Shown: positions 1 through 64,000 of the stretch, piece after piece
How the letters are laid out: the number at the start of each line of letters is the position of its first letter
How positions within the stretch are numbered: position 1 is the stretch's first letter
DNA from: a virus
Taxonomy: Duplodnaviria; Heunggongvirae; Uroviricota; Caudoviricetes
IMG/VR virus record: IMGVR_UViG_3300013094_000021
DNA length: 64,000 bases
Direction: 5' to 3' (one strand)
Program-made: the position numbers and the translations under genes
The notes under the pieces: generated by a model
The model's database searches: none
Told to the model about the DNA's origin: nothing
What the model saw: the letters and a program-made list of their open reading frames with translations, nothing else

Positions 1-219
1 TATATTTTTGACGAAAAATCCCTTGGAATTATTCAGGGACATCTCCATCTTAATAAAATAGATAATTTAACCCCTAAAAGATACGTTGTCGGTCAACTTT
101 GCAAATCCGACCATCATAGAGATAAGAATAAAAAAGGCGGAAACTACTTGCTTTTGGGCGAGAATGGTATAGAATATAAAGCGTTATGAGTTGTCTAGCT
201 AATAAATAAAACAATTAAT

Positions 220-687
220 ATGAAAATTCAAAATATACTATTAAAAGGAGTCTATGATAAACCCACTGGAAGGTATATTTATTCCTATTCTTGTTCTGTA
301 TGCGGAGCGAAAAAGACCGCCAAACTTGGACGTAAAACATACTTAGGGACTGGAAAGTGCAAAAAGTGTATAGCCACCGAGCAATCCTATAATTCAGAAC
401 AAAGTGGCAAGCCGCTTCATTTTAAAGGCAAGCCAGTTTCTTTTAGATTTTACAATAGAGAAGAGGTCGAACACGCCGAATCAATTAGAGCTTTTTGCAG
501 AAAACATCCAGAGCTAGGAGAAAACGCCAGCTATCATTTTTCAGGCGTTATTAATGGAAAAAGACTCCACTATAAAGGATGGTTACTTGGAAGCAATAAA
601 GTCAAGCTAGAAGAAAGTAAAGTAAAAACAATAGAAATGACATTAGTAAATAGGGCGATAATTAATCTCGATTATTTCAAAAAGTAA
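220..687 (+). CDS. hypothetical protein with CxxC...CxxC zinc-finger-like cysteines
   Basis: 155-aa ORF on the dominant strand, A-rich leader; CSVCG...CKKC pairs. Confidence 0.4.
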   Translation: MKIQNILLKGVYDKPTGRYIYSYSCSVCGAKKTAKLGRKTYLGTGKCKKCIATEQSYNSEQSGKPLHFKGKPVSFRFYNREEVEHAESIRAFCRKHPELGENASYHFSGVINGKRLHYKGWLLGSNKVKLEESKVKTIEMTLVNRAIINLDYFKK

Positions 688-697
688 TTCTATATCA

Positions 698-901
698 ATG
701 ACGCGCACCTGTAAATTTTGCGGCAAATCCGGCCTTTTATGGAAAACCATTGACGGCAAGTGGAAATTATTTGACAAAACAGGCGGCAAGCATTATTGTA
801 TTAAAGAGAAGCCTAAAAGTGATTTTGATATTAAGAGTTTTAGAAAAGATGCGGCGATAGAAAAAGCATTAAAGATATTTAAGAAGAAATTAATAAAATA
901 A
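698..901 (+). CDS. small zinc-ribbon protein
   Basis: 67 aa, CKFCG...HYC motif, follows previous gene by 10 nt. Confidence 0.35.
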   Translation: MTRTCKFCGKSGLLWKTIDGKWKLFDKTGGKHYCIKEKPKSDFDIKSFRKDAAIEKALKIFKKKLIK

Positions 902-940
902 ACTCACTGTGACGCTATTTTTAGTGTAAATAGTGTCATT

Positions 941-1492
941 ATGAGTTTTGCTAAAGATTTAACCGGAATGGTATTTAATGATTGGACTGTCTTGTTCAGA
1001 AACGGTAAGTATAAAACCGGCTGTGCATTATGGAGATGTAAATGTAAGTGCGGGTTTGAAAAAGACCTGCGAACTTTCCACCTAACAAAGAGCTACAGTA
1101 AACAATGTAGAGGGTGTGCAGATAAATCAGTAGGGATAAAATCACGAATCATTTTTGATACTGGTCTAGCCAATAACCAATTTTGGGGTAGAAATGTTTT
1201 ATATGTAGCGAGAAAAAGAAAAATACCTGTTTTATTAACACTGGACGAAGCCAATGATATATTCTTCTCACAAGATAGAAAATGCGCTTTAACCGGCGTT
1301 AGCCTAAAATTTCCATCTAGAAGAAAAGATAATAATGGAACGGCATCATTAGATAGAATTGACTCATCAAGACCGTATGAAAAAGGTAATGTTCAATGGG
1401 TTCATAAGGATGTAAATAAAATGAAAATGGATTTTGAAAATACATATTTTATTGAAATTTGCAAACTAGTATCTAATAAATTTAAATCTTGA
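941..1492 (+). CDS. HNH homing endonuclease
   Basis: C-terminal LDRIDSSRPYEKGNVQWVHKDVNKMK matches HNH motif of phage homing endonucleases. Confidence 0.65.
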   Translation: MSFAKDLTGMVFNDWTVLFRNGKYKTGCALWRCKCKCGFEKDLRTFHLTKSYSKQCRGCADKSVGIKSRIIFDTGLANNQFWGRNVLYVARKRKIPVLLTLDEANDIFFSQDRKCALTGVSLKFPSRRKDNNGTASLDRIDSSRPYEKGNVQWVHKDVNKMKMDFENTYFIEICKLVSNKFKS

Positions 1493-1521
1493 CTTTGTAA
1501 TGTAATATATTATCATTAAGT

Positions 1522-2094
1522 ATGAATTATTGGTGGACGGCTGACAGTCATTTTTTTCACAAAAATATTTGCCTATATTGTAATAGGCCATTTGAATCTG
1601 TAGAAGAAATGAATGAAAAAATTATTGAAAATTGGAACAATAATGTCAAAGATAATGATATTATATTTTTTCTAGGTGATTTTGCTTTTGGAAACGAAAA
1701 ATGTATTGGCGAGCTTTTATTAAGACTAAAAGGAAATATTAAAATAATCTTTGGGAACCACGACAAAACCCTAAGAAAGTTTGCTAAATGTGATTTTAAA
1801 TCTGGTCAGTATTATAATTTACATAAAAGAATTGAGTTTTTAGGAGACTATAAAGAAATTTCAGTAAATAGCCAGTATATTACTTTGTCTCATTATGCTA
1901 TGCGCGTATTTAATCGTTCTCACAGAGGCGGCTGGCAGTTGTGGGGCCATTCTCACGGCTCTTTACCTGACGACCCACACAGTTTAAGTTTTGATGTAGG
2001 GGTTGACTGTCATAATTATTCTCCAATTAATTTTGAGCAAGTAAAAGAAATAATGAGTAAGAAACAATTTAAACCAATAGAACATCACGCTTGA
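1522..2094 (+). CDS. calcineurin-like metallophosphoesterase
   Basis: WWTADSHFFH, FLGDFAFGN, GNHD, GHSH motifs of the metallophosphatase fold. Confidence 0.65.
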   Translation: MNYWWTADSHFFHKNICLYCNRPFESVEEMNEKIIENWNNNVKDNDIIFFLGDFAFGNEKCIGELLLRLKGNIKIIFGNHDKTLRKFAKCDFKSGQYYNLHKRIEFLGDYKEISVNSQYITLSHYAMRVFNRSHRGGWQLWGHSHGSLPDDPHSLSFDVGVDCHNYSPINFEQVKEIMSKKQFKPIEHHA

Positions 2095-2233
2095 AATACA
2101 ATAAAAACAAAATTAAATTTGACTTTAGCTCTAGATTAAATTATCCGTCTGGTAGGTTCTGGCTTTGGTATGTAGGCCAAAATAATAAATCTAAACGCTT
2201 GACTAAAAAAACTAAACCTATTAAAATCATCCA

Positions 2234-2635
2234 ATGAAAGAAAAAAATTTAATAGACTTATTTTTATTATACTTTTGGTATTACCGATGCCGATTTACCT
2301 TCTGGCTTCAAGGCGGAAAGTATTTCCACATATCCGTTGGAGAATCGAGCGAGCCGCTATGGAAAGCGTATCAGGAGTTTCATAGAATTCTAAATGAGCC
2401 AAAGCAAAAAACAAGCAACCAAACCGATTACGATATTTTTGGCGGCAAGGAAGAGGAAGATTTAAGAAAATTTTACCAGAATAAATATTCTCTTTCGGAC
2501 TCGGAAATATGGGACTTGCATTCAAGCTTTAGTCCTAGAAAAGTTAGGTCAGACCTAACATATCACGAAATAAAATATTACATTGCAAGATATAAATACA
2601 GAACCAACCAAAGTAAAAAAACCCTTAATCAATAA
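2234..2635 (+). CDS. hypothetical protein
   Basis: 133-aa ORF, + strand, no recognisable motif. Confidence 0.35.
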   Translation: MKEKNLIDLFLLYFWYYRCRFTFWLQGGKYFHISVGESSEPLWKAYQEFHRILNEPKQKTSNQTDYDIFGGKEEEDLRKFYQNKYSLSDSEIWDLHSSFSPRKVRSDLTYHEIKYYIARYKYRTNQSKKTLNQ

Positions 2636-3037
2636 ATGAAGCCAGATTTAATAAAAATATCTAAATCATCCGGCATAAAAGCCGCCGAAACAAAATGCGG
2701 TTTCAGATACAAAATAGCTAACTACAAAAAATTTAAAAAAAAGAAAGGAGTCGTATATATTTTCGAGGATTACGGCGAAAAAGCCGCCTTCAAAACTATT
2801 TCATATCAATTTTCAGATGGCAAATTTACAAAATCGTCGAGCGCTTTTTGGCTCAAAATAATAAACAACAAACTAAAAATACAAAAATCAAATGGATTTA
2901 ATATTCCATATCCAGAAACAATATCGAACCGCAACCACGCTCTTTGTAAAAAATTCGACCTTAAAACCTCAGGCCGAGAAAAACTTCAAATCAATTCTTT
3001 TGAAATGGCTCTCCAGAAACGAAATAAACATACCTAG
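2636..3037 (+). CDS. hypothetical protein
   Basis: 133-aa ORF; 3' end overlaps start of next ORF in another frame. Confidence 0.3.
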   Translation: MKPDLIKISKSSGIKAAETKCGFRYKIANYKKFKKKKGVVYIFEDYGEKAAFKTISYQFSDGKFTKSSSAFWLKIINNKLKIQKSNGFNIPYPETISNRNHALCKKFDLKTSGREKLQINSFEMALQKRNKHT

Positions 3038-3920
3038 AAAATACCAAAAAAACCTATCAATACTCCTATACGTCGCTTCTTATCCGAATTTTAAATACAT
3101 CGTTGACGTATTTAATCCAAGTATTAGCGGATATTTCCAAATTCCATCACCACTAACCAAAGAAATAAATAAGTCTAAAGGCTGGAACGATTTTCTAAAT
3201 AGATGTTTTAATACGAAAGGAAAAAGAATAAAGGAAATAGTTTCCAGATATTTCAAGTCCTCAAATTTAGATATATTCTGTAGAGGTCTTTTATTTAAAA
3301 AATTAATAACAGTTGATGATTTTCTAAATAATTATGAAAAAATACAAAAACTTAACGAAATTAATTCATACAAATTAAAATCAATGAGATTTTTTCTTCG
3401 CAATTTCCATAGGGACACCATAATTAAATTCATTGATGAATCTAACCATGAAATTTATAAATTTTCTAACTTACACGACTCCGCCAATCAATTTTACTCA
3501 AACAAATCAAAAATTATACTTCCAAATTCAAATAACTTAAAATTCATCCACGACTACATTTCAGTTGAGGCTAGGAAAATTGAGAAGGAACCGATTGACT
3601 ACTCCGAAATAATAAAAAAATATTCAGAAATAAATAATCTAAAAATTAAAGATTTTTCAATTGAAATTCCTCCAAATAGCCATAAATTAATCGAATATGG
3701 TCAATTAATGAGTAATTGCATAGGCGGCTACTCAAATTATATGAAAAATCCGAATAATTTGATATTGTCGGTTTACAAATCTGGAAAGTTGAAGTATAAT
3801 ATAGCCATATCGAATAAAAAAATACATCAGTTCTACGGCGAGAGAAACAGCAAGCCGGACGAGAACGAATTTAAAGAAATAAGTCAATTATTAATTGAGA
3901 AAAATTTACTAGAAAATTGA
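2892..3920 (+). CDS. hypothetical protein (342 aa)
   Basis: long ORF, + strand; true start uncertain (overlap with 2636..3037). Confidence 0.4.
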   Translation: MDLIFHIQKQYRTATTLFVKNSTLKPQAEKNFKSILLKWLSRNEINIPRKYQKNLSILLYVASYPNFKYIVDVFNPSISGYFQIPSPLTKEINKSKGWNDFLNRCFNTKGKRIKEIVSRYFKSSNLDIFCRGLLFKKLITVDDFLNNYEKIQKLNEINSYKLKSMRFFLRNFHRDTIIKFIDESNHEIYKFSNLHDSANQFYSNKSKIILPNSNNLKFIHDYISVEARKIEKEPIDYSEIIKKYSEINNLKIKDFSIEIPPNSHKLIEYGQLMSNCIGGYSNYMKNPNNLILSVYKSGKLKYNIAISNKKIHQFYGERNSKPDENEFKEISQLLIEKNLLEN

Positions 3921-3923
3921 AAT

Positions 3924-4580
3924 ATGAACTTAAACCTGAATTCCTTTTCAGTTTTGGTTGTTAATCGCTCTTGGATGCCACTAGGAACGACTACCATAAG
4001 GAATGCCATAAAATCCTTATTCTCCTCTCCTAATGGCAATAGCATGGCCGCAAGACCATTTCTGATTGAATACGAGCAAACCGGCGAAGACACTTGGAAC
4101 TTTGAAAATCCAATTGTTATAAAACCAATAGACGTAGAGGAATGGCTAAATTTAAACATAAGACCGTTCGACAGATTTATATCATCTGCCAAACAAAAAG
4201 TCAGAATTCCAACCGTTATTCAGGCGGTTAATTGCGACAAAACTCATTTAAGAGATATTAAGCTAACTAGAAAAAATATTCTCGAAAGAGACGGCGACAT
4301 TTGCCAATATACTAACAAAAAACTACCTAGAAGCCAATTGAACATTGACCACGTTATTTCTAGGGACGAATGGAAAAGGCGCGGACTAGCTGGTTCACCC
4401 GATAACTGGGAAAATATGGTGGCTTGCGACAAAAGAATAAATTCTTTGAAAGGAAATAAATCCGCGCAAGAAGTCGGACTCTCTCTAATAAGAAAGCCTA
4501 AAAAACCACTTCCAGTTCCGGCCTCGGCAATGATAAAAGAAGTTAGGAACAAAGACTGGGAAATATTTCTATTAAAATAA
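3924..4580 (+). CDS. HNH endonuclease
   Basis: CQYTNKKL...NIDHVISRDEW...NMVACDKRINSLKGNK = HNH (Cys/His-Asn-His) motif. Confidence 0.6.
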   Translation: MNLNLNSFSVLVVNRSWMPLGTTTIRNAIKSLFSSPNGNSMAARPFLIEYEQTGEDTWNFENPIVIKPIDVEEWLNLNIRPFDRFISSAKQKVRIPTVIQAVNCDKTHLRDIKLTRKNILERDGDICQYTNKKLPRSQLNIDHVISRDEWKRRGLAGSPDNWENMVACDKRINSLKGNKSAQEVGLSLIRKPKKPLPVPASAMIKEVRNKDWEIFLLK

Positions 4581-5098
4581 TGAAATTATCTTTTAAAATA
4601 CTTCTTTATCCTTCCTTTTATAGAGAATTGTGGTATGACTACGTTTCCACGGTTTTAAAACCTAGAAATAGATGGTATTACTCGTCAATACCTCGCCAAT
4701 TTAGGGATATTGATACTATTTTAGAGGAGTCGGTTCTAAAATGCGTTATAAATATCGTTGAACAACAGAAAATATTTGAAGTTGTTGACCTGCAAGCATC
4801 GGGCGAAAAACATAAATTATTTGAATTGGAATTAAGGAAATATTATAATTTAATTAAATATGAAATACCCGAAATAGAGAATCAAATAAAAAAAGAATGG
4901 GATAAAATTTCAAATAAAAATACAGGCAAAAACCTTAATGAAATAATAAAAGACCTACTTGAAGACTTCAATCCTACTGATAAAAATAATTACGAACAAA
5001 AATACGGAAATATAAACAGTCTGGAAGTTCTTTTACACCAAAAAAAGACCGAAGCTATGGTTTGGATTTGCGAAAATAGAAGTTATATGTGGACTTAA
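4580..5098 (+). CDS. hypothetical protein
   Basis: 172-aa ORF, start overlaps previous stop (ATGA). Confidence 0.4.
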   Translation: MKLSFKILLYPSFYRELWYDYVSTVLKPRNRWYYSSIPRQFRDIDTILEESVLKCVINIVEQQKIFEVVDLQASGEKHKLFELELRKYYNLIKYEIPEIENQIKKEWDKISNKNTGKNLNEIIKDLLEDFNPTDKNNYEQKYGNINSLEVLLHQKKTEAMVWICENRSYMWT

Positions 5099-5125
5099 AA
5101 AATGTCCAATCGTGTATTTCTATGA

Positions 5126-5470
5126 GTGTCAATTAAATTTATTTTAAAATCTAAACATTTAGTAACAAAATCAGAAAGAGAACAATTAAAAAGGCTCCAT
5201 TTCAGAGACGGGCTAATGTGGCCTTTTTTCACAAATAAAAGCAAGCTTGGCATTGTCATACTTGCTAAAATAAATTCTAAAATAGTCTCTTGGGGGCTTG
5301 TATTTGAAAGAAATGAAGAAAAAACCCTGTTTTTATACACTGCGCCAGAACACCGCAGAAAGAAGATAGCAACTAAAATATACCAAATAGCATTCAAAAA
5401 TTTTGGGGATTTATATGTCAGCAAACACGATAAAAGAGCTACTTATTTTTACGAATCCGTTGGACTTTAA
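5126..5470 (+). CDS. GNAT-like N-acetyltransferase (tentative)
   Basis: YTAPEHRRKKIATKIY resembles GNAT motif A (R/Q-x-x-G-x-G/A). Confidence 0.35.
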   Translation: MSIKFILKSKHLVTKSEREQLKRLHFRDGLMWPFFTNKSKLGIVILAKINSKIVSWGLVFERNEEKTLFLYTAPEHRRKKIATKIYQIAFKNFGDLYVSKHDKRATYFYESVGL

Positions 5471-5525
5471 TAGTTTTAGTGCTATAATATATTAAATAAA
5501 ACTTATTTTTAAAAAATAAATTAAT

Positions 5526-5870
5526 ATGAGTGTAAATCAAAACGAAATGAGAAAAAGCATCGTTAAAATGGAGGAGGAAATTAATCAGCAGTTAGCTTGC
5601 CTTCAAGCTACCGCTCCGTTCCTTCTATCATTGAGGGCTAGAAAAATATCTGAACTTGAATACATAATTAAAAAAATGGAAACTGAGTTTTCCGACGAAT
5701 TAGAGACTCGCGCTCAAAGAGTTCACGCCGAAATAATTAACCTAGAAAAGAAAATAAATTGGGAGCAGCGCGAATGTTCAAGGTTTGATGAAAAAATTAT
5801 CAAATTCAATGAAGCTAAAGAAAACGACCTTTTGAAAAAATTCTCAAAGCAAATATTAAAAAACAATTGA
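5526..5870 (+). CDS. coiled-coil hypothetical protein
   Basis: 114-aa ORF, heptad-like charged sequence. Confidence 0.4.
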   Translation: MSVNQNEMRKSIVKMEEEINQQLACLQATAPFLLSLRARKISELEYIIKKMETEFSDELETRAQRVHAEIINLEKKINWEQRECSRFDEKIIKFNEAKENDLLKKFSKQILKNN

Positions 5871-5888
5871 AATAATTAAATAAAAACC

Positions 5889-6167
5889 ATGATAAAAAAA
5901 ATAAAAGAGACGCTAAAAAGCGGTTTATTTTACCTACTATTATTCTCTCCTTCAATAGTAATATTTTCCTTCTTATATCTTTCACAGGCCCGTCTTGAGT
6001 TTGAAAAACAAAGGAAGGACGGCGCAAGCAAATATCCATTAATTCAACTTATTACAACTCAAGACCCATTAGTAGAAGGAAATCAAATGTATGTATATGT
6101 AAGGCTTAGTGATAATACATTCGCTTGGATTAGTAAAAACGGTTTCTCTGTCAAAACCAGCTTCTAA
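5889..6167 (+). CDS. small membrane protein
   Basis: 92 aa, N-terminal hydrophobic helix. Confidence 0.3.
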   Translation: MIKKIKETLKSGLFYLLLFSPSIVIFSFLYLSQARLEFEKQRKDGASKYPLIQLITTQDPLVEGNQMYVYVRLSDNTFAWISKNGFSVKTSF

Positions 6168-6228
6168 AATTCTATAACAAACTTGACTTTTTAATAGTTT
6201 AGTTTTAAACTATATTCATTCTAAAACT

Positions 6229-7188
6229 ATGTCATTACAATCAAAATATCCTAATATTGTCGGACAAACTTCCGTCCTAAATAAACTCGACTTCTTCGTT
6301 GAAATACAAAATAAAACAGGTTTCTTTCCTTTTGTTTTGTTTGCCGGTCAAAGAGGCTCTGGCAAAAACACATTAAGCGTTGACTTATCAAATCAATTAA
6401 AAAATCCTGAGAATTCAAAGATTAAACCTTGCTTTGAAATTAATAGCGCGACAATTGAAAAAATAGATGACTTTTATGCAGTTCTTGATTCATACGTTGT
6501 AAATAAAAATCATGTCACTTTAATATTTGACGAATTCCACGCTATAAGTAAAGTTGATGGACTGATTGATATATTTCTATCCATATTCAACACAAATAAT
6601 CAAATAAATAAAATCTCCAGAAATGGACTAGACTATTCTATTGACAAAAATAAAATAAGTTTTATCTGTATGACGAGCGAGCCTCAAATGCTGCCGGAAA
6701 CTCTCTTGTCAAGAATGGAAATAATTCAACTTGAACAACTATCTTTGAATGAGCTTTCCGCCATTATAAAAAAGAATTTAAAGGAAATTTCCGCCCCAGA
6801 AGAAGTCCTAAATTCGGTGGCAAGCGTTTCAAGAAACAACGGCAGAGAATCCTTTAAATTAGCTGAAAATATATACAAACATTTAAAAAATAAAAACAAA
6901 AACACGCTCCTTGAAGAAGATTGGAACGAAATAAAGCAAAAACTCGGAATAAGAAAGCACGGTATAAATAATATCGAATTTAATATTTTGAAATTTTTGA
7001 ATGCTAATCCAAACGGCGTAAGCTTGAGTCGCTTAAGTTCGGCCATGCAACTAACCGCCGATAGCTGTAGGCTTAATTTCGAGAGATTTCTTCTAGGTAA
7101 CGACTTTATTGAAATATCAGCCGGTAAAGGCAGACAGCTAACTCACAAAGGCAAACAATACATAAACCAATACCAAAATGAACATTAA
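6229..7188 (+). CDS. RuvB-like AAA+ ATPase
   Basis: Walker A FAGQRGSGKNTLS, Walker B LIFDEFHAIS, C-terminal winged-helix-like segment resembling RuvB. Confidence 0.55.
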   Translation: MSLQSKYPNIVGQTSVLNKLDFFVEIQNKTGFFPFVLFAGQRGSGKNTLSVDLSNQLKNPENSKIKPCFEINSATIEKIDDFYAVLDSYVVNKNHVTLIFDEFHAISKVDGLIDIFLSIFNTNNQINKISRNGLDYSIDKNKISFICMTSEPQMLPETLLSRMEIIQLEQLSLNELSAIIKKNLKEISAPEEVLNSVASVSRNNGRESFKLAENIYKHLKNKNKNTLLEEDWNEIKQKLGIRKHGINNIEFNILKFLNANPNGVSLSRLSSAMQLTADSCRLNFERFLLGNDFIEISAGKGRQLTHKGKQYINQYQNEH

Positions 7189-7540
7189 TCATAGTTATAT
7201 TTTTTTATTTATTAAATGCTGGGTTTCGCTCGGTTTAATTGGTTTTTTATTAGGCGGCGCTTGCCTAATTTTAAAGCAAGGTTTTGCTAAAAACTTTTCT
7301 TTTTTAATACTTTATTCATTAGTTTCAACTATTTGCGGGCCAATCATTCTTTTAAATTATATATTAAGGGGATGCACTCAATCAAATATAGCAACTTTGA
7401 TAGTTTATTCAAATAAATTTTACAAGAGAGTATTCAAGAGAAGAATCAAGATTAAATACAAAATATCCGTTCCGCATCCAAACTATGCCGTATGTTGCGA
7501 ACAAAACAAAAAATTACCTAAAAAAAATAAAACTATCTGA
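7178..7540 (+). CDS. membrane protein
   Basis: 120 aa, two hydrophobic helices. Confidence 0.35.
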   Translation: MNINHSYIFLFIKCWVSLGLIGFLLGGACLILKQGFAKNFSFLILYSLVSTICGPIILLNYILRGCTQSNIATLIVYSNKFYKRVFKRRIKIKYKISVPHPNYAVCCEQNKKLPKKNKTI

Positions 7541-7584
7541 AAAAATAATGAAATGGGCTGTAAAAACTGATAGTAAATACAACT

Positions 7585-7782
7585 ATGTCTAAAGATGACT
7601 TAAATAAGATAAGTAACGTCACAATGGGAGGAATCAATCTAAAAGACTGGCCGGATTTGTGTGATTCATTCGTCGAATCCTGCTTTATAGGAGAAAGACA
7701 GGCGACCGAAAGCGAACTGGAAGACATAAATAATAATCACGGTGAGATTGTTTACGAATTGGCCGTAGCAAGTATTTTTTAA
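7585..7782 (+). CDS. small acidic hypothetical protein
   Basis: 65-aa ORF on dominant strand. Confidence 0.3.
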   Translation: MSKDDLNKISNVTMGGINLKDWPDLCDSFVESCFIGERQATESELEDINNNHGEIVYELAVASIF

Positions 7783-8039
7783 ATTATGAACGATTTTCCC
7801 CAAATAAAATACCTCTCATGCGAGCCTTTTCAGATATCGGGCGTTGCTCAAAATATCAAACCAGAATTATTAACTTTTTTATATTTTTCGATATTTTGTT
7901 TGATTTACTTTTTAATAAAATTAACTAGAAAATGCCGCCAAGAAACACCCTTTTATTTAGTTGACTTTTTTGAGTTCTATTTTTATATTTTTGCAGTGGG
8001 ATTTTCTTGCAATGCTTTGTTTAGAATTTCCAATTTATT

Positions 8040-8771
8040 ATGGAATTAATTAGCAAAAATAAAAAAATATTAATTTTTTCGGACACTCACCAAGACGTTG
8101 ATAAGGCTGAAAAGATAATCAAAGAGGAGAGCGCGGATATAAATATTCACGTTGGCGACTTTTTTGATTCGATGTTTCATAACAATCAGGGGTTTATTCA
8201 AAAAACCTGCAAATTTATAGAAAAATATAGCAAATTAGAAAATCACTATTTCCTCTTTGGGAATCACGATTTGCCATATTTATACGAAAACCAATTCACG
8301 ATTTGCTCTGGTTTTGAAATTGTTAAAAAGACATATATAAATAATTCCTTGGATGTAAAAAAAATAAGAGAAAAATTTCTATGGTATATTTGGATTGACG
8401 ACTTTCTTGTTAGCCACGCAGGTCTTCATCCTTATTTTCTTCCTGAAAAAATGGAGATAAATAAGGTAAATATAGATAAATTTCTTAAAGAGGAACAGGC
8501 CGAATGCAATCATAAACTTTTAAATGGCTTTCCGCATTGGTTTTTCTTGGCTGGAAAAGCCAGAGACGGAAAACAAAAGTTTGGCGGCTTGACTTGGCTA
8601 GATTTTGATGATGAATTCAAAATAATAGAGGGAATTCCTCAAATCGTAGGACATACCTTTCATAGTAGGATTGGATGCAATAGAGGTAATTTTTGCATTG
8701 ATACCAATCTAAATTATTATTTAACCATAACCAATGGAAAATTTGAGGTTAAAAATTTCATTGACATTTAA
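8040..8771 (+). CDS. calcineurin-like metallophosphoesterase (second copy)
   Basis: ILIFSDTHQD, HVGDFFDS, FGNHD motifs. Confidence 0.6.
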   Translation: MELISKNKKILIFSDTHQDVDKAEKIIKEESADINIHVGDFFDSMFHNNQGFIQKTCKFIEKYSKLENHYFLFGNHDLPYLYENQFTICSGFEIVKKTYINNSLDVKKIREKFLWYIWIDDFLVSHAGLHPYFLPEKMEINKVNIDKFLKEEQAECNHKLLNGFPHWFFLAGKARDGKQKFGGLTWLDFDDEFKIIEGIPQIVGHTFHSRIGCNRGNFCIDTNLNYYLTITNGKFEVKNFIDI

Positions 8772-8796
8772 AAAAAAGCCTTTACTATAAAAACAA

Positions 8797-9162
8797 ATGC
8801 AAGAAATAAAAGTCGCAAAAATGGTAAAAGGCAACGCCATCATCTTCACGCCAAAAGAAGTTGGGGCCGAAAAGCCATTTTCCGAATCAGCACCTAAATT
8901 AATCGCTGAAAAATCGGAAAACGCAAATAAAAAAATAAATGAATATAAATGCTGCATTTGCGGCGGCGTTGTCTCTCTAATGAGAGCGGCAACACTTTTT
9001 GAGATTGGCCGCGCTCCAGAACTTTTTAATTGTATGGCTTGCGCTAGTAGCGCGGACGTTAAAAAAATGAAAGCTATACAATCTAAATCCACAATACTTA
9101 TCCCAGCTTTTATAAAAAGAGAAAATGAATGCTCATTTGCTCACATTACGGAGATTGATTGA
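8797..9162 (+). CDS. cysteine-rich hypothetical protein
   Basis: CCICGG...CMAC zinc-ribbon-like. Confidence 0.4.
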   Translation: MQEIKVAKMVKGNAIIFTPKEVGAEKPFSESAPKLIAEKSENANKKINEYKCCICGGVVSLMRAATLFEIGRAPELFNCMACASSADVKKMKAIQSKSTILIPAFIKRENECSFAHITEID

Positions 9163-9428
9163 TGAAAAAAGATTTGATTCCAGAAGAAAAATCTGTTGCA
9201 ATTTTAGATGAAGGATGCTATAATGTCCTCATAACTAACGAAGGAAAGATAATAGAAAATAATCTTTTCTTTCGCAAAGAGTCGGCGGTTTCTAGGTTTT
9301 TCAACCTGTTGGTCGAGTTTTCAAGTTCAACTCTTGGAATGGATGATTTGCAAAAATTCATAAAATTAGGCTTATTTGAAAACGGAAAAACGAAAATATA
9401 CTTTTCAGAGCCAAAAATAAACAAATAA
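9159..9428 (+). CDS. hypothetical protein
   Basis: 89-aa ORF, start overlaps previous stop. Confidence 0.35.
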   Translation: MMKKDLIPEEKSVAILDEGCYNVLITNEGKIIENNLFFRKESAVSRFFNLLVEFSSSTLGMDDLQKFIKLGLFENGKTKIYFSEPKINK

Positions 9429-9432
9429 TTAT

Positions 9433-9639
9433 ATGTTAAAATCAGGTGATAGAGTCAGAGTCCTAAAAAGAGGAGAAAATTCATTGGTTTTCAATGAAAT
9501 CGGCAAAGGCGTTGTCCTTGCCGTTGCGAGCGGAAAGCATTCTGATTGGATTAAATATCTTGACAGAGATTGGCCTAGCGTTGAATGCGGCGAATGGATT
9601 TGTGTAAATTCAAGTCGCGTTCAGGTTAGAAAAATTTAG
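9433..9639 (+). CDS. hypothetical protein
   Basis: 68-aa ORF. Confidence 0.3.
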   Translation: MLKSGDRVRVLKRGENSLVFNEIGKGVVLAVASGKHSDWIKYLDRDWPSVECGEWICVNSSRVQVRKI

Positions 9640-10030
9640 TTTACTTATAGCTAAATTTTAATCTTTAAAATCTATAAAAAACTTATTCCAAGCTGAAGAA
9701 GGTGAACACTCTCGTTTTGAAGACATTCCAGTTGAAAAACTTTGCAAAGACGCCTCTCATAATCCTCCGACTCACCTACATATTCCATACGGAAAAATTT
9801 GTATTCATATTTGTCCGACCTGCCGCCGAAAGCTAATAATTCAGCCTCCGCAAATTTCTTTCTAATTTTTCAGAAATTCCTTGACAGTCTATTTTTTTTC
9901 TTTATTATGTATTTGTCGTTAATAAAAAACAAAAAAAATAAAAGAAAAAATAATATGATTGCAATTATCCTTGTCGTCGCTTTCGGAGTTAGTCTAGCTA
10001 ACCGGATTTAACAAAAAAGACAATAAAGTT

Positions 10031-10492
10031 ATGGTATTTTTAGAAAAAAATATTCTTGATATAGAAAATGGCATAATCTGTCAGTCGGTAAACTGCCAAA
10101 AAGTTCAGGGTTCCGGTTTGGCTAAACAAATAAGAGATAAGTGGCCGGATGTTTATAGCGGATATATTGAGTATTCTAATCGTTTCCGCATGGACTTTGA
10201 GAGGCTTGGCGAATATCATATTGTCCAAGTAGGTAAAAAATTAGCTGTTTTAAGCATTTTCGGCCAGCTTTTTTATGGAAACGATGGCAAGCGATACTCC
10301 GATTATTCCGCTATTAACTCCGCTCTTAAAAGCATTGCTAGAGATAGATATTATATGAAGGAAACTTATTATTTTCCATACAAAATTTTTTCAGACCGTG
10401 GCGGAGCCGATTGGAGCATTGTTAGCAAAATGATTGAATATTATTTTCCCAATGCAATAATCTGCAAGCTTCCAGAAAAACAATTCTCTTGA
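10031..10492 (+). CDS. macro domain protein (TARG1/OARD1-like ADP-ribose-binding/processing)
   Basis: GIICQSVNCQKVQGSGLAKQIRDKWP resembles macro-domain N-terminal signature. Confidence 0.5.
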   Translation: MVFLEKNILDIENGIICQSVNCQKVQGSGLAKQIRDKWPDVYSGYIEYSNRFRMDFERLGEYHIVQVGKKLAVLSIFGQLFYGNDGKRYSDYSAINSALKSIARDRYYMKETYYFPYKIFSDRGGADWSIVSKMIEYYFPNAIICKLPEKQFS

Positions 10493-10516
10493 CAATAAAA
10501 AAATCCTCTTTATAAT
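10489..10516 (+). promoter_or_regulatory. sigma70-type promoter (TTGACA-16-TATAAT), representative of >60 near-identical copies
   Basis: cttgacaataaaaaaatcctctttataataa; same extended motif upstream of most genes. Confidence 0.6.
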
Positions 10517-10547
10517 AATCCAGACAAAACAAAAAATCTAAAAAACT

Positions 10548-10763
10548 ATGTTCTCAAACGCTAAAATTAAATTCACCAAAGGCAAAGCTATTATCGAAAT
10601 TCCAGAGAGCATTGCCAAGAAACTATATCCTAAACAGGAAAAGGAAGCCGATATTTTCCTGACAGTCACCAATGGAATTCTTCAAGGCTCCGCAAAGTCG
10701 CCAGATACCTTCATTCCGCTAACCGAGGTTACGGAAGAGGATTTTGTCAAGCAAAAAGATTGA
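10548..10763 (+). CDS. hypothetical protein
   Basis: 71-aa ORF behind consensus promoter. Confidence 0.35.
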   Translation: MFSNAKIKFTKGKAIIEIPESIAKKLYPKQEKEADIFLTVTNGILQGSAKSPDTFIPLTEVTEEDFVKQKD

Positions 10764-10849
10764 TAAATAATTAAAGGAGGGATAAAATTCAGAATAATCT
10801 TGACAATAAAAAACAAATCCTTTAATATAAACGGACGAATAAAAAAACA

Positions 10850-11713
10850 ATGAAAACCAATCTACGCAAAGCAACTAAAGACTTCATGCTCGGAACCGAC
10901 CCCGAACTATTGCTTTCTCACGGCGGACAACCTGCAAAGTTTTTCGGACAAGCCCATGGAAAATTCGGACTTGACGGGAACGGCAGAACTTGCGAATTGA
11001 GAGTTGACCCTTCCGCCAATCCTCTCGAATTGGTTTCTCAAATCCACACTCTTTTCAAGGATTATGCCAAGAAATATCCAGTCTCTCTTAAATTCAATTG
11101 GGATGCTGGCTCGTTTGTTCACGGCTTTCCTATCGGCGGACACGTTCATTTTGGCGTCTCAAAGTTCAACCTAGACCACGCAACCGCAAGCGAAGTTATT
11201 TCAAATTATTGTGGCGCGCTATCTCTATGTATTGAAGATACAAAAGAGGCGAAAAGCCGCCGTCAAATCAAGGAATATGGCGGCTATCACGATTTCAGAC
11301 CCCAAGCGCACGGTTTTGAACACCGCAGTTTTTCAAGCTGGCTAACCAGTCCGGCGGTTGCTTCGGCGGTTTTGTGCCTCTGCAAGACGGTAATGTTTGA
11401 AATGCTCAACAATAAAGCGTTTTCTCCTACTCAATATTTCGACGCCAATACCTTCCACAAGGTAGAAAAGCAAGACATTAAAAAGAAATTTCCTTACGTT
11501 TGGAAAGAAATAACCGAAATGCAGCTTTATCCTAGATACAAAAAGCACATTGACGTTATCCATTTTCTAATTACAAAAGATTTGAGTTGGTATCCTAAAA
11601 ACTCTCTTAAAGAGGTTTGGGGGCTAACAGAATTCGCAGTTAAGGAAGAGCGAAAGATGATTTCACTAGACGAAATTTGGAAAACCAACAACAAAAATGA
11701 GCATAATTTTTAA
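10850..11713 (+). CDS. YbdK/GCS2-like carboxylate-amine ligase (amidoligase)
   Basis: N-terminal GTDPELLL (GxDxE) and GGHVHFGV (HxHxG) motifs typical of glutamine-synthetase-like amidoligases; paralogue of 20169. Confidence 0.5.
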   Translation: MKTNLRKATKDFMLGTDPELLLSHGGQPAKFFGQAHGKFGLDGNGRTCELRVDPSANPLELVSQIHTLFKDYAKKYPVSLKFNWDAGSFVHGFPIGGHVHFGVSKFNLDHATASEVISNYCGALSLCIEDTKEAKSRRQIKEYGGYHDFRPQAHGFEHRSFSSWLTSPAVASAVLCLCKTVMFEMLNNKAFSPTQYFDANTFHKVEKQDIKKKFPYVWKEITEMQLYPRYKKHIDVIHFLITKDLSWYPKNSLKEVWGLTEFAVKEERKMISLDEIWKTNNKNEHNF

Positions 11714-12080
11714 ACAATCCGACTTCAATTTAGATAAAGTCAAAAAACTCTGCGCCTTTGGCGAGCAGAAACTTAAATTCAAATACTGGATTTACGGTTT
11801 GGGGGACTTTAATTCTAATCCGCCTGTTAAAATTGAACACAATTTTGAAATATTTAAAGAGGGTGGTCAAAAATCCATCTATAAATTTTTCAAAGGCAAC
11901 GGTATTGCCGTTCAATTTGAGGATAACAAAAAGGACGATTATATCAATATCGGCTTAAGAAAAGATGTTCGCGAAGACGTTTCGGTTTCCGCCGCCATCG
12001 TGAAAACTTTGATTCAATTCAATGAAGGCTTGATTGATTTAAACGAAAAGCCTGAAAAATTGGTTGGCATACCTAAATAA
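11697..12080 (+). CDS. hypothetical protein (paralogue of 29326..29742)
   Basis: shared SxDFNL... and IGLRxDxRxDxxxSAAIV segments with 29326 ORF. Confidence 0.45.
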   Translation: MSIIFKQSDFNLDKVKKLCAFGEQKLKFKYWIYGLGDFNSNPPVKIEHNFEIFKEGGQKSIYKFFKGNGIAVQFEDNKKDDYINIGLRKDVREDVSVSAAIVKTLIQFNEGLIDLNEKPEKLVGIPK

Positions 12081-12149
12081 ACAAACATAGAAAAAATCTT
12101 GACATTGAAAAATAATCCTTCATAATAAACTCAACAACAAAACAAATAT

Positions 12150-12602
12150 ATGGCTGAAAACAAAAAAACATTGGAACTGTGCAAACTAACAATTTCATCC
12201 TCCCCCGAAAGAGGTTTTGAAATCTTCCTTCAAAGCGAATATGACTTCAACAAGCTTTTCGCCGCCAAAGGTGATAAAACCTTCAATCTCGGCGGGGTAA
12301 AATGCGGCATTCCTCGCAATGGCGATGGCTATCAGTTGCAAGGTGTTAGAGGTTACTTCAACACCCATTCTGAAACATTTGAATACGAAGGTTTTCTCAA
12401 CCTTTCTCTCCTACTCGCCAAGGATATTAAAAACGGCGTAACCTTCAATTTCGGCGTTTTTCCTATCAGTCAGGAAAAGATTCAGCAATACGCAGAAAAC
12501 TTCAAGCAACAGGTTAAGATGATTTATCTGACCTACATGAAGACCATCAAATATTCGGTTGTTTTCAATACTGTCACGATTGAAGAAGAGCAACACGATT
12601 AA
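12150..12602 (+). CDS. hypothetical protein
   Basis: 150-aa ORF behind consensus promoter. Confidence 0.45.
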   Translation: MAENKKTLELCKLTISSSPERGFEIFLQSEYDFNKLFAAKGDKTFNLGGVKCGIPRNGDGYQLQGVRGYFNTHSETFEYEGFLNLSLLLAKDIKNGVTFNFGVFPISQEKIQQYAENFKQQVKMIYLTYMKTIKYSVVFNTVTIEEEQHD

Positions 12603-12610
12603 TCTTAAAT

Positions 12611-13528
12611 ATGTTCAAATTTATTGACAAAATCGGCCTTGAAATAGAAGGCGGGTGGAGCAAGTCTAGGAGCGACTTAACTCCCGACGGAAGCGTTAGA
12701 CTTCAAGACTTCGACGATTCAGAGGTTGCAATGTGCGGCGAGCTTATCAGCAAGCCATTCGCGTCAAAAGAACTTTGCGAGAAATTTATCTTGTCAAACT
12801 GGCCGACTTCCACGCAACCTAAATGCGGCTTTCATATCCACTTCTCTTTAAAGGATATCTCCTATTATGTCGCTTTAATGTCGCCGGAATTTCTAAATTA
12901 TTTTTGCGATAAAATGTCCGAATTCGGAAAAAGTTATCCAATTCAAAACGAGCAATTTTGGGACAGGCTCGCCGGAAACAACAAATTTTGTCGCAAAGCT
13001 TACGAAGGCGAATTTCAAATCAGAGCCAAGAAAAAGAATGACTGCAATAGATATACCATTCTTCATTATGCTTATGGAATTCATAAGACGATTGAATCAA
13101 GACTTCTTCCGACTTTTGTAAGCGCGGAAACTGCATTGGCGGCTTTTAACGCCACCATATCAATTGTAGAAGAATATCTATCTAAAAAAGAAATCAAGCC
13201 ATTCAACTTTAAAATCGAGGATAATGTCTCCAACGAAGACCATACCTTTGAAAAGCGCGACGAGGAAACTATTACAGCCGAAATTCCGAAACAAAAGCCG
13301 ATGACGAAATTTAATTTCTTTGAGGCTAAACTTGGAAAAAACAAGTCTATTCCCAATAGACTTAAAAATAAAAAGAATACTTATGAAGGCGGAAATTTTG
13401 TATCTGTTTTCACAGACTCATACAATAATGGCAACGAAACCCCAAAGTTTTCTTACAAAAAGGTAACAGCCTATGAGGACTATATAACCACCGAATTAAC
13501 TTCCACTCCTAGCGTTATTATTTATTGA
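12611..13528 (+). CDS. YbdK/GCS2-like amidoligase
   Basis: IGLEIEGGW (GxExE) and CGFHIHFSL (HxH) motifs; paralogue of 36252. Confidence 0.5.
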   Translation: MFKFIDKIGLEIEGGWSKSRSDLTPDGSVRLQDFDDSEVAMCGELISKPFASKELCEKFILSNWPTSTQPKCGFHIHFSLKDISYYVALMSPEFLNYFCDKMSEFGKSYPIQNEQFWDRLAGNNKFCRKAYEGEFQIRAKKKNDCNRYTILHYAYGIHKTIESRLLPTFVSAETALAAFNATISIVEEYLSKKEIKPFNFKIEDNVSNEDHTFEKRDEETITAEIPKQKPMTKFNFFEAKLGKNKSIPNRLKNKKNTYEGGNFVSVFTDSYNNGNETPKFSYKKVTAYEDYITTELTSTPSVIIY

Positions 13529-13569
13529 AGAATAATCGAAAATAAAAAAATTTAAACAAATAAAAAATC

Positions 13570-14457
13570 ATGTGCTTAATCGCTATCTGCGTAAAGAAAA
13601 AACCGTCCGCTGAAATCATCAGAGCCGGTTGGGAGTCGAACTCTCATGGTGCTGGCATAGCCTTTCTAAATCGAAAGACTAGACAGGCCGAATATTTGAA
13701 GTCAATTTCATCCGCCGATGATTTAATTAAAGTTGTCGAAGCTACTCCACTGCCATTTGTTTTGCATTTTAGGCTCGCATCGGTGGGCGGAAAAGACGAG
13801 TTGCTAACGCATCCTTTTGAAGTTACCGAAAAATCTGAATTAAAAAAATCCGGCTCTGCCGAAAAGCTTCTAATCCATAACGGAACTGAATCCGACTGGA
13901 AGAAATGTCTATTTGCCGCCGATATATCCTATGGCGACGATGAACCAATGTCAGACACTCGCGCGGTTGCGATGATTATTGCCAAAAATAAAAATAATCG
14001 CTTCCTCGAAATTGCCAGCGGTAAATACGTTGTCATTGGATTTGAGGATAAAAAAGATGATATCGGCATTAGATACTATGGAGATTTTGAAGAAAATGAC
14101 AGCATTCTTTATTCCAATACTTATTGGGAATACAGACTGAAAAAATCTCATCAAACTTATAGCGGAAATTTATATAATGGCGGCGGTCATTACAAAAAAT
14201 CAAGATATGATGATGACGATTGGCGCGGAGACAGTAACTATTACGGTCATGGCAGCGGTAATAATCATAGCTCACATCAAACTCAAATTGACAGAGCCGA
14301 TAAAACCACTTCTAAATCGCAGTCATTTGACTTCACCGACGATTATAAGAAGAAACGCAAAGCTTGGTGGGACAAAAAATTAAATAAAGTCAAATTGAAC
14401 ACTCAACAAACGGAGAAAGCCGAAGAAGACGAACTTTTTCTAGGCTGCGGATGCTAA
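13570..14457 (+). CDS. class-II (Ntn) glutamine amidotransferase-like protein with low-complexity Gly/Tyr/Asp tail
   Basis: N-terminal Met-Cys (MCLIAI), NSHGAG, HNGTESDW as in GAT-II/YafJ family. Confidence 0.5.
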   Translation: MCLIAICVKKKPSAEIIRAGWESNSHGAGIAFLNRKTRQAEYLKSISSADDLIKVVEATPLPFVLHFRLASVGGKDELLTHPFEVTEKSELKKSGSAEKLLIHNGTESDWKKCLFAADISYGDDEPMSDTRAVAMIIAKNKNNRFLEIASGKYVVIGFEDKKDDIGIRYYGDFEENDSILYSNTYWEYRLKKSHQTYSGNLYNGGGHYKKSRYDDDDWRGDSNYYGHGSGNNHSSHQTQIDRADKTTSKSQSFDFTDDYKKKRKAWWDKKLNKVKLNTQQTEKAEEDELFLGCGC

Positions 14458-14522
14458 AAAAACTTGACATAAACAAAAAAAACTTTAATATATATCAAAC
14501 GACAAAACAATAAACAAAAAAA

Positions 14523-15131
14523 ATGAAAACGAAATCTGTTAAAACCACGAAAAAGTCAGCCGCAAAGACCAAAAGCCAGCCGAAGATGAAAATCGCCGTG
14601 CTTTCCTTTGGAAACCTTATGAAACGCTCCAAAGGCATTGTTACTGCCGATGGATGGAAGAAAAACGGGCCGAAGCTTCCGGTTGAATTCTGCCGCATCG
14701 CCAAAGCCGGTCACTTGGCTCTGGCGATTTCCGAAAACAACGGCGTCTTGAACAAATCTTTTTACGCCCAATCCAACAAAAAGACTCTTAATGACGCAAT
14801 TCCAGAAATTGCCGCCAGAGAAGGAATTTCCGAGGAATTGCTTGGCGTAGTTGACGTTAAAAACGAAAGAGCGAACGAGAAGGCTTCCAATACTCCAGCG
14901 GTAACGAAGGAGATTGTCGCTTGGGCGAAAAAGAACAAATTCGACGCCGTTATTTTTAACGGTTTGTCTCAAAAGTTCAAGGATAAAATCAATGTTCCTT
15001 TCTCGGTTGGTGCAGCCGTAAATTACGTTAATGGCTTGAGCGGAAAAACTCGCAAGCTCGCAGAAGACTATATCAAAGGAATTCCGAAGGAAATTCAGAC
15101 TCCTTTCAGAACCGTCTGGAACGAAATGTAA
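14523..15131 (+). CDS. hypothetical protein with lysine-rich histone-H1-like N-terminus
   Basis: MKTKSVKTTKKSAAKTKSQPK...; followed by intrinsic terminator. Confidence 0.5.
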   Translation: MKTKSVKTTKKSAAKTKSQPKMKIAVLSFGNLMKRSKGIVTADGWKKNGPKLPVEFCRIAKAGHLALAISENNGVLNKSFYAQSNKKTLNDAIPEIAAREGISEELLGVVDVKNERANEKASNTPAVTKEIVAWAKKNKFDAVIFNGLSQKFKDKINVPFSVGAAVNYVNGLSGKTRKLAEDYIKGIPKEIQTPFRTVWNEM

Positions 15132-15146
15132 GTTTAGCTAAACAAG

Positions 15147-15182
15147 TCCGCCGGAAACATTAATTCCGGCGGATTTTTTTTA
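15147..15182 (+). terminator. rho-independent terminator
   Basis: tccgccgg-aaacattaatt-ccggcgga followed by T8. Confidence 0.6.
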
Positions 15183-15258
15183 AAAAGGCTTGACTAACGA
15201 AAAAAATCCTTTAAGATATAACCAGTTAATCGAAACAATCTAAAAAAATAAAAAAATC

Positions 15259-16101
15259 ATGTGCCGAATCGCAATTTTCCACAATTCAATTAAACGCTCC
15301 GAAGCTATCTCTATCTTGGAGAATATGCTTGGCGCAAACACACACGGGTGCGGCGAAGCCTATATAAAGGACGGCAAGTTTGTAGTTAATAAATACGCTC
15401 TTTCTCTAACGAATGTTTTGAAGCGCGGCAAACCATTCCTTAATCATCTTGGCGGACACCAAGGCTATACATTAGTCCATCTTCGCGCGGTTAGTGTCGG
15501 CGTTATTTGCCGCGATAATAGCCATCCTTTTGTATCTATGAACGGCAGAATTTGCCTAGTTCATAATGGAACTTGGAAGCAACATCGCCCACTTAATATG
15601 TATCTTCAAACCTGCTTGGGCTATAAATCCACTACTGACACGGCAGCAGCTACCGAATTGATTTCCAGAATTGGCGGCGAAGACTTTACCGAATCATTTG
15701 ATGACGCTGGCGTATTTTGTTTTTTAAATCAAAAAGGCGAGTTGCATATTTCAAAAACTAGCGGACAACTTGCAATTACTCGCCGCGAAGACAAATCAAT
15801 TTTGATTGCTTCCGAATTGGATGACGATAAGTATAAAAATCAAGAATTCGCAAGAGGTTATTACAAATTCGATTTGAACGCAAAAGTTATCAAATACAAG
15901 CCCAAAGAATACCATTGGCAAGGTCAATCATTCTCTGGCGGCAGTCGCGGATATGGAGTCTCCGATTGGTATCAAAGAACCTACGGACACGGTGCATTGC
16001 CAGCGCATTATCATGGCGAATCCAATCTTAAATATGATGCCGAAACCAATAATTTCGTTAGACAACCTAATGGCGGCATGGCTTACATGGGCGACGAATA
16101 A
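15259..16101 (+). CDS. class-II (Ntn) glutamine amidotransferase-like protein (second copy)
   Basis: MCRIAI N-terminus, HGCGEA, CLVHNGTW; Gly/Tyr-rich C-terminus. Confidence 0.5.
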   Translation: MCRIAIFHNSIKRSEAISILENMLGANTHGCGEAYIKDGKFVVNKYALSLTNVLKRGKPFLNHLGGHQGYTLVHLRAVSVGVICRDNSHPFVSMNGRICLVHNGTWKQHRPLNMYLQTCLGYKSTTDTAAATELISRIGGEDFTESFDDAGVFCFLNQKGELHISKTSGQLAITRREDKSILIASELDDDKYKNQEFARGYYKFDLNAKVIKYKPKEYHWQGQSFSGGSRGYGVSDWYQRTYGHGALPAHYHGESNLKYDAETNNFVRQPNGGMAYMGDE

Positions 16102-16122
16102 AAAACAAATAATAGAACTAAT

Positions 16123-16977
16123 ATGGCTCGAAAACTAGACATAATCGCCGTTACCATTCCATCGGAGGAAAAAAGCGTTAAAAGACTTGGCTTTAACACC
16201 AGAGTCAATATTTACGAAAGAATTGAAGAATTTTACGCTCGCAATCCATACGCCGTAGTCATTCGATTTGGAAATTCTGTTAAATTAAACAATAGAAATT
16301 TCAAACCAGAGGAATTCGGGTATGTCGTTAATCATGCCGACAAAATAGCGGAAAACTGCGACAAGCGCGGCTCACTCGCTCGTCTTTCTAGCGTTGTATT
16401 GACCCCGCGAGTTTACACAGGCAAAGTTAATGTAAATAAACTTTTGGTCATTCGCCCCAACTCTCATAGCTCCGGCAGCGGTTTTAGAGTTCAAAAAGGA
16501 CCCGTTGTTTTAGATAACAACCATCACGCATTGGAATACATCAAAAGCAAGACCGAATTAAGAGTTTGGTTTTGCGGCAATAGCTGCGTCACCGCCAAAA
16601 GAATCAGCGAAAAACACAAAAATGACAAATTTCCTTGTCGCTCTAAATGGGGATATCTTTTCAGAAAGACGAATCCGACTTTAAGAAGGCAGGTATTGAA
16701 GGCGGCGAAGGTTCTTGATTTGCAATTCGGCGCATTTGATATCATTGTCAAGGATAATAAATTCTATTTCCTAGAAAATAACTCTGCCCCAACTTTTGAC
16801 AATAAAAAGATAATTAAATTTTACAAATCGAATCTTATTAAATTGGTTAATAAAAAATTCCCTAAAATCACGAAATACAAAAAAGAGCAATTCATTTCTC
16901 TTTCTAGTATCTTTGGCTCGCTAAAACCTTCTATTATTAACTCTCTTAAGAATTTAGGAGTTAAAGTGAATGGATAA
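16123..16977 (+). CDS. ATP-grasp ligase (RimK-like)
   Basis: LLVIRPNSHSSGSGFRV, ELRVWFCGNSCV, FGAFDIIVKDNKFYFLENNSAP match ATP-grasp nucleotide-binding motifs. Confidence 0.6.
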   Translation: MARKLDIIAVTIPSEEKSVKRLGFNTRVNIYERIEEFYARNPYAVVIRFGNSVKLNNRNFKPEEFGYVVNHADKIAENCDKRGSLARLSSVVLTPRVYTGKVNVNKLLVIRPNSHSSGSGFRVQKGPVVLDNNHHALEYIKSKTELRVWFCGNSCVTAKRISEKHKNDKFPCRSKWGYLFRKTNPTLRRQVLKAAKVLDLQFGAFDIIVKDNKFYFLENNSAPTFDNKKIIKFYKSNLIKLVNKKFPKITKYKKEQFISLSSIFGSLKPSIINSLKNLGVKVNG

Positions 16978-17368
16978 TAAAATTTTCACCAAAATACCAG
17001 TTTCTAAAAAACTGTTTGGTTCCACCAATGAATTTTCCTTTTCGCTTAAACCTTCAAGTCTAGGCGGCGTTGGAGTATTCGCAAATCACGGAATAAAAAA
17101 GGGAACTAGGCTATCTCTTTTCTATTCTAATGTCAGAATTCTAAAAAAAAATAAGGTAAAAGGCAATCTGAAAAAATTCTGTTTGTTTTTTGGCGTTGAA
17201 ACCAAAAACGAATATCACATACCAAGAAATTTTGGAAGAATGGATATCGGATGGTATCTAAACCATTGCGATTCTTTTAACGCAATTCACGACAAGTATT
17301 ATAGATATTTCGCGTCAAAAGATATTCAATCCGGCGAAGAGGTTACGATTAATTACTCTGATTTATGA
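16970..17368 (+). CDS. SET-domain protein (putative lysine methyltransferase)
   Basis: GGVGVFANHGIKKGT, LNHCDSFNA (NHSCxPN-like), GEEVTINYSDL (GEELTxxY-like). Confidence 0.55.
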   Translation: MDNKIFTKIPVSKKLFGSTNEFSFSLKPSSLGGVGVFANHGIKKGTRLSLFYSNVRILKKNKVKGNLKKFCLFFGVETKNEYHIPRNFGRMDIGWYLNHCDSFNAIHDKYYRYFASKDIQSGEEVTINYSDL

Positions 17369-17850
17369 AAAATATTATTAAACAAAAACATTTTAATACA
17401 ATCTATTTGGGCGGGCCAAAAAACGAGATTGAAACTCTGAATTTCTCTCTTTATAATTTCAATCAGAGATTTAATAGTGATTTAATCGAAATGTCAGACG
17501 ATTTCTTTTATTTTATAACCACTGAAAAGGATTACATTAAAGCCAGAGCAAGGAATATCCACTTTAATTGTAAATTAGACTTTGATACCGGAGACAAAAG
17601 AAAGAATTTTCTATCTACTTTGAAAGTTAGAAGAATTTGCAATCAAAAAGCCAAAAAAGAATTCGATGGCATCAAAGAGGAAAGCTTTGTAGTTCCATAC
17701 GAATCATCCTTCAATGAGTATTCATTTGGAAAAATTGTCAACAAATTAAGTGAAGTAAACTTAAAAGAGGATGAAACCAAGTTTGAGGTTGGCATTAAAA
17801 TTGAAGAAATTAACGATTCCGACGACGAATCAGAAGAAGAAAAGATTTGA
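17365..17850 (+). CDS. hypothetical protein with poly-acidic C-terminal tail
   Basis: ends ...EEINDSDDESEEEKI. Confidence 0.45.
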   Translation: MKNIIKQKHFNTIYLGGPKNEIETLNFSLYNFNQRFNSDLIEMSDDFFYFITTEKDYIKARARNIHFNCKLDFDTGDKRKNFLSTLKVRRICNQKAKKEFDGIKEESFVVPYESSFNEYSFGKIVNKLSEVNLKEDETKFEVGIKIEEINDSDDESEEEKI

Positions 17851-17901
17851 CAATATAAAAAAATTCTTTAATATAAATACATAAATAAAAACACAAAAAC
17901 T

Positions 17902-18189
17902 ATGAATACAATCCGCGAATTCCGCCAAAACAAATTCAAGATTAAGGTAACTCATTTTCGCCGCATTTCCGGCGAAACCGACTTGGTTAGCCTTTTTAAT
18001 ATCCGCGAGAAAAAGCTTCAAAATCGCATCCTTCCGCGCGGCGGGGCAACCGTTTTGGACGTAACCACTCCAGAAAAGAAAGATTTGAGAATTGAGGCAA
18101 AATGCTCCTCAAAAGATTCATTTAACAAAAAAATCGCTATTTCCGTTCTTATCGGACGCTTGAATAAGCAAATCGAAGCAAATAATTAG
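17902..18189 (+). CDS. hypothetical protein
   Basis: 95-aa ORF behind consensus promoter. Confidence 0.4.
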   Translation: MNTIREFRQNKFKIKVTHFRRISGETDLVSLFNIREKKLQNRILPRGGATVLDVTTPEKKDLRIEAKCSSKDSFNKKIAISVLIGRLNKQIEANN

Positions 18190-18198
18190 TCTTTTTTT

Positions 18199-18792
18199 AT
18201 GTATTATTGCCACGCGATATACAAAACCTATTTAAACGGGCAGGTCAAAAATGATTATAGCAAATGTCACGCCTCATGCTTCTCTAGTCTTGGCTACTAT
18301 CCAGACAGAAGCGGACGGACGCCTTTAGACTTGGTTGAGGTTACTTTTGATTCAATTGGCGAACTAACCAAGGAGCAAATTAACTTTTATTATGGCTTTC
18401 TAAAGGAAATCACTGCTGGCGATGACTATTCATTTTCCTACGAATTCAAAGACAAAAATCTTGAAGTATCTCTAAAAACTAATCCAAAAAACTTTGAATC
18501 AAGATATAAGGCTCTTCTCTATTTAACCGCCTTAAGATACGTTCAGGAATATCCAGAAATAGTTAAGGCTCTTATCGCGCACAAAGACGAGCCTATCGAA
18601 ATTAAATTTGATAAATTTCAGGAAATTCACGAATTAGCATCCAACGGAAAAATCAGACTCGTAAAATACGGAAATTTAGCCGGACACGGATTAATGTATA
18701 AAATGTATAGCAAAGAAAGAATTGATTTAAATAAATTCAAAAATAACCTGAAATCTTCATTAAAAGACTCGGTGAATTCATATTTCACTTGA
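18199..18792 (+). CDS. hypothetical protein
   Basis: 197-aa ORF. Confidence 0.45.
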   Translation: MYYCHAIYKTYLNGQVKNDYSKCHASCFSSLGYYPDRSGRTPLDLVEVTFDSIGELTKEQINFYYGFLKEITAGDDYSFSYEFKDKNLEVSLKTNPKNFESRYKALLYLTALRYVQEYPEIVKALIAHKDEPIEIKFDKFQEIHELASNGKIRLVKYGNLAGHGLMYKMYSKERIDLNKFKNNLKSSLKDSVNSYFT

Positions 18793-18828
18793 CAATTAAA
18801 CTTTAAACCTTAAAATATTAAAAAATAT

Positions 18829-19395
18829 ATGATATCTAAAGAAACACTGGAAATGAAAAATCCATACGCGGACGCCGGAAACGGATATTTCACTGTTTAC
18901 GACCCCAAGACCAAAACCAATATTGACAATATTCATTCCTGCCGAGAAACCTTCTCGTCATTTTTGAACTCTTTGAGTGCCGAGCGCCGAGAATTCATCG
19001 GATTCTCTCTTGTCGGCGTAAACATTGAGACGATGGAAAAGTTTATGTCCATTCTTGAAGGCGAAAAACTCAAACTCAAAGAAAAGAGTGTCCTTTACAG
19101 AACCAATCTGAAAAATTACGTTATCATCAAGCCCTCTAGCTTTTGGATGCAAAACGTGACTAGACGCGATATTTTCACCATCTTCCTTCGCTCTGCGCCT
19201 AAAATGCAGGATGGAGACGGAAAAAAGATTCTTCCCGCCGTCCTGCGCTATAATCTTGGTGCGGCGGTAGTGATGGCGATTGTCCATTTTATGAGAGGTA
19301 ATGTCAATCCGACTTACGGAAACAGCTACAGCGGATTTGTCAATAAATTCCAAAACATGAAGCCCGCCGAATTGGAGAAGGCGTTAGTTCATTAA
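18829..19395 (+). CDS. hypothetical protein (paralogue of 19404..20027)
   Basis: shared SCRE(T/L)F..., KLKLKEK, RR(D/E)IF(T/S)... blocks. Confidence 0.45.
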   Translation: MISKETLEMKNPYADAGNGYFTVYDPKTKTNIDNIHSCRETFSSFLNSLSAERREFIGFSLVGVNIETMEKFMSILEGEKLKLKEKSVLYRTNLKNYVIIKPSSFWMQNVTRRDIFTIFLRSAPKMQDGDGKKILPAVLRYNLGAAVVMAIVHFMRGNVNPTYGNSYSGFVNKFQNMKPAELEKALVH

Positions 19396-19403
19396 TTAAA
19401 TTT

Positions 19404-20027
19404 ATGATTTCCGATAAAACTTTCTTGTTTTCAAATTACAACGAATACGTTCCTAGCGTTGGCGTTCACTGCGGATTTGGATTAATCTCCAAAGAACTTC
19501 AAGGGAAATATTTTACCTCCTGCCGAGAATTGTTTCACGAAGATTGGGGTTGCAGATATGTAAAATCAATGATGGACAATTCCATAATTGTATTTAAAAA
19601 CCATTTCGATTTAAATAAAATTAATAAATTCTTCAATATCGTCCATCGAAAATTAAAATTGAAGGAAAAAATCATCTTCTATAAATCCAACATTGCGGCT
19701 AAATCATCCTTTGTAGTTTCAGTTCCTAAATTTTGGAGAAAGAATGATGTTCGCAGAGAGATTTTCTCTGTTTTAATGCGCGCTGCGTGTATGTATAACG
19801 GCTCCGAAAGCCTTAATAAATGCCTTTCAAGATACATTCAAATTCGCCACGTTATTCATCCAATCAAACATTTTCTAAATGGAAATGTAAATCTTGGAAT
19901 AAAAGTTAGTCTTTACAATGGCTATAATAATGGATTCATTTCTACTTTCGAGAGCGTGGGAAAAGACGAAATCAAATCAATTCTTGTAAAAAGAAAAAAA
20001 ATCGAAAGCAAAAAAGTCTTGACTTAA
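19404..20027 (+). CDS. hypothetical protein (paralogue of 18829..19395)
   Basis: see above. Confidence 0.45.
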   Translation: MISDKTFLFSNYNEYVPSVGVHCGFGLISKELQGKYFTSCRELFHEDWGCRYVKSMMDNSIIVFKNHFDLNKINKFFNIVHRKLKLKEKIIFYKSNIAAKSSFVVSVPKFWRKNDVRREIFSVLMRAACMYNGSESLNKCLSRYIQIRHVIHPIKHFLNGNVNLGIKVSLYNGYNNGFISTFESVGKDEIKSILVKRKKIESKKVLT

Positions 20028-20168
20028 TAAAAAAACTCTTTATTATAAATCTATGGTTTACGTTAAAAATCTACAACTTGGCAGTTCGGTTTGTGTTGTC
20101 CATGATTGTTTTAACCAATGCCATATTTAACGTAAGCCTGAAATTTAAACAAAAAAATAAATAAAACC

Positions 20169-21065
20169 ATGAATAAAAATAACCAGTTCACTATCGGCGG
20201 CGACCCAGAGGTTTTTATCTCCGGCAAAAACGGCGAAATTCATTCATCCATTCCTATCCTTAAGCGCGACAAGCATAATCCGATTGTTCTTGACAAGAAA
20301 AGCGGCGTAAAGACTTATGCCGACAATTCTCTGGCGGAAATGGCTTTCAATCCAAGCAAAAGCAAGAAAGAGTTTGTCGAAAAATACCGCAAAGCCTTCC
20401 TCGGACTCCAAAAATATCTTGGCAAGAATTATCGAATCAAAATTCAATCCGCACACTTCTTTAAGGAAAACGAGCTTGAAGCCGCACATGGAATTGACCC
20501 GATGCAAGTCGGTTGTTCTCCTGAATTTAACCATTGGAAGCGCGAAGTTAATCAGCTTGGCGAATTCACCAATACAATGCGTTCCGGCTCGTCTCATATT
20601 CACATTGGACATGAAATGTTCAAAGATATCAACAACAAGGAGCGCGCCTTGAAGATGATTGAAATTTTCCTTGGTTGCTCCTCTGTCATTTGGGACAATG
20701 ACAAGACTTCTTCCGTTCGCCGCGAAAAATATGGCACAAGCGGCTCGTTTCGCCCCACCGATTATGGATTTGAAACGCGCTTTATGTCCAACTATATGCT
20801 CAATTCTCCGAAATTGGTTGAATTGGCATACGATTTGATTGAATTCTCTCTTTCCTTTGTTTTTAACGACAAAGACGCCGAAATTCTCTCAAAGGTTAGT
20901 GTTGAAGACGTTCAAAATGCAATTAATAAATGCGACAAAGATTTGGCCGTTTCGGTTTTGAAACAGGCCGGACTTACCGAAGAACTCTTCAAAAGAGTCG
21001 TCGAGCAATCCAAAAAGAGCTATTCCACGAAAGATTTCTACAAGGAGTGGGATATCAAAGTTTAA
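20169..21065 (+). CDS. YbdK/GCS2-like amidoligase
   Basis: GGDPEVFI and SSHIHIGHE motifs; paralogue of 10850. Confidence 0.5.
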   Translation: MNKNNQFTIGGDPEVFISGKNGEIHSSIPILKRDKHNPIVLDKKSGVKTYADNSLAEMAFNPSKSKKEFVEKYRKAFLGLQKYLGKNYRIKIQSAHFFKENELEAAHGIDPMQVGCSPEFNHWKREVNQLGEFTNTMRSGSSHIHIGHEMFKDINNKERALKMIEIFLGCSSVIWDNDKTSSVRREKYGTSGSFRPTDYGFETRFMSNYMLNSPKLVELAYDLIEFSLSFVFNDKDAEILSKVSVEDVQNAINKCDKDLAVSVLKQAGLTEELFKRVVEQSKKSYSTKDFYKEWDIKV

Positions 21066-21436
21066 GGAGCTTTCTGCTTGGCGTTTATTAGTGTAACCAG
21101 AACGATAAACAAATAAACACACCTATCAGCGGCAATGTTAGATACGGACATTGAAATTAGGTAATGACGTGGAGAATCGGGATTCGTCATAAACGCCAAT
21201 CAGAATTAAATTGACAAACAAATTACCTTCTTTATAATAAATTCATGCAAGAAAGAAAAGACATTTGGCCGGATTCGTTTTTGATGGCTATTTTGTTTTT
21301 TCCTTATTATGTATTGCGCGACCAAGAGTTTTCTATTGCTTTTAGAGTTTTACTTGCTACGGTTATTTCCGCTCAATATATCTGTTTTTTGATTGCCTGT
21401 TTTTGCAGATTGATGGTTTTTATTTTGAATTAATTT

Positions 21437-21844
21437 ATGAATCGAGAAATTAAATTTCGAGTCTGGGATAAAAAAAGGAATCGGTTTCTTGAACAGTATG
21501 GATTTAATGTCGGAATCCCAAAAGACAATATTTGGTATTGTTTGGCGAAAATCCTTTCTGGGGAAGTTTATCCTTTTTTAATTCCACAACAATTCACCGG
21601 CCTGAAAGATAAAAACGGAAAGGAGATTTACGAAGGCGATGTTTTGGAAGCTTCGGGTTGTGCCCAACCCAATAAACTTCAAGTAGTTTGGGCAGACGGA
21701 ACTGTAAAATTCGACCATATACTAGGTTTCACTCTAATCAGAGTTGACAAAATAATCCAATACGGTTTCAGCGAAAGATTTCCAACTACAAAAAGAATTA
21801 TTGGCAATATCTACGAAAACCCAGAATTAATCATTAAATTTTAA
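21437..21844 (+). CDS. YopX-family phage protein
   Basis: MNREIKFRVWDKK... N-terminus and EGDVLE block typical of YopX. Confidence 0.5.
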   Translation: MNREIKFRVWDKKRNRFLEQYGFNVGIPKDNIWYCLAKILSGEVYPFLIPQQFTGLKDKNGKEIYEGDVLEASGCAQPNKLQVVWADGTVKFDHILGFTLIRVDKIIQYGFSERFPTTKRIIGNIYENPELIIKF

Positions 21845-21897
21845 AATCAACAATATATCATTGACAATTTCAAATTATCCTTTAATATATAAACCAC

Positions 21898-22548
21898 ATG
21901 AATAAAACCAAAAGAATCGCCTACGTTATCGGCGTCGGCAATCAAGATTACGGCTATGGCAATTGGATGCAGATAGATAGATTCACAAACGATATTCGCG
22001 AGGCTAATTTTTGCATAGGTCTTGGCGGCAGCGACGTTTCACCAAGTTTTTATAATATGCCAGACAGCGGGCTTTGCCATTCCGTTTATTCTGTGGATAT
22101 TCAGGAATACAAAGACTACAAAAAAGCGATTGAATTGAAGAAAAAAATCGTCGGCATTTGCAAAGGTAGCCAATGGCTTTCAGTTTTGGCGGGCGGCAAA
22201 CTTTTCCAGCATATTGACCACGACTATATCCACAAAATCAAAACCTTTGATGGAAAAGAGCTTTTAACCAATAGCCTACATCATCAAATGAGCGACTTGG
22301 AAGAATTGGCCGAAAACTCCGATTACAAATTGCTCGCATGGTCTGAAAGTCTTTCCAATTTTCATATTGACGGAAATAGCGATGACAGAAAATGCAGCAA
22401 AGAACCGGAAGCAATTCTCTTTCCGAAAATCAATGGACTCGGCTTTCAAATGCACCCAGAAATGATTTTTAAGTCGGCTGGCAAGAATCATCCTTTTATT
22501 AATTGGAGCAGAGAAATACTTAATAAATTTTTGGATAATAAATTGTGA
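21898..22548 (+). CDS. class-I glutamine amidotransferase-like / peptidase C26 (gamma-glutamyl hydrolase-like)
   Basis: IGLGGSDVSPSFYN, ICKGSQWLSVLAGG, HHQM, FQMHPE (Cys-His catalytic pair context). Confidence 0.55.
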   Translation: MNKTKRIAYVIGVGNQDYGYGNWMQIDRFTNDIREANFCIGLGGSDVSPSFYNMPDSGLCHSVYSVDIQEYKDYKKAIELKKKIVGICKGSQWLSVLAGGKLFQHIDHDYIHKIKTFDGKELLTNSLHHQMSDLEELAENSDYKLLAWSESLSNFHIDGNSDDRKCSKEPEAILFPKINGLGFQMHPEMIFKSAGKNHPFINWSREILNKFLDNKL

Positions 22549-22856
22549 AACTAGCCTTTCCATTTAAAAAAATAATTTCTCCGCGTAAGAAAACAAGGTG
22601 GTTTTTTTGTTTTTACAACTTGAAGTGTGACGAGAATCAAATAATTGGCGAATCAATTAAATTTTTAGACGCCTTCGACAATCAAAAAAACAAAATTCCT
22701 AGAAAAGTAAAAGAATTAATTAAAAAAGAATTCAATTCAAAGAAATTTTTCTTTTTTAGAAAGTATAGGCCAGATGATTATGTTCTCATCAAAGTTTTAA
22801 AAAACGATAAATGGGTAAGTATTTACTTCTGGCCTGTGAAAAACCTTGACATTTGA
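22545..22856 (+). CDS. hypothetical protein
   Basis: 103-aa ORF, start overlaps previous stop. Confidence 0.35.
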   Translation: MKLAFPFKKIISPRKKTRWFFCFYNLKCDENQIIGESIKFLDAFDNQKNKIPRKVKELIKKEFNSKKFFFFRKYRPDDYVLIKVLKNDKWVSIYFWPVKNLDI

Positions 22857-22883
22857 ACCTGAAAGCCTTAAAATAAAAACACA

Positions 22884-23675
22884 TTGAAAACAATCAATCT
22901 CTACAATCTTAAGAATGTTAAAGTTATCTTATTTCCAGATAACCAGCCTCACGTTATCATTGAAAACATTCAAGCTGGCGATGAAGTTAGACTTGTCGCG
23001 CCACTTCGCACAAGTCTTGAAGTCCTTCAAATGCTGGAAGTATCGAATGCCATAGATGAAATTGGCGCAATCAAGAAAGATTTGGTAATTCCATACCTAA
23101 TGGGCGCAAGATTCGACAGAATCATGCAAACCGGAGACAGTTTCGACCTTAAAGTAATTGCTAATTTGATTAATTCTTGCAATTTTCCAGTAGTTAATCT
23201 TTTTGATGTTCACAGCAAGGTTTCCACTGATTTAATTAAAAACTCTCGCAGCCATAACAATAGCAAGCTTTTAAAGGCTTACGACAAGAAAAATGTTGTT
23301 TTGATTTGCCCAGACAAAGGCGCGCTAGGACGAGTTGACTTTTACAAGCAAAATCTTGATATTAAAGACGTTGTTTATTGTGAAAAAAGCCGCGATTTGA
23401 GCAACGGCAACTTAACTCTGACCGTTAAAAATCCTGAAAAATGCGAAGGGCAAAATTGCGTTTGTGTTGATGACATTGCCGATGGCGGTGGGACGTTTCT
23501 TGCTATCGCCTCTCAAATCAATCCCGCACATTTTACTCTTATAGTTAGCCACGGCATTTTTAGCAAAGGTTTTTTAAAATTAGAGGAGTTTTTTGACGAA
23601 ATTATTACGAGCAACAGCTATCGAAAAAACTACGAAAGTAATATAGTTAAGGTGGTAGATTTAAATCTCTATTGA
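22884..23675 (+). CDS. ribose-phosphate pyrophosphokinase (Prs)-like protein; possibly an ADP-ribose pyrophosphokinase (Adps-like)
   Basis: IPYLMGARFDR (cf. IPYFGYARQDR), VCVDDIADGGGTF PRPP-binding loop. Confidence 0.6.
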   Translation: MKTINLYNLKNVKVILFPDNQPHVIIENIQAGDEVRLVAPLRTSLEVLQMLEVSNAIDEIGAIKKDLVIPYLMGARFDRIMQTGDSFDLKVIANLINSCNFPVVNLFDVHSKVSTDLIKNSRSHNNSKLLKAYDKKNVVLICPDKGALGRVDFYKQNLDIKDVVYCEKSRDLSNGNLTLTVKNPEKCEGQNCVCVDDIADGGGTFLAIASQINPAHFTLIVSHGIFSKGFLKLEEFFDEIITSNSYRKNYESNIVKVVDLNLY

Positions 23676-23771
23676 GATTATTTGGACTGCCTAAAATTCA
23701 CACACCAAAATAAAACTTGACTTTAAAATAAAAATCATTAATATAAACAGACAACAAATTAATATAAAACA

Positions 23772-25235
23772 ATGAATCTAAAAACCAATTCTTTTCTTTT
23801 TTGCGACTTCTATAAGTGCGGCCACCCTTTCCAATATCCAGACAAGACTCAATTTGTTTACATTAATTGGACGGCGCGCGGCTCTCGCCTTGAAGGAATT
23901 AATGACATGGTATTTTTCGGCCTTCAATATTTTATTAAAGGCTATCTTATCCAAAACTTTAATGATAATTTTTTCAAACGTCCAAAAGACGAAGTTATGG
24001 CCGAATATAAGCGCATTATTCGCAATTCTCTTGGCGGCGATTTGCCTACTTATAGCCATATTGAAAAGCTTCACGATTTAGGTTATTTGCCTATTAAAAT
24101 CAAAGCTCTTCCAGAGGGCGTTAAAGTTCCTATGCGCGTTCCCTGTTTGACTATACTCAACACGCTTGAAGACTTCTATTGGCTTCCGAATTTTATTGAA
24201 ACCTTAATGTCGTCGGTTTTGTGGTTGCCTTGTAATTCGGCAACAATTGCCAATGCCTATCGAAAACTTTTGGATGGTTACGCCGAAAAAACAGGAATGC
24301 CAAAAGAATTTGTTCAATGGCAAGGACATGACTTTAGCTTTCGCGGAATGAGTTCCTTTGAAAGCGCAGTTACTTCCGGCATGGGTCACTTGCTATCCTT
24401 CACCGGAACGGACACCGTTCCGGCGATTGTAGGACTTGAACAATACTATAACGCCAATAGCGACAAAGAACTTATCGGCGGTAGCGTTCCAGCTACGGAG
24501 CATAGCGTTATGTGTTCTGGAGAGAAAGATAACGAACAAGAAACATTTGAAAGACTAATTACAAAAATCTATCCTAATGGAATCGTATCAGTTGTTTCTG
24601 ATACTTGGGATTTGTGGAGAGTTTTGACTGAATATCTTCCTAATTTGAAAGATAAAGTTATGGCTCGTAACGGAAAGCTTGTTATTCGTCCAGATAGCGG
24701 CGACCCCGTTTTGATTATTTGCGGCAATCCAGACGGAAAAACCGAAGCGGAGCGCAAAGGCGTAGTTGAATTGCTTTGGGATGTTTTCGGCGGAACGGTT
24801 ACAAGCAAAGGATTCAAGTTGCTTGACAGTCACGTTGGAGCGATTTATGGCGATAGCATCACGCTAAAAAGAGCGGATGAAATTTGCTCTCGCTTGATGG
24901 CTAAAGGATTCGCTTCGCAAGTCGTTTTCGGTATTGGAAGCTTCACCTATCAATACAATACTCGCGACACTCTAGGCTCTGCGGTTAAAGCCACTCATGT
25001 AACCATTGACGAAAAAGATATTAGTATCTCTAAAAATCCTATCACCGATAGCGGACTCAAAAAATCGGCCTGTGGATTGTTGCAGGTTGCAAAGGAAAAC
25101 GGAAAATACGTCCTGCATGATAACGTATCTTGGATTAAAGAAGCGCAGGGCGAATTGCAAACCGTATTTGTGGACGGAAAACTTGTTAAGGAATGGACGC
25201 TTTCAGAAGTAAGAAATAATCTAGCTAATTCTTAA
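23772..25235 (+). CDS. nadV: nicotinamide phosphoribosyltransferase family protein (NadV/NAMPT or Namat-like)
   Basis: DFYKCGH, FFGLQYFI, GTDTVPA, VPATEHS, VVSDTWD, IRPDSGDP all align with NAMPT signature blocks; 487 aa. Confidence 0.8.
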   Translation: MNLKTNSFLFCDFYKCGHPFQYPDKTQFVYINWTARGSRLEGINDMVFFGLQYFIKGYLIQNFNDNFFKRPKDEVMAEYKRIIRNSLGGDLPTYSHIEKLHDLGYLPIKIKALPEGVKVPMRVPCLTILNTLEDFYWLPNFIETLMSSVLWLPCNSATIANAYRKLLDGYAEKTGMPKEFVQWQGHDFSFRGMSSFESAVTSGMGHLLSFTGTDTVPAIVGLEQYYNANSDKELIGGSVPATEHSVMCSGEKDNEQETFERLITKIYPNGIVSVVSDTWDLWRVLTEYLPNLKDKVMARNGKLVIRPDSGDPVLIICGNPDGKTEAERKGVVELLWDVFGGTVTSKGFKLLDSHVGAIYGDSITLKRADEICSRLMAKGFASQVVFGIGSFTYQYNTRDTLGSAVKATHVTIDEKDISISKNPITDSGLKKSACGLLQVAKENGKYVLHDNVSWIKEAQGELQTVFVDGKLVKEWTLSEVRNNLANS

Positions 25236-25238
25236 TCT

Positions 25239-26024
25239 ATGACTAAAGAAAAATTAAAAATTTCAGAGCCTAAAAAAAATAGGGGCGCCCTATCCGAAGG
25301 TAGAAACAGAGGATTCGGCCAGTGTTTTGTTAAAAAAGTTGGTAATTTAATTGAAATGCCTTACCCTATAAGTGCTTGCGGCGACTTCATTAACGACCAA
25401 TTACATTCGCAAGTAACCGGAAAAAGCTGGAATATCCACGGGCAAAACAGTCAGAGGCACGAGGGGCTTTTTGACGAAAAAAATAATTGCGCCTATATGC
25501 TTGGCTCGGTTTTAACCATAAACAGAGGCGGCAAATACGACAACTACGACAGAGATTTGAAATGTCTGGAATCTAATTACTCTCATTTAGAAAAATTTAT
25601 TAATTTCTTTGAGAAATCTTTTAAATTAAAGAAAAAAACTTCCATTACTAGAATCAAGGAAAATTTGTATCTATTTAAATTACCTTTGTTTTGGACGGAA
25701 TCAATTTATTTAATTTCTCTTTATAAATTCCTGTCTCGCGTCGGTATTTTTTATGATGGCGGGAATCCTATGGATTTTTTGAATTCATTTGATAAGGACT
25801 CTGGCGACGTTTATATGTGGAGTTCAATCAAACCTAAAATAATCTCCATGATGAAAGGATTTATACCTAAATTTCCAATGAGCGCATGGGATGGTTGCCC
25901 GCATAATCTAGGGATTGTTTCGCAAATTTGGCCTAAAGAGGAAATGCAAAAACAATCTCAAAGAGCCAATATATCATCTAAAAAAATTACCGCGACCGAA
26001 AGACAGATTTGGAAGCCAATTTAA
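25239..26024 (+). CDS. hypothetical protein
   Basis: 261-aa ORF immediately after NAMPT gene. Confidence 0.45.
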   Translation: MTKEKLKISEPKKNRGALSEGRNRGFGQCFVKKVGNLIEMPYPISACGDFINDQLHSQVTGKSWNIHGQNSQRHEGLFDEKNNCAYMLGSVLTINRGGKYDNYDRDLKCLESNYSHLEKFINFFEKSFKLKKKTSITRIKENLYLFKLPLFWTESIYLISLYKFLSRVGIFYDGGNPMDFLNSFDKDSGDVYMWSSIKPKIISMMKGFIPKFPMSAWDGCPHNLGIVSQIWPKEEMQKQSQRANISSKKITATERQIWKPI

Positions 26025-26070
26025 TCCATAATTAAGTTGACAGGATAAAAAAATCCTTCATAATAATTAC

Positions 26071-27258
26071 ATGAAAGTTTTCACTAACGGCAGAGTTCCA
26101 ATCAAAAGCTGGTGCAATAATCCAGAAGCGGGAGCAATCGAACAGGCTACCAATCTCGCCAATCTTCCTTTTATCTTTAAATGGCTCGCTTTGATGCCTG
26201 ACACTCACCAAGGCTACGGAATGCCGATTGGCGGCGTTTTGGCGACCAATGGAGTCGTAATACCTAATGCGGTTGGTTCTGACATTGGCTGTGGAATGAG
26301 TTTCATCGAATCTGATATCAAAGAATGGGGCAGAGAGGATTTAATTGAAATTTTAAAGACTATCCGCGCCACTATTCCAGTTGGCTTCAACAAGCACAAA
26401 GTAAAGAAAACATCCGACTCAATTCCGTCTATTGAATCTCAATTCTCTAATGGCGAAAACCTCCCTATAATCAGAAAAGAGTTTGATAATGCTCTTTTTT
26501 CTGTTGGGACGCTCGGCGGCGGCAACCATTTTATTGAATTGCAAAAAAACGAATCCGGCAATCTTTGCGTTATGATTCATTCCGGCAGTCGAAATCTTGG
26601 CAAAAAAGTTGCCGACCATTACAATAAGCTCGCCGAAGAACTGAATTCAAAATACTTCTCTAGCGTTCCAAAAGAATATGATTTAGCTTTTTTGCCGCTT
26701 GATTCATCCGAAGCGCAGGAATATATTTCTGAAATGAATTATTGTGTTAATTTTGCATTGGCTAATCGTATGCAAATGATTTTTGAATGTAGAATGGCTA
26801 TTTGCGAGGCTTTTCAAAACAAGGTTGAAAAGGTTAATTTTTCTAATTTTATTAATATACCCCACAATTACGCCAGACTGGAAAATCATTTCGGCGAAAA
26901 TGTTATGGTTCATCGCAAGGGAGCGACCTCTGCGAAATTAAATGAATTAGGATTAATTCCGGGTTCGCAAGGTTCTAGTAGCTATGTCGTTCGCGGCAAA
27001 GGAAATGTCAATAGTTTTTCCAGTTGCTCGCACGGCGCGGGCAGAAAACTTGGGCGCAAAGAAGCTCAAAGAACGCTCAACATCGAAGAGGAAAAAAATC
27101 GTTTGGAAAAACTTGGCGTAATCCACGCCATTAGAAGCGTTGATGATTTAGATGAGGCTGCGGGCTCCTATAAGGACATTGACGTAGTTATGGAAGAGCA
27201 AAAGGATTTGATTGAAATCGTCCAAAAACTTCAACCTCTGGCGGTTGTAAAAGGGTAA
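26071..27258 (+). CDS. rtcB: RNA-splicing ligase RtcB
   Basis: MPDTHQGYGMPIGGV, GSDIGCGM, GGGNHFIEL, PHNYA, SCSHGAGR conserved RtcB metal/GTP-binding motifs; 395 aa. Confidence 0.85.
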   Translation: MKVFTNGRVPIKSWCNNPEAGAIEQATNLANLPFIFKWLALMPDTHQGYGMPIGGVLATNGVVIPNAVGSDIGCGMSFIESDIKEWGREDLIEILKTIRATIPVGFNKHKVKKTSDSIPSIESQFSNGENLPIIRKEFDNALFSVGTLGGGNHFIELQKNESGNLCVMIHSGSRNLGKKVADHYNKLAEELNSKYFSSVPKEYDLAFLPLDSSEAQEYISEMNYCVNFALANRMQMIFECRMAICEAFQNKVEKVNFSNFINIPHNYARLENHFGENVMVHRKGATSAKLNELGLIPGSQGSSSYVVRGKGNVNSFSSCSHGAGRKLGRKEAQRTLNIEEEKNRLEKLGVIHAIRSVDDLDEAAGSYKDIDVVMEEQKDLIEIVQKLQPLAVVKG

Positions 27259-27268
27259 TAAAATATCC

Positions 27269-27296
27269 TTGACAATTAAAGGATATCCTTTATAAT
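27269..27296 (+). promoter_or_regulatory. consensus promoter upstream of rsr with 80-nt leader
   Basis: ccttgacaattaaaggatatcctttataat. Confidence 0.55.
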
Positions 27297-27378
27297 AAAT
27301 TTGTCGTGGCGAAGTTTAGAGTTACTTCACTTGTTATGGAAAAACACTTTAAACGCTTATTCCCGACACTAAATTTAC

Positions 27379-28686
27379 ATGAAATCAAATAAAAAAGAAT
27401 TGGTTGAAAAATTAACCGAAGAAGGCGCGAAAGCCGCGCATATTACGCCTTATCAATCGCTTCGCCGCTCGGTTTTATCCACACTCCTTTTTGAAGACAA
27501 CTTTTATGAAGACGGAATTTCCGTATCTGAAAGAATTAAAGAATTAATTAAAGCCGTTTCGCCGGAAAAAGTCGCGGATTTGGCGATTGAAGCCAGAACT
27601 AAATTCAAGCTTCGCCATATACCTCTTTTTTTGGTTCGCGAATTGGCTCGTTACGAAAAATCAAGATACCTTGTGGCCGAAACTTTGTCGGCGGTTATTC
27701 AAAGACCGGACGAATTGGGGGAATTCCTTTCTCTTTACAACAAAGACGGAAAGCAACCTTTGGCCGCATCCGTCAAAAAAGGCTTGTCTCGCGCCTTCCA
27801 AAAGTTTGACGAATATTCTCTTCAAAAGTATAACGGTGGAACTCCCGAATATAAACTTCGCGACGTTCTTTTCCTCTGTCACGCCAAACCAAAAAATGAA
27901 GAGCAGGAAAATCTTTGGAAAAAATTGATTAATAATCAATTGGAAACGCCGGAAACTTGGGAAACCAAAATCGGCAAAGATGGTAAAAAAGAAGCTTGGG
28001 AGTCTCTTTTGCACGAAAGAAAGCTTGGCTCTCTCGCTCTTTTGAGAAATTTGAGAAACTTCAAAGTAAATGGAGTATCAGAGAAATTAATTAAATCCGC
28101 CATTTCGGAAATGAAAACCGATAGAGTCCTGCCTTTTAGGTTTATCACCGCCGCGAAATATTATCCTTCCCTTGAATCAGAACTGGAAGGCGCGATGTTT
28201 AAATGCTCAAAAAACATTGATAAAGTCAGCGGAAAGACTCTTCTTCTTATTGACGTTTCCGGCTCAATGGATAAGCCTCTATCCTCAAATTCTGAAATGA
28301 CTAGACTTGAGGCGGCTAATTCTTTGGCTATTCTAGCGCGCGAAATCTGCGAAGAAGTTAAAGTATTTACTTTTTCCAAGCAAATCATTGAAATTCCAGC
28401 TAGACGCGGATTTTCCTTGAGAGACGCTATTAACAGTAGCCAGCCTCACAAAGACACCTATCTGGGCGCGGCAATTAAATATTTAAACGAAAATGAATCA
28501 TTTGAAAGATTAATTGTTATTTCTGACGAACAATCGGACGATGAAGTTCAATTTCCTAAATGCCCGAAAGCATACATGATAAATGTAGCCAACAACAAAA
28601 ACGGAGTAGGCTACAATAAAAATTGGATTAATATTTCTGGTATGTCGGAGTCGGTTTTCGACTATATTCAAAATATTGAAGAATAA
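27379..28686 (+). CDS. rsr: Ro60-related protein Rsr (TROVE domain + C-terminal vWA/MIDAS)
   Basis: N-terminal TROVE-like region (LLFEDNFYEDG..., HIPLFLVRELA), C-terminal LLLIDVSGSMDKPL MIDAS motif; adjacent to rtcB as in bacterial rsr-rtcB operons. Confidence 0.6.
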   Translation: MKSNKKELVEKLTEEGAKAAHITPYQSLRRSVLSTLLFEDNFYEDGISVSERIKELIKAVSPEKVADLAIEARTKFKLRHIPLFLVRELARYEKSRYLVAETLSAVIQRPDELGEFLSLYNKDGKQPLAASVKKGLSRAFQKFDEYSLQKYNGGTPEYKLRDVLFLCHAKPKNEEQENLWKKLINNQLETPETWETKIGKDGKKEAWESLLHERKLGSLALLRNLRNFKVNGVSEKLIKSAISEMKTDRVLPFRFITAAKYYPSLESELEGAMFKCSKNIDKVSGKTLLLIDVSGSMDKPLSSNSEMTRLEAANSLAILAREICEEVKVFTFSKQIIEIPARRGFSLRDAINSSQPHKDTYLGAAIKYLNENESFERLIVISDEQSDDEVQFPKCPKAYMINVANNKNGVGYNKNWINISGMSESVFDYIQNIEE

Positions 28687-28729
28687 ATTTGACATATAAA
28701 TTTTATTCTTTATAATCAATTCGTAAACT

Positions 28730-29308
28730 ATGTCGTCAACCTCATACAAGTCAATCTCTAATGACACCAAGGAACTATGTTCCGCTGCGTATGCCGGATT
28801 AAAGCTGGCTAAAACCGAAATTCCTTATATGCAACACGCGGAGCGAGTAAAGGATATTTCCTTTGCCTATGCAATCTCCGGCAAGCATTCACCGATGGTT
28901 ACGGAAGCGTATGACCTAATCTGCCATTTTGGATTTAGCGTAGCTTCATTTTATTCTATTCTTGACGTTGTTTCTTTGGCGCATGACGTTGAAAATGTCG
29001 CTTGCAGTCGGGGTTTTGACAATAATTGGATTCTTAAAAACCTCAAACAAAGAAATCCAGAAACCAGAGACGACTTCTTTTTTCTAATTAAATCCTCTCT
29101 TAATGCTGTGACCTACGGCAAAGAGGATAAATTTTGGGATAGACTAAATAAAGCCAAAAAAGAACCAATCGCAAGAATTGTCGCCTATTCAAAACTTCAC
29201 TTTCTTTTAAATGAAGTTCAGAATCTTCCATCCGGCGAAAAAACCAAGTTTGAAAACGCAAGAGAAATCCTGCTTGGAAACAAAGTCAAAAAACTTAAGA
29301 TTTATTAA
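28730..29308 (+). CDS. hypothetical protein, possible HD-domain phosphohydrolase
   Basis: MQHAERV ... LAHDVEN spacing resembles H...HD motif; weak. Confidence 0.35.
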   Translation: MSSTSYKSISNDTKELCSAAYAGLKLAKTEIPYMQHAERVKDISFAYAISGKHSPMVTEAYDLICHFGFSVASFYSILDVVSLAHDVENVACSRGFDNNWILKNLKQRNPETRDDFFFLIKSSLNAVTYGKEDKFWDRLNKAKKEPIARIVAYSKLHFLLNEVQNLPSGEKTKFENAREILLGNKVKKLKIY

Positions 29309-29325
29309 TCAATTTAAAAAACTAT

Positions 29326-29742
29326 ATGCCAATCTCAATTAATTCAAAAGACTTCAATCTTCAAGAGATTTACGCCGCCGCAAAGCTGCAAAACACAGCA
29401 ACGGCATACAATTTCCGCCTTTACGGACTCAAAAACTCCAATAATCCTGCGGTTTTGATTGGTAAGACCAATTTTCACAATAATAATTTCGACCGAATCG
29501 CCGAATTATTCAATAAAAACAAAATTTCTCTTGAATTTGAATCTGTCAGACAAGAGGATAACGAAAAAAACTTTATCTACATCGGCTTGAGACACGATTT
29601 GAGACACGATATCGGACTTTCTGCCGCCATTGTCACTACGATTATTCATCAAATAGAAGGCAATATAAAAGACTTCGACACTAATTTCAAGATTAAAACT
29701 AAATCATTTAAAAAGAAAGCCGCCGCCAAAGCCAAAAACTAA
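29326..29742 (+). CDS. hypothetical protein (paralogue of 11697..12080)
   Basis: see 11697. Confidence 0.45.
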   Translation: MPISINSKDFNLQEIYAAAKLQNTATAYNFRLYGLKNSNNPAVLIGKTNFHNNNFDRIAELFNKNKISLEFESVRQEDNEKNFIYIGLRHDLRHDIGLSAAIVTTIIHQIEGNIKDFDTNFKIKTKSFKKKAAAKAKN

Positions 29743-29837
29743 AAACAAAGAAGTAAAAGAATCTATAAAAAAATCTATAAAAGAACTCAATGTAATTTTC
29801 GGCACTAACACTGAAGAATAAATTTAATTTAAAAATC

Positions 29838-30149
29838 ATGTTTGATTACAAAAAAGCCAACGCTTCCAGCGAATTTCCATCCGCCGAAAAAGTAAAGGAA
29901 ATTTACGATTCTGTTCACGTTGATTTTACCAAGGAGAATTTTCAAAAACTGCTTGAGAGAAATGTTGAAATGGACTTGGCCTTAAGTCACCTAATCGCCT
30001 TTTCTCGTCGAATCTGGGATGAAACTGAAATGGTTTCCGGCTGCATAAAGCTAAAAGATATCGAGGAGATTTTGAAAAGAAATGATTTAGTTCTTGGTCA
30101 AATCGCCGAAGCGCCTTTAGTCCTAAAAAAAACCGAAAACAATCCTTGA
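29838..30149 (+). CDS. hypothetical protein (paralogue of 30639..31016)
   Basis: shared LLERNVEMDLALS / LLIRNIEMDLMLS and ERNDxxLG blocks. Confidence 0.4.
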   Translation: MFDYKKANASSEFPSAEKVKEIYDSVHVDFTKENFQKLLERNVEMDLALSHLIAFSRRIWDETEMVSGCIKLKDIEEILKRNDLVLGQIAEAPLVLKKTENNP

Positions 30150-30196
30150 CAAATTAAGATTATCCTTTATTATTGAATTAAGCAATAAACAAATAT

Positions 30197-30592
30197 ATGA
30201 ATACCAATCAAAACACCGAAGTTACCTCCAGCCGCAAAGTTGGCCGCCCGATTAATCCTAATGCTACGCGCGAAATCTTTTTGAGAAAGACCAAGGACGC
30301 CGCCGGAAACGAAGTTCTTACGCCGCTCGGCAAAGGGCGCCGTGGCTCTGGAAATTTCGTTAAGGTGGTTGTCCATCGCTCCATTGACTCCTCTAACTAT
30401 ATTCATGGTCAAACTCCGATTGTCGGCGAACCAGTGAATGTTTCGGTTGAGCCGCAAGCCTCCGAACAAAAAAGCAATCCTGTTTCCGTGACCGTGCATA
30501 TCAGCGAGGAAAAAACCGAAATTCCGATTACTCAACAAAGTCAATCGGTTTCCTCCGCCGAATCCGAAAATCCAATTCCCGCCTCCGCATGA
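30197..30592 (+). CDS. hypothetical protein with AT-hook-like KVGRPINP motif
   Basis: 131-aa ORF, Ser/Pro-rich. Confidence 0.4.
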   Translation: MNTNQNTEVTSSRKVGRPINPNATREIFLRKTKDAAGNEVLTPLGKGRRGSGNFVKVVVHRSIDSSNYIHGQTPIVGEPVNVSVEPQASEQKSNPVSVTVHISEEKTEIPITQQSQSVSSAESENPIPASA

Positions 30593-30638
30593 AGTTTAAA
30601 ATAAAAGAAATATACCTGTCTATAAAAGCGACTTTGGT

Positions 30639-31016
30639 ATGTTTTTTTATCGTTTTCTTTTGGTTTTTGCCAGTTTATTTATACTGGCGGCATCAAATCT
30701 CGAAAAACTCAAACGACGAAAATTCTGGAAGGTAAAAACTCAAATGCTTGATGACGAAACATTAAGATTGAAGTCAATGGAGATTTTCAATTCAATTAAT
30801 ATTGAATATTCGCCGGAAAACCTTAACAAACTTCTAATTAGAAACATTGAAATGGATTTGATGCTTTCGGAAGTTATTTGTGCCTCTAAATTTGCTTGGC
30901 CCGCCGCCAAAACTGTTACCGGCTATATATCTCTACATCCAATTGAAAAAACACTTGAAAGAAACGACGAAATACTTGGAAAGCTCTGCAAACCAAACGA
31001 ATTAAAAAGCCAGTAG
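30639..31016 (+). CDS. hypothetical protein with N-terminal signal/TM
   Basis: paralogue of 29838. Confidence 0.4.
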   Translation: MFFYRFLLVFASLFILAASNLEKLKRRKFWKVKTQMLDDETLRLKSMEIFNSINIEYSPENLNKLLIRNIEMDLMLSEVICASKFAWPAAKTVTGYISLHPIEKTLERNDEILGKLCKPNELKSQ

Positions 31017-31030
31017 TTCAAATTAAAAAT

Positions 31031-31231
31031 ATGTCAATCTCCGAAAAACAATTAAAAGAATTGAAGAAAAAAGGTATTTCTGACGACATTTTGCGCGAAG
31101 CTGATATTTTCTTGACAGAAAATAAATTTGAATTACTATATCTTACGGATTTAGGCGCTGGTGAGTATCGAGTAATGTTTAGAAGACCGGACGGCAAAGG
31201 TGACGCCAGAATCTTCAACTATCCTAATTGA
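31031..31231 (+). CDS. small hypothetical protein
   Basis: 66 aa. Confidence 0.3.
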   Translation: MSISEKQLKELKKKGISDDILREADIFLTENKFELLYLTDLGAGEYRVMFRRPDGKGDARIFNYPN

Positions 31232-31232
31232 A

Positions 31233-31487
31233 ATGAAAGAATTTGAAGGCTTTGAATTTATCAATCCAAACGTAGAGGATTTATCAAGTATAGTAGTTAA
31301 AGGCTATAACAAAATCGCCTATTGGAACCCTTTGCTTGCAAAACCTTCTTTCTTCACCGGACACTCTGGCCGAACTCTTATATATATGAAGAATAACTTC
31401 GCGGCCTGTCAATACTTTTATAGAGTAATTAATACGCCGCCGAAACAAAAATTTCCATGCGACAAACCTTTTCCTTACGGATTTTGA
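31233..31487 (+). CDS. small protein with conserved C-terminal FPCDKPFPYGF tail (family member 1)
   Basis: start placed at MKEFEGF just after preceding stop; C-terminal motif shared by six ORFs. Confidence 0.4.
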   Translation: MKEFEGFEFINPNVEDLSSIVVKGYNKIAYWNPLLAKPSFFTGHSGRTLIYMKNNFAACQYFYRVINTPPKQKFPCDKPFPYGF

Positions 31488-31946
31488 ATGAATATTCCAG
31501 AAGGATATCAAATAATTGACGACCCAGATTATATCATAAAATCTGGGGATAAATTTCTCGCGCAAATACCATCAAGTAAAATACATGATTTTGTTGATAG
31601 TGTTGGAGCCACATTAAGATACGTCAAAGTGTATTTAGGAAAAATCGTTGTTCTCTCAAAAATAGAAAAACCAATTAATTCTATTGAAGAAAGTAAAAAT
31701 CAATTAAAATTAGACATTCAAGTTCCAGACTCAAAAGTTCCGCCCGAAGGCTACGAAATTTTAGATAAAAAATTTTACTCAAAATATTACATAAAAGACT
31801 CCGACCTTGTTTTTGCAAATGGGCAATGGATTAAGGCTAATAGGATTTTAATTCGCTCCTATAATGTAAAATATAACGAAAAATACATAACCAACAAAGA
31901 AGTCATTATTGCTTGCAAAGGCAAGCCCTATCCTTATGGATATTAA
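31488..31946 (+). CDS. protein with C-terminal CKGKPYPYGY tail (family member 2)
   Basis: ATG immediately after preceding TGA. Confidence 0.4.
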   Translation: MNIPEGYQIIDDPDYIIKSGDKFLAQIPSSKIHDFVDSVGATLRYVKVYLGKIVVLSKIEKPINSIEESKNQLKLDIQVPDSKVPPEGYEILDKKFYSKYYIKDSDLVFANGQWIKANRILIRSYNVKYNEKYITNKEVIIACKGKPYPYGY

Positions 31947-32184
31947 AGAGAATAAATTTGAAGATATTACTCATTTGGATGACCTTGTTTTGGAAAGGAA
32001 TGAATTATTTGATTATTTTTTCGATTACGCAGACCACAAAAAAGAAAAATTCCGCATCAGGAGCATACTTTTAAAAAACAAGGTTTCCATATTGAAAAAA
32101 AATTGGTATGGAATTAAAATCTATCGAAAATTGAAATATCCAGTCCTGTTTGAGACTGAAAAAAAATTTCCTCACGGCTATTAA
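31936..32184 (+). CDS. small protein with C-terminal EKKFPHGY tail (family member 3)
   Basis: start ATG overlaps the YGY-stop codons of the upstream gene. Confidence 0.35.
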   Translation: MDIKENKFEDITHLDDLVLERNELFDYFFDYADHKKEKFRIRSILLKNKVSILKKNWYGIKIYRKLKYPVLFETEKKFPHGY

Positions 32185-32224
32185 AAATTCTTGACAAATT
32201 CAATTTGTCCTTTATTATAAAGGC

Positions 32225-32461
32225 ATGAAAAACAATTTCTCTAAACAATACTCAACGAAAAACATCCAATTCCAATACAGCCTTGCCTCTAAAAAGTGGC
32301 AGTTTGATATCACCAAAATCAACCACACGCTTCTTTATCCTTGTGTCGGGGGCGTTGCCGTGGCGCGCAAGGTTGCGGCGGCAATTGAAGGCGGCTTGAC
32401 TCGCAGCAATCAAATTGACGCATTGGCGCGCGGACAAATCAAGCATTTGACCGGCTTTTAA
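32225..32461 (+). CDS. hypothetical protein
   Basis: 78-aa ORF behind consensus promoter. Confidence 0.35.
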   Translation: MKNNFSKQYSTKNIQFQYSLASKKWQFDITKINHTLLYPCVGGVAVARKVAAAIEGGLTRSNQIDALARGQIKHLTGF

Positions 32462-32481
32462 TTTAAAATAAAAAAAATACC

Positions 32482-32706
32482 ATGAAAAATTCTCCATCCT
32501 TTTATCAGGCGGAAAAACTATCTTTTTTTGAAAAAATTTTTTGTCGTTATAAAACTATTCCGGTTGAAAGCGGGGAAGAAAGAAGGTTTATCTTTAGCTA
32601 TCGAGGTATCAGAATTCCAAACAGCGAATTCATAAGAGGATATATCATCTATCACAAAATTGACCGCTTGACCGGCGGCTATGAAATTGTTAAAGCTTAT
32701 GATTAA
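32482..32706 (+). CDS. hypothetical protein
   Basis: 74-aa ORF. Confidence 0.35.
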   Translation: MKNSPSFYQAEKLSFFEKIFCRYKTIPVESGEERRFIFSYRGIRIPNSEFIRGYIIYHKIDRLTGGYEIVKAYD

Positions 32707-32758
32707 AAATTCTTGACAAAACAGAAAAATCCTTCATAATAAATCCATAATTAATTCT

Positions 32759-32977
32759 ATGGCAAACAAAAATCAAAAACAAATCCGCCAAAGCATCGCC
32801 GCCGCCTTTAAAGGTGGGCGCTCCGAAATCGCAATCGAAATTCCGGCGGGCGGATATCACAATAACGTCAAAGGCGCGTGGCAGACTCGTCGCATTGCCG
32901 TTGGGCCGCAAAAGCGCAAGTCAATTTCCGCAAAGGTTGGTGGCGCAAAAGGCAAAACGGCGGCAGAAAATGAATAA
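32759..32977 (+). CDS. small basic protein
   Basis: 72 aa, Lys/Arg/Gly-rich, behind consensus promoter. Confidence 0.3.
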   Translation: MANKNQKQIRQSIAAAFKGGRSEIAIEIPAGGYHNNVKGAWQTRRIAVGPQKRKSISAKVGGAKGKTAAENE

Positions 32978-33359
32978 CAGGTTTCAAGAAAAATTAATTG
33001 AAATCTCGCGGGCCTTGAAGCTTGAAAAGCAAGGCATGAGAGAGTTTCATGTTTGCTTTATAACTCGAAAAAATAAATTAATAGCTGTCGGCTGCAATTC
33101 AACTAAAACACACCGATTAGCCTTGGACTTTAAATATCCTTTTGCCGAAAAAGGAACTCACGCCGAATGTCAGGCGATAATTCGCGGCAAAAAGAAAAGT
33201 TATCGCGGCCATGAAGCCTATATTTTAAGAATAAACAATAACAATCAGGCCGATTTTTCCGCGCCTTGCTCCGCTTGTTCAATTTTGTTAAAAAGAATGA
33301 AGTTCAACAAGATTTATTTCACTAATAAATCCGGCTCGTTTGTATGCCAAAAAAATTAA
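32970..33359 (+). CDS. CMP/dCMP-type zinc deaminase (cytidine-deaminase fold)
   Basis: HAECQAI (H-A-E) and PCSACSILL (PCxxC) zinc-binding motifs; start taken at MNNRFQ, 8-nt overlap with upstream stop. Confidence 0.5.
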   Translation: MNNRFQEKLIEISRALKLEKQGMREFHVCFITRKNKLIAVGCNSTKTHRLALDFKYPFAEKGTHAECQAIIRGKKKSYRGHEAYILRINNNNQADFSAPCSACSILLKRMKFNKIYFTNKSGSFVCQKN

Positions 33360-33634
33360 AATTTGAAAAATTCTACTATTGGGGCTACGGTAAGCGCAGC
33401 ATTGGAAGCCTTAACTTTTTTTACGCTTCATCAGGAGAAAAAGTTTATTGTTTTGACGTAACGGATGAAAAAACGGTTGCCGAAATTTGCCATAATGTTT
33501 CACCCAGCTATAAATTAAATCAATTTAAATTTATCGAAATTCCTAAAAAAGAAATTCCGGCTAATGTAATAGAGGCTTTTGAAAAAGTCGGCCAACAAGC
33601 AAAAATTTTCAAATTAAAGAAATTCAAGCCATGA
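33344..33634 (+). CDS. small hypothetical protein (tandem paralogue 1 of 3, ends FKLKKFKP)
   Basis: three consecutive ~86-96-aa ORFs with shared W/Y-rich core and FKxKKFxP C-terminus. Confidence 0.4.
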   Translation: MPKKLKFEKFYYWGYGKRSIGSLNFFYASSGEKVYCFDVTDEKTVAEICHNVSPSYKLNQFKFIEIPKKEIPANVIEAFEKVGQQAKIFKLKKFKP

Positions 33635-33891
33635 ATCCAGAAGATTTCAATTACTATCTAATTAAAGGCAATAATTATCTATACCGATTTCCAAAAGACG
33701 GTGAGAAATTCGGTTGGAGTTGGGGTCTTTCCACAGTTAGTCACCAATCCGATTGGAGCGCAGGTCTATATGCCAGACAAACTTACCCGACTAATTGGGA
33801 ACTAATAACTCTCGAAAAAGCCAAAGAAGTTTGTCCTCAAGCGTTTGTAGAAAAAGTTTATTTTAAATTTAAAAAATTCAACCCCGTTTAA
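33631..33891 (+). CDS. small hypothetical protein (tandem paralogue 2 of 3)
   Basis: see 33344. Confidence 0.4.
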   Translation: MNPEDFNYYLIKGNNYLYRFPKDGEKFGWSWGLSTVSHQSDWSAGLYARQTYPTNWELITLEKAKEVCPQAFVEKVYFKFKKFNPV

Positions 33892-33893
33892 AC

Positions 33894-34154
33894 ATGAACT
33901 TAAGAAATTACAAATATTTCCTCTATCAAAAAAACAAGACTGTTTACCGATTTTCAAAAAATATCGAAAAAAACAAAAACGGTCACTATTGCGACTTTGG
34001 AAGCGACCAATGGTTTGCTGGCGTTCACTGGAACGCCGGAACTCCATACTGGAAAGAAATTTCAATCGAAGAATTAAAAAAGATAAATCCAATCCTTTTT
34101 GTTAAAAAACAAAAATTCATCCTTAAAAAATTCAAAAAACCGTTGACTTTTTAA
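33894..34154 (+). CDS. small hypothetical protein (tandem paralogue 3 of 3)
   Basis: see 33344. Confidence 0.4.
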   Translation: MNLRNYKYFLYQKNKTVYRFSKNIEKNKNGHYCDFGSDQWFAGVHWNAGTPYWKEISIEELKKINPILFVKKQKFILKKFKKPLTF

Positions 34155-34178
34155 AAAAAATATTCATAATAAACGCAC

Positions 34179-34730
34179 ATGAAAAAAATCTCAATTATTA
34201 TCGCAATTTTGGCGGCAATCGCATCATCCGCCAACGCCGAAATTTCAACGACTGCATCAAATTTGGAAAACTCGGCTTCTTCCATCTCTAAATCCTGCAC
34301 CAATATAAATGATGCGGTGGCTTCAATTTTGATGGGTGCAAAATCGGTTGGTGGCGAAATCTACTCCTCTTCCAAAGACTCCATTGCTTCCGCTGTGGAA
34401 ATTGTTAAAAAACAAGCGCCCGATTTGGTGAAGGAATTTATTATTTGGAATTTGATTGGAGATATGTTTCCTTTGTGCGGCTGGCTTTTTGTAAGTCTTT
34501 GCGTATTTTCATTTTTCATTTGGACTTTTTCATGCGAAAAAAAACTCAAAAAAGATAATAGATGGAGAGATAACCGCGAGCCGATAATTACTGTTAGATT
34601 TATTTCTCTTATTGTATCAATCGCCGTTTTTACAATATCGTCCATTTCATACGGAACTGAATTATTTCAAATCTATTTCGCTCCAAAATTCTTCATCCTT
34701 CAATATGTCATCCAACATATTAGAGGTTAA
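34179..34730 (+). CDS. secreted/membrane protein
   Basis: signal peptide MKKISIIIAILAAIASSANA, Ser-rich segment, two downstream TM helices. Confidence 0.45.
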   Translation: MKKISIIIAILAAIASSANAEISTTASNLENSASSISKSCTNINDAVASILMGAKSVGGEIYSSSKDSIASAVEIVKKQAPDLVKEFIIWNLIGDMFPLCGWLFVSLCVFSFFIWTFSCEKKLKKDNRWRDNREPIITVRFISLIVSIAVFTISSISYGTELFQIYFAPKFFILQYVIQHIRG

Positions 34731-34893
34731 AACAATGAAGCTCAAAGCTCAACAATTAAATCTATCGGTAGTCAGGTCTAAAATTCTCATGGCCGAGAAA
34801 ATCCTGCACCACAATAAAACTTTAAAAACTCCAATTAAACCACAAGGATTTTTTAACAAAGTTTTGAACAAAATTAAATTATTTAAAAATTAA

Positions 34894-35187
34894 ATGAAAA
34901 GATTTTTTATTAGAAACGGATATTATGGGTATTGCCTAGAAAACGATAGCTTGTTTTTCGGAAAAAAAGACGCGACTTCAAACGTCAGCAATATAGCTAT
35001 TATTCCATTTAAAAAATCCGGCTACGCTCCGGCTCAAGTCAATCAAATGAAGGGCTTCCAAGAAGTGAGCGTCGAATTGTTCAAAAAAGAATTTCCGCCT
35101 AAATTTTTTCCAAATCTTTACAAACATTTTCCAAAGAAAAAGGAAAAAAAATTCTTTTCACTAAAGAAATTCAACGGCTCAATTTAA
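34894..35187 (+). CDS. hypothetical protein
   Basis: 97-aa ORF. Confidence 0.3.
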   Translation: MKRFFIRNGYYGYCLENDSLFFGKKDATSNVSNIAIIPFKKSGYAPAQVNQMKGFQEVSVELFKKEFPPKFFPNLYKHFPKKKEKKFFSLKKFNGSI

Positions 35188-35201
35188 ATGGTATTAATTT
35201 T

Positions 35202-35456
35202 TTGTATATTATTCCTTTTTCTTTGCATGAAGAAATGAAAAATAACTTCCATCCTGATTTCAAAAAAGGCGACGAAGTTGTTTTTCTTTCTGAATTGAAC
35301 TTGGTTAATTTACATGAGCATACTATGAAGGTGGTTTCATTCACTATTGACGCCAAAGGAGTTGAGTATAAACTTAAATTAAATGATAATAAAAGAATCA
35401 CATTTGCTATGCAAGGCCAGTTGGTTAAATATCAAAAAAAACTTGACTTCCAATAA
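35202..35456 (+). CDS. hypothetical protein
   Basis: 84-aa ORF. Confidence 0.3.
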   Translation: MYIIPFSLHEEMKNNFHPDFKKGDEVVFLSELNLVNLHEHTMKVVSFTIDAKGVEYKLKLNDNKRITFAMQGQLVKYQKKLDFQ

Positions 35457-35477
35457 AAATTCTTCAAAATCAAATCA

Positions 35478-36209
35478 ATGAAAAACACAAAAAAGCCTGT
35501 CATTGGTATTACCGGCCCCTCTCAATTCACCGCTCAAGTCCGTGAAATGGTGTCCGATTTTTTCGGCTCAATTCCTTTGGATATCAACCAGAACGGCTAT
35601 AACGATTTGAAGCAAATCGCGGAAGTTTGCGATGGCTTTATTTTTGCTGGCGGCGTTGATTTGTTTCCAGCGACCCTAGACAGAGAGATTTTGACCGGAA
35701 AAGGCTACTCAAAATTTGACCGCAAGCGCGACCTTCGCGAAATTAATCTAATTAAAATTGCGGGCGAACAAGGTAAATCAATTTTCGGCATTTGTCGCGG
35801 CCATCAAATGTTGCTCTCCAATCGCGGCCTTTATCTTATTCCAGATATTAGCGGAATTTCCGATGTTTGCCATAGCCCCAGAGAGATTGAAACCAATAAC
35901 GAGCCAATCCATTTCGTTCGTGGCATCGGAAAAGGTGTCGCTGAATTCGGCGAAAGAGAATTAGTTAATAGTTATCACCATCAAGCCATCCTTTACGGAG
36001 ATAAAGCCAAACAAAATAAAGAAGTGGAAATTCTTGGTATATCTAGCGTGTCTTTTGCCAGAGGCGAAAATACCGGCGTTAAAATCGTCGAACTCGCCAG
36101 AGGCGACGGCTTTCTTTCCTGCCAATGGCATCCAGAACTAGACTGGAAAAACGTCGAATCATCTAAAAAAGTTTTGACAATGGCAAAGAAAATGTTCAAT
36201 ATTGAATAA
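35478..36209 (+). CDS. class-I glutamine amidotransferase-like / peptidase C26 (second copy)
   Basis: FIFAGGVDLFP, ICRGHQML, NSYHHQAI, CQWHPE. Confidence 0.55.
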   Translation: MKNTKKPVIGITGPSQFTAQVREMVSDFFGSIPLDINQNGYNDLKQIAEVCDGFIFAGGVDLFPATLDREILTGKGYSKFDRKRDLREINLIKIAGEQGKSIFGICRGHQMLLSNRGLYLIPDISGISDVCHSPREIETNNEPIHFVRGIGKGVAEFGERELVNSYHHQAILYGDKAKQNKEVEILGISSVSFARGENTGVKIVELARGDGFLSCQWHPELDWKNVESSKKVLTMAKKMFNIE

Positions 36210-36251
36210 AATCTTGACATATAGAATTTAATTTTTTATTATAATCGCATT

Positions 36252-36872
36252 ATGAAAATCGGACTTGAAGTAGAGTTTTTCCTCACTAAAGACGGAAACA
36301 TTATTAACGTAGGTAAGGCTGGCTTGCCTAGCGACGAATATCCATTGCTTGCCGAGGCGCGCGGAAATGCTTTCGACTGCATTTTTCAAGCTGTTGGCTC
36401 TGTGCGCGGCGAAATTGAAAGAATTGTTTCCCTCGCTAGTAAAATTGGCGCAACCCCATTGTTTTCCGATTGGATAAAAAAAGATGGATTAACTGAAAAA
36501 TTAGATGAAGAAATTCTTCGCCAAGGTTTTTCAAAGCATATCGGCTGGCGAAATCTTTACGGCAAAAATCCGTCCTCTAAAAACAAACGATTCATTCCTG
36601 CCGGTCTTCACGTTTCATTTACGCAAAGCAAGTCTTTTGCCTATATTACATCACAAAATCAAAATCAAGTTTTCCAATACAATTCTTTATTTGATTATCC
36701 TCACGTTTTTAATAACATTACCAAGGAATTTCTGCCAGAAATTAAAGCCTCTGGCCGAGTTGAGGGATTTTACGAAGTCAAGGATGACGGACGAGTTGAA
36801 TATCGAAGCCTACCAGCGACTCTTATTAATTCGCAAAACTTTGCGGAGCGTTTGTTTCGTTGTTTAAAGTGA
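36252..36872 (+). CDS. YbdK/GCS2-like amidoligase (short form)
   Basis: MKIGLEVEFFL (GxExE) and AGLHVSFTQ. Confidence 0.45.
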   Translation: MKIGLEVEFFLTKDGNIINVGKAGLPSDEYPLLAEARGNAFDCIFQAVGSVRGEIERIVSLASKIGATPLFSDWIKKDGLTEKLDEEILRQGFSKHIGWRNLYGKNPSSKNKRFIPAGLHVSFTQSKSFAYITSQNQNQVFQYNSLFDYPHVFNNITKEFLPEIKASGRVEGFYEVKDDGRVEYRSLPATLINSQNFAERLFRCLK

Positions 36873-36912
36873 AAAATCTTGACAAATCAAAATAATTCAT
36901 TACTATCTAGTT

Positions 36913-37419
36913 ATGAAAATTTTTATTCCTGAACTTGGCACCCAGCTTAAACTAACAAAGGCCCAAGAGTTTTTGATAGCTTTTGAATATCGGAATGAAT
37001 CAATTTTTAAGGTATTTTTTCCGCATCTTTTTGCTCAACGCCAAGCGGCGGAAGAAAAACGAAAGAAGGAAAGAGAAAATTGTTGGAAACCGATTAAAAG
37101 TTTTTACGGCGGAAGGGAATGGGCTGGCGATACGCCTGAATATAAAAAGGCTTGCAATGAATTTGATTATATTTGCTCGCAATTCCCAAAGGAAAAAAAA
37201 TTTAAATTCACCAAAGGAACTATTTTTGAAGTTGACCGTATCTATATCCGCCAAGGAAATTCTTATCATTCGTCAGTTACTTTCAAAATTCGCCTCGAAA
37301 AAAGAGTTTTGCGTTTTTGGTTGCCATTGTCAGAAGTCAATACTATTGAATGCGAAATTGTTGGAAATCCGTCCGAAGCACGAAAGAAAAACATTTCTCG
37401 CAATTCGATTGGTGGATAA
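36913..37419 (+). CDS. hypothetical protein
   Basis: 168-aa ORF behind consensus promoter. Confidence 0.4.
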   Translation: MKIFIPELGTQLKLTKAQEFLIAFEYRNESIFKVFFPHLFAQRQAAEEKRKKERENCWKPIKSFYGGREWAGDTPEYKKACNEFDYICSQFPKEKKFKFTKGTIFEVDRIYIRQGNSYHSSVTFKIRLEKRVLRFWLPLSEVNTIECEIVGNPSEARKKNISRNSIGG

Positions 37420-37465
37420 AAACATTTAACTTGACAAACTTAAATAATCCTTTATTTTAATAGAA

Positions 37466-37906
37466 ATGAAACCTAATTATATCTTTTGGTCTTTATATCT
37501 TGTTTGGTTTGCTTTTTATCTGGCGAAGCAGTTCAATCTAAAACTCGCCTACGAAGTCGCCAAAGGCAAAAGAAAATTCTCTTATTTGAAGATTAAAGTT
37601 TCCATTTGGCCGGACACCGGACAATACGAATTCCGTAAGCCAGAGACTTTCAAAGAACCATACAGAACGCATCTTAAAAATCACACTGTCGAAATTCTTC
37701 AACTTGTAGAAATTCTGGAAGAATCAGATGAAATAGTTTTTTGCGCGGGCGCTGACAGTATCGGGAATTGGGATTTTTCATTTAGAGATAAATCTAGGCT
37801 ACCTTTCAGCAGTGTCCATATTGACAAATCCTTGATTATGGAAATAACTCCTGTGAAATTTAGCTGGAAAAGATTTTGCCTTGAATACCATACTAGCAAT
37901 GATTAA
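37466..37906 (+). CDS. hypothetical protein
   Basis: 146-aa ORF behind consensus promoter. Confidence 0.4.
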   Translation: MKPNYIFWSLYLVWFAFYLAKQFNLKLAYEVAKGKRKFSYLKIKVSIWPDTGQYEFRKPETFKEPYRTHLKNHTVEILQLVEILEESDEIVFCAGADSIGNWDFSFRDKSRLPFSSVHIDKSLIMEITPVKFSWKRFCLEYHTSND

Positions 37907-38031
37907 GAATTAGCTGGCAGGGTTTTGTAGATTATTTTAATTTCACTTGACAAAAGAAACTTATTCTTTACCATAGTCTCCATGCAAAACTTCCTTCCAT
38001 TCAACGATTTTGATAAGAATTTGTATATAAA

Positions 38032-38766
38032 TTATTTCATGTATTGTAATTTTCTATTCAATATCCTTGAAATTGAGGCGTAAGATATATTTCCTATTTT
38101 ATTAGCAATTTGAGTTAAAGATAATCCTTTTTCTCTTAAATAGAATATTAATTCTATTTGTTTTTTGTTAAGTTTTTTGATAGAGAGTGATAGATTCTTT
38201 TTATGGGATTCGGATTTTGGTTTATTAGAAAGAGCTAATGAAATCTTTTTTCTTGTATGTTCTGTGATAACTTGTTTTTTTCTTGACTCTGATATTTTTT
38301 TAAGAGCTTCTGTTGAATGTCTTTTTCCAAACATACCGTTATTTTTGCCCGTAACTTTTAGTTTGTTTTCAATTTTTTTCATGTGATGGTTTTCTCCAGA
38401 GTGTTTCTCGCGATACTCTTGGTTTTTCCAAGTATTTTTCATTATTAATGAAATATTATTTGAGGCCGTTTCGCCTCCGTCGGTCATATTAACTAAACGA
38501 TAATTTTGTTCTTTTAAATGCTTAATCCAGTAAATTTCTCTCTCTTTCCAATTGTTTTCATCGCACGATTCAAGAAGCTGAATAGTTGGGACTAAACTCT
38601 CTTTTAATAAAGACTCTATCCAAAATTTTCTATGGTTTTTCTTTTCATACTTGACATTTGATATGTGTTGTGATAATCTCTTTTTTAGAGAAGCTTTTGT
38701 TTTACCAACGTAACGTATCTCGTTAGTAATAGGATGCTTTAAAACATAAATATTAATTTGATTCAT
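38032..38766 (-). CDS. GIY-YIG homing endonuclease
   Basis: NIYVLKHPITNEIRYVGKT (GIY...YVG), downstream R, E, N..DGG motifs, C-terminal HTH; only minus-strand gene in a + block. Confidence 0.7.
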   Translation of the reverse strand: MNQINIYVLKHPITNEIRYVGKTKASLKKRLSQHISNVKYEKKNHRKFWIESLLKESLVPTIQLLESCDENNWKEREIYWIKHLKEQNYRLVNMTDGGETASNNISLIMKNTWKNQEYREKHSGENHHMKKIENKLKVTGKNNGMFGKRHSTEALKKISESRKKQVITEHTRKKISLALSNKPKSESHKKNLSLSIKKLNKKQIELIFYLREKGLSLTQIANKIGNISYASISRILNRKLQYMK

Positions 38767-38806
38767 ATTAGTATATTACACTAAAACTCTATCGAACCGT
38801 CTTATT

Positions 38807-39397
38807 ATGCAAACTTTTTTACCTTATTTTGATTTTAAAATGTCGGCAAAGTGTCTTGACAACAAACGTTTAGTAAAGCAGAATTTAGAAAATAGACAAA
38901 TTTTAAATACTCTTTGTGGTTTTAGTAGTGGATGGTCAAAGCATCCGGCTGTTTTACAGTGGAAAAACAACATTCTTGCCTTAATTTCTTACGGACTAGC
39001 TATTAATGATGAAGTGGTAAAAAGAGGATTTAAAGATAGCTCTAGCCCTTATAATAAATATTTAGAGTATGCTAAAGAAAACAATTTAAATTACAAATTA
39101 CCAGACTGGACTAACAACGAATCTATAACTAGCAGTCATCGCTCGCGACTGATTTGTAAAGGTGAGATTGATTCTCTCTGCGATGCAATCAAAAAACATT
39201 TCAAAATTAAAAAAATTGACGATTGGTGCAAGGAAAAATTCAAATTAACAAAAAACGCCTTGCGCTATGAACACGTCGCTCTCTTGCAACAAATTTGCGC
39301 CGAAAACAATCTATCGGTAAAACAAAATCATTACAAACAATTCAACTGGACGGACAATCCCGCCGCCGAATACGTTTGGCCGAAAGGAAAGGAATAG
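38807..39397 (+). CDS. pyrimidine-dimer DNA glycosylase-like (T4 endonuclease V / DenV family), tentative
   Basis: HPAVLQWKNNILALISYGLAINDEVVKRGF resembles T4 endoV [37 protein letters not shown]. Confidence 0.45.
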   Translation: MQTFLPYFDFKMSAKCLDNKRLVKQNLENRQILNTLCGFSSGWSKHPAVLQWKNNILALISYGLAINDEVVKRGFKDSSSPYNKYLEYAKENNLNYKLPDWTNNESITSSHRSRLICKGEIDSLCDAIKKHFKIKKIDDWCKEKFKLTKNALRYEHVALLQQICAENNLSVKQNHYKQFNWTDNPAAEYVWPKGKE

Positions 39398-39430
39398 TAA
39401 AATTAGTGTTTTTATCTTTCATCATATACA

Positions 39431-39778
39431 ATGAATTATTTAAATCCAAGAATTGTCTGCGCGGCTATGAGGATGGATGATGGAAAAATCATCGTCGGCG
39501 TCAGACATTTTAGCCCAGAAATGCGCGAAACTCTTGCGCGCATATATGGAAAAGGAATTAAATTATTTGGTTTTTTTATTAGAAAGCCATACCATTTAAG
39601 AGTGGCGGAACAAGGATTTATTGACCAATTCGGCAAATTCCATTCTCGCAGCGCGGCTTGGGAAATAGCTGACAAAAACGGACAAATCATCAGGCCAACC
39701 GGATTTGAAAAAAATCCATCGCCAAGAAAATCCAATATAGGAGATAAAGAACTTCTTTTTTCAGAAAATCTTTACTGA
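39431..39778 (+). CDS. hypothetical protein
   Basis: 115-aa ORF. Confidence 0.35.
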   Translation: MNYLNPRIVCAAMRMDDGKIIVGVRHFSPEMRETLARIYGKGIKLFGFFIRKPYHLRVAEQGFIDQFGKFHSRSAAWEIADKNGQIIRPTGFEKNPSPRKSNIGDKELLFSENLY

Positions 39779-39826
39779 TATTTCTTGACATTAAAAAGTA
39801 AATTCCTTATTATAGTATAACAAACT

Positions 39827-40159
39827 ATGCCGACAAAAAAACAGCTTGATTTCTACGAGAAGAATAAATCAGAATTTGATTATTTTTTTGAAGCTAGAGG
39901 TAGAGCGTATGATTTAATTTACGAGGGGGAAATTCTGGCGACCGACTATGTAGCCGGACTTAGAAAAAGTAGATTCAGTGAAAAGAAAAGGTTTGCCTTG
40001 CAAAAAGTCTGTCTAAATCCTGACTCAACTTCAACGGTTGAACGCTATGCGAAAGATTTTGATTTGCCTTGGATTATTCTCGCTTGCCGCCCGAAGAAGA
40101 AAACTATAAGTAAAAATAAAATCTTTCCTTCTGAAAAGGATTTTCCGCATGGATTCTAA
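39827..40159 (+). CDS. small protein with C-terminal KIFPSEKDFPHGF tail (family member 4)
   Basis: C-terminal motif family; stop overlaps next start. Confidence 0.4.
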   Translation: MPTKKQLDFYEKNKSEFDYFFEARGRAYDLIYEGEILATDYVAGLRKSRFSEKKRFALQKVCLNPDSTSTVERYAKDFDLPWIILACRPKKKTISKNKIFPSEKDFPHGF

Positions 40160-40466
40160 TTTAATAAAAGAATTGCACGAAAAAAATTCCGAAACCTTCG
40201 ATAAGGTTTTAACTGGCTATTTAGGTTACGGATTGGAGTCTTTAAAAAAACAAGGATATGTATTGGCCGACCATCCTAGAGACATTATTAAATCTGGGTG
40301 GTTTTTTTTAGCGGCCAATCACACTTTAGGAAGAGCGACCATTTATGGCGGTAAAACATACGAGTATCTTTATAATACCTACGGTCTTCAATTATTTCTA
40401 AAAAGAGCCCCGTTAATTCCAAAAAAGATTTTCGCCTGTGAAAAGGAATATCCCCATGGATTCTGA
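40149..40466 (+). CDS. small protein with C-terminal KIFACEKEYPHGF tail (family member 5)
   Basis: start ATG lies inside PHGF codons of upstream gene. Confidence 0.4.
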   Translation: MDSNLIKELHEKNSETFDKVLTGYLGYGLESLKKQGYVLADHPRDIIKSGWFFLAANHTLGRATIYGGKTYEYLYNTYGLQLFLKRAPLIPKKIFACEKEYPHGF

Positions 40467-40785
40467 AAAAATAAAAGAATTAAAAGAAAAATACCTAGAG
40501 TCTTTTAATAAAGAATTAATTAATAAATATGGAAAAGATTTGAGTCTTTTTGAATCTCAAGGCTTTGTTTTGGCCGATAACCCGAATGATATTTTAAAAA
40601 GACGCGGCATTTTTGCAAGTTCCCAAGGCTACTCTCGTTTGTATTTGGATGAAGCCTATGATTATGCTGGAAAAACCTACGAGAGACTTTTTGAAAGTCA
40701 CGGAGTAGTTTTATTTTTGAAAAAAATAAAAGTTAATCCAAAGAAGATTTTTCCATGTGAAAGGGATTTTCCCTATGGCTATTGA
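40456..40785 (+). CDS. small protein with C-terminal KIFPCERDFPYGY tail (family member 6)
   Basis: start taken at MDSEKIKEL, overlapping upstream PHGF-stop; clear paralogue of 40149. Confidence 0.4.
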   Translation: MDSEKIKELKEKYLESFNKELINKYGKDLSLFESQGFVLADNPNDILKRRGIFASSQGYSRLYLDEAYDYAGKTYERLFESHGVVLFLKKIKVNPKKIFPCERDFPYGY

Positions 40786-40842
40786 TTTGACTTGACGAAA
40801 ACATAGGAATGATTTAAAATCAATTCGTCGCCAGTTAAATAC

Positions 40843-41037
40843 ATGAAAAACATTAAACAAGTAATTAAAAACCTTCAATCAAAAGGTTTCAAAACTGAAT
40901 CCGGCTCTGGCTCAAGATTGAAGATTATTCCGCCGAATAAGGCGATGGAAATATATAGTCTTCATATTGACAATACCGGCAAAGCCTATTTTCCACTTAA
41001 ACGATTCGCCAGAAAGAATTGGGGGATTCAAATTTAA
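40843..41037 (+). CDS. small hypothetical protein
   Basis: 64 aa. Confidence 0.3.
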   Translation: MKNIKQVIKNLQSKGFKTESGSGSRLKIIPPNKAMEIYSLHIDNTGKAYFPLKRFARKNWGIQI

Positions 41038-41047
41038 TTTATAAAAA

Positions 41048-41299
41048 ATGAAAACAAAAACAAAAATCATCCTATCCATAGTTTCGGCGCTTTTCCTGCA
41101 TTTAGTTAATTCAATTTTTAACTTTATTTACTCGCCGATTATTGGTCAAATTTCGGCTCAACAAGTCAATGACTCGGTATCTGATTATGCCTTGGCTAAA
41201 TTTTTTAGAGACGGTTGCTTTTCGGAATGCTTGTTTTTGATTTGGGCGTCTTTTATTTTAGGAGTTTGGTTAATTGGAAACAAAAATAATAAAAAATAA
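41048..41299 (+). CDS. small two-TM membrane protein
   Basis: 83 aa, two hydrophobic helices, basic C-terminus (holin-like topology, unproven). Confidence 0.35.
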   Translation: MKTKTKIILSIVSALFLHLVNSIFNFIYSPIIGQISAQQVNDSVSDYALAKFFRDGCFSECLFLIWASFILGVWLIGNKNNKK

Positions 41300-41324
41300 C
41301 AAAAATAACAAAAAAAATAAATAA

Positions 41325-42356
41325 ATGAAAAATACTACTTTAAAATTGGCTATTAGCGCGGCTCTCGTCGCGACAATGATTGGCTCAACTGGCTGCATTA
41401 AGCCGCCAAAAGTGCCCGACACGAAGGAAATCAAACCCAATGAGACGGCTTGGGTTATTCCATTGGAAGGGTCATCGCAGTCTGGACAAACTAAATTCAA
41501 TTCGGTTGAATTTTTGGAGCAGCACAAGGTTGCGACTAAACGTATCTGGATTGATAAGGCTGAGAAGCCAATTGGACGCTTTTCTTGGGAAATCGAATGG
41601 ATTCCTGCCGTTCGCGTTATTACGGTTGACAGAAGCCTAGTTACTAGAGAATGGACTGACAATACTCAAACCGGAACATCTTCCGGCAACCAAGGTATTC
41701 CAGTTAATACAAAAGATAATATCGGCCTTACCATTGGACTGACAATCACCGCCTCAATTGATGAGGACGACGCTTCAACATACCTATATTATCACGGTGA
41801 AAAGGCATTGGCCGATGTTGTGGATTCAAATGTAAGAAGTTTTGCGGTAGCTGAATTGAATCGCCAAGTTTCTTCACTTACTCTAGTGGATTTTCAGCAA
41901 CAACAACCGCAAATTTACGCAACGCTATTTAAAGACACCGCCGCCTATTACAAAACCAAAGGCGTAACCATTCAATACCTTGGAAATGCCGAAGGCTGGC
42001 ATTTCATACACAAGGAAATTCAAGATTCAATTGATAAATCCTTTATCACTCAACAAGATAACAAGACTGCCGAAATGGAACAAAACGCTCAAAAGACCAG
42101 AAACGATACTCAAATTCTAATCAATAAAACTGATAACGCAATCAAGGTTGCAACTGCACAGGCCGAAGTTGACGCCGCCACAAAACTTGAGGGCGCAAAA
42201 GAAGCCGCATTGTTTAGAAACAATCTTCAAGTTCAACTCTTGAACGCTCAAGCTAAAATGCAAATGGCTACCAAGTGGGACGGAAAGATGCCATCAAACA
42301 TTTTGCCTGAAAACTCTCCGATGCTACTCAACATGGGGACTTCAACAAATAATTAA
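41325..42356 (+). CDS. lipoprotein with C-terminal coiled-coil
   Basis: signal + lipobox (ATMIGSTGC), Ala/Gln-rich coiled coil near C-terminus. Confidence 0.5.
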   Translation: MKNTTLKLAISAALVATMIGSTGCIKPPKVPDTKEIKPNETAWVIPLEGSSQSGQTKFNSVEFLEQHKVATKRIWIDKAEKPIGRFSWEIEWIPAVRVITVDRSLVTREWTDNTQTGTSSGNQGIPVNTKDNIGLTIGLTITASIDEDDASTYLYYHGEKALADVVDSNVRSFAVAELNRQVSSLTLVDFQQQQPQIYATLFKDTAAYYKTKGVTIQYLGNAEGWHFIHKEIQDSIDKSFITQQDNKTAEMEQNAQKTRNDTQILINKTDNAIKVATAQAEVDAATKLEGAKEAALFRNNLQVQLLNAQAKMQMATKWDGKMPSNILPENSPMLLNMGTSTNN

Positions 42357-42376
42357 ATAATTAATAAATCAACAGT

Positions 42377-42406
42377 CCGCCAGAGAAATCTGGCGGATTT
42401 TTTTTC
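42377..42406 (+). terminator. rho-independent terminator
   Basis: ccgccag-agaaat-ctggcgg + T9. Confidence 0.6.
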
Positions 42407-42435
42407 TTGACAGATTGAACTTATCCTTTATTATA
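42407..42435 (+). promoter_or_regulatory. consensus promoter driving an ORF-free ~220-nt transcript
   Basis: cttgacagattgaacttatcctttattata. Confidence 0.5.
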
Positions 42436-42813
42436 TTAATATATTAAAGTTTCCGCCAGAGAAGTAATCAAGTCCATATCAAAGTATTGTCGCCCAAGAA
42501 ACGAGCGGACGACGACAAAATCCGGCGGACAAGCAGTTTATGACCGTCGAACCTGTAAAATCGAAACGGTTGAGGTTGGAGAGAGTTAATTAGTTAATAC
42601 TTGCAAGAACTCTTTTCTTATACTGGTGGCGCGCGGAGTAGCTAACCGCGCGCCATAAAAAATTTCTTGACATTTGCAATTAATTAATTACCATATCGGT
42701 ATGAATTTAATCAAAAAATCAAATCATCGGAAACATTTTTGAATCAACAATTATTCTTCCGAAGAATTAAGTTGACAATTCCGAATAAATCTTTATTATT
42801 AAACAAATATAAC

Positions 42814-43278
42814 ATGAATATCTTCAAAAAAATCTTTGGTGGATTTAAAAAAGTCAATACCCCACAGAATTCCGGCGATTACAACAGGAAAATAGCCAAC
42901 GCCGAATTTGATAATAAGCAGGAGTTTATTTTTAAATCAATTATTTCCGACATGGAAATAAAAAACAGAATTTCACAAGACTTCTACTTTTCATTACACG
43001 TCGCAACCTTTGTTAATTATTGTTCAAAATCAGAAGGAAATTACGGATTGCGTGTTTATAAAAGCACGGTTAAAAACTCTGAAACAAAATTCGAGGGAAC
43101 CGTTAGCGACACTCAAACAAATAAGGAATTAATTAAATTCAACAACTACTATTCCGAACTTCTTTATAATAAAATAGAAAAAAGATTCAGAGAAATCCGA
43201 CTTGAAGAGAAGCAGGAGGAATTAAAGGAAATCGAATCCTTAATTGAAAAAAAATTCGGTAAAATGAAAGATTTTTGA
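42814..43278 (+). CDS. hypothetical protein
   Basis: start moved to MNIFKK, 6 nt after a consensus promoter -10. Confidence 0.4.
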   Translation: MNIFKKIFGGFKKVNTPQNSGDYNRKIANAEFDNKQEFIFKSIISDMEIKNRISQDFYFSLHVATFVNYCSKSEGNYGLRVYKSTVKNSETKFEGTVSDTQTNKELIKFNNYYSELLYNKIEKRFREIRLEEKQEELKEIESLIEKKFGKMKDF

Positions 43279-43290
43279 CGGTAAATAATT

Positions 43291-43533
43291 ATGAAACCTT
43301 GCCGAATCGGACAACTTGTTACTTTCTTCAATAATGTCTTGCGGTGCGGTTATATGGAAAAGCTTGGCAGGGCCGCTTTTGGCCGAGAGCTTGCCGCCCT
43401 GCTTAAACAAACTCATTCCGCCGAAAAGCTTTGGCCGACAATCTCTTTAAAAGGTGCGCCCGAACCATTTGAATTAAATTTTAAAATGTCCAACGCCGCC
43501 GATTGCTCCGATTGGATTGCCGATAATAATTAA
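43291..43533 (+). CDS. hypothetical protein
   Basis: 80-aa ORF. Confidence 0.35.
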   Translation: MKPCRIGQLVTFFNNVLRCGYMEKLGRAAFGRELAALLKQTHSAEKLWPTISLKGAPEPFELNFKMSNAADCSDWIADNN

Positions 43534-43538
43534 ATAAA

Positions 43539-43802
43539 ATGAAATCCTACAAACATTCTTCTAAAATTAATAAATCAATTAATAAATCAATCTCCGATAA
43601 ATACGGCCAATCCATTACCATCAATTCCAAAGTCGCCTTTAATTGGTGCGGTGCGGTCTGCATTGGCCGGATTAAAGAAATACAATCAAAAGAAAAAACA
43701 AACTATTTCGGCGAAAAAGAAATAAGTAATAAATTCATCATCGAACATTCAAACGGAGGAAAATCCACCGTTAAAAACGTGGATTCTTTGGTTGTGATAT
43801 GA
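43539..43802 (+). CDS. hypothetical protein
   Basis: 87-aa ORF. Confidence 0.35.
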   Translation: MKSYKHSSKINKSINKSISDKYGQSITINSKVAFNWCGAVCIGRIKEIQSKEKTNYFGEKEISNKFIIEHSNGGKSTVKNVDSLVVI

Positions 43803-44009
43803 AATTATTTAATTTAATTTCAGTGTTAATTCTTTCATTCGCTATCAGGTTTTTGTTAATTGAATTTTACTGGTGGTTTAAATTCAATATTTACTGGCCT
43901 TTTGTTTTCTGGATAACTTGGAAAGATTGGTATATTAATCTAATAATTAAATACCGAGAAATAAAAAAGAAACTCTTGACATAAACATTAATTTCTTTAT
44001 CATTGATAT

Positions 44010-44456
44010 ATGAATAAGTATGTGATTAAAGCAAGCAGCCAAAAACAAAAAGATTCAATAACTAAATCTCTTTTGGATGCTGGACTTGTGCTTTACAAAG
44101 GTTTTTCCCTTTATCCGAAAACAGTTGAGGAATTTCGACTAAAATCTCCTCATAGACAATGCCCGAACGTAATTTTTGAAAGCTCTGGCTACATTGCTAC
44201 TTGGTTTGAAAATATAGAATCATACAAACGCGACCACACCATTCTTGACTATAACGATAAAGAACATCGAAAAATCTTCAAGAACTTCCTTAAAGAATTC
44301 AAAGAAAAAAATAAACTTAAATTTTCGCAATTAGAGGTTAGTCACAAAGGATTGCGCGTTACCACTGCCGACCGATGCGAAAAATGCAATAACAAAACAA
44401 ACTGGACTGTCAATGTCGGCGGGCGAAAAGCCTATTGGTGCGGATGCGGCAATTAG
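44010..44456 (+). CDS. hypothetical protein with C-terminal zinc ribbon
   Basis: CEKCNN...CGCGN. Confidence 0.4.
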   Translation: MNKYVIKASSQKQKDSITKSLLDAGLVLYKGFSLYPKTVEEFRLKSPHRQCPNVIFESSGYIATWFENIESYKRDHTILDYNDKEHRKIFKNFLKEFKEKNKLKFSQLEVSHKGLRVTTADRCEKCNNKTNWTVNVGGRKAYWCGCGN

Positions 44457-44534
44457 TTCGACCGCTATCCTTCTGATAAAGGAGCGGTCATGTTTGATTT
44501 AAATGAATTTAGTTTATCTGACGAAAAAAAATAA

Positions 44535-44705
44535 ATGAAAAAACCCAAAATTCCTAAAGGCTGGTATCTTCTTCTGGAGGGCGCGAGAATTAAAAAGGGC
44601 GACAAATCTCTTTGCCTAGAGAACAAATTAGGCTTGATTGGAATTGCTTTCGTCGGTGACTATGTGAAAGAAGGAGAAACAGTTATTAGGCAATTAATTA
44701 AATAA
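44535..44705 (+). CDS. small hypothetical protein (56 aa)
   Basis: below ORF-track cutoff; read manually. Confidence 0.25.
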   Translation: MKKPKIPKGWYLLLEGARIKKGDKSLCLENKLGLIGIAFVGDYVKEGETVIRQLIK

Positions 44706-44710
44706 TTTTT

Positions 44711-44899
44711 ATGGCTAGAAAAATTCCAGATGGTTTTATCCGCATCACTCGCAACCATAAACCTTTGCAGGGCGATTGCTGGTTGCCAGCTAATCCAATT
44801 TACAAAGAGCCAATTCCATGCTTTACCGCCATCGGACGAATCGCCCGCTATCGCGACGGCGAATATAAAAACTGCACCTTGATTCGCCCAGTTGCCTAA
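44711..44899 (+). CDS. small hypothetical protein
   Basis: 62 aa. Confidence 0.3.
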   Translation: MARKIPDGFIRITRNHKPLQGDCWLPANPIYKEPIPCFTAIGRIARYRDGEYKNCTLIRPVA

Positions 44900-44919
44900 A
44901 AATAATTAAATAATTAATT

Positions 44920-45138
44920 ATGGAAAAATTCTACCTTTCATCATTCAACGGCTACATTTACAAATCCAATAAGGAAGGAGTATTCTTTTACAGAGACGGG
45001 TGGAGGGTATCAAATTTTAATAAGTTAGATATTTTTATTGACTGGATTTTAGGATTTTCTCTTTTCAAAAAAATTGATGAACATAGGGCCCAATACGAAC
45101 TAATTAAAAGAAAATACGAACATTTAATAATTAAATAA
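44920..45138 (+). CDS. small hypothetical protein
   Basis: 72 aa. Confidence 0.3.
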   Translation: MEKFYLSSFNGYIYKSNKEGVFFYRDGWRVSNFNKLDIFIDWILGFSLFKKIDEHRAQYELIKRKYEHLIIK

Positions 45139-45281
45139 TTCTATTTTTCAGAAATCTGCGGCCAAAGGTATTCTTTTTTACTATTTATCTAATAATATTT
45201 GCTCATAATTTCCTCTTGACATAGTAGAAAGTTCCTTTAATATAGAGAAAACAAAATAAAGCTTTAAAAATTAAAAAATAT

Positions 45282-45485
45282 ATGTCCGCCGAACCTTTTA
45301 TTTGGTTGTTTTTAGTGCTTGTCGGCTTCTGCTTCATGGCTCTTTCTTTTCACTTTTACGAATCCAAAAGGAAGCAATCTTTAGTTCAACACTGTTTTTT
45401 AGTCGGACTTTGTATTTGGTTTTTCTGCTTTGTTTATGCGGTTATTTGCGTCTTTTCCGCCGGAAAACTAATTGTAATAACTTGA
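45282..45485 (+). CDS. small membrane protein
   Basis: 67 aa, two hydrophobic helices, behind consensus promoter. Confidence 0.3.
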   Translation: MSAEPFIWLFLVLVGFCFMALSFHFYESKRKQSLVQHCFLVGLCIWFFCFVYAVICVFSAGKLIVIT

Positions 45486-45548
45486 CCAAAACAAACTTCA
45501 AATAACACCAGAATAACAATTACTTAAATAAGCAATAAGACATATAAG

Positions 45549-45584
45549 TAAATAGATAAATAAATAGATAAATAAATAGATAAA
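45549..45584. repeat. 3 x 12-bp perfect tandem repeat (taaatagataaa) inside a ~600-bp ORF-free, extremely AT-rich region
   Basis: direct reading; iteron-like. Confidence 0.7.
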
Positions 45585-46138
45585 TAATATAAAATAAATA
45601 AGTAAAAAAATATATGCTTTCTGGACGACTTATTTAATTATTTCCACAATACCTAGTATTATCAATACTTTTATATACATTATATAGTATGATTTCAAAT
45701 AAATCTTTTCCTAAAACTGTTTATATTTCTTTCAATAAGAGATTTAAATTCATTGTAATAGTAGAAACTAATAGGAAAACTTTAGTGAAAATTTTAAAAC
45801 ATCCAATTTATAAAAATTATTCTAAAATATTCAAATTTTCAATAGATTATTAAAACATAAAAATATATAATAAAATCAATAGTTTTATAATTAGTTAATT
45901 AATAGTGATAATTATTTCATTATTAATTTTTTCATTTGATTTAAGTTGGTTTTACCTCTAGTGAAAATAAACTTGGGCAAAAGAAAATAATAATAAAGTA
46001 ATTCAAAATAATCCAATGGAATCAATGGTTTTCTAATTATTCAATTAATAATTTAAAAATGAATAAATAATAATCAAATAATTCAAAAAGCGGGCGGATT
46101 TGTGTTGACAAGGATAATTATTTCTTTAATATGAATAC

Positions 46139-46342
46139 ATGAGTAAAAATATAGATGATTCCCGTGTTTTTCCACTTACTATTAACAATAGCGCATTGGA
46201 GCGCGGTATGTCTTTGAGACAATATGCGGCCATTCATTTACAGGTTCCCGACAGCGGAATTGATTGGCTGGATAAAATGATTAAAGAGTCAAGAAAATTA
46301 AATAAAGAACAAAATCAAAAATCATTTAAATCAATTGGATAA
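46139..46342 (+). CDS. hypothetical protein
   Basis: 67-aa ORF behind consensus promoter. Confidence 0.35.
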   Translation: MSKNIDDSRVFPLTINNSALERGMSLRQYAAIHLQVPDSGIDWLDKMIKESRKLNKEQNQKSFKSIG

Positions 46343-46381
46343 TTTCTTGACAAATAAAAGTTTTTTCTTTAATATAGGTAT

Positions 46382-46546
46382 ATGAATAAATTTGAAGAAC
46401 TTCTATTGTTTAATGTTTTCATTTGGATTGTTTGCGCCGCTGTAAGCGTTAAACAAAAAGATTTTACTGGAATTATAGTGGCTGGGGTGCTTACTGCGCT
46501 TTGTGGCTGCCGCGCTTTGTTCGCCAAGAAACTTTTTGAGAAATGA
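46382..46546 (+). CDS. small membrane protein (54 aa)
   Basis: leaderless behind consensus promoter; read manually. Confidence 0.3.
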   Translation: MNKFEELLLFNVFIWIVCAAVSVKQKDFTGIIVAGVLTALCGCRALFAKKLFEK

Positions 46547-46550
46547 GGTT

Positions 46551-47054
46551 ATGAAAAACAGTTTTGAAACGCCGGAAAATAGGGCGCAAGAGTTAATCAA
46601 AAGCATCCTCGTTCATGCAATGGTAGCACCGCATCCAGACATTGCGAGAGTCACCGCTCTCATCCAGAAGGCGGATGAGTCTGACGAGTTGCGTAACTGG
46701 AAAGAGATAAATTCTATAACGGAAAAATGCACTCAATGCGGACATAGCATGAGTCCGTCCTATATTGAATCTGGTTGGTGTATGTCCTGTATTTGTAAGG
46801 ACTACAAAGTTAAATTGGAAAATTCGGAATCATCCAGAAAGTTTTTATCGAGTCGAATTAATGCAAGTTTAGCCGAACGCAACACCCTGAAAGCGGACAA
46901 TGAGAAGTTGCGCGAGGACGCCGCTCGCTACAAATACATTCGCACTCTCAACCCGCGCGTTTTTTGCGAGATTTCGGAAAGGAGCATTAACTACGGAATT
47001 CCTTTTGATGACTTGGTTGACGAGGCAATCCAAGACGCGAATAAAATTCCTTGA
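46551..47054 (+). CDS. hypothetical Cys-rich protein
   Basis: start taken at MKNSFETPEN with GAGG RBS; CxxC...CxxC pairs. Confidence 0.4.
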   Translation: MKNSFETPENRAQELIKSILVHAMVAPHPDIARVTALIQKADESDELRNWKEINSITEKCTQCGHSMSPSYIESGWCMSCICKDYKVKLENSESSRKFLSSRINASLAERNTLKADNEKLREDAARYKYIRTLNPRVFCEISERSINYGIPFDDLVDEAIQDANKIP

Positions 47055-47085
47055 CAATTAAAATAATTCCTTCATAATTAAATCC

Positions 47086-47361
47086 ATGAGCAATTTCATT
47101 ACAGATTTCTTTAAGGGCCAAAAGTGCCGAAAGCTTGAAAAGATTAAGCTGGCGGAAGACTTGAAAAAAGCCAGAACGGAGGAGGCACAGAGACTTATGC
47201 GTGAGGCATCCAAAGAGGTTGCCATTTTAGGTATTAAAACGTGCCAAACTTTCAATTTATTAAGCAATAATACAGTTACAATTCATGGCGCATCTAAAAA
47301 TGGAACTATTTTTAAAATTACAGTTAATAAAAATGGCGCGCTTTTCATAGAAAGAATTTAG
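47086..47361 (+). CDS. hypothetical protein
   Basis: 91-aa ORF. Confidence 0.35.
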   Translation: MSNFITDFFKGQKCRKLEKIKLAEDLKKARTEEAQRLMREASKEVAILGIKTCQTFNLLSNNTVTIHGASKNGTIFKITVNKNGALFIERI

Positions 47362-47409
47362 ATATTTAAATAATTTGACAAATCAAATTATTTATTTATA
47401 ATAATAAAC

Positions 47410-56850: not shown

Positions 56851-56978
56851 GAGTGCGTGGCGAAATGCAAAGACGCAAGCTGGAGATGCTACTTGTAGCG
56901 GAAACCAGATAGTGTGCGACCTGAAATCGCGAGCAGAACTCGAAACACTTGCAGGTTCAAATCCTGCCGCACTTAACA
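56851..56978 (+). ncRNA. 128-nt tRNA-like structured RNA (acceptor-like stem + canonical T-arm flanking a ~100-nt branched insert); candidate Y-RNA-like / tRNA-mimic
   Basis: 5' gagtgcg pairs 3' cgcactt; T-arm gcagg-TTCAAAT-cctgc with G53-C61; internal hairpins gctac-ttg-gtagc, ctgg...ccag, agtgt...acact; no CCA, no 7-nt anticodon loop. Confidence 0.45.
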
Positions 56979-57081
56979 AAAATAAAATAAAAAAATATGA
57001 AAATGTCCTTCTATTTTGACCGCGCCAATGGATTTTTCCGCCGCAAATGGAAATTCACCAAAAAGAAATAATTAAAAAAAT

Positions 57082-57324
57082 ATGGACGCCCTTCAACGCA
57101 TTCGCCAGATTGAATCGGAGATAACCAATGCCGAAATTCAATACAACGCATCGGCCATCGCTTTCCAAAGCAAATTAAATAAATTAATTTCTGAAAAGTC
57201 ATCCCTAGTCTTGATGATGGCTAAAATCAAAGCGGCCCAAATGACGATTGACGGCCAATCAGCAGAGCAAAAAGCCCCCCAGCCGCAAGCCAAAGACGGC
57301 ACGAATCGAATTAAATTTAATTAA
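57082..57324 (+). CDS. coiled-coil hypothetical protein
   Basis: 80-aa ORF. Confidence 0.35.
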   Translation: MDALQRIRQIESEITNAEIQYNASAIAFQSKLNKLISEKSSLVLMMAKIKAAQMTIDGQSAEQKAPQPQAKDGTNRIKFN

Positions 57325-57380
57325 AAAAAATCCTCAAAATAAATAATTGACAAATTAGATTTGTTCTTTATTATTAGAGC

Positions 57381-57833
57381 ATGAAACGACTAATCGCCAA
57401 AATTGAAGCGCGGAACAAAGTAAATTCTGAATGCAACCGGCTTTTGCCGATAATGATTGACTATTTCCGCCCGTTTGTTGGTAAAAAGATTTTGATTGCC
57501 GGTAATGAACTGGCTTCAAAGGTGAAGGATAATCTGCCGAAAAGTGAATTGTTTTTTTATCACGACAGAAGCAGTTATTATATCTATTTTAATTTGCGCG
57601 CGGAAAGCCGCCACGCGGACGGCAATGGTTATCAACGCGCGGAACAAGTTATCACAATTGGCGAGATTAAAGACGGCGTTTTAATTCGCCTGAATGAAAC
57701 TCCCCAGTCTTGGCGCACAAATTACAACGCGGAAGAGGTCATCGCGGCCCGTAAAAAATGCGAAGAGGCGCGGGATGCGTTGCGCCAAGCTGAAAACGGA
57801 TTGCATGGGTTCGGCGAGCATGATAGTTTTTAA
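57381..57833 (+). CDS. hypothetical protein
   Basis: 150-aa ORF, leaderless. Confidence 0.4.
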   Translation: MKRLIAKIEARNKVNSECNRLLPIMIDYFRPFVGKKILIAGNELASKVKDNLPKSELFFYHDRSSYYIYFNLRAESRHADGNGYQRAEQVITIGEIKDGVLIRLNETPQSWRTNYNAEEVIAARKKCEEARDALRQAENGLHGFGEHDSF

Positions 57834-57883
57834 TTAAAAAAGAATTAGTTGACAAATAAAATTTCTCCTTTATTCTTTACTTC

Positions 57884-58306
57884 ATGCAAGTGCAATACAA
57901 TGACGGAGGGCGGCATCACTATTTCACCGCGAAGAATGTTGGTGATTGCGTCTGCCGCGCAATCTGCATCGCTCTCGAAAAGAATTATTTAGAAATTTAT
58001 GGCATGATTAATGCCATGTCGAAAAAAAATGAGGGCAAGCTGCGGGCGCGGAACGGCGTCTATAAGAAAACTTGGCAAGACGTAAAAGATTATCTAATCA
58101 GTCAGGGTTGGCAATGGACGCCCACGGCTGGCATCGGCCAGCGGGAAAGATTAAAATTAAATGATTCCTTTCCTAAATCCGGCACGTTCATTTGCCAAGT
58201 GTCCAAACATTTGACAGTCGTAAAAGATGGAGTCATCCACGACACCCACGATTGCTCACGCGGCGGCAATAGAATGGTATATGGTTATTTTACAAAAAAG
58301 AGTTGA
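57884..58306 (+). CDS. hypothetical protein
   Basis: 140-aa ORF, leaderless. Confidence 0.4.
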   Translation: MQVQYNDGGRHHYFTAKNVGDCVCRAICIALEKNYLEIYGMINAMSKKNEGKLRARNGVYKKTWQDVKDYLISQGWQWTPTAGIGQRERLKLNDSFPKSGTFICQVSKHLTVVKDGVIHDTHDCSRGGNRMVYGYFTKKS

Positions 58307-58336
58307 CAAAATAAGTTTTTCATTTATCATTCTTTT

Positions 58337-58711
58337 ATGCTTTTTCATAAGCAAATTTATCTTCCGCCCGAAGCGAAAGCTTTAATCGGGCGAAATTTGA
58401 ATTTGTCTTATTCTCACCATGCTAAATTGGCTTGCGTAAATGACAGATACGGCATAATCTCAAAGCCGCCTTTTCAAATAGGAATTAATTTAGATAATTT
58501 AATCGAAGTTGAAACCGAAAACTCCGTTATCGTTAAAGTTGTTGTCCGCCAGAAATATGACTCAAAATTTGACATTGCATTAGCAATCTCAATCGAAGGA
58601 AAAAACTCCACGGTCAAATCAGTTTGGCTTAACGATAGCAGCGACAAGCATTTTACATTGGATAGGTCAAAGTATCAACCTTTCCCGAAGTCTTTGGGCT
58701 TGGCAATTTAA
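58337..58711 (+). CDS. hypothetical protein
   Basis: 124-aa ORF. Confidence 0.4.
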   Translation: MLFHKQIYLPPEAKALIGRNLNLSYSHHAKLACVNDRYGIISKPPFQIGINLDNLIEVETENSVIVKVVVRQKYDSKFDIALAISIEGKNSTVKSVWLNDSSDKHFTLDRSKYQPFPKSLGLAI

Positions 58712-58722
58712 TTAAGTAAAAA

Positions 58723-58902
58723 ATGAAATCTTTTTTGAAATGCGTTTTTGTTATGTGGCTTTTGGCGATGGCTTTAGCTATTCCAATTAGATTTTATACT
58801 TTCGGACGATTTGATTTAATAAACGATTTTTTTGATTGTTCTGGCGCTTCCCTATTTATCGCTTTGCCCTATGGTTTTGTCATGTGGTTAACTAAAAAAT
58901 AA
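58723..58902 (+). CDS. small membrane protein (59 aa)
   Basis: read manually; two hydrophobic helices. Confidence 0.3.
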   Translation: MKSFLKCVFVMWLLAMALAIPIRFYTFGRFDLINDFFDCSGASLFIALPYGFVMWLTKK

Positions 58903-58940
58903 TTAGTTGACTTTTAAATAAAAAGCCTTATCTTATCCGC

Positions 58941-59156
58941 ATGAATAAAGCAATTGACTCTGAAATGGCGCGGATTTTAAAACATCAATCAATTTTAAAT
59001 GAAATTGACATGATTGACGGGCAGCTATCGCCTGAAAATCTTAATTGTGATGGAGAAATCACTCGCGAGCAAGCGCAATTAAAAGCAAATAAACTTTGGG
59101 CGCGCCGAGCCAAATTGGAAAGTGAAATTGGGCGCAAGGTGGAATATAAAGGATAA
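58941..59156 (+). CDS. hypothetical protein
   Basis: 71-aa ORF, leaderless. Confidence 0.35.
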   Translation: MNKAIDSEMARILKHQSILNEIDMIDGQLSPENLNCDGEITREQAQLKANKLWARRAKLESEIGRKVEYKG

Positions 59157-59430
59157 AAGCAAATAATTTTATTATGAAATCCGTTCAAAATTCAGAGCAA
59201 ATCAAACCTAGGGAACGGGCCGCGATACTCGCGAAGGATAAAAACCACTCGTGGGGAAAGGACGGATTTTGCTTGCATTGCTTCAATGTTCACCAAACTG
59301 ATTTTCGCTGGAATGATTTGTGCAAATTTTTAATGAAATAATTATTTGACAATTTTTTATTTATGCTTATCATTGTTGTTGTCGCGGTTGTATCAATGGC
59401 CGCTTTAAAATAAAAACAAATAAAAAAATC

Positions 59431-59715
59431 ATGCAAGCCATCGTTACAAAGTTCTTCCCATGCACGAACACGAAGCCCGACCGCATTCAGGCGAAAGCCG
59501 CGCGCGGAAGCAAATTCTTTTCCGTCAATTCTGAAAAAATGGTGAAATTCTCTGGCAATAGCGAAGAAAACCACCGGACGGCAGCGCGCGAATTGTGCGA
59601 ATTCTTTTGTCGCGAAGACGTTGCCCGCTGCGGCGGCAGCAAATGGATGGGCGAACTCTTTACGGGTCAATTGCCGGACGGAAGCTACGCACACGTTTTC
59701 AACCCCAATGATTAA
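59431..59715 (+). CDS. hypothetical Cys-rich protein
   Basis: 94-aa ORF. Confidence 0.35.
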   Translation: MQAIVTKFFPCTNTKPDRIQAKAARGSKFFSVNSEKMVKFSGNSEENHRTAARELCEFFCREDVARCGGSKWMGELFTGQLPDGSYAHVFNPND

Positions 59716-59927
59716 TTAAATAAATAATTTTCGTTAAACCAGCTACGGCAAAAATGCGAATTGTGTTCCGCAAGTCAAAGGTTTAAGCTGCGGAAATAGC
59801 AAGATGGAGGCTCAATCTTGGCGAAAAATAAAATAGGGGTAAGAGGCGCCCCTTAAAAATAACTTGACAAATAAAAAGAAACTCTTTATCATTTTCTCTC
59901 TGTTAGCAAACAAATAAAAAAATAAAT

Positions 59928-60053
59928 ATGAAAAAACTCATCCTAGCTGCAATCCTCGTTTCCCTCGCTCTCCCGTCATTCGCGCGCGGCGGACACGGCG
60001 GCGGTCATCACAATCACAAGACGACCGCAACCCCGCACACGTTCAAACTTTAA
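59928..60053 (+). CDS. small secreted His/Gly-rich peptide (41 aa)
   Basis: MKKLILAAILVSLALPSFA-RGGHGGGHHNHKTTATPHTFKL; promoter upstream, terminator downstream. Confidence 0.35.
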   Translation: MKKLILAAILVSLALPSFARGGHGGGHHNHKTTATPHTFKL

Positions 60054-60077
60054 AAATTGTCCGTTTGCTTGTTTGTT

Positions 60078-60116
60078 CCCTCGCTCGGCCCAATAAGCTG
60101 GGCGAGGGTTTTCATT
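60078..60116 (+). terminator. rho-independent terminator
   Basis: ccctcgc-tcggcccaataagctgg-gcgaggg + TTTTcaTTT. Confidence 0.55.
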
Positions 60117-60149
60117 TAATTAAATAATAAATAATCTCGAAATAAATAA

Positions 60150-60178
60150 TTGACAAATTAGATTTGTTCTTTATTATT
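60150..60178 (+). promoter_or_regulatory. consensus promoter, 39-nt exact duplicate of the one at 57335..57373
   Basis: aaataaataattgacaaattagatttgttctttattatt identical at both sites. Confidence 0.55.
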
Positions 60179-60184
60179 GTTGTG

Positions 60185-60326
60185 TCGCGAGTATTGGACG
60201 TTAGGCGAAAGCCAAAAAACAGGAAAGCGGCAAGCACGGCGAAACTTAAACTTTGCGCGTCCCGTGGATAAATAAGACTGGGAAAGTTAATCAATCCGCC
60301 AGCGTCCAAAACTGGCGGATTTTTTA
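60185..60326 (+). ncRNA. candidate sRNA (~140 nt) between duplicated promoter and intrinsic terminator
   Basis: no ATG-initiated ORF; terminator ccgccag-cgtccaaaa-ctggcgg + T6 at 60296..60326. Confidence 0.4.
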
Positions 60327-60378
60327 TTTAGAAAAATAATTAGTTGACAATTAACTAAAAACAATTACAATCTTTATT

Positions 60379-60627
60379 ATGAATGCGAACGAAATTTACC
60401 TTGGAAATTGGGGGACAGTAATTTTCCAAAATGAACAACACAAAAACTATTTAATACTCGCGAAAAATTTGCGCGACATTCAAAGTTCAATTGCAAGCTG
60501 GCATGGCGAATGGCTCTCTAATGAAATGGAAAAAAACTTTCTAAAATCGGAGGCCGAAGCAAAAGCCAAATGCGATAAACTCTGGGAATTAATTCCAGAT
60601 AAAGATAATTTGTCAAAATCTCATTAA
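60379..60627 (+). CDS. hypothetical protein
   Basis: 82-aa ORF. Confidence 0.35.
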   Translation: MNANEIYLGNWGTVIFQNEQHKNYLILAKNLRDIQSSIASWHGEWLSNEMEKNFLKSEAEAKAKCDKLWELIPDKDNLSKSH

Positions 60628-60666
60628 ATAATTGACAAATAAAAATAAATAAATTACAATTCAAAT

Positions 60667-60939
60667 ATGTTCAATTATCAATTCAATTCATTTTCTGTTG
60701 GCATGGGGCTGCAATGCGTTTGCGATTGCTCTGCGGCGGGCGCGGTTGACGAACAAGTTAGCTTTTGGGCTCGAAACCTTATCCGGCCCTCGGAGGCTAC
60801 GCCCGAAGCAATCAAAAAAGAATTAAAAGAATATGGGGCGTGGGACGAAATTGAACTTCAAGACGACGAAAAGAATTGGGAGCGAATTGTCTGGATTGCG
60901 GCTTGCAACATGAAGGAACAATGCCCCGAATTAAATTAA
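60667..60939 (+). CDS. hypothetical protein
   Basis: 90-aa ORF. Confidence 0.35.
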   Translation: MFNYQFNSFSVGMGLQCVCDCSAAGAVDEQVSFWARNLIRPSEATPEAIKKELKEYGAWDEIELQDDEKNWERIVWIAACNMKEQCPELN

Positions 60940-61014
60940 AATAATTAGTTGACAAATAAAAACAATTACTTTATTATTTGTTGTCGGTCAAAAACAAATA
61001 ACAAATAAAAAAAT

Positions 61015-61200
61015 ATGGAAAAAATCGAACAAGCTCTGAAAAAATTCCCCAAGGCAAAGCGCATCGCGGTCGAAAACTTCACAAGCATGGGCGCGGGCCG
61101 GTGGGACATGGCGGCGGCGATGAATTTAGAAGCTGATAGGGCAGCTTACGGATGGAACGCCCACACTGTAAACGCAATCAAGTGGGTGATGAAAAATTAA
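61015..61200 (+). CDS. small hypothetical protein
   Basis: 61 aa; followed by terminator. Confidence 0.35.
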   Translation: MEKIEQALKKFPKAKRIAVENFTSMGAGRWDMAAAMNLEADRAAYGWNAHTVNAIKWVMKN

Positions 61201-61217
61201 ATAAAATAAAATCTCAC

Positions 61218-61246
61218 GGGCGCAATTAAGTTTGCGCCTTTTTTTA
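61218..61246 (+). terminator. rho-independent terminator
   Basis: gggcgcaa-ttaagt-ttgcgcc + T7; preceded by atctcacggg as at 61611. Confidence 0.55.
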
Positions 61247-61304
61247 TTGACAAATAAAAATAATTCTTTATCCTATTATTGTTAGTTAAAAATAAACAAA
61301 CAAA

Positions 61305-61598
61305 ATGCAAATCAAATTAATCCATTCCAAAACGGGCCGCGTCTTTTCAGAGGGCGAAACCGTCCAAACTATGCGCGGCGAAACCGGAACCCTCGAAACT
61401 ATCCGGCCCGACGAAGGGCGGAACGGTAAAGTTTACGTCCGAATCGCGGGCAAATCATTCACCCAGTGTTTTTACCCTTCGGTCATCGGATGCGAATTTT
61501 CATCGGGCGAAGTTGAAATGTTGGATGGTGTCCCATACGTTAAGCCCGCCGCATGGTATGACGAACAAGCTGAAATGGAACGGGCCGGACGACAATAA
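61305..61598 (+). CDS. hypothetical protein
   Basis: 97-aa ORF; followed by terminator. Confidence 0.4.
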   Translation: MQIKLIHSKTGRVFSEGETVQTMRGETGTLETIRPDEGRNGKVYVRIAGKSFTQCFYPSVIGCEFSSGEVEMLDGVPYVKPAAWYDEQAEMERAGRQ

Positions 61599-61617
61599 AA
61601 GAATTAAAAAATCTCAC

Positions 61618-61647
61618 GGGCGAGCCTAAAAACTCGCCCTTTTTTTA
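61618..61647 (+). terminator. rho-independent terminator
   Basis: gggcgag-cctaaaaa-ctcgccc + T8. Confidence 0.55.
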
Positions 61648-62130
61648 TTTGTTTTTTTCTTAAAAAAGTAATTGACTTTTTTTAATTAATTCTTTATTCT
61701 ATTCCCGACCTTTGAAAGACAAGGGAGGCGCACCGCCCCTGCACTAATTCCTTTATCGTTAATTTAGCAAACCATGTGCCAACATGACAAAAAACAAAAT
61801 CCGCCGTAAAGCAAAGCCCATGCCAAGACAAAATAAATTGAAAAAAATTAATTCTTCATTAATTCTGGCATGGAAATTGAATTCCTTTTAAAACGATTTT
61901 GTTAATAATTAAAATTTGAAAAAAAGCCAATGAATAACAATAACTGTAAATCATCCGGCGTCGTCATACTGCCGGAAAATAATAGGCCTCAATTTTATCG
62001 TTAAATAAAAGTGTCTAAAAATTGGAATAAACGAAACTTGGCATGGAAAATGATTTGTCCAAAAATAAGACAATAAAAATAATTCAATAATTAGTTGACT
62101 AAAAACAATTAATTCTTTATTCTGTGGCAA

Positions 62131-62667
62131 ATGAAAACAATTTCTCAAAACGAATTACTTAAAATCATTTCCGAATCAAAGGGCGCAATTCCGGTGGGCT
62201 TGTTTAGTGTCACCGATGCGCGGGCGCGGAAAACTGGCAATCCATACGGAAAAATTTTCAAACTTTGTCGGGCCGTGGGTTTTGTGGGCGCCAATTATCA
62301 ACGGGCCGTTGAAAATGAAGCCGCGCGGCAGGGTGAAAATGCAAGCGAATTTCAGGCGGAGAGTTTGCCTTGGGGAAATTGGCTTATTCAAAACAAAGTT
62401 ATTGAACACAAGGGCGAATTGTATCTGCGGACACAAACGGCGCCCGGCCAGCGCCGCAAACAACCCGCTCGCGTCACGGGATACTTGTCCGAATCTCTTC
62501 AAATTTTGTCCCGCGAACAAGTGAAGCCCTTTCTGCCCGAATCGCGTGAATCATCCAAACAACAAGACGAGGCGGGACTTTCCGAAACTGTCTGGGTCAG
62601 AACATATAAATTTAATTCAATTAAAAAAATCCGCATTAATGGCAAAACTTACTGGCTGAAAAATTAA
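62131..62667 (+). CDS. hypothetical protein
   Basis: 178-aa ORF, leaderless behind consensus promoter. Confidence 0.4.
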   Translation: MKTISQNELLKIISESKGAIPVGLFSVTDARARKTGNPYGKIFKLCRAVGFVGANYQRAVENEAARQGENASEFQAESLPWGNWLIQNKVIEHKGELYLRTQTAPGQRRKQPARVTGYLSESLQILSREQVKPFLPESRESSKQQDEAGLSETVWVRTYKFNSIKKIRINGKTYWLKN

Positions 62668-62761
62668 TTAAAAAATTAGTTGACGAAAAAAATAAATACT
62701 TTATTATTTAACCAATGGCACGACGCCAGAAAACAAAAACAATAAACAAACAAAAAACATT

Positions 62762-63826
62762 ATGTCACACGAAATTCTGAAAAACGACAAACAAGAGGGC
62801 CGGACAATGGCTTGGCATGGCAAAACTATCGTCAACCCTGATTTGACGCTGGCGAATTGCCATTTGAACCCGAACCGGGCCGACGACGGAAAACCCAAGT
62901 GGGATTATGTTGGCAAATCGGTTGACGTTGACGGAAAACCCACTGGTTTTCACATTCTGGGCGTGACCGATGGCGCGACGACTGAAAACGAGGACGGGCA
63001 GGAATTCCCGCTTGTCATTGGTGACAGCTACAATCCCGTGAAATTCAAACCCGTGACAAACGAAAAATTGATTGAAATTTTGACGCCCGCTGTGGCGGAA
63101 CACGGGTTGACCCTCGAATCATGCGGGACTGTGAAAAATCGTGGTCGCCAGTTTTTTTCATTCGCGATGGTCGGGAATGAATTCAATGCCGCGGGCCGTC
63201 CGTTCAATTCGTTTTTCAATGTTGGCAATGGTAACGATAAATCCAGCCCGCTGTGGGTTAATACGTCCAATATTTGCACGGTTTGCAACAATACTTTCAC
63301 GATGAACATGGACTTGTCGGGCTTCGTGATGGAAGTTAAAAAAACGAAGTTTTCGGAATTGAGAATCACAAACTTGGGCCGCGCGATTGAAGCCATGCTT
63401 TCCGGTCAAAAGGAATTCGCCGCGCAACTTAACAAACTGGCGGGTTATGAATGCGACGAAAACAAGGCGCGCGAATTTTTCGCCGGTTTTCTCGCGACTT
63501 CGCCCGATGCGCCCTTGTCAACTCGTTCCCTGACTGCCCTTGAACGCCTCACCCAGCTATTCAAAGCGGGCGCGGGCAATGATGGAAATGATTTTTCCGA
63601 TGTTTTCCAAGCGGCTACTGATTTTTATTCGCACGAAGCCGCAAGTGCGGCGGGCGATGAAGCCGCAAATTGGAAAAATTACGTTTCAAGTGAATTCGGC
63701 GCGGGCCGCAAAGCGAAACAAGATGTTTGGGAAGCAATCGGGACGGAAAAAACCCGCAAGGGAATGCTGGCAATCGGAAAAAAAGTTTTGAAAATCACGG
63801 CGGATAATGCGCGCAAAAGCGAATAA
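62762..63826 (+). CDS. hypothetical protein, possibly DUF932-type phage/plasmid-like protein
   Basis: 354 aa; N-terminal MAWHGKT resembles the conserved WHGLG block of that family (weak, from memory). Confidence 0.3.
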   Translation: MSHEILKNDKQEGRTMAWHGKTIVNPDLTLANCHLNPNRADDGKPKWDYVGKSVDVDGKPTGFHILGVTDGATTENEDGQEFPLVIGDSYNPVKFKPVTNEKLIEILTPAVAEHGLTLESCGTVKNRGRQFFSFAMVGNEFNAAGRPFNSFFNVGNGNDKSSPLWVNTSNICTVCNNTFTMNMDLSGFVMEVKKTKFSELRITNLGRAIEAMLSGQKEFAAQLNKLAGYECDENKAREFFAGFLATSPDAPLSTRSLTALERLTQLFKAGAGNDGNDFSDVFQAATDFYSHEAASAAGDEAANWKNYVSSEFGAGRKAKQDVWEAIGTEKTRKGMLAIGKKVLKITADNARKSE

Positions 63827-63846
63827 ACTTTCGCGCAAATAACAAA

Positions 63847-63885
63847 GCGGTGGGGACTAGCAATCCCCGCCGCCCTTTTGATTTT
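63847..63885 (+). terminator. rho-independent terminator
   Basis: gcggtgggga-ctagcaa-tccccgccgc + cTTTTgaTTTT. Confidence 0.5.
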
Positions 63886-64000
63886 GTCAGGATGCCGCGC
63901 CGGTCAGGATGCCGCGCCGGTCAGGATGCCGCGCCGGTCAGGATGCCGCGCCGGTCAGGATGCCGCGCCGGTCAGGATGCCGCGCCGGTCAGGATGCCGC
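63886..64000. repeat. GC-rich 17-bp tandem repeat (gtcaggatgccgcgccg), at least 6.7 copies, truncated by window end
   Basis: direct reading; perfect copies. Confidence 0.9.

Follow-up and report, generated by a model that had tools for sequence, protein, structure and literature searches.

The 64-kb stretch of DNA analysed here (the window), which comes from an uncultured large freshwater-type phage, probably carries about 70 promoters read by the primary sigma factor of the host, roughly half of which would generate leaderless mRNAs, with all genes being expressed without Shine-Dalgarno (SD) sites. It would represent a clear example of a phage that expresses its genes without SD and largely from leaderless mRNAs, although not the first of its kind. 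The genome has a GC content of 36%; contigs from the same population are 100% or 99.94% identical, and those of the same phage reach 116 kb (198 kb for one relative). The window shows no structural genes and none of the T4 core genes.

A one-strand array of sigma70-type promoters

A scan of both strands with a position-weight matrix identified 71 sites of at least 14 bits on the + strand and a single one on the - strand, while at 20 bits or more the counts were 64 and 0. With the strict rule TTGACA-N16/17-TAnnnT, 55 sites were found on the + strand and none on the - strand, compared to 0.64 on average and at most 4 in 200 first-order Markov simulations. The exact TTGACA hexamer is present 83 times on the + strand and 17 times on the - strand, where composition predicts 21. 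A sequence-only reading of this DNA had proposed more than 60 copies of one promoter; this observation is confirmed, and equal frequency on the two strands is excluded. The consensus is aaATTAsTTGACAAaT-N-tTCTT-TAtnAT, with a spacer of 16 nt in approximately three quarters of the sites and 17 nt in the rest, and in silico it has the features expected of a canonical bipartite sigma70-type promoter. Since the same motif precedes two tRNAs and RNAs that carry no ORF (Table 1), it should be a promoter and not a translation or ribosome-binding signal.

Promoters become denser toward the right end of the window. A promoter lies within 60 nt upstream of 25 of the 34 genes in the 48-64 kb region and of approximately 55 of 127 in the whole window, but of none in the 1-8 kb region; the suggestion that almost every gene is preceded by the motif is thus valid near the right end and not for the entire window. 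The two promoters that had been quoted as examples are present (TTGACA 54878, ATG 54912; TTGACA 52501, ATG 52535), although the base preceding the first is g and not c. The exact 39-nt duplicate is also real, with one copy at 60140 as reported and the other at 57337 instead of 57335; both are spanned by an independent JGI assembly, and Logan contigs break inside each.

Table 1. Promoters, associated starts and other elements in the window (all on the + strand; distances are from the -10 hexamer to the start codon)
Feature	Span	Promoters	Starts or products	Remarks
Isolated promoter-like site	771..799	771		Within ORF 698-901; 22.9 bits; function doubtful
Main array	8761..62707	70 of 71
Near-leaderless units	8761..36254	8761, 21861, 22846, 34143, 36214	ATG 8797, ATG 21898, TTG 22884, ATG 34179, ATG 36252	8-9 nt; 22884, PRPP-synthetase-like
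Leadered promoters (15)	10489..45243	10489, 10800, 12099, 14464, 15190, 17847, 18789, 23717; 28689, 30146, 32713, 39785, 40792, 42772, 45216		Short A-rich, SD-free leaders (~6-35 nt); 23717, NAMPT
Leaderless-type	21211..21247		ATG 21245, 62 aa	6 nt
Leaderless-type	26037..26073		ATG 26071, RtcB RNA ligase, 395 aa	6 nt; -10 CATAAT
Leaderless-type	32191..32227		ATG 32225, 78 aa	6 nt
Leaderless-type, three successive	36879..37984	36879, 37431, 37947	ATG 36913, 37466, 37982	6, 7, 7 nt
Leaderless-type	43976..47412	43976, 46105, 46347, 47051, 47375	ATG 44010, 46139, 46382, 47086; GTG 47410
tRNA units	47908..48193	47908, 48080	tRNA-Met/Ile-like (CAT) 47967-48042; tRNA-Arg (TCT) 48118-48193	One tRNA per promoter
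Leaderless-type	48455..49608	48455, 48806, 49572	ATG 48490, 48841, 49606
Leaderless-type	50177..50213	TTGACA-16-TATTCT	ATG 50211, UvrD-like helicase, 479 aa	6 nt
Leaderless-type, nine successive	51657..54914	51657, 51853, 52501, 52776, 53235, 53582, 53900, 54166, 54878	51693, 51888, 52535, 52811, 53269, 53616, 53934, 54200, 54912	52811 is GTG, YopX
Candidate non-coding RNAs	55443..56300	55443, 55827	~340 and ~440 nt, ORF-free
Leaderless-type	56328..58943	56328, 57347, 57849, 58303, 58907	ATG 56362, 57381, 57884, 58337, 58941
Promoter and ORF-less RNA	56814..56978		133 nt	Closed by 11-bp terminal stem; GGUUCAAAUCC T-arm-like hairpin
39-nt duplicate, copy 1	57337..57375		Leaderless gene 57381
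Further A-rich-leader promoters	59864..61274	59864, 60949, 61247
39-nt duplicate, copy 2	60140..60178		ORF-less structured RNA 60184-60330
Leaderless-type	60344..62133	60344, 60632, 62095	ATG 60379, 60667, 62131
Promoter and mini-ORF	62680..62780		21 codons, leaderless position	5' hairpin TGGC-N5-GCCA; overlaps start of DUF932 gene 62762
Intrinsic terminators	60078-60108, 60293-60321, 61218-61239, 61618-61639, 63847-63873			Only clear ones

The candidate non-coding RNAs in 55443..56300 gave no Rfam match, and the mini-ORF/hairpin element is conserved at the nucleotide level in two of three related phages (L003 and L008). These three phages, with approximately 47% helicase identity, share the same layout (TTGACA, 16-17 nt, TAnnnT, 6-7 nt, ATG), and their promoters are found almost entirely on the gene strand (gene/opposite strand: L003 27/0, L005 22/0, L008 16/1). 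ATG lies at 6-9 nt in roughly half to two thirds of their promoters, as counted from the listing, and in 79 of 154 when the four phages are pooled under a looser -10 rule; the helicase gene is leaderless-type in all four. Each relative has its own spacer flavour, indicating that the "CTTTA" part is specific to the lineage of the window, and the CTTTATTATA extension is a lineage trait and not a general requirement.

Start codon placement and probable SD-free initiation

In 32 of the 71 promoters the first ATG is located exactly 6-7 nt past the -10 hexamer, as compared to 2.75% of random positions (p ~7e-31), and at this distance the A of ATG falls on the canonical +1. We classified 37 promoters as leaderless-type and 18 as carrying A-rich leaders of 6-35 nt, while the other 16 lie upstream of tRNAs, ORF-less structured RNAs, mini-ORFs or long leaders. 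For the 37 leaderless-type units, in silico evidence suggests that transcription should begin at, or 0-3 nt from, the start codon; the strict leaderless model fits less well for seven of them, which start 8-9 nt past the -10 or with GTG/TTG. In the 48-64 kb region, the -10 hexamer of 21 promoters is followed at 6-7 nt by a start codon (20 ATG, 1 GTG), so that the previous estimate of more than 20 such genes is just reached.

The ATG of the leaderless class is the 5'-most possible start, being preceded by an in-frame stop (often the TGA within TTGACA), with 8-70 codons usually separating it from the next in-frame start downstream. The JGI gene caller independently picked the identical start in 23 of 24 cases, and the Pfam domains of RtcB and the UvrD-like helicase begin at residues 25 and 9, respectively. 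In the leaderless class, 88% have C or T at position -1. Among 75 promoters of the four phages that lack a following ATG, 80% have a purine at position 7 after the -10 and 65% a pyrimidine at position 6; the occurrence of Y(-1)R(+1) at the same offset provides independent support for the predicted start site. The first 40 nt of the putative leaderless mRNAs fold weakly (-2.3 versus -5.2 kcal/mol for internal windows, p = 3e-5).

No SD signal was detected: 3 of 94 leadered starts and 0 of 33 leaderless ones are preceded by GGAG/GAGG, for a background of 5.2%, and no SD was present in any gene of the relatives. Most positions between -20 and -1 are G-depleted, at 2-12%. A reaches 56% at -3 to -6 in leadered genes, but only 15% at -3 in the leaderless class, which points to a distinct initiation context. 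Leaders in the first half are A-rich, as previously described, and SD-less, with lengths of 6-35 nt rather than 20-30 nt. The absence of SD sites throughout indicates that the host is probably not SD-reliant, and it most likely initiates translation without SD pairing; leaderless starts would then be one of two SD-free modes that the phage appears to use.

The five clear intrinsic terminators are all confined to 60-64 kb, and four are directly upstream of a promoter, an arrangement resembling the promoter-early stem-loop cassettes (PeSLs) of hyperplastic regions in T4-type phages (PMC4122927, PMC2839356). With so few terminators, read-through transcripts are expected. As regards the sigma70-driven, gene-by-gene, leaderless expression originally put forward, the promoter type and its placement are supported in silico, and the layout is conserved in relatives, whereas gene-by-gene organization applies to promoters but not strictly to transcription, and the premise of an SD-using host finds no support in the window or the relatives.

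Proposed expression scheme and alternatives

We propose that a one-strand accessory gene region is expressed from approximately 70 strong primary-sigma-type promoters with an AT-rich upstream flank, presumably recognized by the host RNA polymerase holoenzyme. At about half of these, where 6-7 nt (up to 9) separate the -10 from the start codon, transcription would begin on the A of AUG itself or 1-3 nt before it, yielding leaderless mRNAs, and ribosomes would bind the 5'-terminal AUG directly; the remaining units would carry short, unstructured, A-rich leaders without SD. Since terminators are rare, nested read-through transcripts are probably present as well. The promoters would act as a repeated cassette, homogenized in each phage lineage to its own flavour. 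These genes may plausibly be expressed early, in view of their host-type promoters, the presence of small ORFan genes on one strand and the absence of structural genes.

The motif could instead be primarily a recombination cassette that shuffles small ORFs in a hyperplastic region, promoter activity being secondary, and we regard this as a possibility of some weight, albeit clearly less probable than the scheme above. PeSLs offer a precedent (PMC4122927), the exact 39-nt duplicate favours this reading, the lineage- and sub-region-specific flavours suggest homogenization, and relatives share almost no small-gene orthologues although synteny is retained for helicase and DUF932. Only 4-5 sites, however, include the stem-loop part of a PeSL, and a recombination role is compatible with the promoter scheme and not an alternative to it.

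A reading in which the promoters are genuine, yet translation takes place mainly inside long read-through transcripts, is rather unlikely; the AT-rich, unstructured promoter would double as an SD-free initiation region, and the spacing would reflect genome compaction and not selection for 5'-terminal AUGs. The scarcity of terminators fits this reading, as do the 94 genes with A/U-rich SD-less leaders, on which the host evidently initiates, and the extreme compaction seen in at least eight cases, where a gene ends on the TGA contained in the TTGACA that follows it. Compaction alone, however, would not set the distance at exactly 6-7 nt or yield a pyrimidine at -1; the spacing is kept across lineages despite diverged promoter sequences, and the A preference of leadered genes is missing from the leaderless class. 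Within the promoter scheme, leaderless-position genes may nevertheless also be translated inside read-through transcripts, and leaderless initiation is perhaps not their main route.

That the motif is recognized by a sigma factor or RNA polymerase of the phage itself, in place of the host primary sigma, seems very improbable. The conserved spacer and flank of each lineage could co-vary with a lineage-specific factor, and since the analysis covers part of the genome, a phage sigma or translation factor may be encoded beyond it; nonetheless, the shared elements exactly match the consensus universal to primary sigma factors (TTGACA, 16-17 nt, TAnnnT, purine at the 7th nt), and neither a scan of the 127 ORFs nor the Pfam annotations of flanking loci revealed a sigma or polymerase domain. 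Lastly, a chance effect of AT-rich sequence or mis-called start codons can be rejected, since the low GC content and the 56 weak promoter-like matches that a loose rule expects in 20 kb are outweighed by the strict-rule counts and start-codon spacing, and since independent gene calls and Pfam domain boundaries agree with the starts.

Relation to known systems

The closest precedents are the early promoter cassettes of T4-type phages (PeSLs) and, in Thermus phage phiYS40, the leaderless transcripts. The leaders of T4 early genes contain SD sites, unlike the window, where half are leaderless and none has an SD. PhiYS40 promoters depend chiefly on the -10 element, and the Deinococcus-Thermus host of this phage is itself rich in leaderless genes. 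Like PeSL-bearing phages, the window comes from a large phage and displays many near-identical host-sigma70-type promoters on a single strand, one before almost every small ORFan gene (PMC4122927, PMC2839356), in repeats alike enough to recombine and in a region that also includes tRNAs and auxiliary genes; most copies, however, lack the terminator stem-loop. Leaderless transcripts are described for phiYS40 and P23-45 in PMC3594737, which cites Sevostyanova et al. 2007; phiYS40 is similarly a large AT-rich phage, in which a large proportion of the mRNAs are leaderless and a -10 lies directly upstream of the ORF, but its leaderless transcripts are middle and late, whereas the promoters of the window look early and host-type, with a perfect -35.

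In Deinococcus-Thermus and Actinobacteria, a -10 motif adjoins ORFs (PMC12340547, PMC3160421, PMC4007540), and a TAnnnT fixed a few nt upstream of the start is the leaderless signature that they share with the window. The genomes concerned are cellular and mostly GC-rich; their -35 is weak or absent, and their leadered genes use SD sites, while the window is AT-rich, with a consensus -35 and no SD. The lambda cI mRNA transcribed from PRM begins at the A of AUG and is translated leaderless (PMC10491246), but this is one regulatory transcript, made in a host that uses SD, in contrast to the genome-wide design seen here.

Both genome scans bearing on the host yielded no match. A-rich, G-depleted sequence upstream of starts and absence of SD are common to the window, the Bacteroidota, with their SD-poor translation and A-rich leaders (PMC6847099), and other SD-scarce taxa (PMC10783764), but Bacteroidota promoters (TTTG / TAnnTTTG) are not enriched in the window. 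We mention a Verrucomicrobiota-like host as a hypothesis only: Akkermansia displays -35/-10 promoter logos, approximately 10% leaderless start sites and approximately 4% SD genes (PMC4782308), and these three traits are also those of the window.

An array of promoters on the plus strand

The strict rule TTGACA-N16/17-TAnnnT is found at 55 positions on the plus strand of the window and at none on the minus strand, compared to a mean of 0.64 and a maximum of 4 in 200 first-order Markov simulations, and a chance origin of the pattern is rejected on these counts. Exact TTGACA occurs 83 times on the plus strand and 17 times on the minus strand (21 expected), and a two-block weight matrix retrieved 71 plus-strand sites versus a single minus-strand site at ≥14 bits (64 versus 0 at ≥20 bits). 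Frequent motif copies on the minus strand, which the sequence-only reading had named as grounds for abandoning the promoters, were thus not seen. The consensus is aaATTAsTTGACAAaT-N-tTCTT-TAtnAT, with a 16-nt spacer in approximately three quarters of the sites; in a generic scan, spacers measured 16 nt (n = 50), 17 nt (n = 19), 15 nt (n = 1) or 18 nt (n = 1). The -35 element is an exact TTGACA in about 60 of the 71 sites (TTGACT or TTGACG in the remainder), and the -10 hexamers are TATTAT, TATAAT, TAATAT and TATCAT, with CATAAT in about eight. The sites precede ORFs, tRNAs and RNAs. Judged from its sequence, the motif would qualify as a sigma70-type promoter, with its -35/-10 spacing, a Y(-1)R(+1) signature, and a strand- and gene-oriented placement that exceeds chance.

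No promoter of the array lies in 1-8 kb, and density increases toward the right, where 25 of 34 genes in 48-64 kb have one. The initial claim that almost every gene carries such a promoter thus holds near the right end only; both promoter examples that it quoted are present, as is the exact 39-nt duplicate, with copies at 57337 (first placed at 57335) and 60140. Gene-by-gene transcription, also proposed, describes the promoters and not the transcripts: only five convincing intrinsic terminators were found, all in 60-64 kb and four of them directly upstream of a promoter, and read-through is expected outside this region. Each gene may be translated from its own leaderless RNA and also inside longer RNAs. 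The cassettes are very tightly packed, since in at least eight cases the TGA within the TTGACA of the next promoter is the stop codon of the preceding gene. The sole good minus-strand promoter (TTGACG-16-TATTAT, followed after 6 nt by ATG) is divergent from the helicase promoter; downstream of it lie a 7-codon ORF and a GC-richer ORF-less stretch, and it possibly drives a divergent small RNA.

Promoter to start codon distances in the window and its relatives

In 32 of the 71 promoters the first downstream ATG lies exactly 6 or 7 nt past the -10 hexamer, a distance at which 2.75% of random positions carry an ATG (binomial p ~7e-31). With class counts that take in starts up to 9 nt from the -10 and non-ATG codons, 37 of the 71 promoters are leaderless-type; the start codon is ATG in 34 of these (30 at 6-7 nt, 4 at 8-9 nt), GTG in two and TTG in one. 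Leadered promoters number 18, with leaders of ~6-35 nt, and the other 16 include two tRNAs, about six ORF-less stretches, three mini-ORFs, long leaders and one site within an ORF. In sigma70 promoters the -10 element occupies positions -12 to -7, and a 6-nt gap places the A of the ATG at +1. From this geometry, transcription of the 37 units is predicted to begin at the start codon or only a few nt away from it.

Four observations indicate that the called leaderless start codons are real. Leaderless-type ATG and GTG ORFs (6-9 nt past the -10) have an in-frame stop upstream, often the TGA of TTGACA itself, and therefore cannot begin farther upstream; the exception is the 51657 unit, which has an in-frame TTG 12 codons upstream of its start. 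Usually 8-70 codons separate the called start from the next in-frame one downstream, and the Pfam domain begins at residue 9 in the helicase and at residue 25 in RtcB. In addition, the JGI gene caller, which is blind to promoters, agreed on 23 of 24 starts. Upstream stops, domain boundaries and independent gene calls thus lead us to reject mis-called start codons as an explanation.

The predicted transcription start can also be followed at promoters that lack an ATG. Among 75 such promoters from four phages, position 7 past the -10 is a purine in 80% (35-57% at neighbouring positions) and position 6 is a pyrimidine in 65%; where the ATG lies 6 nt past the -10, the corresponding values are 100% and 93%, and C or T is found at -1 in 88% of the leaderless class. 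The initiation signature Y(-1)R(+1) of the ATG-less promoters thus coincides in position with the A of the leaderless ATGs. A reading of the motif as an RBS-like translation signal is rejected, as it is bipartite, has sigma70 spacing and lies at variable distances from leadered genes, and because tRNAs and non-coding RNAs (tRNA-Met, tRNA-Arg and several ORF-less RNAs) are preceded by it as well. In leadered and non-coding transcripts the predicted +1 tends to be G, followed by TTAG, TTG or TCG, and this initial transcribed motif (GTTAG, GTTGTCG, GTCG) recurs in the window and in the three relatives that carry a helicase homologue.

Helicase homologues with ~47% identity are encoded on a 198-kb NCBI contig (L003), a 40-kb JGI contig (L005) and a 13-kb ENA contig (L008). 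TTGAC-N-TAnnnT occurs on their gene strand 27, 22 and 16 times, respectively, versus 0, 0 and 1 on the other strand, and an ATG follows 6-9 nt past the -10 in roughly half to two thirds of the sites, as counted from the listing; with a looser -10 rule, this is the case for 79 of 154 promoters pooled from the four phages. The helicase gene is leaderless-type in all four (gaps of 6, 7, 9 and 7 nt). On L003 (10001-10063) its public call is ~17-21 codons too long and extends through the promoter, the homologous start being an ATG 7 nt past the -10; standard gene callers can place starts wrongly in such genomes, and callers tuned to RBS motifs will do so in this clade.

Spacer and flank have a flavour particular to each lineage: tTCTT before the -10 in the window, TTGACAATTCTATTT in L005, and AATTCAT before the -10 with a 17-nt spacer in L003. 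Since the four lineages share only TTGACA, the spacing, TAnnnT, the 6-7 nt gap and the ATG, the extension CTTTATTATA, initially presented as a general part of the motif, is lineage-specific; it could stem from a homogenised repeat cassette or from a lineage-specific binding factor. Few small genes are common to these phages and the helicase and DUF932 genes remain syntenic, as is characteristic of a hyperplastic region.

Translation signals and a possible type of host

A GGAG or GAGG precedes 3 of the 94 starts that are leadered or internal and none of the 33 leaderless ones, versus 5.2% of random 18-nt windows. Between -20 and -1, G accounts for 2-12% at most positions and A for 44-56% at nearly all. 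The SD core motif is absent from the 130 called genes of the relatives, which show, together with the more distant phage L006, the same SD-free upstream pattern; SD-led initiation (GGAGG-like, 5-10 nt upstream of starts) is indicated neither in the window nor in the relatives. Predicted RNA folding of +1 to +40 gave a mean MFE of -2.3 kcal/mol for leaderless units versus -5.2 kcal/mol for internal windows (p = 3e-5). The leaderless class combines a mostly AUG start, the lack of an SD and a weakly structured 5' end, as would be expected of leaderless mRNAs. We infer leaderless expression, and its function in this phage, from these sequence features; if the predicted start sites are right, about half of the accessory genes of this phage clade would be leaderless from consensus promoters and none would rely on SD pairing.

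A is preferred at -3 to -6 in the leadered class but not in the leaderless class, and the former resembles SD-free starts of Flavobacterium, for which an A preference at these positions has been described (PMC6847099). The use of two SD-free initiation modes by the phage argues for a host that is likely not dependent on SD pairing. Bacteroidota-type promoters (TTTG at -33, TAnnTTTG at -7) are rejected, being unenriched in the window: the bipartite form occurs twice on the plus strand and six times on the minus strand, and TAnnTTTG alone 37 and 52 times. The best-known SD-poor phylum thus fits poorly as host. Phage promoter type and initiation signals can in this manner narrow the host range, here against Bacteroidota-type promoters and SD-dependent hosts. 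SD-scarce taxa include Verrucomicrobiota (PMC10783764), and Cappable-seq in Akkermansia gave -35/-10 logos and ~10% leaderless start sites (PMC4782308); as a working hypothesis only, an Akkermansia-like (Verrucomicrobiota-type) host would fit all three traits. Protein matches to cultured phages (≤41% identity) are uninformative in this respect, since those phages infect many different hosts. Scans of genome assemblies with the helicase of a relative and with the TnpB encoded upstream of the window gave no matches.

Most documented cases of large-scale leaderless expression come from Actinobacteria, Deinococcus-Thermus and archaea; with the predicted start sites confirmed, the present case would add another host group. 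A wider reading, to which we give only a minor chance, is that in a clade of large environmental phages the early or accessory programme consists of UTR-less 'promoter + ORF' cassettes, used in a host with -35/-10 promoters and SD-independent, leaderless-tolerant ribosomes; Verrucomicrobiota or another little-studied phylum would be a candidate host for that clade. In that case, the conserved lineage-specific spacer and flank might serve a phage-encoded global switch as its operator, or act as a substrate for cassette shuffling. Were it true, ~150 natural promoter variants from four phages would form a test set for leaderless expression beyond Actinobacteria and Deinococcus-Thermus. The promoter array is in itself a natural graded series of compact expression cassettes.

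Known systems, gene content and non-coding RNAs

In T4-type phages, repeated early promoters before small ORFs are known as promoter-early stem-loops (PeSLs; PMC4122927). As in these, a sigma70 promoter is repeated here between the small ORFs of a variable region; however, a terminator stem-loop lies upstream at only 4-5 of the 71 sites, all in 60-62 kb, and because most copies lack the stem-loop half we do not class them as PeSLs. According to a review (PMC3594737), the large Thermus phage phiYS40 is known for mass expression of leaderless middle and late genes; in its host phylum a -10 adjoining the ORF is common (PMC12340547, PMC3160421). Promoters of the phiYS40 type are -10-based, without a -35, and act after the early phase; almost all copies here carry a -35 consensus. 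In the literature searched we found no case that combines consensus -35/-10 elements, exact leaderless spacing in about half of the units and a complete lack of SD with conservation in a divergent clade of uncultured phages.

The window has 36% GC, is ~83% coding and carries nearly all ORFs on the plus strand. Recognisable products are NAMPT, a PRPP-synthetase-like protein, RtcB RNA ligase, a Ro60/TROVE protein, a clamp-loader-like AAA+ ATPase, a UvrD-like helicase, two phiEco32-type COOH-NH2 ligases, several glutamine amidotransferases, a T4 endonuclease V-like glycosylase, YopX and DUF932 proteins, while 99 further small ORFs matched just 7 Pfam and 16 PHROG families. Structural genes, a sigma factor, an RNA polymerase, and phage-encoded translation factors or ribosomal proteins were not found in the window. 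In our reading, the window belongs to a large uncultured phage and represents its accessory or early region, early timing being a guess from gene content and promoter type. JGI metagenome 3300013093 and two SRA runs contain the same sequence, on contigs as long as 116 kb; contigs from the same population share 100% or 99.94% identity. Megablast revealed no near-identical DNA in cultured phages, and an IMG/VR scan with the helicase gave no relative; the extended motif plus ATG gave two singleton matches there, on unrelated contigs without arrays.

Coordinates of individual features (window positions unless a contig is named)
Feature	Position	Strand	Description
Promoters with G-initial motif	9881, 27269, 48080, 59346, 60150, 60949, 61247		
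Stop codons (TGA) within TTGACA	10490, 17848, 18790, 30147, 47052, 56815, 58304 and others		
Divergent promoter	50103-50130	minus	
tRNA, anticodon CAT	47967-48042		encoded CCA
ORF-less RNA, promoter-driven	56846-56978		133 nt; 11-bp terminal stem; GGUUCAAAUCC T-arm-like hairpin; MFE -43 kcal/mol, z -2.45
Candidate new phage non-coding RNAs	55477-56300, 60184-60330, 61706-62090, 42441-42660		strong promoters, then 150-450 nt without ORF; 60184-60330 has a good fold (z -2.84) and a terminator at its end
Ro60/TROVE gene	27379-28686		adjoins RtcB
DUF932 leader element	62707-62780; L003 ~15820-15862; L008 ~7030-7082		leader starts with conserved CAATGGCA-N-ACGCCAGAAA
Gene cluster	10850-23675 and 35478-36209		two phiEco32-type COOH-NH2 ligases, class-I and class-II glutamine amidotransferases, PRPP-synthetase-like protein, NAMPT
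GIY-YIG/NUMOD3 homing endonuclease	38032-38766	minus	mobile element inserted opposite to transcription direction
IS605-type TnpB	L013 845-1927 (JGI contig extending upstream)	minus	second counter-oriented mobile element, ~8 kb upstream of the window
Tandem repeat	63886-64000		perfect 17-nt repeat GTCAGGATGCCGCGCCG, at least 6.8 copies, continuing past the window end
Repeat array of L006	L006 816-1281		27 nt, at least 13 copies, adjoining its small-gene cluster

The tRNA with anticodon CAT is rejected as an initiator because of its G1-C72 pair and the lack of a GGG/CCC anticodon stem; it is either an elongator tRNA-Met or a tRNA-Ile of the lysidine type. The 133-nt RNA was called by neither ARAGORN nor Rfam; a tRNA-like or Y-RNA-like role as partner of the Ro60/TROVE protein of the phage is conceivable. 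The promoter-driven ORF-less regions had no Rfam match even at E≤1. The DUF932 leader element includes a 5' hairpin (TGGC-N4-6-GCCA) and a mini-ORF in leaderless position, and its nucleotides are conserved but its peptide and reading frame are not; it is possibly a regulatory 5' element, or a site of ribosome loading by a leaderless upstream ORF.

The cluster with the COOH-NH2 ligases looks like a peptide/metabolite-modification module together with an NAD-salvage module. The tandem repeat at the right end has 71% GC, versus 36% for the genome, and both the JGI and the Logan contigs of this phage end at it; iterons or a genome end are possible interpretations.

Follow-up and report, generated by a model that had tools for sequence, protein, structure and literature searches.

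Two adjacent plus-strand genes lie at 22884..25235 of the window, by which is meant the whole 64,000-nucleotide stretch of DNA that was analysed. The first gene, adps (22884..23675, 263 aa, TTG start), encodes a Prs paralogue that is predicted to be an ADP-ribose pyrophosphokinase (ADPR-PP synthetase), and the second, namat (23772..25235, 487 aa), encodes a protein of the NAMPT fold that is predicted to be a nicotinamide ADP-ribose transferase; both ORFs were found on the plus strand, at exactly the coordinates given in the first-pass annotation. The TTG start of adps is supported because full-length homologues begin with MKxINL. The start of namat lies 96 bp 3' of adps on the same strand, and the AT-rich spacer between the genes (23676..23771, plus strand) corresponds to a position that is occupied in relatives by an extra gene, encoding either a PF15891 protein (contig L004) or a NADAR protein (contig L156). 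A candidate promoter of the pair (22846..22874, plus strand, TTGACA-17-TAAAAT) matches the sigma-70 consensus at 11 of 12 positions, although this may not be the promoter type of the host, and ends 9 nt 5' of the adps start codon. Such promoter-like sites do not exceed chance in the region (14 observed vs 12.7 expected), and a scan for promoters and terminators gave counts that were not above those of shuffled sequence.

The neighbours of the pair are phage genes (YopX, COOH-NH2 ligase, RtcB). The ORF just 5' of adps (22545-22856, 103 aa) matches no family and lacks homologues in all of the loci compared. On the other side, the ORF at 25239-26024 (261 aa) was considered as a new accessory gene because it starts 4 nt after namat, and was rejected: it matches no Pfam or PHROG family and has five homologues only, and the two whose contexts were checked lie on related phage contigs with no NARP1 pair (Adps plus Namat) within 6 kb. 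At the gathering threshold, Rfam returned two tRNAs only; next to the Ro60-like gene, it found no Y RNA.

Relationships of the NAMPT-like and Prs-like proteins

The identification of the 23772-25235 product as NAMPT-like is confirmed by its matches to PF04095 (3.6e-41), PF18127, PHROG 448 (1.7e-201), and NCBIfam PRK09198 (573 bits). Comparison at the amino acid level further supports its assignment to Namat rather than Nampt. The protein is 56% identical to Namat of SPbetaL1 but only 30-33% identical to phage Nampt, and it scores 605 bits against the SPbetaL1 Namat crystal structures (PDB 9w5x/9w5w) vs approx. 214 bits against human and other NAMPT. In a neighbour-joining tree (300 bootstraps), it falls into the Namat clade, which is split from four phage Nampt with 100% bootstrap support.

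The residues that select the substrate point in the same direction. The SCH selectivity-clamp motif, defined together with supporting mutagenesis, is GS-X-phi-X-phi-X-phi-TRD with aromatic X at positions 3 and 7, and the SCL stacking residue in the beta1-beta2 loop is Arg, Lys or Tyr (PMC12774641). Residues 389-399 of the window Namat read GSFTYQYNTRD, identical to the SPbetaL1 motif, whereas the corresponding position in the four phage Nampt reads GGGLLQxxxRD; moreover, Arg39 aligns with Arg40, the stacking residue of SPbetaL1. The clamp residues of the window protein are Arg39, Phe391, Tyr395, Thr397, Arg398, and Asp399, and its core residues are Asp12, Tyr14, Phe188, Arg191, Asp214, His244, Arg306, and Asp308. 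The Nampt-like catalytic core, which in SPbetaL1 Namat consists of F189, R192, D215, R306, D308, and the catalytic His, is kept as F188, R191, D214, R306, D308, and H244. Among the SPbetaL1 residues that contact NAD+ or NAM, 19 of 20 are identical; the remaining one, A362, is Ser in the window protein, as it is in other Namat sequences.

The 22884-23675 product contains the IPYLMGARFDR and VDDIADGGGT blocks that had been read as those of a PRPP synthetase, and matches Pfam Pribosyltran (1.3e-10) and PHROG 619, 'ribose-phosphate pyrophosphokinase' (5.9e-58). It scores below the cut-off of NCBIfam TIGR01251 (92.8 bits vs 113) and far below those of all Prs equivalog models. Pairwise scores could not classify the protein, which is 26-30% identical to the assayed Adps of SPbetaL1 and FADO: the score was 59 bits with Adps of SPbetaL1, 49 with Prs of E. 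coli, and 63 with that of Sulfolobus. Its placement therefore rests on a tree and on signature columns. The tree, like that of Namat, was built by neighbour joining rather than maximum likelihood, using capped distances for 84 sequences and 252 columns; Prs was represented in it by class I sequences from E. coli and viruses and by two archaeal fragments. The protein falls with 99% bootstrap support into a clade of Namat-linked Prs paralogues, apart from class I and archaeal Prs, that includes the proteins of SPbetaL1, FADO, wV8 (Felix-O1-type), and Halena (mycobacteriophage-type). Deep branching within this clade has bootstraps of 3-35%; the subfamily of the window protein, distinct from that of SPbetaL1, is recovered at 100% and is formed mostly by Chitinophagaceae chromosomal genes together with uncultured phage contigs.

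Adps has been delimited as a clade separate from prokaryotic Prs, with Namat close by in 97% of cases (Osterman et al., bioRxiv 10.1101/2024.02.11.579819); in the present tree, Namat adjoins the Prs paralogue in 66 of 74 clade members. Lys168 and Arg170 of the window protein correspond to the catalytic K162 and R164 of SPbetaL1 Adps, which is killed by mutation of K162 (Osterman et al., bioRxiv 10.1101/2024.02.11.579819), and a Lys at the position of Lys168 is invariant in all 122 clade members inspected. The Prs-invariant RQDR, DxHA, and DT.GT are not kept: the window protein has RFDR and HS (R-F-D-R for Prs RQDR and H-S for Prs HA, both signatures of the clade) and DGGGT, and further carries the clade signatures A147, G175, and L219, with no Thr at 201. 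A search of the PDB found no Adps structure. These features support membership of the 22884 protein in the Adps clade and not among housekeeping Prs. The phylogenetic placement proposed in the first-pass annotation thus gave a consistent outcome, as the two proteins group with Namat (100% bootstrap) and Adps (99%) and not with NadV and Prs.

The macro-domain gene

A third gene, at 10031..10492 (plus strand, 153 aa), had been described as encoding a TARG1-like macro domain. Because Pfam missed this domain (there is no match even at E<5), a family profile and structure prediction were needed. The ORF matches the DarG macro region of NCBIfam (7.4e-6), and its family profile, compared with PDB macro domains, finds BT1257 (8e-14), DarG (1.5e-9), Poa1p (6e-8), and TARG1 (4.5e-5). 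The AlphaFold model (pLDDT 93.6) has Poa1p as its top Foldseek match in the PDB (6lfr, E=9e-11, TM 0.77), with DarG and BT1257 almost equal and TARG1 also among the best matches. The macro domain is thus upheld by both profile and model, whereas 'TARG1-like' is imprecise, since Poa1p, DarG, SCO6735, and BT1257 match better. The protein is assigned here to the Poa1p/DarG/TARG1 class as a candidate ADPR-1''-phosphate phosphatase (Adpp), although the fold would be compatible with either a phosphatase or a de-ADP-ribosylase.

In a known variant of the system, NARP1-AP, the genes are arranged Adps-Adpp-Namat, as in Vibrio phage Gary; the variant is recognised by a macro gene (PF14519, PF01661 or PF20016) that lies no more than two genes away from the NARP1 pair (bioRxiv 10.64898/2026.01.28.702374). 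The window likewise encodes a Poa1p-class macro protein; however, its gene lies 12.4 kb and approx. 16 genes upstream of adps, outside the two-gene distance, and its second phosphate-binding loop is FSDRGGADW, where GCGLxG is usual and GCGLAG is found in NARP1-AP. Close homologues do fall within that distance in two related phage contigs: one (57% identity) lies directly upstream of Adps-NADAR-Namat in L156, and another (52% identity) two genes upstream of Adps in L004. Because these homologues adjoin NARP1, it is plausible that the 10031 protein is an Adpp of the NARP1-AP kind. The earlier suggestion that the macro gene shares an ADP-ribose theme with the pair is therefore reasonable, even though in the window itself the two are far apart.

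Alternatively, the 10031 protein may have nothing to do with NARP1 and may instead be an anti-DarT-type or other de-ADP-ribosylase acting on phage DNA or proteins, which is a realistic possibility but not the favoured one. The family profile, which ranks BT1257, SCO6735, and DarG above Poa1p, is consistent with such a role, as are the similar Foldseek scores of DarG and Poa1p, the distance from the pair, and a homologue on contig L155 that has no NARP1 within 6 kb. On the other hand, the homologues that abut Adps-Namat in L156 and L004 are found in contigs with different Adps subfamilies, and the protein shares 27% identity (E=1e-11) with the Poa1p-like macro protein encoded beside NARP1 in Pseudomonas phage PAK_P4. 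In addition, the HMMER alignment to the macro domain of Thermosipho africanus DarTG (7omu) sets the Lys of the FPTK segment, which we take to be the catalytic residue of DarG and TARG1, opposite a gap.

Probable reconstitution of NAD+ from ADP-ribose

Taken together, adps and namat very probably form a phage NARP1 module that rebuilds NAD+ from ADPR and nicotinamide, which is the reading that the first-pass annotation had favoured and which is supported by the Namat clamp and tree, the Adps clade, and the lack of NMNAT and Nudix genes described below. According to this model, NAD+-depleting host defences with SIR2, TIR or SEFIR effectors would split NAD+ into ADPR and nicotinamide. Adps would then move pyrophosphate from ATP onto the 1'' position of ADPR, yielding ADPR-pyrophosphate (ADPR-PP), and Namat would exchange the pyrophosphate of ADPR-PP for nicotinamide to give NAD+ directly, so that NAD+ would be regenerated without an NMN intermediate and without NMNAT. 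The macro protein probably widens the input: as in NARP1-AP, it could release free ADPR from ADPR-1''-phosphate, which aRES-type defences produce, or from some other conjugate of ADP-ribose; this is the least certain part of the mechanism. For the pair in the window, we infer both the substrates of Adps and Namat and any anti-defence benefit.

A close known counterpart is NARP1 of Bacillus phage SPbetaL1 (Osterman et al., bioRxiv 10.1101/2024.02.11.579819; PMC12774641). In both phages, adps precedes namat on one strand, the Namat clamp motif is identical, the catalytic residues are the same, and no NMNAT has been found; the window Adps likewise has Lys and Arg at its catalytic positions, in addition to the clade signatures. 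The two loci differ in that the window Adps is only approx. 30% identical, belongs to another subfamily, and has a TTG start, and in that the genes overlap in SPbetaL1 but are separated by the 96-bp spacer in the window.

The classical route of nicotinamide salvage (NARP2-like or NadV-type), in which the Prs-like enzyme would supply PRPP from ribose-5-phosphate, the NAMPT-like enzyme would form NMN, and NAD+ would be completed by an NMNAT, either that of the host or one encoded in the unseen part of the phage genome, so as to boost the NAD+ supply, is suggested by the database names of both proteins, yet it is very unlikely to be the main function of the pair. In vitro, Namat enzymes can also turn PRPP into NMN, so that the pair may produce some NMN as well. 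As in NARP2 of Vibrio phage KVP40 (NadV-NatV), a NAMPT-fold enzyme and nicotinamide would restore NAD+; however, NARP2 proceeds from PRPP through NMN to an NMNAT(-Nudix) enzyme, and its Nampt has the GGGLLQxxxRD sequence at the clamp position and is approx. 30% identical to the window protein, which has the Namat clamp and is closer to Namat. The Prs-like protein likewise lies outside Prs in the tree and under the Prs cut-offs. The absence of an NMNAT or Nudix gene from the window, which had been noted earlier, was borne out by a Pfam scan of the 76 other plus-strand ORFs of at least 90 aa and one minus-strand ORF, which gave no PF01467 or PF00293 match, and no such gene was found in 8.6 kb of the same genome upstream of the window. 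When 72.6 kb of the 115.7-kb contig was searched by tblastn with phage NadM (NMNAT-Nudix), there was no match at E<=1; an NMNAT gene could still lie in the remaining approx. 43 kb. Of the phages with a KVP40-type Nampt homologue, 94% were found in the source study to encode an Nmnat as well, and no phage had both pathways; the effect of the prototype, Bas63, was not abolished by deleting host enzymes that use NMN. Genes of the third known route, NARP3, which combines a PnuC-like transporter with a NadR-like enzyme (PMC13464706), were also sought, and neither Pfam family occurs among the window ORFs.

Outside phages, the closest relatives of both proteins are encoded in nrtR-prs-nadV-type operons (Rodionov et al. 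2008, PMC2330246) on Mb-sized Chitinophagaceae contigs, with identities of 55-62% (approx. 57%) for Adps and approx. 70% for Namat, and a chromosomal pair of the same kind is NARP1 of Paenibacillus foliorum (PMC12774641). The pair in the window belongs, on sequence comparison, to this Bacteroidota-type Adps/Namat subfamily. As its closest relatives are NrtR-linked chromosomal operons of Chitinophagaceae, the host is probably a member of this group. NrtR adjoins the pair in 32 of 37 loci of the relatives, often together with ADP-ribosylglycohydrolase and NADAR; by contrast, the window copy is set among phage genes without NrtR or a linked ADP-ribosylglycohydrolase, and RyDEP (PF02026), NADAR, ADP-ribosylglycohydrolase, and NrtR were all not found in the window. 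It is highly improbable that the pair is a recently captured copy of a housekeeping host operon for ADPR recycling that mainly raises NAD+ for phage metabolism (for instance, for an NAD-dependent ligase or for ADP-ribosylation enzymes of the phage itself) and not for immunity evasion: such an origin is consistent with the chromosomal relatives, with the induction of nrtR-prs-nadV operons by ADPR (PMC2330246), and with the activity of a chromosomal bacterial NARP1 (PMC12774641), but none of 17 viral loci has NrtR beside the phage copy, deletion or knock-in of NARP1 in three phages altered the outcome only on NAD+-depleting defences, ADPR is abundant only during NAD+ cleavage, and one purpose does not rule out the other.

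NARP1 (Adps + Namat) has already been described, and conceptually the findings in the window are not new. Assignment of the pair to NARP1 nevertheless corrects the misleading labels 'PRPP synthetase' and 'nicotinamide phosphoribosyltransferase'. NARP1 is a general phage counter to NAD+-destroying defences, namely Thoeris I, DSR1/2, SIR2-HerA, SEFIR, Kongming, and SPARSA, and it is predicted that this uncultured phage, which probably has a Chitinophagaceae-type host, resists NAD+-depleting systems. Through the pair, a family with experimental anchors is extended to a deep Adps subfamily associated with Bacteroidota, and this subfamily is tied to chromosomal nrtR-prs-nadV operons, which have long been puzzling and for which ADPR is the inducer. 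The macro protein, found near the pair in relatives, bears on the newest layer of the arms race, the production of ADPR-1''-P by aRES and its reversal by phage phosphatases.

A possible dispersed set of ADP-ribose genes

The closest relative, L004, has the same pair (76% and 89% identity) and within 7 kb carries genes for a histidine phosphatase, a metallophosphoesterase, the macro protein, a DSP-like phosphatase, Adps, the PF15891 protein, which is nucleoside deoxyribosyltransferase-like, and Namat. In L156, macro and NADAR genes flank or interrupt the pair. It is conceivable, though unlikely, that this phage lineage has such genes as an extended 'ADP-ribose funnel' in dispersed form and not a plain NARP1 of two genes. 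The funnel would be a NARP1 variant with several inputs, in which accessory enzymes would each turn a different product of NAD+ into free ADPR for Adps. If so, the inputs could be ADPR-1''-P, cyclic ADPR signals, and DNA or protein that carries ADP-ribose, and the DSPc-like, PF15891-like, and DRGGADW-loop macro enzymes would be ones not previously described in such a role. The genome of the window has homologues of most of these genes, scattered over approx. 30 kb: His_Phos_1, DSPc, and NADAR genes lie just upstream of the window start (the NADAR gene approx. 2.5-3 kb upstream of it), and the Metallophos gene at 8040 and the macro gene at 10031 lie within the window.

The probable NAD+-reconstitution gene pair

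Two adjacent + strand genes at 22884-25235, described in the first-pass annotation as Prs-like and NAMPT-like, appear from their sequences to constitute NARP1 (Adps and Namat), a pathway reported in 2024 and carried by roughly 4% of phages. The original observation is correct, since both open reading frames lie at these coordinates and the family matches agree. The first (22884-23675; 263 amino acids, TTG start) encodes a type-I phosphoribosyltransferase/Prs-like protein (Pfam PF00156, 1.3e-10; PHROG 619, 5.9e-58), and the second, beginning after a gap of 96 bp (23772-25235; 487 amino acids), encodes a complete protein of the NAMPT fold (PF04095 with PF18127; PHROG 448, 1.7e-201). The former passes no curated Prs model: the Pfam match to the Prs N-domain is below cut-off, TIGR01251 yields 92.8 bits (cut-off 113), and equivalog Prs models yield 29-79 bits (cut-offs 296-536). 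A sigma-70-like promoter match (11/12) ends 9 nt 5' of the TTG start, such matches being no more frequent than in shuffled sequence. The window is AT-rich (GC 30-47% per 2-kb window, mostly 32-40%), has nearly all of its genes on the + strand, and carries a phage-like gene set, including YopX, phiEco32-type COOH-NH2 ligases, GIY-YIG/NUMOD3, a pyrimidine-dimer glycosylase, UvrD helicase, RtcB, and two tRNAs.

It has been shown that the 'Prs + Nampt' operons of Bas63, SPbetaL1, and FADO encode Adps and Namat, that is, NARP1 (Osterman et al., bioRxiv 10.1101/2024.02.11.579819). Adps, which is devoid of PRPP synthase activity, converts ADP-ribose (ADPR) and ATP into ADPR-PP; Namat, which prefers ADPR-PP over PRPP, then forms NAD+ from ADPR-PP and nicotinamide, and the pathway overcomes Thoeris I, DSR1/2, SIR2-HerA, and SEFIR defences. 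According to the same work, Adps forms a clade separate from Prs, with Namat adjoining 97% of its members, whereas Nampt-clade homologues (KVP40) accompany an NMNAT (NARP2); no phage carries both pathways. Moreover, the structure of SPbetaL1 Namat with NAD+ has been solved, revealing an adenine 'selectivity clamp' that distinguishes Namat from Nampt and includes the SCL stacking residue R40; a chromosomal NARP1 is also active (Lan et al., PMC12774641).

The 23772 protein is, as judged from its residues and phylogeny, a Namat. It is 56% identical to SPbetaL1 Namat over the whole length, and its PDB matches are led by that protein (9w5x and 9w5w, 605 bits), followed by 9ke8 (476 bits), with human and other NAMPT chains at only approx. 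214 bits. In an alignment of 113 homologues, 19 of the 20 residues that contact nicotinamide or NAD+ in SPbetaL1 are identical, and the only difference, Ser in place of A362, is shared with the other Namat sequences. H244, the catalytic His, is kept, R39 aligns with the stacking residue R40, and the clamp (residues 389-399, GSFTYQYNTRD) equals that of SPbetaL1 in every letter, whereas all four phage Nampt used as contrast (KVP40-like Schizotequatrovirus, RB43, an Aeromonas T4-like phage, and Xanthomonas phage LucasX, in which the gene adjoins a NadM NMNAT-Nudix gene) have GGGLLQxxxRD at this position. With 100% support, the Namat group, the 23772 protein among its members, stands apart from these four in a neighbour-joining tree (67 sequences, 484 columns, 300 bootstraps). 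Identities in a tblastn search of the phage collection with Namat were bimodal, with most records at 35-60% and T4-like and jumbo phages at 27-32%; the records listed in the former group include phages known or seen to carry Adps (ICP1, Staphylococcus Kayvirus, Felix-O1-like phages, and mycobacteriophages).

The Prs-like partner has diverged much further: it shares 30% identity with SPbetaL1 Adps (59 bits) and scores no better against it than against Prs of Sulfolobus (63 bits) or E. coli (49 bits); verified Adps lineages are mutually as distant (mycobacteriophage Halena vs SPbetaL1, 50 bits). A set of 150 sequences was assembled from 79 bacterial-genome loci, 56 IMG/VR contig loci, annotated phage loci, E. 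coli Prs, 20 Prs from viral contigs (48-63% identity with the E. coli enzyme; no Namat neighbour), and two archaeal Prs fragments from PDB alignments. In the neighbour-joining tree built after near-duplicates were dropped (84 sequences, 252 columns, 300 bootstraps), a single clade with 99% support takes in every non-Prs sequence, namely the 22884 protein together with, among others, SPbetaL1, FADO, Felix-O1-type wV8 (Bas63-like), ICP1, Kayvirus, Halena, and PAK_P4; the subfamily of the 22884 protein comprises 33 sequences (100% support). DNA fetched around each clade member placed a Namat gene beside 66 of 74, and several of the eight exceptions (e.g., L038, L044, and L133) lie on short contigs and are possibly cut off.

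Adps and Prs share a catalytic skeleton (Y71, R76, D78, R79, H110, P143-D144, G146, K168, R170, D196-D197, T204, and H223 in 22884 numbering), in which K168 corresponds to SPbetaL1 K162, a residue whose mutation inactivates Adps (bioRxiv 10.1101/2024.02.11.579819). Other columns are (nearly) invariant across 122 Adps-clade sequences and different in all 21 Prs: R-[M/Y/F]-D-R instead of RQDR, H-S instead of H-A, A147 instead of Gly, G175 instead of Asn, L219 instead of Ala, and never Thr at 201, where Prs has the Thr of its DT.GT loop. The 22884 protein shows the Adps state at all of these positions, which were defined in this analysis and are not a published criterion. The tree and these columns together assign it to Adps.

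As to the alternative pathways, no CTP_transf_like/NMNAT, NUDIX, PnuC, or NadR domain was detected by Pfam among the 76 other window ORFs of at least 90 amino acids, nor were such genes found in 8.6 kb of upstream genome added by a Logan contig that is 100% identical to the window across 10,687 bp. A tblastn search of the 72.6-kb composite with phage NadM yielded no match at E<=1 (the contig of these genes is recorded as 115.7 kb). The initial preference for ADPR-based reconstitution, including its remark that no NMNAT or Nudix gene was recognised in the window, therefore holds, as the Namat clamp, both trees, and the NMNAT search agree.

Relatives and origin of the module

The nearest homologues are not found in isolated phages, in which the best matches reach 33% (Adps) and 60% (Namat). 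An uncultured phage-like contig, L004, encodes proteins 76% and 89% identical to Adps and Namat, respectively, and chromosomal matches occur in Chitinophagaceae (Ferruginibacter, Terrimonas, Lacibacter, Flavihumibacter, Puia, and others; Adps 51-59%, Namat 61-73%) on contigs as long as 6.5 Mb. The window NARP1 belongs to a deep, un-assayed, Bacteroidota-associated subfamily of an already described system. The module can thus be regarded as the phage version of an ADPR-recycling gene pair of Bacteroidota type, which also suggests the host group.

Bacterial loci of the subfamily are flanked by genes for NrtR (32 of 37), metallophosphoesterase (21), NADAR (13), and ADP-ribosylglycohydrolase (10), none of which neighbours the pair in the 17 viral loci. 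NrtR is released from DNA by its effector ADPR, and nrtR-prs-nadV operons, one of them in Cytophaga, were described in 2008, the reason for their dedicated 'prs' paralogue being left open (PMC2330246). The prevalence of NrtR, often followed by the other three genes, suggests that the Chitinophagaceae loci are ADPR-induced housekeeping operons recycling ADPR to NAD+; if so, this would account for the dedicated paralogue.

The macro-domain gene

The ORF at 10031-10492 has no Pfam match, and in NCBIfam its match to the macro part of the DarG model is far below cut-off (7.4e-6); PF01661 is found in four of its 44 homologues. The family profile matches PDB macro domains (BT1257, 8e-14; SCO6735, 1.9e-11; DarG, 1.5e-9; Poa1p, 6e-8; TARG1, 4.5e-5). 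A confident AlphaFold model (43-sequence alignment; pLDDT 93.6, pTM 0.88) has as its top Foldseek match in the PDB yeast Poa1p, an ADPR-1''-phosphate phosphatase (E=9.4e-11, TM 0.77), closely followed by DarG, BT1257, and TARG1. The macro domain proposed initially is thus confirmed, but the label 'TARG1-like' is imprecise, as Poa1p, DarG, BT1257, and SCO6735 match better. Loop 2 reads FSDRGGADW (family consensus GCDRGGADW) instead of the usual GCGLxG; a phosphatase and a de-ADP-ribosylase cannot be told apart here by fold or by sequence.

Poa1p is also the structural neighbour reported for Adpp, the macro phosphatase that together with NARP1 forms NARP1-AP and defeats aRES (Osterman et al., bioRxiv 10.64898/2026.01.28.702374). 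In Pseudomonas phage PAK_P4, the second gene after the NARP1 pair encodes a 'Poa1p-like' macro protein, with which the 10031 protein shares 27% identity (E=1e-11). Macro homologues lie directly upstream of an Adps-NADAR-Namat operon in L156, a 198-kb phage contig (57% identity; macro-Adps-NADAR-Namat cluster at 6001-9367), and two genes upstream of Adps in L004, the closest relative (52%); in a third related contig, L155, no NARP1 lies within 6 kb. The position of the macro gene is constant, preceded by a metallophosphoesterase gene and followed by the COOH-NH2 ligase block, whereas the DSPc-Adps-X-Namat cassette adjoins it in L004 and in the window lies a further 12 kb downstream, outside the published 'within two genes' rule of NARP1-AP. 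The proposal that the macro gene shares the theme of the pair is therefore reasonable in view of fold and relatives, though not of linkage in the window. Gene context and synteny make a functional tie to NARP1 plausible; the gene is probably a dispersed, Adpp-like partner, and its identity as Adpp itself is, on balance, slightly favoured.

Calcineurin-like metallophosphoesterase ORFs occur at 1522-2094 and 8040-8771. The latter precedes the macro gene, as does its counterpart in L004 (45% identity), and such enzymes could conceivably process NAD+-derived nucleotides.

Neighbouring genes and extended clusters

The contig extending the window (L158:3289-6171) shows that the same genome encodes, 2.5-5.4 kb before window base 1, NADAR and two phosphatases, one His_Phos_1 and one DSPc-like, all of them further candidates for ADP-ribose handling in this phage; the DSPc-like protein shares 56% identity with that encoded immediately upstream of Adps in L004. 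The L004 cluster (6003-12773) comprises His_Phos_1, Metallophos, macro, DSPc, Adps, PF15891, and Namat, with the PF15891 gene (nucleoside 2-deoxyribosyltransferase-like) between Adps and Namat; PF15891 and DSPc are absent from the described NARP1 partners (Adpp and RyDEP). It may be speculated that this lineage carries an extended, multi-enzyme 'ADPR funnel'.

The ORF immediately 3' of the pair (25239-26024) was rejected as part of NARP1, being a rare phage protein found elsewhere without it. Directly downstream of the NARP1 genes lies an RNA-repair or RNA-quality-control pair, RtcB RNA ligase (26071-27258; Pfam 1.5e-108) and a Ro60-like TROVE and vWA protein (27379-28686), near which no Y RNA or other Rfam family reached the gathering threshold. 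A phiEco32-type COOH-NH2 ligase (two genes) and glutamine amidotransferase/Peptidase_C26 set occupies 10850-11713, 20169-21065, and 21898-22548, with one more Peptidase_C26 ORF between 28730 and 44456; several such amidotransferase genes and repeated YopX genes accompany the two ligases, and homologues recur jointly in L004, L155, and the related contig L153 as a conserved, uncharacterised set. The tRNA genes are tRNA-Met (CAT; 47967-48042) and tRNA-Arg (TCT; 48118-48193).

In the Bacteroides crAss-like phage Kolpuevirus 'frurule' (L151:3189-6541), a Namat-like gene (clamp GSFTYQFKSRD) is flanked on each side by a gene of approx. 270 amino acids, the downstream one Prs-like, so that the arrangement is reversed, or possibly two-copy, relative to the usual Adps-then-Namat order.

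Follow-up and report, generated by a model that had tools for sequence, protein, structure and literature searches.

In Salmonella Typhimurium, RtcB and Rsr are encoded in the RNA repair operon rsr-yrlBA-rtcBA (Chen et al. 2013; Hughes et al. 2020, PMC7790460), and linkage of RtcB, Rsr and Y RNA has been documented across several bacterial phyla (PMC7790460; bioRxiv 10.1101/312249). The Y RNAs YrlA and YrlB have been described from bacteria and mycobacteriophages (Chen et al. 2014, PMC4201824; Wang et al. 2018, bioRxiv 10.1101/312249). Characterised Y RNAs are 80-130 nt long and are recognised by the motif GNCGAAN0-1G near the 5' end and by being encoded on the rsr strand at most ~4 kb away (PMC4201824). 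YrlA is defined by a tRNA-like effector domain composed of a T-arm, an acceptor-like hairpin and a D-arm. The Ro60 protein of Thermus phage phiLo is accompanied by the RNAs Yrl1 and Yrl2 (Hu et al. 2025, PMC12135203; PDB 9L5Y, 9KOP), and ROT/TROVE proteins together with RtcB have been reported from jumbo phages (Iyer et al. 2021, PMC7824862). Direct cooperation of RtcB, Rsr and Y RNA was hypothesised by Burroughs & Aravind 2016, as cited in bioRxiv 10.1101/312249. Phage Ro60 proteins, phage Y RNAs, phage Ro60/Y RNA pairs and RtcB-Y RNA-Rsr modules are already published.

Here we analyse a locus in a 64,000-nt stretch of viral DNA (the window), which we interpret, with a probability of roughly 0.8, as a phage-borne RNA repair and surveillance module consisting of RtcB, a short Y RNA and the Ro60 protein Rsr. 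It comprises the following features:

26037..26064, + strand: sigma-70-type promoter of rtcB, TTGACA-16-CATAAT, with the -10 hexamer ending 6 nt before the ATG
26071..27258, + strand: rtcB, 395 aa, by family an RNA 3'-phosphate/2',3'-cyclic-phosphate to 5'-OH ligase
27269..27296, + strand: perfect sigma-70-type promoter, TTGACA-16-TATAAT, with predicted start at G27303
27303..27367, + strand: short Y RNA-like element, 65 nt, in the 120-base gap between rtcB and rsr
27379..28686, + strand: rsr, 435 aa, Ro60-related protein with a TROVE/HEAT-repeat ring and an inserted vWA domain
28252..28269, + strand: DVSGSM codons (residues 292-297), the DxSxS part of the MIDAS metal site
28689..28716, + strand: perfect sigma-70-type promoter of the next gene, marking the 3' limit of the module
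28730..29308: gene downstream of rsr, 192 aa, no function assigned

The parallel with the Salmonella operon, drawn already in the preliminary description of this DNA, is valid (PMC7790460): both loci combine RtcB, Rsr and a GNCGAAN0-1G Y RNA on one strand within 3 kb. However, the locus is phage-borne here and chromosomal there, the order is rtcB, Y RNA, rsr instead of rsr, yrlB, yrlA, rtcB, rtcA, and there is one short Y RNA without the tRNA-like YrlA of Salmonella. RtcA was not found among the Pfam matches of the 91 window ORFs (six further families, all weaker than 4.4e-5, stand outside the matches listed), and no end-healing (Pnkp-type) family occurs among the Pfam matches listed for these ORFs. 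Unlike in Salmonella, there is no RtcR/sigma-54 control, and rtcB and the Y RNA/rsr unit each follow a consensus sigma-70-type promoter. With regard to the jumbo phages, the accessible part of the published survey (PMC7824862) gives no Y RNA coordinates, whereas in the present locus the two genes are neighbours, with the RNA mapped to the gap that separates them. Among GenBank jumbo phages we inspected Gurke, CcrColossus and RsoM2USA, in which RtcB does not occur within 4 kb of the TROVE gene.

The viral origin of the window is borne out by its PHROG families, which include a clamp loader, endonuclease VII, homing endonucleases and a phiEco32-like ligase. A megablast search with positions 25000..30000 against GenBank phages returned no match, and judging from sequence identity (helicase ~32%, Rsr at most 49% and RtcB at most 41%) this is a phage without a close cultured relative. 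The module is flanked by genes for a Prs-like protein and NAMPT and by genes of no assigned function. Two metallophosphoesterases are also encoded in the window, and we draw no link between them and the module. In the two closest relatives (L005 and L007) the TROVE gene is followed by a gene of 194 or 196 aa, with an HD_4 domain in L007; the 192-aa gene downstream of rsr was considered as its counterpart, and thus as a conserved partner, and was rejected, as BLASTP detected no similarity between them.

The RtcB and Rsr proteins

The product of 26071..27258 matches the RtcB family over the entire profile (PF01139, E 1.5e-108, positions 1-426 of 426) and the "tRNA splicing ligase" family of PHROG (phrog_1075, E 1.6e-111), while its scores against the NCBIfam subfamily models are under the cut-offs, and therefore no equivalog subfamily was assigned. 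Alignment to Pyrococcus horikoshii RtcB identified D71, C74, H153, H170 and H281 as the metal ligands and H321 as the guanylylated nucleophile. These residues, together with N152, lie opposite the blocks DINCG, GNHF, VHTGSR, VHRKGAT and CHGAGR and within the conserved blocks DIGCG, GNHF, IHSGSR, VHRKGAT and SHGAGR (alignment to 1UC2/4DWQ). The metal-binding and guanylylated residues of P. horikoshii RtcB are D95, C98, H203, H234, H329 and H404. Thus RtcB, which the preliminary description had recognised from its conserved blocks, is full-length and intact at every catalytic position, including the His and Cys residues whose loss would have spoken against it, and is predicted to be active as a ligase.

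The identification of 27379..28686 as a Ro60/Rsr orthologue with TROVE and vWA/MIDAS parts is likewise upheld, with profiles, residues and predicted fold in agreement. Of the profile matches foreseen for this ORF, that to TROVE was obtained (PF05731, 59.3 bits, cut-off 23), but those to the vWA models fell slightly below the Pfam cut-offs of ~27 (vWA_Ro60, 25.0 bits; VWA_2, 26.0 bits). Along its full length Rsr matches phrog_850 (E 1.7e-51), and residues 13-389 match the crystallised phiLo Ro60 (phmmer E 9e-26). In addition to D292, S294 and S296 of the DVSGSM motif, the MIDAS site is completed by T360 and D383; all five residues are invariant in 24 homologues and correspond in the alignment to the DVSGSM, T and D blocks of phiLo Ro60, which carry its Ca2+ ligands. 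The AlphaFold2 model (mean pLDDT 84.1, pTM 0.77) contains a beta-alpha-beta domain at residues 283-420, and its top 13 PDB matches reported by Foldseek are all Ro60/Rsr structures from phiLo, Xenopus, human and D. radiodurans (E 3e-21 to 6e-13, query-normalised TM 0.60-0.74). By computation, then, Rsr adopts the Ro60 fold and its MIDAS site is intact; it may close into a ring, although it falls 65-100 aa short of the length of characterised Ro60 proteins.

The best PDB match in both searches is phiLo Ro60 (phmmer E 9e-26; Foldseek E 3e-21, TM 0.74), to which Rsr is 26% identical (435 versus 502 aa). The two systems agree in that Ro60 is phage-encoded, small CGAA-containing Y-like RNAs lie directly upstream and the MIDAS ligands align. 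They differ in that the accessible part of the phiLo report (PMC12135203) mentions no adjacent RtcB, that the phiLo Yrl RNAs were chosen by motif and folding whereas the family presented below is backed by covariation, and that PNPase binding, shown for phiLo Ro60-Yrl, is a conjecture for Rsr.

The element between rtcB and rsr and its RNA family

The preliminary description supposed that the partner Y RNA of Rsr is encoded elsewhere in the genome. Covariation, position and strand point instead to the gap between rtcB and rsr, where the partner most likely lies at 27303..27367, as a predicted RNA with the following parts:

27303-27306/27364-27367 and 27308-27309/27362-27363, + strand: outer stem with bulged U27307
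27308-27314, + strand: GGCGAAG, the GNCGAAN0-1G motif (PMC4201824)
27314-27322/27346-27354, + strand: inner 9-bp stem
27323-27328, + strand: family-invariant UACUUC
27340-27344, + strand: A-run
27355-27361, + strand: 3' motif GCUUAUU

Like YrlA and YrlB, this element has a terminal stem formed by its 5' and 3' ends, carries the published motif as GGCGAAG and shares its strand with rsr at a distance below 4 kb; its 3' end is 11 nt upstream of the rsr ATG. There is no T-arm or D-arm, and only 23 nt separate the strands of the inner stem. Since it has no tRNA-like domain, we class it with the short, YrlB-like Y RNAs instead of with YrlA. Its similarity is to the minor "second" Y RNAs (YrlB, Yrn2), from which it departs by an A-rich loop with the invariant UACUUC, theirs being described as small and pyrimidine-rich. 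Its predicted length of 65 nt is below the published range of 80-130 nt. Neither a terminator nor a recognisable processing site was found between the element and the rsr ATG. Folded as a single sequence, the leader gains little over shuffled versions of itself (z -1.5), so that the case for a Y RNA rests on comparative data.

To this end a covariance model, R1, was built from a seed alignment of 7 elements, one of which is that of the window. R1 produced 382 matches in 246 homologous loci (IMG/VR, 169; JGI metagenome, 90; GTDB genome, 119; CcrColossus loci, 4), in all cases on the strand of the TROVE gene. The RNA usually lies immediately upstream of that gene, with a median gap of 45 nt between the last element and the ATG and many gaps of 6-30 nt. 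In the family alignment 94.8% of cells are paired, compared with 61% in shuffled alignments and ~50% when the partner strand is slid, the covariation score is 0.878 versus 0.217, and double (compensatory) changes occur at 15/15 base pairs. The outer stem, including the bulged U, is retained in 99% of cells and shows compensatory changes at 6/6 pairs. From an independent MAFFT alignment of the window copy with 29 non-seed elements RNAalifold returned the same structure, again with 15/15 pairs compensatory. The family consensus is GG[U/C]G[A/U]AG, most members having GGUGAAG or GGUGUAG and not GNCGAA. Long members carry the permuted T-arm, acceptor-like hairpin and D-arm of YrlA, whereas the window copy is a short form and not YrlA proper. 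Hence 27303..27367 belongs to a large, strongly covarying RNA family, the long members of which are YrlA-type Y RNAs. The window contains a single copy, itself a seed; the best other R1 match scores 13.8 bits (E 0.2, filters off).

The Rfam Y_RNA/YrlA scan that had been proposed as a check was run with Rfam 15 on the whole window and on the 161-nt gap alone, and it reported no Y RNA at the gathering threshold or at E <= 10. Rfam also misses clear YrlA-type RNAs in two relatives (L001 and L002), so its negative result in the window is uninformative. R1 recovers hundreds of short and long Y RNAs beside TROVE genes in viral, metagenomic and Acidobacteriota sequences; none of its elements is detected as a Y RNA by Rfam 15, and annotation pipelines based on Rfam will therefore miss them.

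Possible relationship between RtcB, the putative Y RNA and Rsr

The promoter at 27269..27296 has a predicted start, G27303, that lies 7 nt past the -10 hexamer and is the first base of the Y RNA element. For most strong promoters of the window a start codon follows at 6-23 nt, so that their mRNAs should be leaderless or nearly so; for rtcB, with its -10 hexamer 6 nt from the ATG, a leaderless mRNA is predicted. The distance between -10 hexamer and ATG is 6-23 nt for the neighbouring genes but 82 nt for rsr, and this long space is taken up by the Y RNA element. If transcription begins at G27303, the Y RNA would form the 5' end of the rsr transcript, from which it would be either cut off or kept attached as a leader; the former happens in M. 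smegmatis, where processing of a single precursor upstream of rsr yields YrlA and YrlB (PMC4201824). The outer surface of Rsr is predicted to bind the helix with the bulged U and GGCGAAG, and the resulting RNP could then act on host or phage RNA, perhaps by passing structured or damaged RNA to the host PNPase or by damping PNPase, as does phiLo Ro60-Yrl (PMC12135203). Meanwhile, RtcB would reseal tRNA or rRNA cut by host nucleases to 2',3'-cyclic-phosphate/5'-OH ends. RtcB and Rsr may work together, and the kit might counter anticodon nucleases or ribotoxins, as the preliminary description proposed.

Thirteen other loci show the same order of RtcB, Y RNA(s) and Rsr. RtcB occurs within 5 kb of the TROVE gene in 5/163 and 8/80 other loci (~5%), and in each of these it lies upstream on the same strand and is separated from rsr by Y RNAs (13/13 loci). 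This constancy, the linkage reported across bacterial phyla and the lack of a detectable terminator between rtcB and the Y RNA, which makes co-transcription by read-through possible, argue against the view that RtcB and Rsr-Y RNA are independent accessory cassettes placed side by side in a mosaic early-gene region, with Rsr-Y RNA, for example, attenuating the host PNPase and RtcB alone handling cleaved tRNA. Although we favour the common module, this view is a serious contender that falls short of even odds: rtcB and rsr have separate consensus promoters, ~95% of the 243 homologous loci, including both closest relatives (L005 and L007), lack RtcB at distances of up to 5 kb from the TROVE gene, in phiLo no RtcB is involved when Ro60-Yrl binds and attenuates PNPase (PMC12135203), and the flanking genes are functionally unrelated. 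Thus the rarity of RtcB near the TROVE gene and the separate promoters mean that functional coupling is not required.

The layout of the leader allows a further, tentative and rather improbable proposal, namely that the Y RNA and the rsr mRNA are one primary transcript starting at base 1 of the Y RNA, that maturation of the one is coupled to translation of the other, and that the Y RNA is a minimal, effector-less form. If true, the rsr mRNA would retain a leader of at most 11 nt once the 65-nt Y RNA had been cut off; Y RNA maturation would be mechanically coupled to Rsr translation, with one RNA per mRNA, or Rsr would regulate itself by binding the leader; and the phage Ro60 would run on a Ro60-binding module and an A-rich loop, without a tRNA-like effector.

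With its 3' end only 11 nt from the rsr ATG, the element could also be read as a cis-acting 5' leader, an Rsr-binding operator that autoregulates Rsr translation. It spans the distance from the predicted start to 11 nt before the ATG with no terminator between, the last copy in relatives usually abuts the start codon (the gaps given above), and the other leaders of this phage are absent or very short. We nonetheless consider it distinctly unlikely as an alternative to a Y RNA. Relatives have 2-4 tandem copies, some of them 3' of the TROVE gene or >1 kb upstream, which fits independent RNAs better than a leader, and the long members are of the YrlA type, which in Salmonella and M. smegmatis comprises stable Rsr-bound RNAs (PMC4201824). 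Moreover, roles as a cis-leader and as a trans-acting Y RNA are mutually compatible.

Under the preferred reading of a common module, the compact trio of RtcB, a 65-nt Y RNA with a promoter-defined 5' end and a small Ro60 of 435 aa would be a convenient minimal system in which to study the roles of Ro60-Y RNA in infection and their cooperation with RtcB.

tRNA and tRNA-like RNAs elsewhere in the window

Further RNAs in the window are:

47967: tRNA-Met(CAU), beside the tRNA-Arg(UCU)
48118: tRNA-Arg(UCU), canonical, 45.2 bits
~56849..56977: structured tRNA-like RNA with its own near-consensus promoter

The preliminary description had named a tRNA at 48118 and a tRNA mimic at 56851 as candidates for the partner; both are real RNAs, but neither qualifies for this role, the former as a canonical tRNA and the latter as an RNA that R1 does not match. 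The RNA at 56849..56977 was tried as a YrlA-type partner. The start predicted from its promoter coincides with its 5' end, a 9-bp terminal stem adjoins a canonical T-arm, and the octamer GTGGCGAA is common to this RNA and the rsr-leader element; it would also be conceivable for a second RNA to provide the tRNA-like module that the Y RNA beside rsr does not have. However, R1 gives no match to it at E <= 10 with filters off, and it has neither the 3' UUGUUCC motif nor the permuted YrlA layout. A functional partner at ~56849..56977 or 48118 is therefore very improbable, the former being 28 kb from rsr while Y RNAs lie within 4 kb (PMC4201824 and all 382 R1 matches) and the latter a standard tRNA-Arg. 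ARAGORN calls the RNA at 56851 at lowered thresholds only, as a dubious intron-containing tRNA. The shared octamer GTGGCGAA is part of a D-arm that resembles those of class II tRNAs, and unrelated viral contigs have tRNA-like genes with the same pattern.

The rtcB-rsr module and its two proteins

The rtcB-rsr module represents a phage form of an already published system, to which the present analysis adds a Y RNA, in a minimal form, between the two genes. Its parts are as follows.

26071..27258, + strand: rtcB, 395 aa, RtcB ligase
27269..27296, + strand: sigma-70-type promoter, perfect TTGACA-16-TATAAT, in the 120-nt rtcB-rsr gap
27303..27367, + strand: Y RNA-type element, 65 nt, in the same gap, after the promoter
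27379..28686, + strand: rsr, 435 aa, Ro60/Rsr-type protein

Both ORFs lie exactly where the preliminary description had placed an RtcB with its conserved blocks and a Ro60/Rsr orthologue, and both assignments stand. RtcB matched Pfam PF01139 end to end (E 1.5e-108, profile positions 1-426 of 426) and PHROG 1075 'tRNA splicing ligase'. The phmmer alignment to Pyrococcus horikoshii RtcB located the catalytic residues D71 and C74 in GSDIGCG, N152-H153 in GGGNHF, H170 in MIHSGSR, H281 in VHRKGAT and H321 in CSHGAGR. In P. horikoshii RtcB these blocks hold the two metal sites and the guanylylated histidine; computation thus shows the predicted active site to be intact.

Rsr exceeded the threshold of the TROVE profile PF05731 (59.3 bits, cut-off 23) and matched PHROG 850 over its full length, while two vWA Pfam models scored 25-26 bits, slightly below their cut-offs. 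By sequence, the nearest PDB entry is the Ro60 crystal structure from Thermus phage phiLo (E 9e-26, over residues 13-389). DVSGSM occupies residues 292-297, and D292, S294, S296, T360 and D383, invariant in an alignment of 24 homologues, align with the phiLo Ro60 blocks that contain the Ca2+ ligands. A Foldseek search of the PDB with the AlphaFold2 model (pLDDT 84.1, pTM 0.77) returned only Ro60/Rsr structures among its best 13 matches (phiLo, Xenopus, human, Deinococcus; TM 0.60-0.74 relative to the query). At the level of the predicted model, a Ro60 fold with a MIDAS, the metal site of the vWA domain, is thereby shown by computation.

The short Y RNA and its family

The partner Y RNA had been expected elsewhere in the genome; the element carrying both covariation and the recognition motif was found instead in the rtcB-rsr gap itself, at 27303..27367. 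Its GGCGAAG (27308..27314) is an exact instance of GNCGAAN0-1G, the motif tied to Rsr recognition (Chen et al. 2014, PMC4201824), and its position agrees with that used by the same authors (<=4 kb, same strand). We conclude that the element belongs to the YrlA/YrlB family of Y RNAs as a short member. In sequence it is a minimal form, with the Ro60-binding module kept and the tRNA-like effector domain absent.

An equivalent architecture precedes the TROVE gene in the two closest relatives (66% and 62% identity): L005 has three copies of the element or relatives of it, L007 has two. It is also present in the IMG/VR contigs L001 and L002, which add long versions with T-arm and D-arm. Seven short copies formed the seed alignment, from which the covariance model R1 was built. 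The terminal stem of the seed varies yet pairs (GUCG/CGAC, ACGG/CCGU, GGGC/GCCC, GACCG/CGGUC); an invariant bulged U, a GG/CC pair, a [U/C]G[A/U]A motif and an inner 9-bp stem are shared, as is the order UACUUC, A-run, CGCUUGUUCC. Run over the window with filters off, R1 found 27303..27367 only (next best 13.8 bits, E 0.2). Among loci collected via the protein alone it gave 169 matches in 84 viral loci, 90 in 80 metagenome loci, 119 in 80 GTDB genome loci (mainly Acidobacteriota/Terriglobia) and 4 in Caulobacter phage CcrColossus. All matches outside the window (382/382) share their strand with the TROVE gene. Almost all of them precede it, usually in tandem sets of 2-3 copies, with a median spacing of 45 nt from the last copy to the TROVE ATG.

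In the model-fitted alignment of 136 distinct sequences, standard pairs fill 94.8% of cells; shuffling lowers this to 61%, and sliding the 3' partner to 43-57%. The covariation score is 0.878 vs 0.217, and double changes occur in 15/15 pairs. Because this alignment was fitted by the model, RNAalifold was also applied to the window element and 29 non-seed elements aligned by MAFFT alone; it recovered the same structure, with compensatory changes in 15/15 pairs and UACUUC invariant. What computation shows here is thus an adjacent, predicted Y RNA whose protein-binding helix is conserved. The long members (110-132 nt) have GGUUCRAAUCC T-arms, an acceptor-like hairpin and UAGCUCAGUUGGUAGAGC D-arms, in the permuted order of YrlA (as described in PMC4201824; bioRxiv 10.1101/312249).

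Rfam 15 detected none of these elements, in the window or the relatives, as Y RNAs; in the relatives it reported tRNAs only, one of them a borderline match to part of a YrlA-type RNA in L001. The Rfam Y_RNA/YrlA scan put forward in the preliminary description therefore gives a false negative, Rfam 15 being blind to the family: no Y RNA was reported despite YrlA-type RNAs in the relatives.

About two thirds of the short members (alignments A3 and A5) have a small 7-nt-loop hairpin directly after UACUUC, whose loop appears enriched for C-U-N-N-N-A-A, a signature resembling that of an anticodon loop; in the window it reads UUCA-CUUGUUA-UGGA (27326..27344). It is probably the counterpart of the YrlA variable-arm hairpin. 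Between the Y RNA copies of the closest relative, L005, a small element (5851..5912, GGGGAGG...CCGUCCCCGCCA) could be a minihelix with an encoded GCCA tail at its end. A lone GenBank 'tRNA-Ser' of Brevundimonas phage Gurke (3802..3876) and a lone 'tRNA-Gln' of CcrColossus (3158..3225, near the four R1 matches at 2749..3938) each lie in an extended non-coding region immediately before the TROVE gene, and may be Y RNA tRNA-like domains rather than true tRNAs.

Other structured RNAs in the window

47967..48042: tRNA-Met(CAU), ARAGORN/Rfam
48118..48193: tRNA-Arg(UCU), ARAGORN; Rfam 45.2 bits
~56849..56977, + strand: tRNA-like RNA, about 128 nt, with its own promoter (56814..56841) and a predicted start at the RNA 5' end

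Two other sites had been proposed for the partner Y RNA. That at 48118 is rejected as the tRNA-Arg(UCU) identified by ARAGORN and Rfam; its anticodon stem has two non-standard pairs in the Rfam alignment, and transcription from its promoter (48080..48108) would begin no more than a few bases from the mature 5' end. The RNA at 56851 is a real structured RNA, with a 9-bp terminal stem abutting a canonical T-arm (GCAGGUUCAAAUCCUGC), a class II tRNA-like D-arm (GCGAAAUGCAAAGACGC; GCGAAAU...GACGC) and several internal hairpins where a normal anticodon arm would be expected. It shares the octamer GTGGCGAA with the Y RNA, but there the octamer is part of the D-arm, and R1 did not match it in the window with filters off; it too is rejected as the partner. 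ARAGORN calls it at lowered thresholds only and the Rfam tRNA model gives 17.8 bits, and it is neither a confident tRNA nor a member of the Y RNA family. Unrelated IMG/VR contigs have this same arrangement, in which long insertions replace a normal anticodon arm, and similar ones occur in the IMG/VR loci L170, L172, L176, L177 and L179.

Transcription, gene neighbourhood and possible function

The + strand of the window has 43 promoters within one mismatch of TTGACA-16/18-TATAAT (e.g. 26037..26064, 43976..44003, 48806..48834, 54166..54193, 57347..57374, 60632..60660). Twelve of them, that of rtcB included, end 6-7 nt before an ATG, and a large share of the phage genes, rtcB among them, is therefore predicted to yield leaderless mRNAs; several others end 9-23 nt from the ATG. 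No Shine-Dalgarno sequence can be seen ahead of rtcB, rsr or the gene that follows them. The exception is rsr, with 82 nt from promoter to ATG, occupied by the Y RNA. Since its first base, G27303, lies just past the promoter, 7 nt after the -10 hexamer, and the RNA fills the 82 nt, its 5' end is probably set by transcription initiation. No terminator was detected between the Y RNA and the rsr ATG at 27379, so that the 3' end would need processing, much as in M. smegmatis, where a precursor encoded upstream of rsr is processed into YrlA and YrlB (PMC4201824).

RtcB is encoded no more than 5 kb from the TROVE gene in 5/163 metagenomic and viral loci and 8/80 genome loci; it is absent from that interval in L005 and L007, and three GenBank jumbo phages lack it within 4 kb of that gene. 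In every locus that has it nearby, RtcB precedes rsr on the same strand and R1 places Y RNA matches between the two genes, which is the order of the window. The association thus recurs without being obligatory, in agreement with the rsr-yrl-rtcB(A) clusters of several phyla (PMC7790460; bioRxiv 10.1101/312249) and with the combination of RNA ligases and a ROT/TROVE protein noted in some large phages (PMC7824862). The Salmonella operon has RtcA and RtcR/sigma-54, whereas the window module has sigma-70-type promoters and RtcA was not found among the Pfam matches listed for the window ORFs.

We propose that Rsr would bind the bulged-U/GGCGAAG helix, and that the particle would channel structured or damaged RNA to host PNPase, as in the RYPER complex of D. 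radiodurans/Salmonella. Alternatively, it might damp PNPase, as shown for phiLo Ro60-Yrl (PMC12135203). RtcB would reseal RNAs cut to cyclic-phosphate/5'-OH ends. Counter-defence against anticodon nucleases or ribotoxins is plausible and would fit the phage tRNAs and the NAD+ salvage pair adjoining rtcB upstream:

22884..23675: ribose-phosphate pyrophosphokinase-like gene, phrog_619, E 6e-58
23772..25235: NAMPT gene, NF006629, 573 bits

Given this pair, the region may serve as an auxiliary or counter-defence island; the ORF between NAMPT and rtcB (25239..26024, 261 aa) had no family match.

The window is viral. Its ORFs are almost all on the + strand, with PHROG/Pfam matches to a clamp loader, endonuclease VII, HNH and GIY-YIG homing endonucleases, a UvrD-type helicase, pyrimidine-dimer glycosylase, phiEco32-type COOH-NH2 ligases and YopX. 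No close cultured relative was found; the same sequence occurs on Logan assemblies SRR6476468 and SRR6476446. A 343-aa protein (41325..42356) gave a borderline Band_7/SPFH match (23.3 bits, cut-off 23.6) and matched phrog_200 'lipoprotein'; in some bacteria, Band-7 proteins with an associated tRNA-like RNA are reported to adjoin RtcB (Burroughs & Aravind 2016, as cited in bioRxiv 10.1101/312249). Two phiEco32-type COOH-NH2 ligases and several glutamine amidotransferase/peptidase C26 genes (10850..11713, 20169..21065, 15259..16101, 21898..22548, 35478..36209) make up a gene set known from large phages; L005 has these families beside its TROVE gene as well.

Follow-up and report, generated by a model that had tools for sequence, protein, structure and literature searches.

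Six small ORFs that share a C-terminal peptide lie on the + strand of the window, by which we mean the whole 64-kb stretch (64,000 nucleotides) of tailed-phage DNA that was analysed. They form two clusters, one of ORFs A to C and one of ORFs D to F. The original prediction had reported six such tailed ORFs, and all six are present, with stops at 31487, 31946, 32184, 40159, 40466 and 40785. The genes and the promoters around them are listed below, with the codons of the shared tail given for each ORF.

30146..30173, + strand: consensus sigma-70-type promoter (TTGACA-16-TATTAT) of the operon whose last genes are cluster 1
31112-31139, + strand: second promoter of cluster 1
31233..31487, + strand: ORF A, 84 aa; C-terminus ...KQKFPCDKPFPYGF; tail codons 31446-31484
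31488..31946, + strand: ORF B, 152 aa; C-terminus ...ACKGKPYPYGY; tail 31905-31943
31936..32184, + strand: ORF C, 82 aa; C-terminus ...LFETEKKFPHGY; tail 32143-32181
39785..39813, + strand: consensus promoter (TTGACA-17-TATTAT), directly upstream of cluster 2
39827..40159, + strand: ORF D, 110 aa; C-terminus ...NKIFPSEKDFPHGF; tail 40118-40156
40149..40466, + strand: ORF E, 105 aa; C-terminus ...KKIFACEKEYPHGF; tail 40425-40463
40456..40785, + strand: ORF F, 109 aa; C-terminus ...KKIFPCERDFPYGY; tail 40744-40782
40792-40820: promoter-like site, following ORF F

The gene call of ORF A is also present on a JGI contig, and ORF B starts directly past the stop of ORF A (31487, TGAATG). The tail of ORF C contains no ATG at 32184 and has no downstream overlap; a consensus promoter at 32191-32218 directly follows it. 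A simple hydropathy check of all six proteins found no hydrophobic segment, the maximal Kyte-Doolittle mean over 15 residues being at most 1.19, and no signal peptide or N-terminal hydrophobic segment. Because a hydrophobic segment is lacking, the six proteins are predicted to be cytoplasmic.

The promoter sequence TTGACA-N16/17-TAYTAT has 18 perfect matches in the window, all of them on the + strand, where 0.04 would be expected. These consensus promoters split the ORFan-rich regions into short operons, and the same consensus was found in relatives of the phage. Since consensus sigma-70-type promoters head the operons, early expression is suggested, and both clusters would then be early genes transcribed by the host RNA polymerase. 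Genes of the family are expanded in tandem, often head-to-tail with an overlap of 11 nt. The window also encodes a NAMPT, a PRPP-synthetase-like protein, RtcB, a Ro60/TROVE protein, a UvrD-like helicase, a pyrimidine-dimer glycosylase, a T4 Y16D-like protein and a GIY-YIG endonuclease.

The C-terminal tail and its distribution

Over all six reading frames of the 64-kb window, the pentapeptide [FY]P[HY]G[FY] is found six times, each time directly before the stop codon of a + strand ORF. From the composition of the window 0.11 occurrences are expected, and 0.006 at a C-terminus; 300 shuffles averaged 0.003 C-terminal occurrences. In the 139 kb of family-bearing DNA the six frames contain 42 occurrences, of which 41 stand directly before a stop, although stops make up a fraction of just 0.064 in six-frame translation.

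The shared terminal peptide is 12-14 residues long. Its family-wide consensus, from 32 distinct tailed ORFs, is [KR]-F-x-[TCS]-[DE]-K-x-[YF]-P-[YFH]-G-[YF]-COOH, with an apparent invariance that is inflated by ascertainment, as part of the members were collected via the motif; an HMM of the bodies alone offsets this to some extent, and it recovers almost exclusively tailed ORFs. Counted from the last residue (-1), the tail reads as follows.

Positions -13 to -10: P at -13; R or K at -12; F at -11 (31/32); K at -10
Positions -9 to -6: T, C or S at -9; D or E at -8; K at -7 (29/32); P at -6
Positions -5 to -1: Y or F at -5; P at -4 (31/32); F, Y or H at -3; G at -2 (32/32); Y or F at -1

Over the last 12 residues the family members are 61% identical in pairwise comparison, against 18% for the bodies, and for the six window proteins the corresponding values are 49% and 16%. 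The codons behind the conserved residues differ synonymously. In the window, proline is encoded by CCT, CCG and CCC, glycine by GGA and GGC, and tyrosine or histidine by TAC, TAT, CAC and CAT, while the 32 tails together use all four proline codons, all four glycine codons and all three stop codons. The tail was predicted to be conserved at the protein level, and this is what codon comparison shows: synonymous codons differ, the motif recurs in relatives and, as discussed below, overlapping start codons do not account for it. Of the consensus that was first proposed, the half K-x-F-P-C-E-[KR]-[DE] turned out to be specific to the window phage. Tails of the window phage differ from those of its relatives in having no Arg at -12 and no Lys at -10, and in having Cys at -9, His at -3 and Phe at -1, with Fisher p values of 0.0005 to 0.04 on data that are non-independent. 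These traits could reflect co-evolution with a putative partner or simply shared descent. They are suggestive of concerted evolution of the tail within the window phage, in a pattern that the body phylogeny does not separate from shared descent.

An exhaustive HMMER search with a profile of the six proteins against 1.84e9 cluster representatives yielded one outside protein, P0007 (76 aa, E=1.8e-5, C-terminus ...KPRFKTDKPYTFGY). Its contig, L007 (ENA k141_4559642, GC 35%), carries six small ORFs ending in [KR]F[KAP][TS][DE]K[PH]Y[PT][YF]GY. A degenerate DNA pattern of the tail found further members in the IMG/VR contigs 3300035171_000015 and 3300035171_000016, the latter with at least nine, and genuine members in six JGI metagenome contigs. 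The tail motif had been proposed as something to look for in related phages, and there it was found. The family-bearing contigs have many genes in common with the window at 30-65% amino-acid identity and in partial synteny. Near cluster 1, a homologue of the gene at 30197 precedes the cluster of tailed ORFs in L007, and near cluster 2, a homologue of the gene at 40843 sits among the family members in IMG/VR. Judged by their gene content, these contigs are true relatives of the window phage. The phage itself is represented by contigs of up to 115.7 kb, 99.9-100% identical to the window, in one assembly of JGI and two of Logan.

The family is so far rare. Besides the window phage it is found in two contigs of IMG/VR, six of JGI and one of ENA, and the better-sampled genomes carry 5 to at least 9 tailed copies each. 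A word-indexed search of 5.8e9 proteins gave almost only self matches. The six proteins had no match in Pfam or PHROG, the family had none in NCBIfam, PADLOC or PDB sequences, and fold searches returned no meaningful match and no known fold. Nothing was found by tblastn of two family members against 50,697 GenBank phage records, and megablast of 16 kb of the window gave no match to GenBank phages. In IMG/VR, the locus search with single family proteins and a DNA pattern derived from cluster 2 only both found nothing; the locus search with a 9-sequence alignment found a single locus. A broader DNA pattern had 16 matches in 185,579 GTDB species genomes, all in ORFs of 5-51 aa, and these were taken as chance; 11 of the 17 pattern matches in metagenomes were discarded for the same reason, being short ORFs like those in GTDB. 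The more distant relatives L004-L006, with a Band_7 protein at 65% identity, had no tail within 10 kb on either side and no match to either tail pattern on their contigs. The relatives IMGVR_UViG_3300032516_002776 and 3300031772_000004 lack the family as well. Literature searches with the tail pentapeptides gave irrelevant matches only. Family and motif are thus absent from every curated library searched, and they constitute an undescribed multi-copy family.

Protein bodies and the separability of the tail

The family proteins are small and soluble, with a length of about 70-150 aa. Body-only profiles were built from members outside the window and compared with the tail-trimmed window ORFs, with these results.

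ORF B (31488..31946, + strand): E=4e-14, with two domain copies (3.7e-10 and 4.9e-4)
ORF F (40456..40785, + strand): E=4e-4
ORF C (31936..32184, + strand): E=9e-4, with a subfamily profile
ORF E (40149..40466, + strand): E=0.015
ORFs A (31233..31487, + strand) and D (39827..40159, + strand): not significant

Weak pairwise matches link A with F (E=0.003) and C with D (E=0.013). ORFs E and F are 45% identical, and the likeness of ORF D to F is confined to the last 37 residues. The earlier statement that the bodies differ is therefore correct in part: A and D gave no significant match, and B, C, E and F match the body profiles. By these comparisons the six ORFs are at least mostly divergent paralogues, with the bodies of A and D diverged past recognition. 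The body carries the motif P-x-G-Y-x-[ILV]..D..Y-[IV]-[IL]-K-x-G-D-x-F...W...G-x-[ST]-[IV].

Structure models are of low to moderate confidence, as the alignments behind them hold 6-10 sequences. The AlphaFold2 (AF2) model of P0007 (10-sequence MSA) has a pLDDT of 71 and a body of the order strand-strand-strand-helix-strand; its last 17 residues are coil with a pLDDT of about 57. The model of ORF E has a pLDDT of 58.8, and its tail is again coil, with a pLDDT below 50. The body evolves fast and, by the models, is a small alpha/beta domain, and the spacer from its last strand to F(-11) is fairly constant in canonical members.

ORF B contains the body domain twice, at residues 1-61 and 82-147, and the tail stands on the C-terminal copy only; the N-terminal copy is a strong match to the body profile (iE 3.7e-10) and has no tail motif. 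L008 encodes a similar two-domain protein (11085-11537) in which the internal copy has no tail, its match to the body profile being not significant (iE 3.7). The body profile also matches an ORF of L007 (4079-4384) that ends differently.

One reading of the conserved peptide is that it belongs to the fold itself, as a C-terminal cap or a strand that packs its aromatic residues on the body, and that it is kept for stability. Several observations are in line with this. Nearly every ORF that matches the body profile is also tailed, most canonical members have F(-11) at a similar distance from the last hydrophobic strand, the aromatics at -5, -3 and -1 could form one hydrophobic face, and the AF2 models are weak enough to be compatible with packing of the tail onto the body. 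However, the body exists without the tail in residues 1-61 of ORF B, in the L007 ORF at 4079-4384 and in the weakly matching N-terminal copy of the L008 protein. Packing onto a core also needs conserved contacts, but the bodies are just 18% identical, AF2 gives the tail as low-confidence coil, and packing does not require strict terminality (41 of the 42 occurrences). We consider a structural role improbable, albeit the likeliest of the alternatives to docking discussed here. A separable, terminus-dependent module is the favoured view of the tail, firstly because internal copies of the body lack it, secondly because the motif is essentially never internal (41/42 directly before a stop) and thirdly because the body has no residues conserved enough to pack an invariant peptide. 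The bodies of the family might also bind the tails themselves, head-to-tail; this is unlikely, as the body has no matching conserved residues.

A terminal, probably flexible and aromatic-rich peptide on predicted early genes might also act as a degron, or as a decoy or inhibitor of a host protease such as Lon, ClpXP or FtsH, in order to time the removal of the proteins or to saturate the protease. C-terminal degrons control several early regulators of phages, lambda CII and others, which lends this idea some weight. Yet the tail is unlike known degrons such as the ssrA-type LAA, and degrons usually tolerate far more variation than the invariant Pro and Gly would allow. Overall, a role in proteolysis seems unlikely.

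Start-codon overlap and neighbouring enzymes

In the tandem arrays, the start codon of a downstream gene can lie within the tail codons of the gene before it.

31936..31946, + strand: B/C overlap, 11 nt ATGGATATTAA; start of ORF C inside the Tyr-Gly-Tyr-stop codons of B
40149..40159, + strand: D/E overlap, 11 nt ATGGATTCTAA; start of ORF E inside the His-Gly-Phe-stop codons of D
40456..40466, + strand: E/F overlap, 11 nt ATGGATTCTGA; start of ORF F inside the tail of E

An embedded ATG had been claimed for four junctions, but it is found at three (31936, 40149 and 40456); the ATG at 40775 in the tail of ORF F opens just a 6-codon ORF. Shine-Dalgarno (SD)-like sequences precede two of the starts: AAGGA in the Glu-Lys-Asp codons of ORF D, 8 nt upstream of the start of E, and AAGGAA 7 nt upstream of the start of F.

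This arrangement raises the question whether the motif is a by-product at the nucleotide level, in which the tail codons are kept as SD sequence and start codon of the overlapping downstream gene. In cluster 2, the codons for Glu-Lys-Asp/Glu indeed spell AAGGA 7-8 nt before the ATG formed by the His/Tyr-Gly codons, and the relative L005 has a run of ORFs ending in ...KELK, which indicates that dual coding can yield recurring C-termini. Against this, a usable downstream start (-11) is present in only 7 of the 32 tails, and Phe, with which no ATG can form, stands at -3 in 16 of the 32. The ratio of TAT/CAT to TAC/CAC at -3 (12:4) matches that of TAT to TAC at -1 (22:7), all synonymous Pro and Gly codons are used, and productive overlap is confined to three of the six window tails. 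The prediction was to be abandoned if relatives lacked the motif and the overlapping starts explained it entirely; instead, the motif is present in relatives, and an ATG is held by 7/32 tails. As the sole explanation, nucleotide constraint is refuted, and an origin of the motif as a by-product of overlap is extremely improbable. Dual coding in cluster 2 is real, and nucleotide constraint may shape positions -8 to -6 and -3 there. Because the downstream ATG occurs in 7/32 tails only, the overlap does not explain the motif; tandem arrays exploit the tail codons opportunistically, and this has not given rise to the motif.

The window encodes two COOH-NH2 ligases (10850 and 20169), a type-2 GATase (15259) and two C26 peptidases (21898 and 35478). 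The tail could thus be a recognition or acceptor site for the ligases/amidoligase or the C26 peptidases of the phage, which would modify or trim the C-terminus, as had been proposed. An invariant, terminus-dependent peptide is how an enzyme substrate is expected to look, and the pair 20169/21898 is kept in a family-bearing IMG/VR contig. However, the acceptors of RimK and tubulin tyrosine ligase are acidic (Glu), whereas the tail is net positive and ends in Gly-Tyr/Phe; [YFH]-G-[YF]-COOH is found in 32 of 32 tails, and none of these ends is acidic. Moreover, promoters delimit the operons of the two clusters, which are separate from the pairs 20169/21898 and 35478/36252. The 20169 ligase has homologues in 305 GenBank phage records, and the two family tblastn queries found no match in that collection. 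Radical-SAM, P450 and YcaO maturases are absent among the 25 of 35 matched Pfam families listed for the 116 window ORFs. The literature on COOH-NH2 ligases and phages yielded nothing about substrates. Because of the non-acidic terminus, the separate operons and the occurrence of the ligase in 305 records without a family match, the proposed link to the ATP-grasp/amidoligase or C26 enzymes was not borne out, and we regard it as unlikely. A dependence in the reverse direction, in which the family needs the ligase, stays compatible with this distribution.

A putative docking motif and its counterparts

Among the classes of explanation, a recognition tag, as originally put forward, appears the most plausible. 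In its specific form, that the tail is a C-terminal short linear docking motif for one conserved putative partner protein, we give this reading about an even chance. The end of the peptide, kinked by Pro and Gly, aromatic and closed by the terminal carboxylate, would fit a stereospecific pocket on one conserved partner, which might be a host hub or a conserved machine of the phage. One and the same partner would then receive or handle every one of the diversified bodies early in infection.

The composition of the tail allows for a less specific role. With four basic and four aromatic residues among its 14, and a net charge of about +3, it would suit a generic basic-aromatic anchor for anionic membranes or nucleic acid. 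Electrostatic or aromatic anchoring does not need an invariant Gly(-2), an invariant Pro(-4) or a free terminus, though, and we judge such an anchor very unlikely, somewhat more so than a degron or a ligase substrate. Gly and Pro do not vary and a free end is strictly required, from which we infer a stereospecific protein pocket rather than generic binding to membrane or nucleic acid.

For the docking motif, the variable bodies and the tandem expansion in predicted early operons are in keeping with diversified effectors or decoys that have an address in common. It is conceivable, though we hold it only tentatively, that in this uncultivated phage clade a portable, so far unknown C-terminal address peptide (…RFxTxKPYPxGY-COOH) brings small, rapidly diversifying early effector domains to a single conserved hub of the host or phage, with a co-varying version of the tag in the window phage. 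In that case, host takeover or counter-defence would make use of a short-linear-motif system that is new. Should the tail be a docking tag, a synthetic peptide of 14 residues (KPRFKTDKPYPYGY-COOH) would be a ready affinity handle for the cellular or viral machine that is targeted early, and the diversified bodies would be a natural library of effectors acting on that machine. The signal of the tail family is robust and unusual, and we regard it as a well-supported lead, not a mechanism. The family is also a clean case in which the sole strongly constrained part is a terminus-dependent peptide, and annotation based on domains misses such a signal entirely.

Several known systems bear comparison with the tail. 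RiPP precursor peptides, for example mycofactocin MftA (...GVY) and spliceotides (XYG), would be expected next to a maturase of the radical-SAM, P450, YcaO or a similar type, and none is among the 25 listed of the 35 Pfam families matched in the window. Tagging by RimK and tubulin tyrosine ligase is likewise terminus-dependent, and genes for ATP-dependent ligases occur in the same genome as the tails, but the acceptors differ in charge, the clusters have no operon linkage to a ligase, and the ligase family is common in cultured phages, among which the two family queries matched nothing. Class II PDZ ligands and the Y-x-F-COOH ends with which outer-membrane proteins activate DegS have their role in the periplasm. 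The end [YFH]-G-[YF]-COOH fits their aromatic-x-aromatic-COOH pattern and their terminus-dependent recognition; unlike them, the six proteins have no signal peptide, and the conserved part comprises 12-14 residues. The internal proteins of T4 are late gene products with an N-terminal capsid-targeting sequence that is cleaved by the prohead protease. Both cases have a short shared terminal peptide on otherwise unrelated small phage proteins, an address label in T4 and a putative one in the window family, whereas the peptide described here is C-terminal only and its genes stand behind early-type promoters.

The C-terminal tip of SSB (…DDDIPF-COOH) is read through its free carboxylate and terminal Phe by pockets on many partners. 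As a conserved terminal peptide ending in Pro-x/aromatic-COOH it is similar to the tail, but it is acidic and a long disordered linker connects it to an OB-fold protein, whereas the window tail is basic and has no sequence similarity to it. Lastly, the polymerase gp43, gp33 and gp55 of T4/RB69 have C-terminal tails that bind the sliding clamp and are acidic/hydrophobic (e.g. ...SLFDMFDF). Like the tails described here, these are short peptides at the extreme C-terminus, on the flexible end of several phage proteins, and they dock to one hub, as the window tails are proposed to do. They differ in being single copies on unrelated replication and transcription proteins, whereas the tail of the window family is basic/aromatic with Pro and Gly and is carried by 5 to at least 9 tiny paralogues. 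The tail does not conform to the acidic/hydrophobic consensus of known hub motifs, but it has traits of hub docking, namely its strictly C-terminal position (41/42) and, in the low-confidence AF2 models, the lowest pLDDT of the chain.

Recurring C-termini in and around the tailed family

The tailed family, which includes six small plus-strand ORFs of the window with a common C-terminal tail, has one member that is apparently split into two ORFs in L010, an IMG/VR contig that bears the family (227-1116, minus strand). The ORF that matches the body ends in ...IIIASKNS, and the tail, ...KRFATDKPYPYGY, is encoded on a separate ORF of 33-42 aa. A frameshift or an assembly error may account for the split, or the gene may be a pseudogene.

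Further small paralogous ORFs are located near the first cluster of the tailed family:

33344-33634, 33631-33891, 33894-34154 and 34894-35187: second small paralogous family, four ORFs of 86-97 aa
29838-30149 and 30639-31016: two paralogues directly upstream of cluster 1, with a common ...EN[FL].KLL.RN[VI]EMDL.LS...

The four ORFs of the second family have F-x-[LF]-K-K-F-[KN]-(P) in common at their C-termini and Y-x-Y/F-L...YRF in their bodies. In several tandem small-gene families around 33344-35187, the C-terminus is the best-conserved segment.

In L005, a more distant relative that lacks the tail motif, four successive ORFs (16030-17439) end in ...[KG]ELK and overlap by 4 nt at ATGA. Each next gene probably has its Shine-Dalgarno sequence within the Lys-Glu codons, and this run is an example of a recurring C-terminus with a nucleotide-level cause. 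Matches to the tail pattern also included a 12-aa reading, DFRSEKLFPYGF-stop, identical in three unrelated metagenome/genome contigs (L017, L032 and L039). Rather than a family member, it probably represents some conserved sequence translated in the wrong frame.

Ligase/C26 pairs and other genes of the window

Twice in the window a ligase or ligase-like gene is paired with a C26 peptidase/GATase:

20169-22548: COOH-NH2 ligase (20169) and C26 (21898)
35478-36872: C26 (35478) and ORF 36252

The first pair is kept in the family-bearing relative IMGVR_UViG_3300035171_000016 at 50-65% identity. ORF 36252, which begins with MKIGLEVEFF..., had no Pfam match; judged by eye only, it looks amidoligase-like.

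Other recognizable genes were:

22884-28686: block encoding a PRPP-synthetase-like protein, NAMPT, RtcB RNA ligase and a Ro60/TROVE-vWA protein
38032-38766, minus strand: GIY-YIG homing-endonuclease-like ORF (244 aa) between plus-strand operons
47967-48193: adjoining genes for tRNA-Met (CAT) and tRNA-Arg (TCT)

The block amounts to a NAD salvage and RNA repair/Ro-like module within the phage, and the GIY-YIG ORF is the sole substantial minus-strand gene of its region. The Pfam survey of 116 window ORFs additionally found one SET-domain protein (E=1.7e-10), one GNAT acetyltransferase and two YopX proteins.

Promoter-like sites and operon layout

The window contains 18 exact matches to TTGACA-N16/17-TAYTAT between 8761 and 60977, all on the plus strand, against 0.04 expected. 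Examples are:

30146, 32191, 36214, 39785, 42407, 52501, 57347 and 60150, plus strand: promoter-like sites, exact consensus match

Many of the 18 have an extended ...CTTTATTAT -10 region in common, and together they delimit short operons within the ORFan-rich regions of the genome. Judged from sequence, this layout resembles that of a phage early region, which would be read by the host sigma-70 RNAP.
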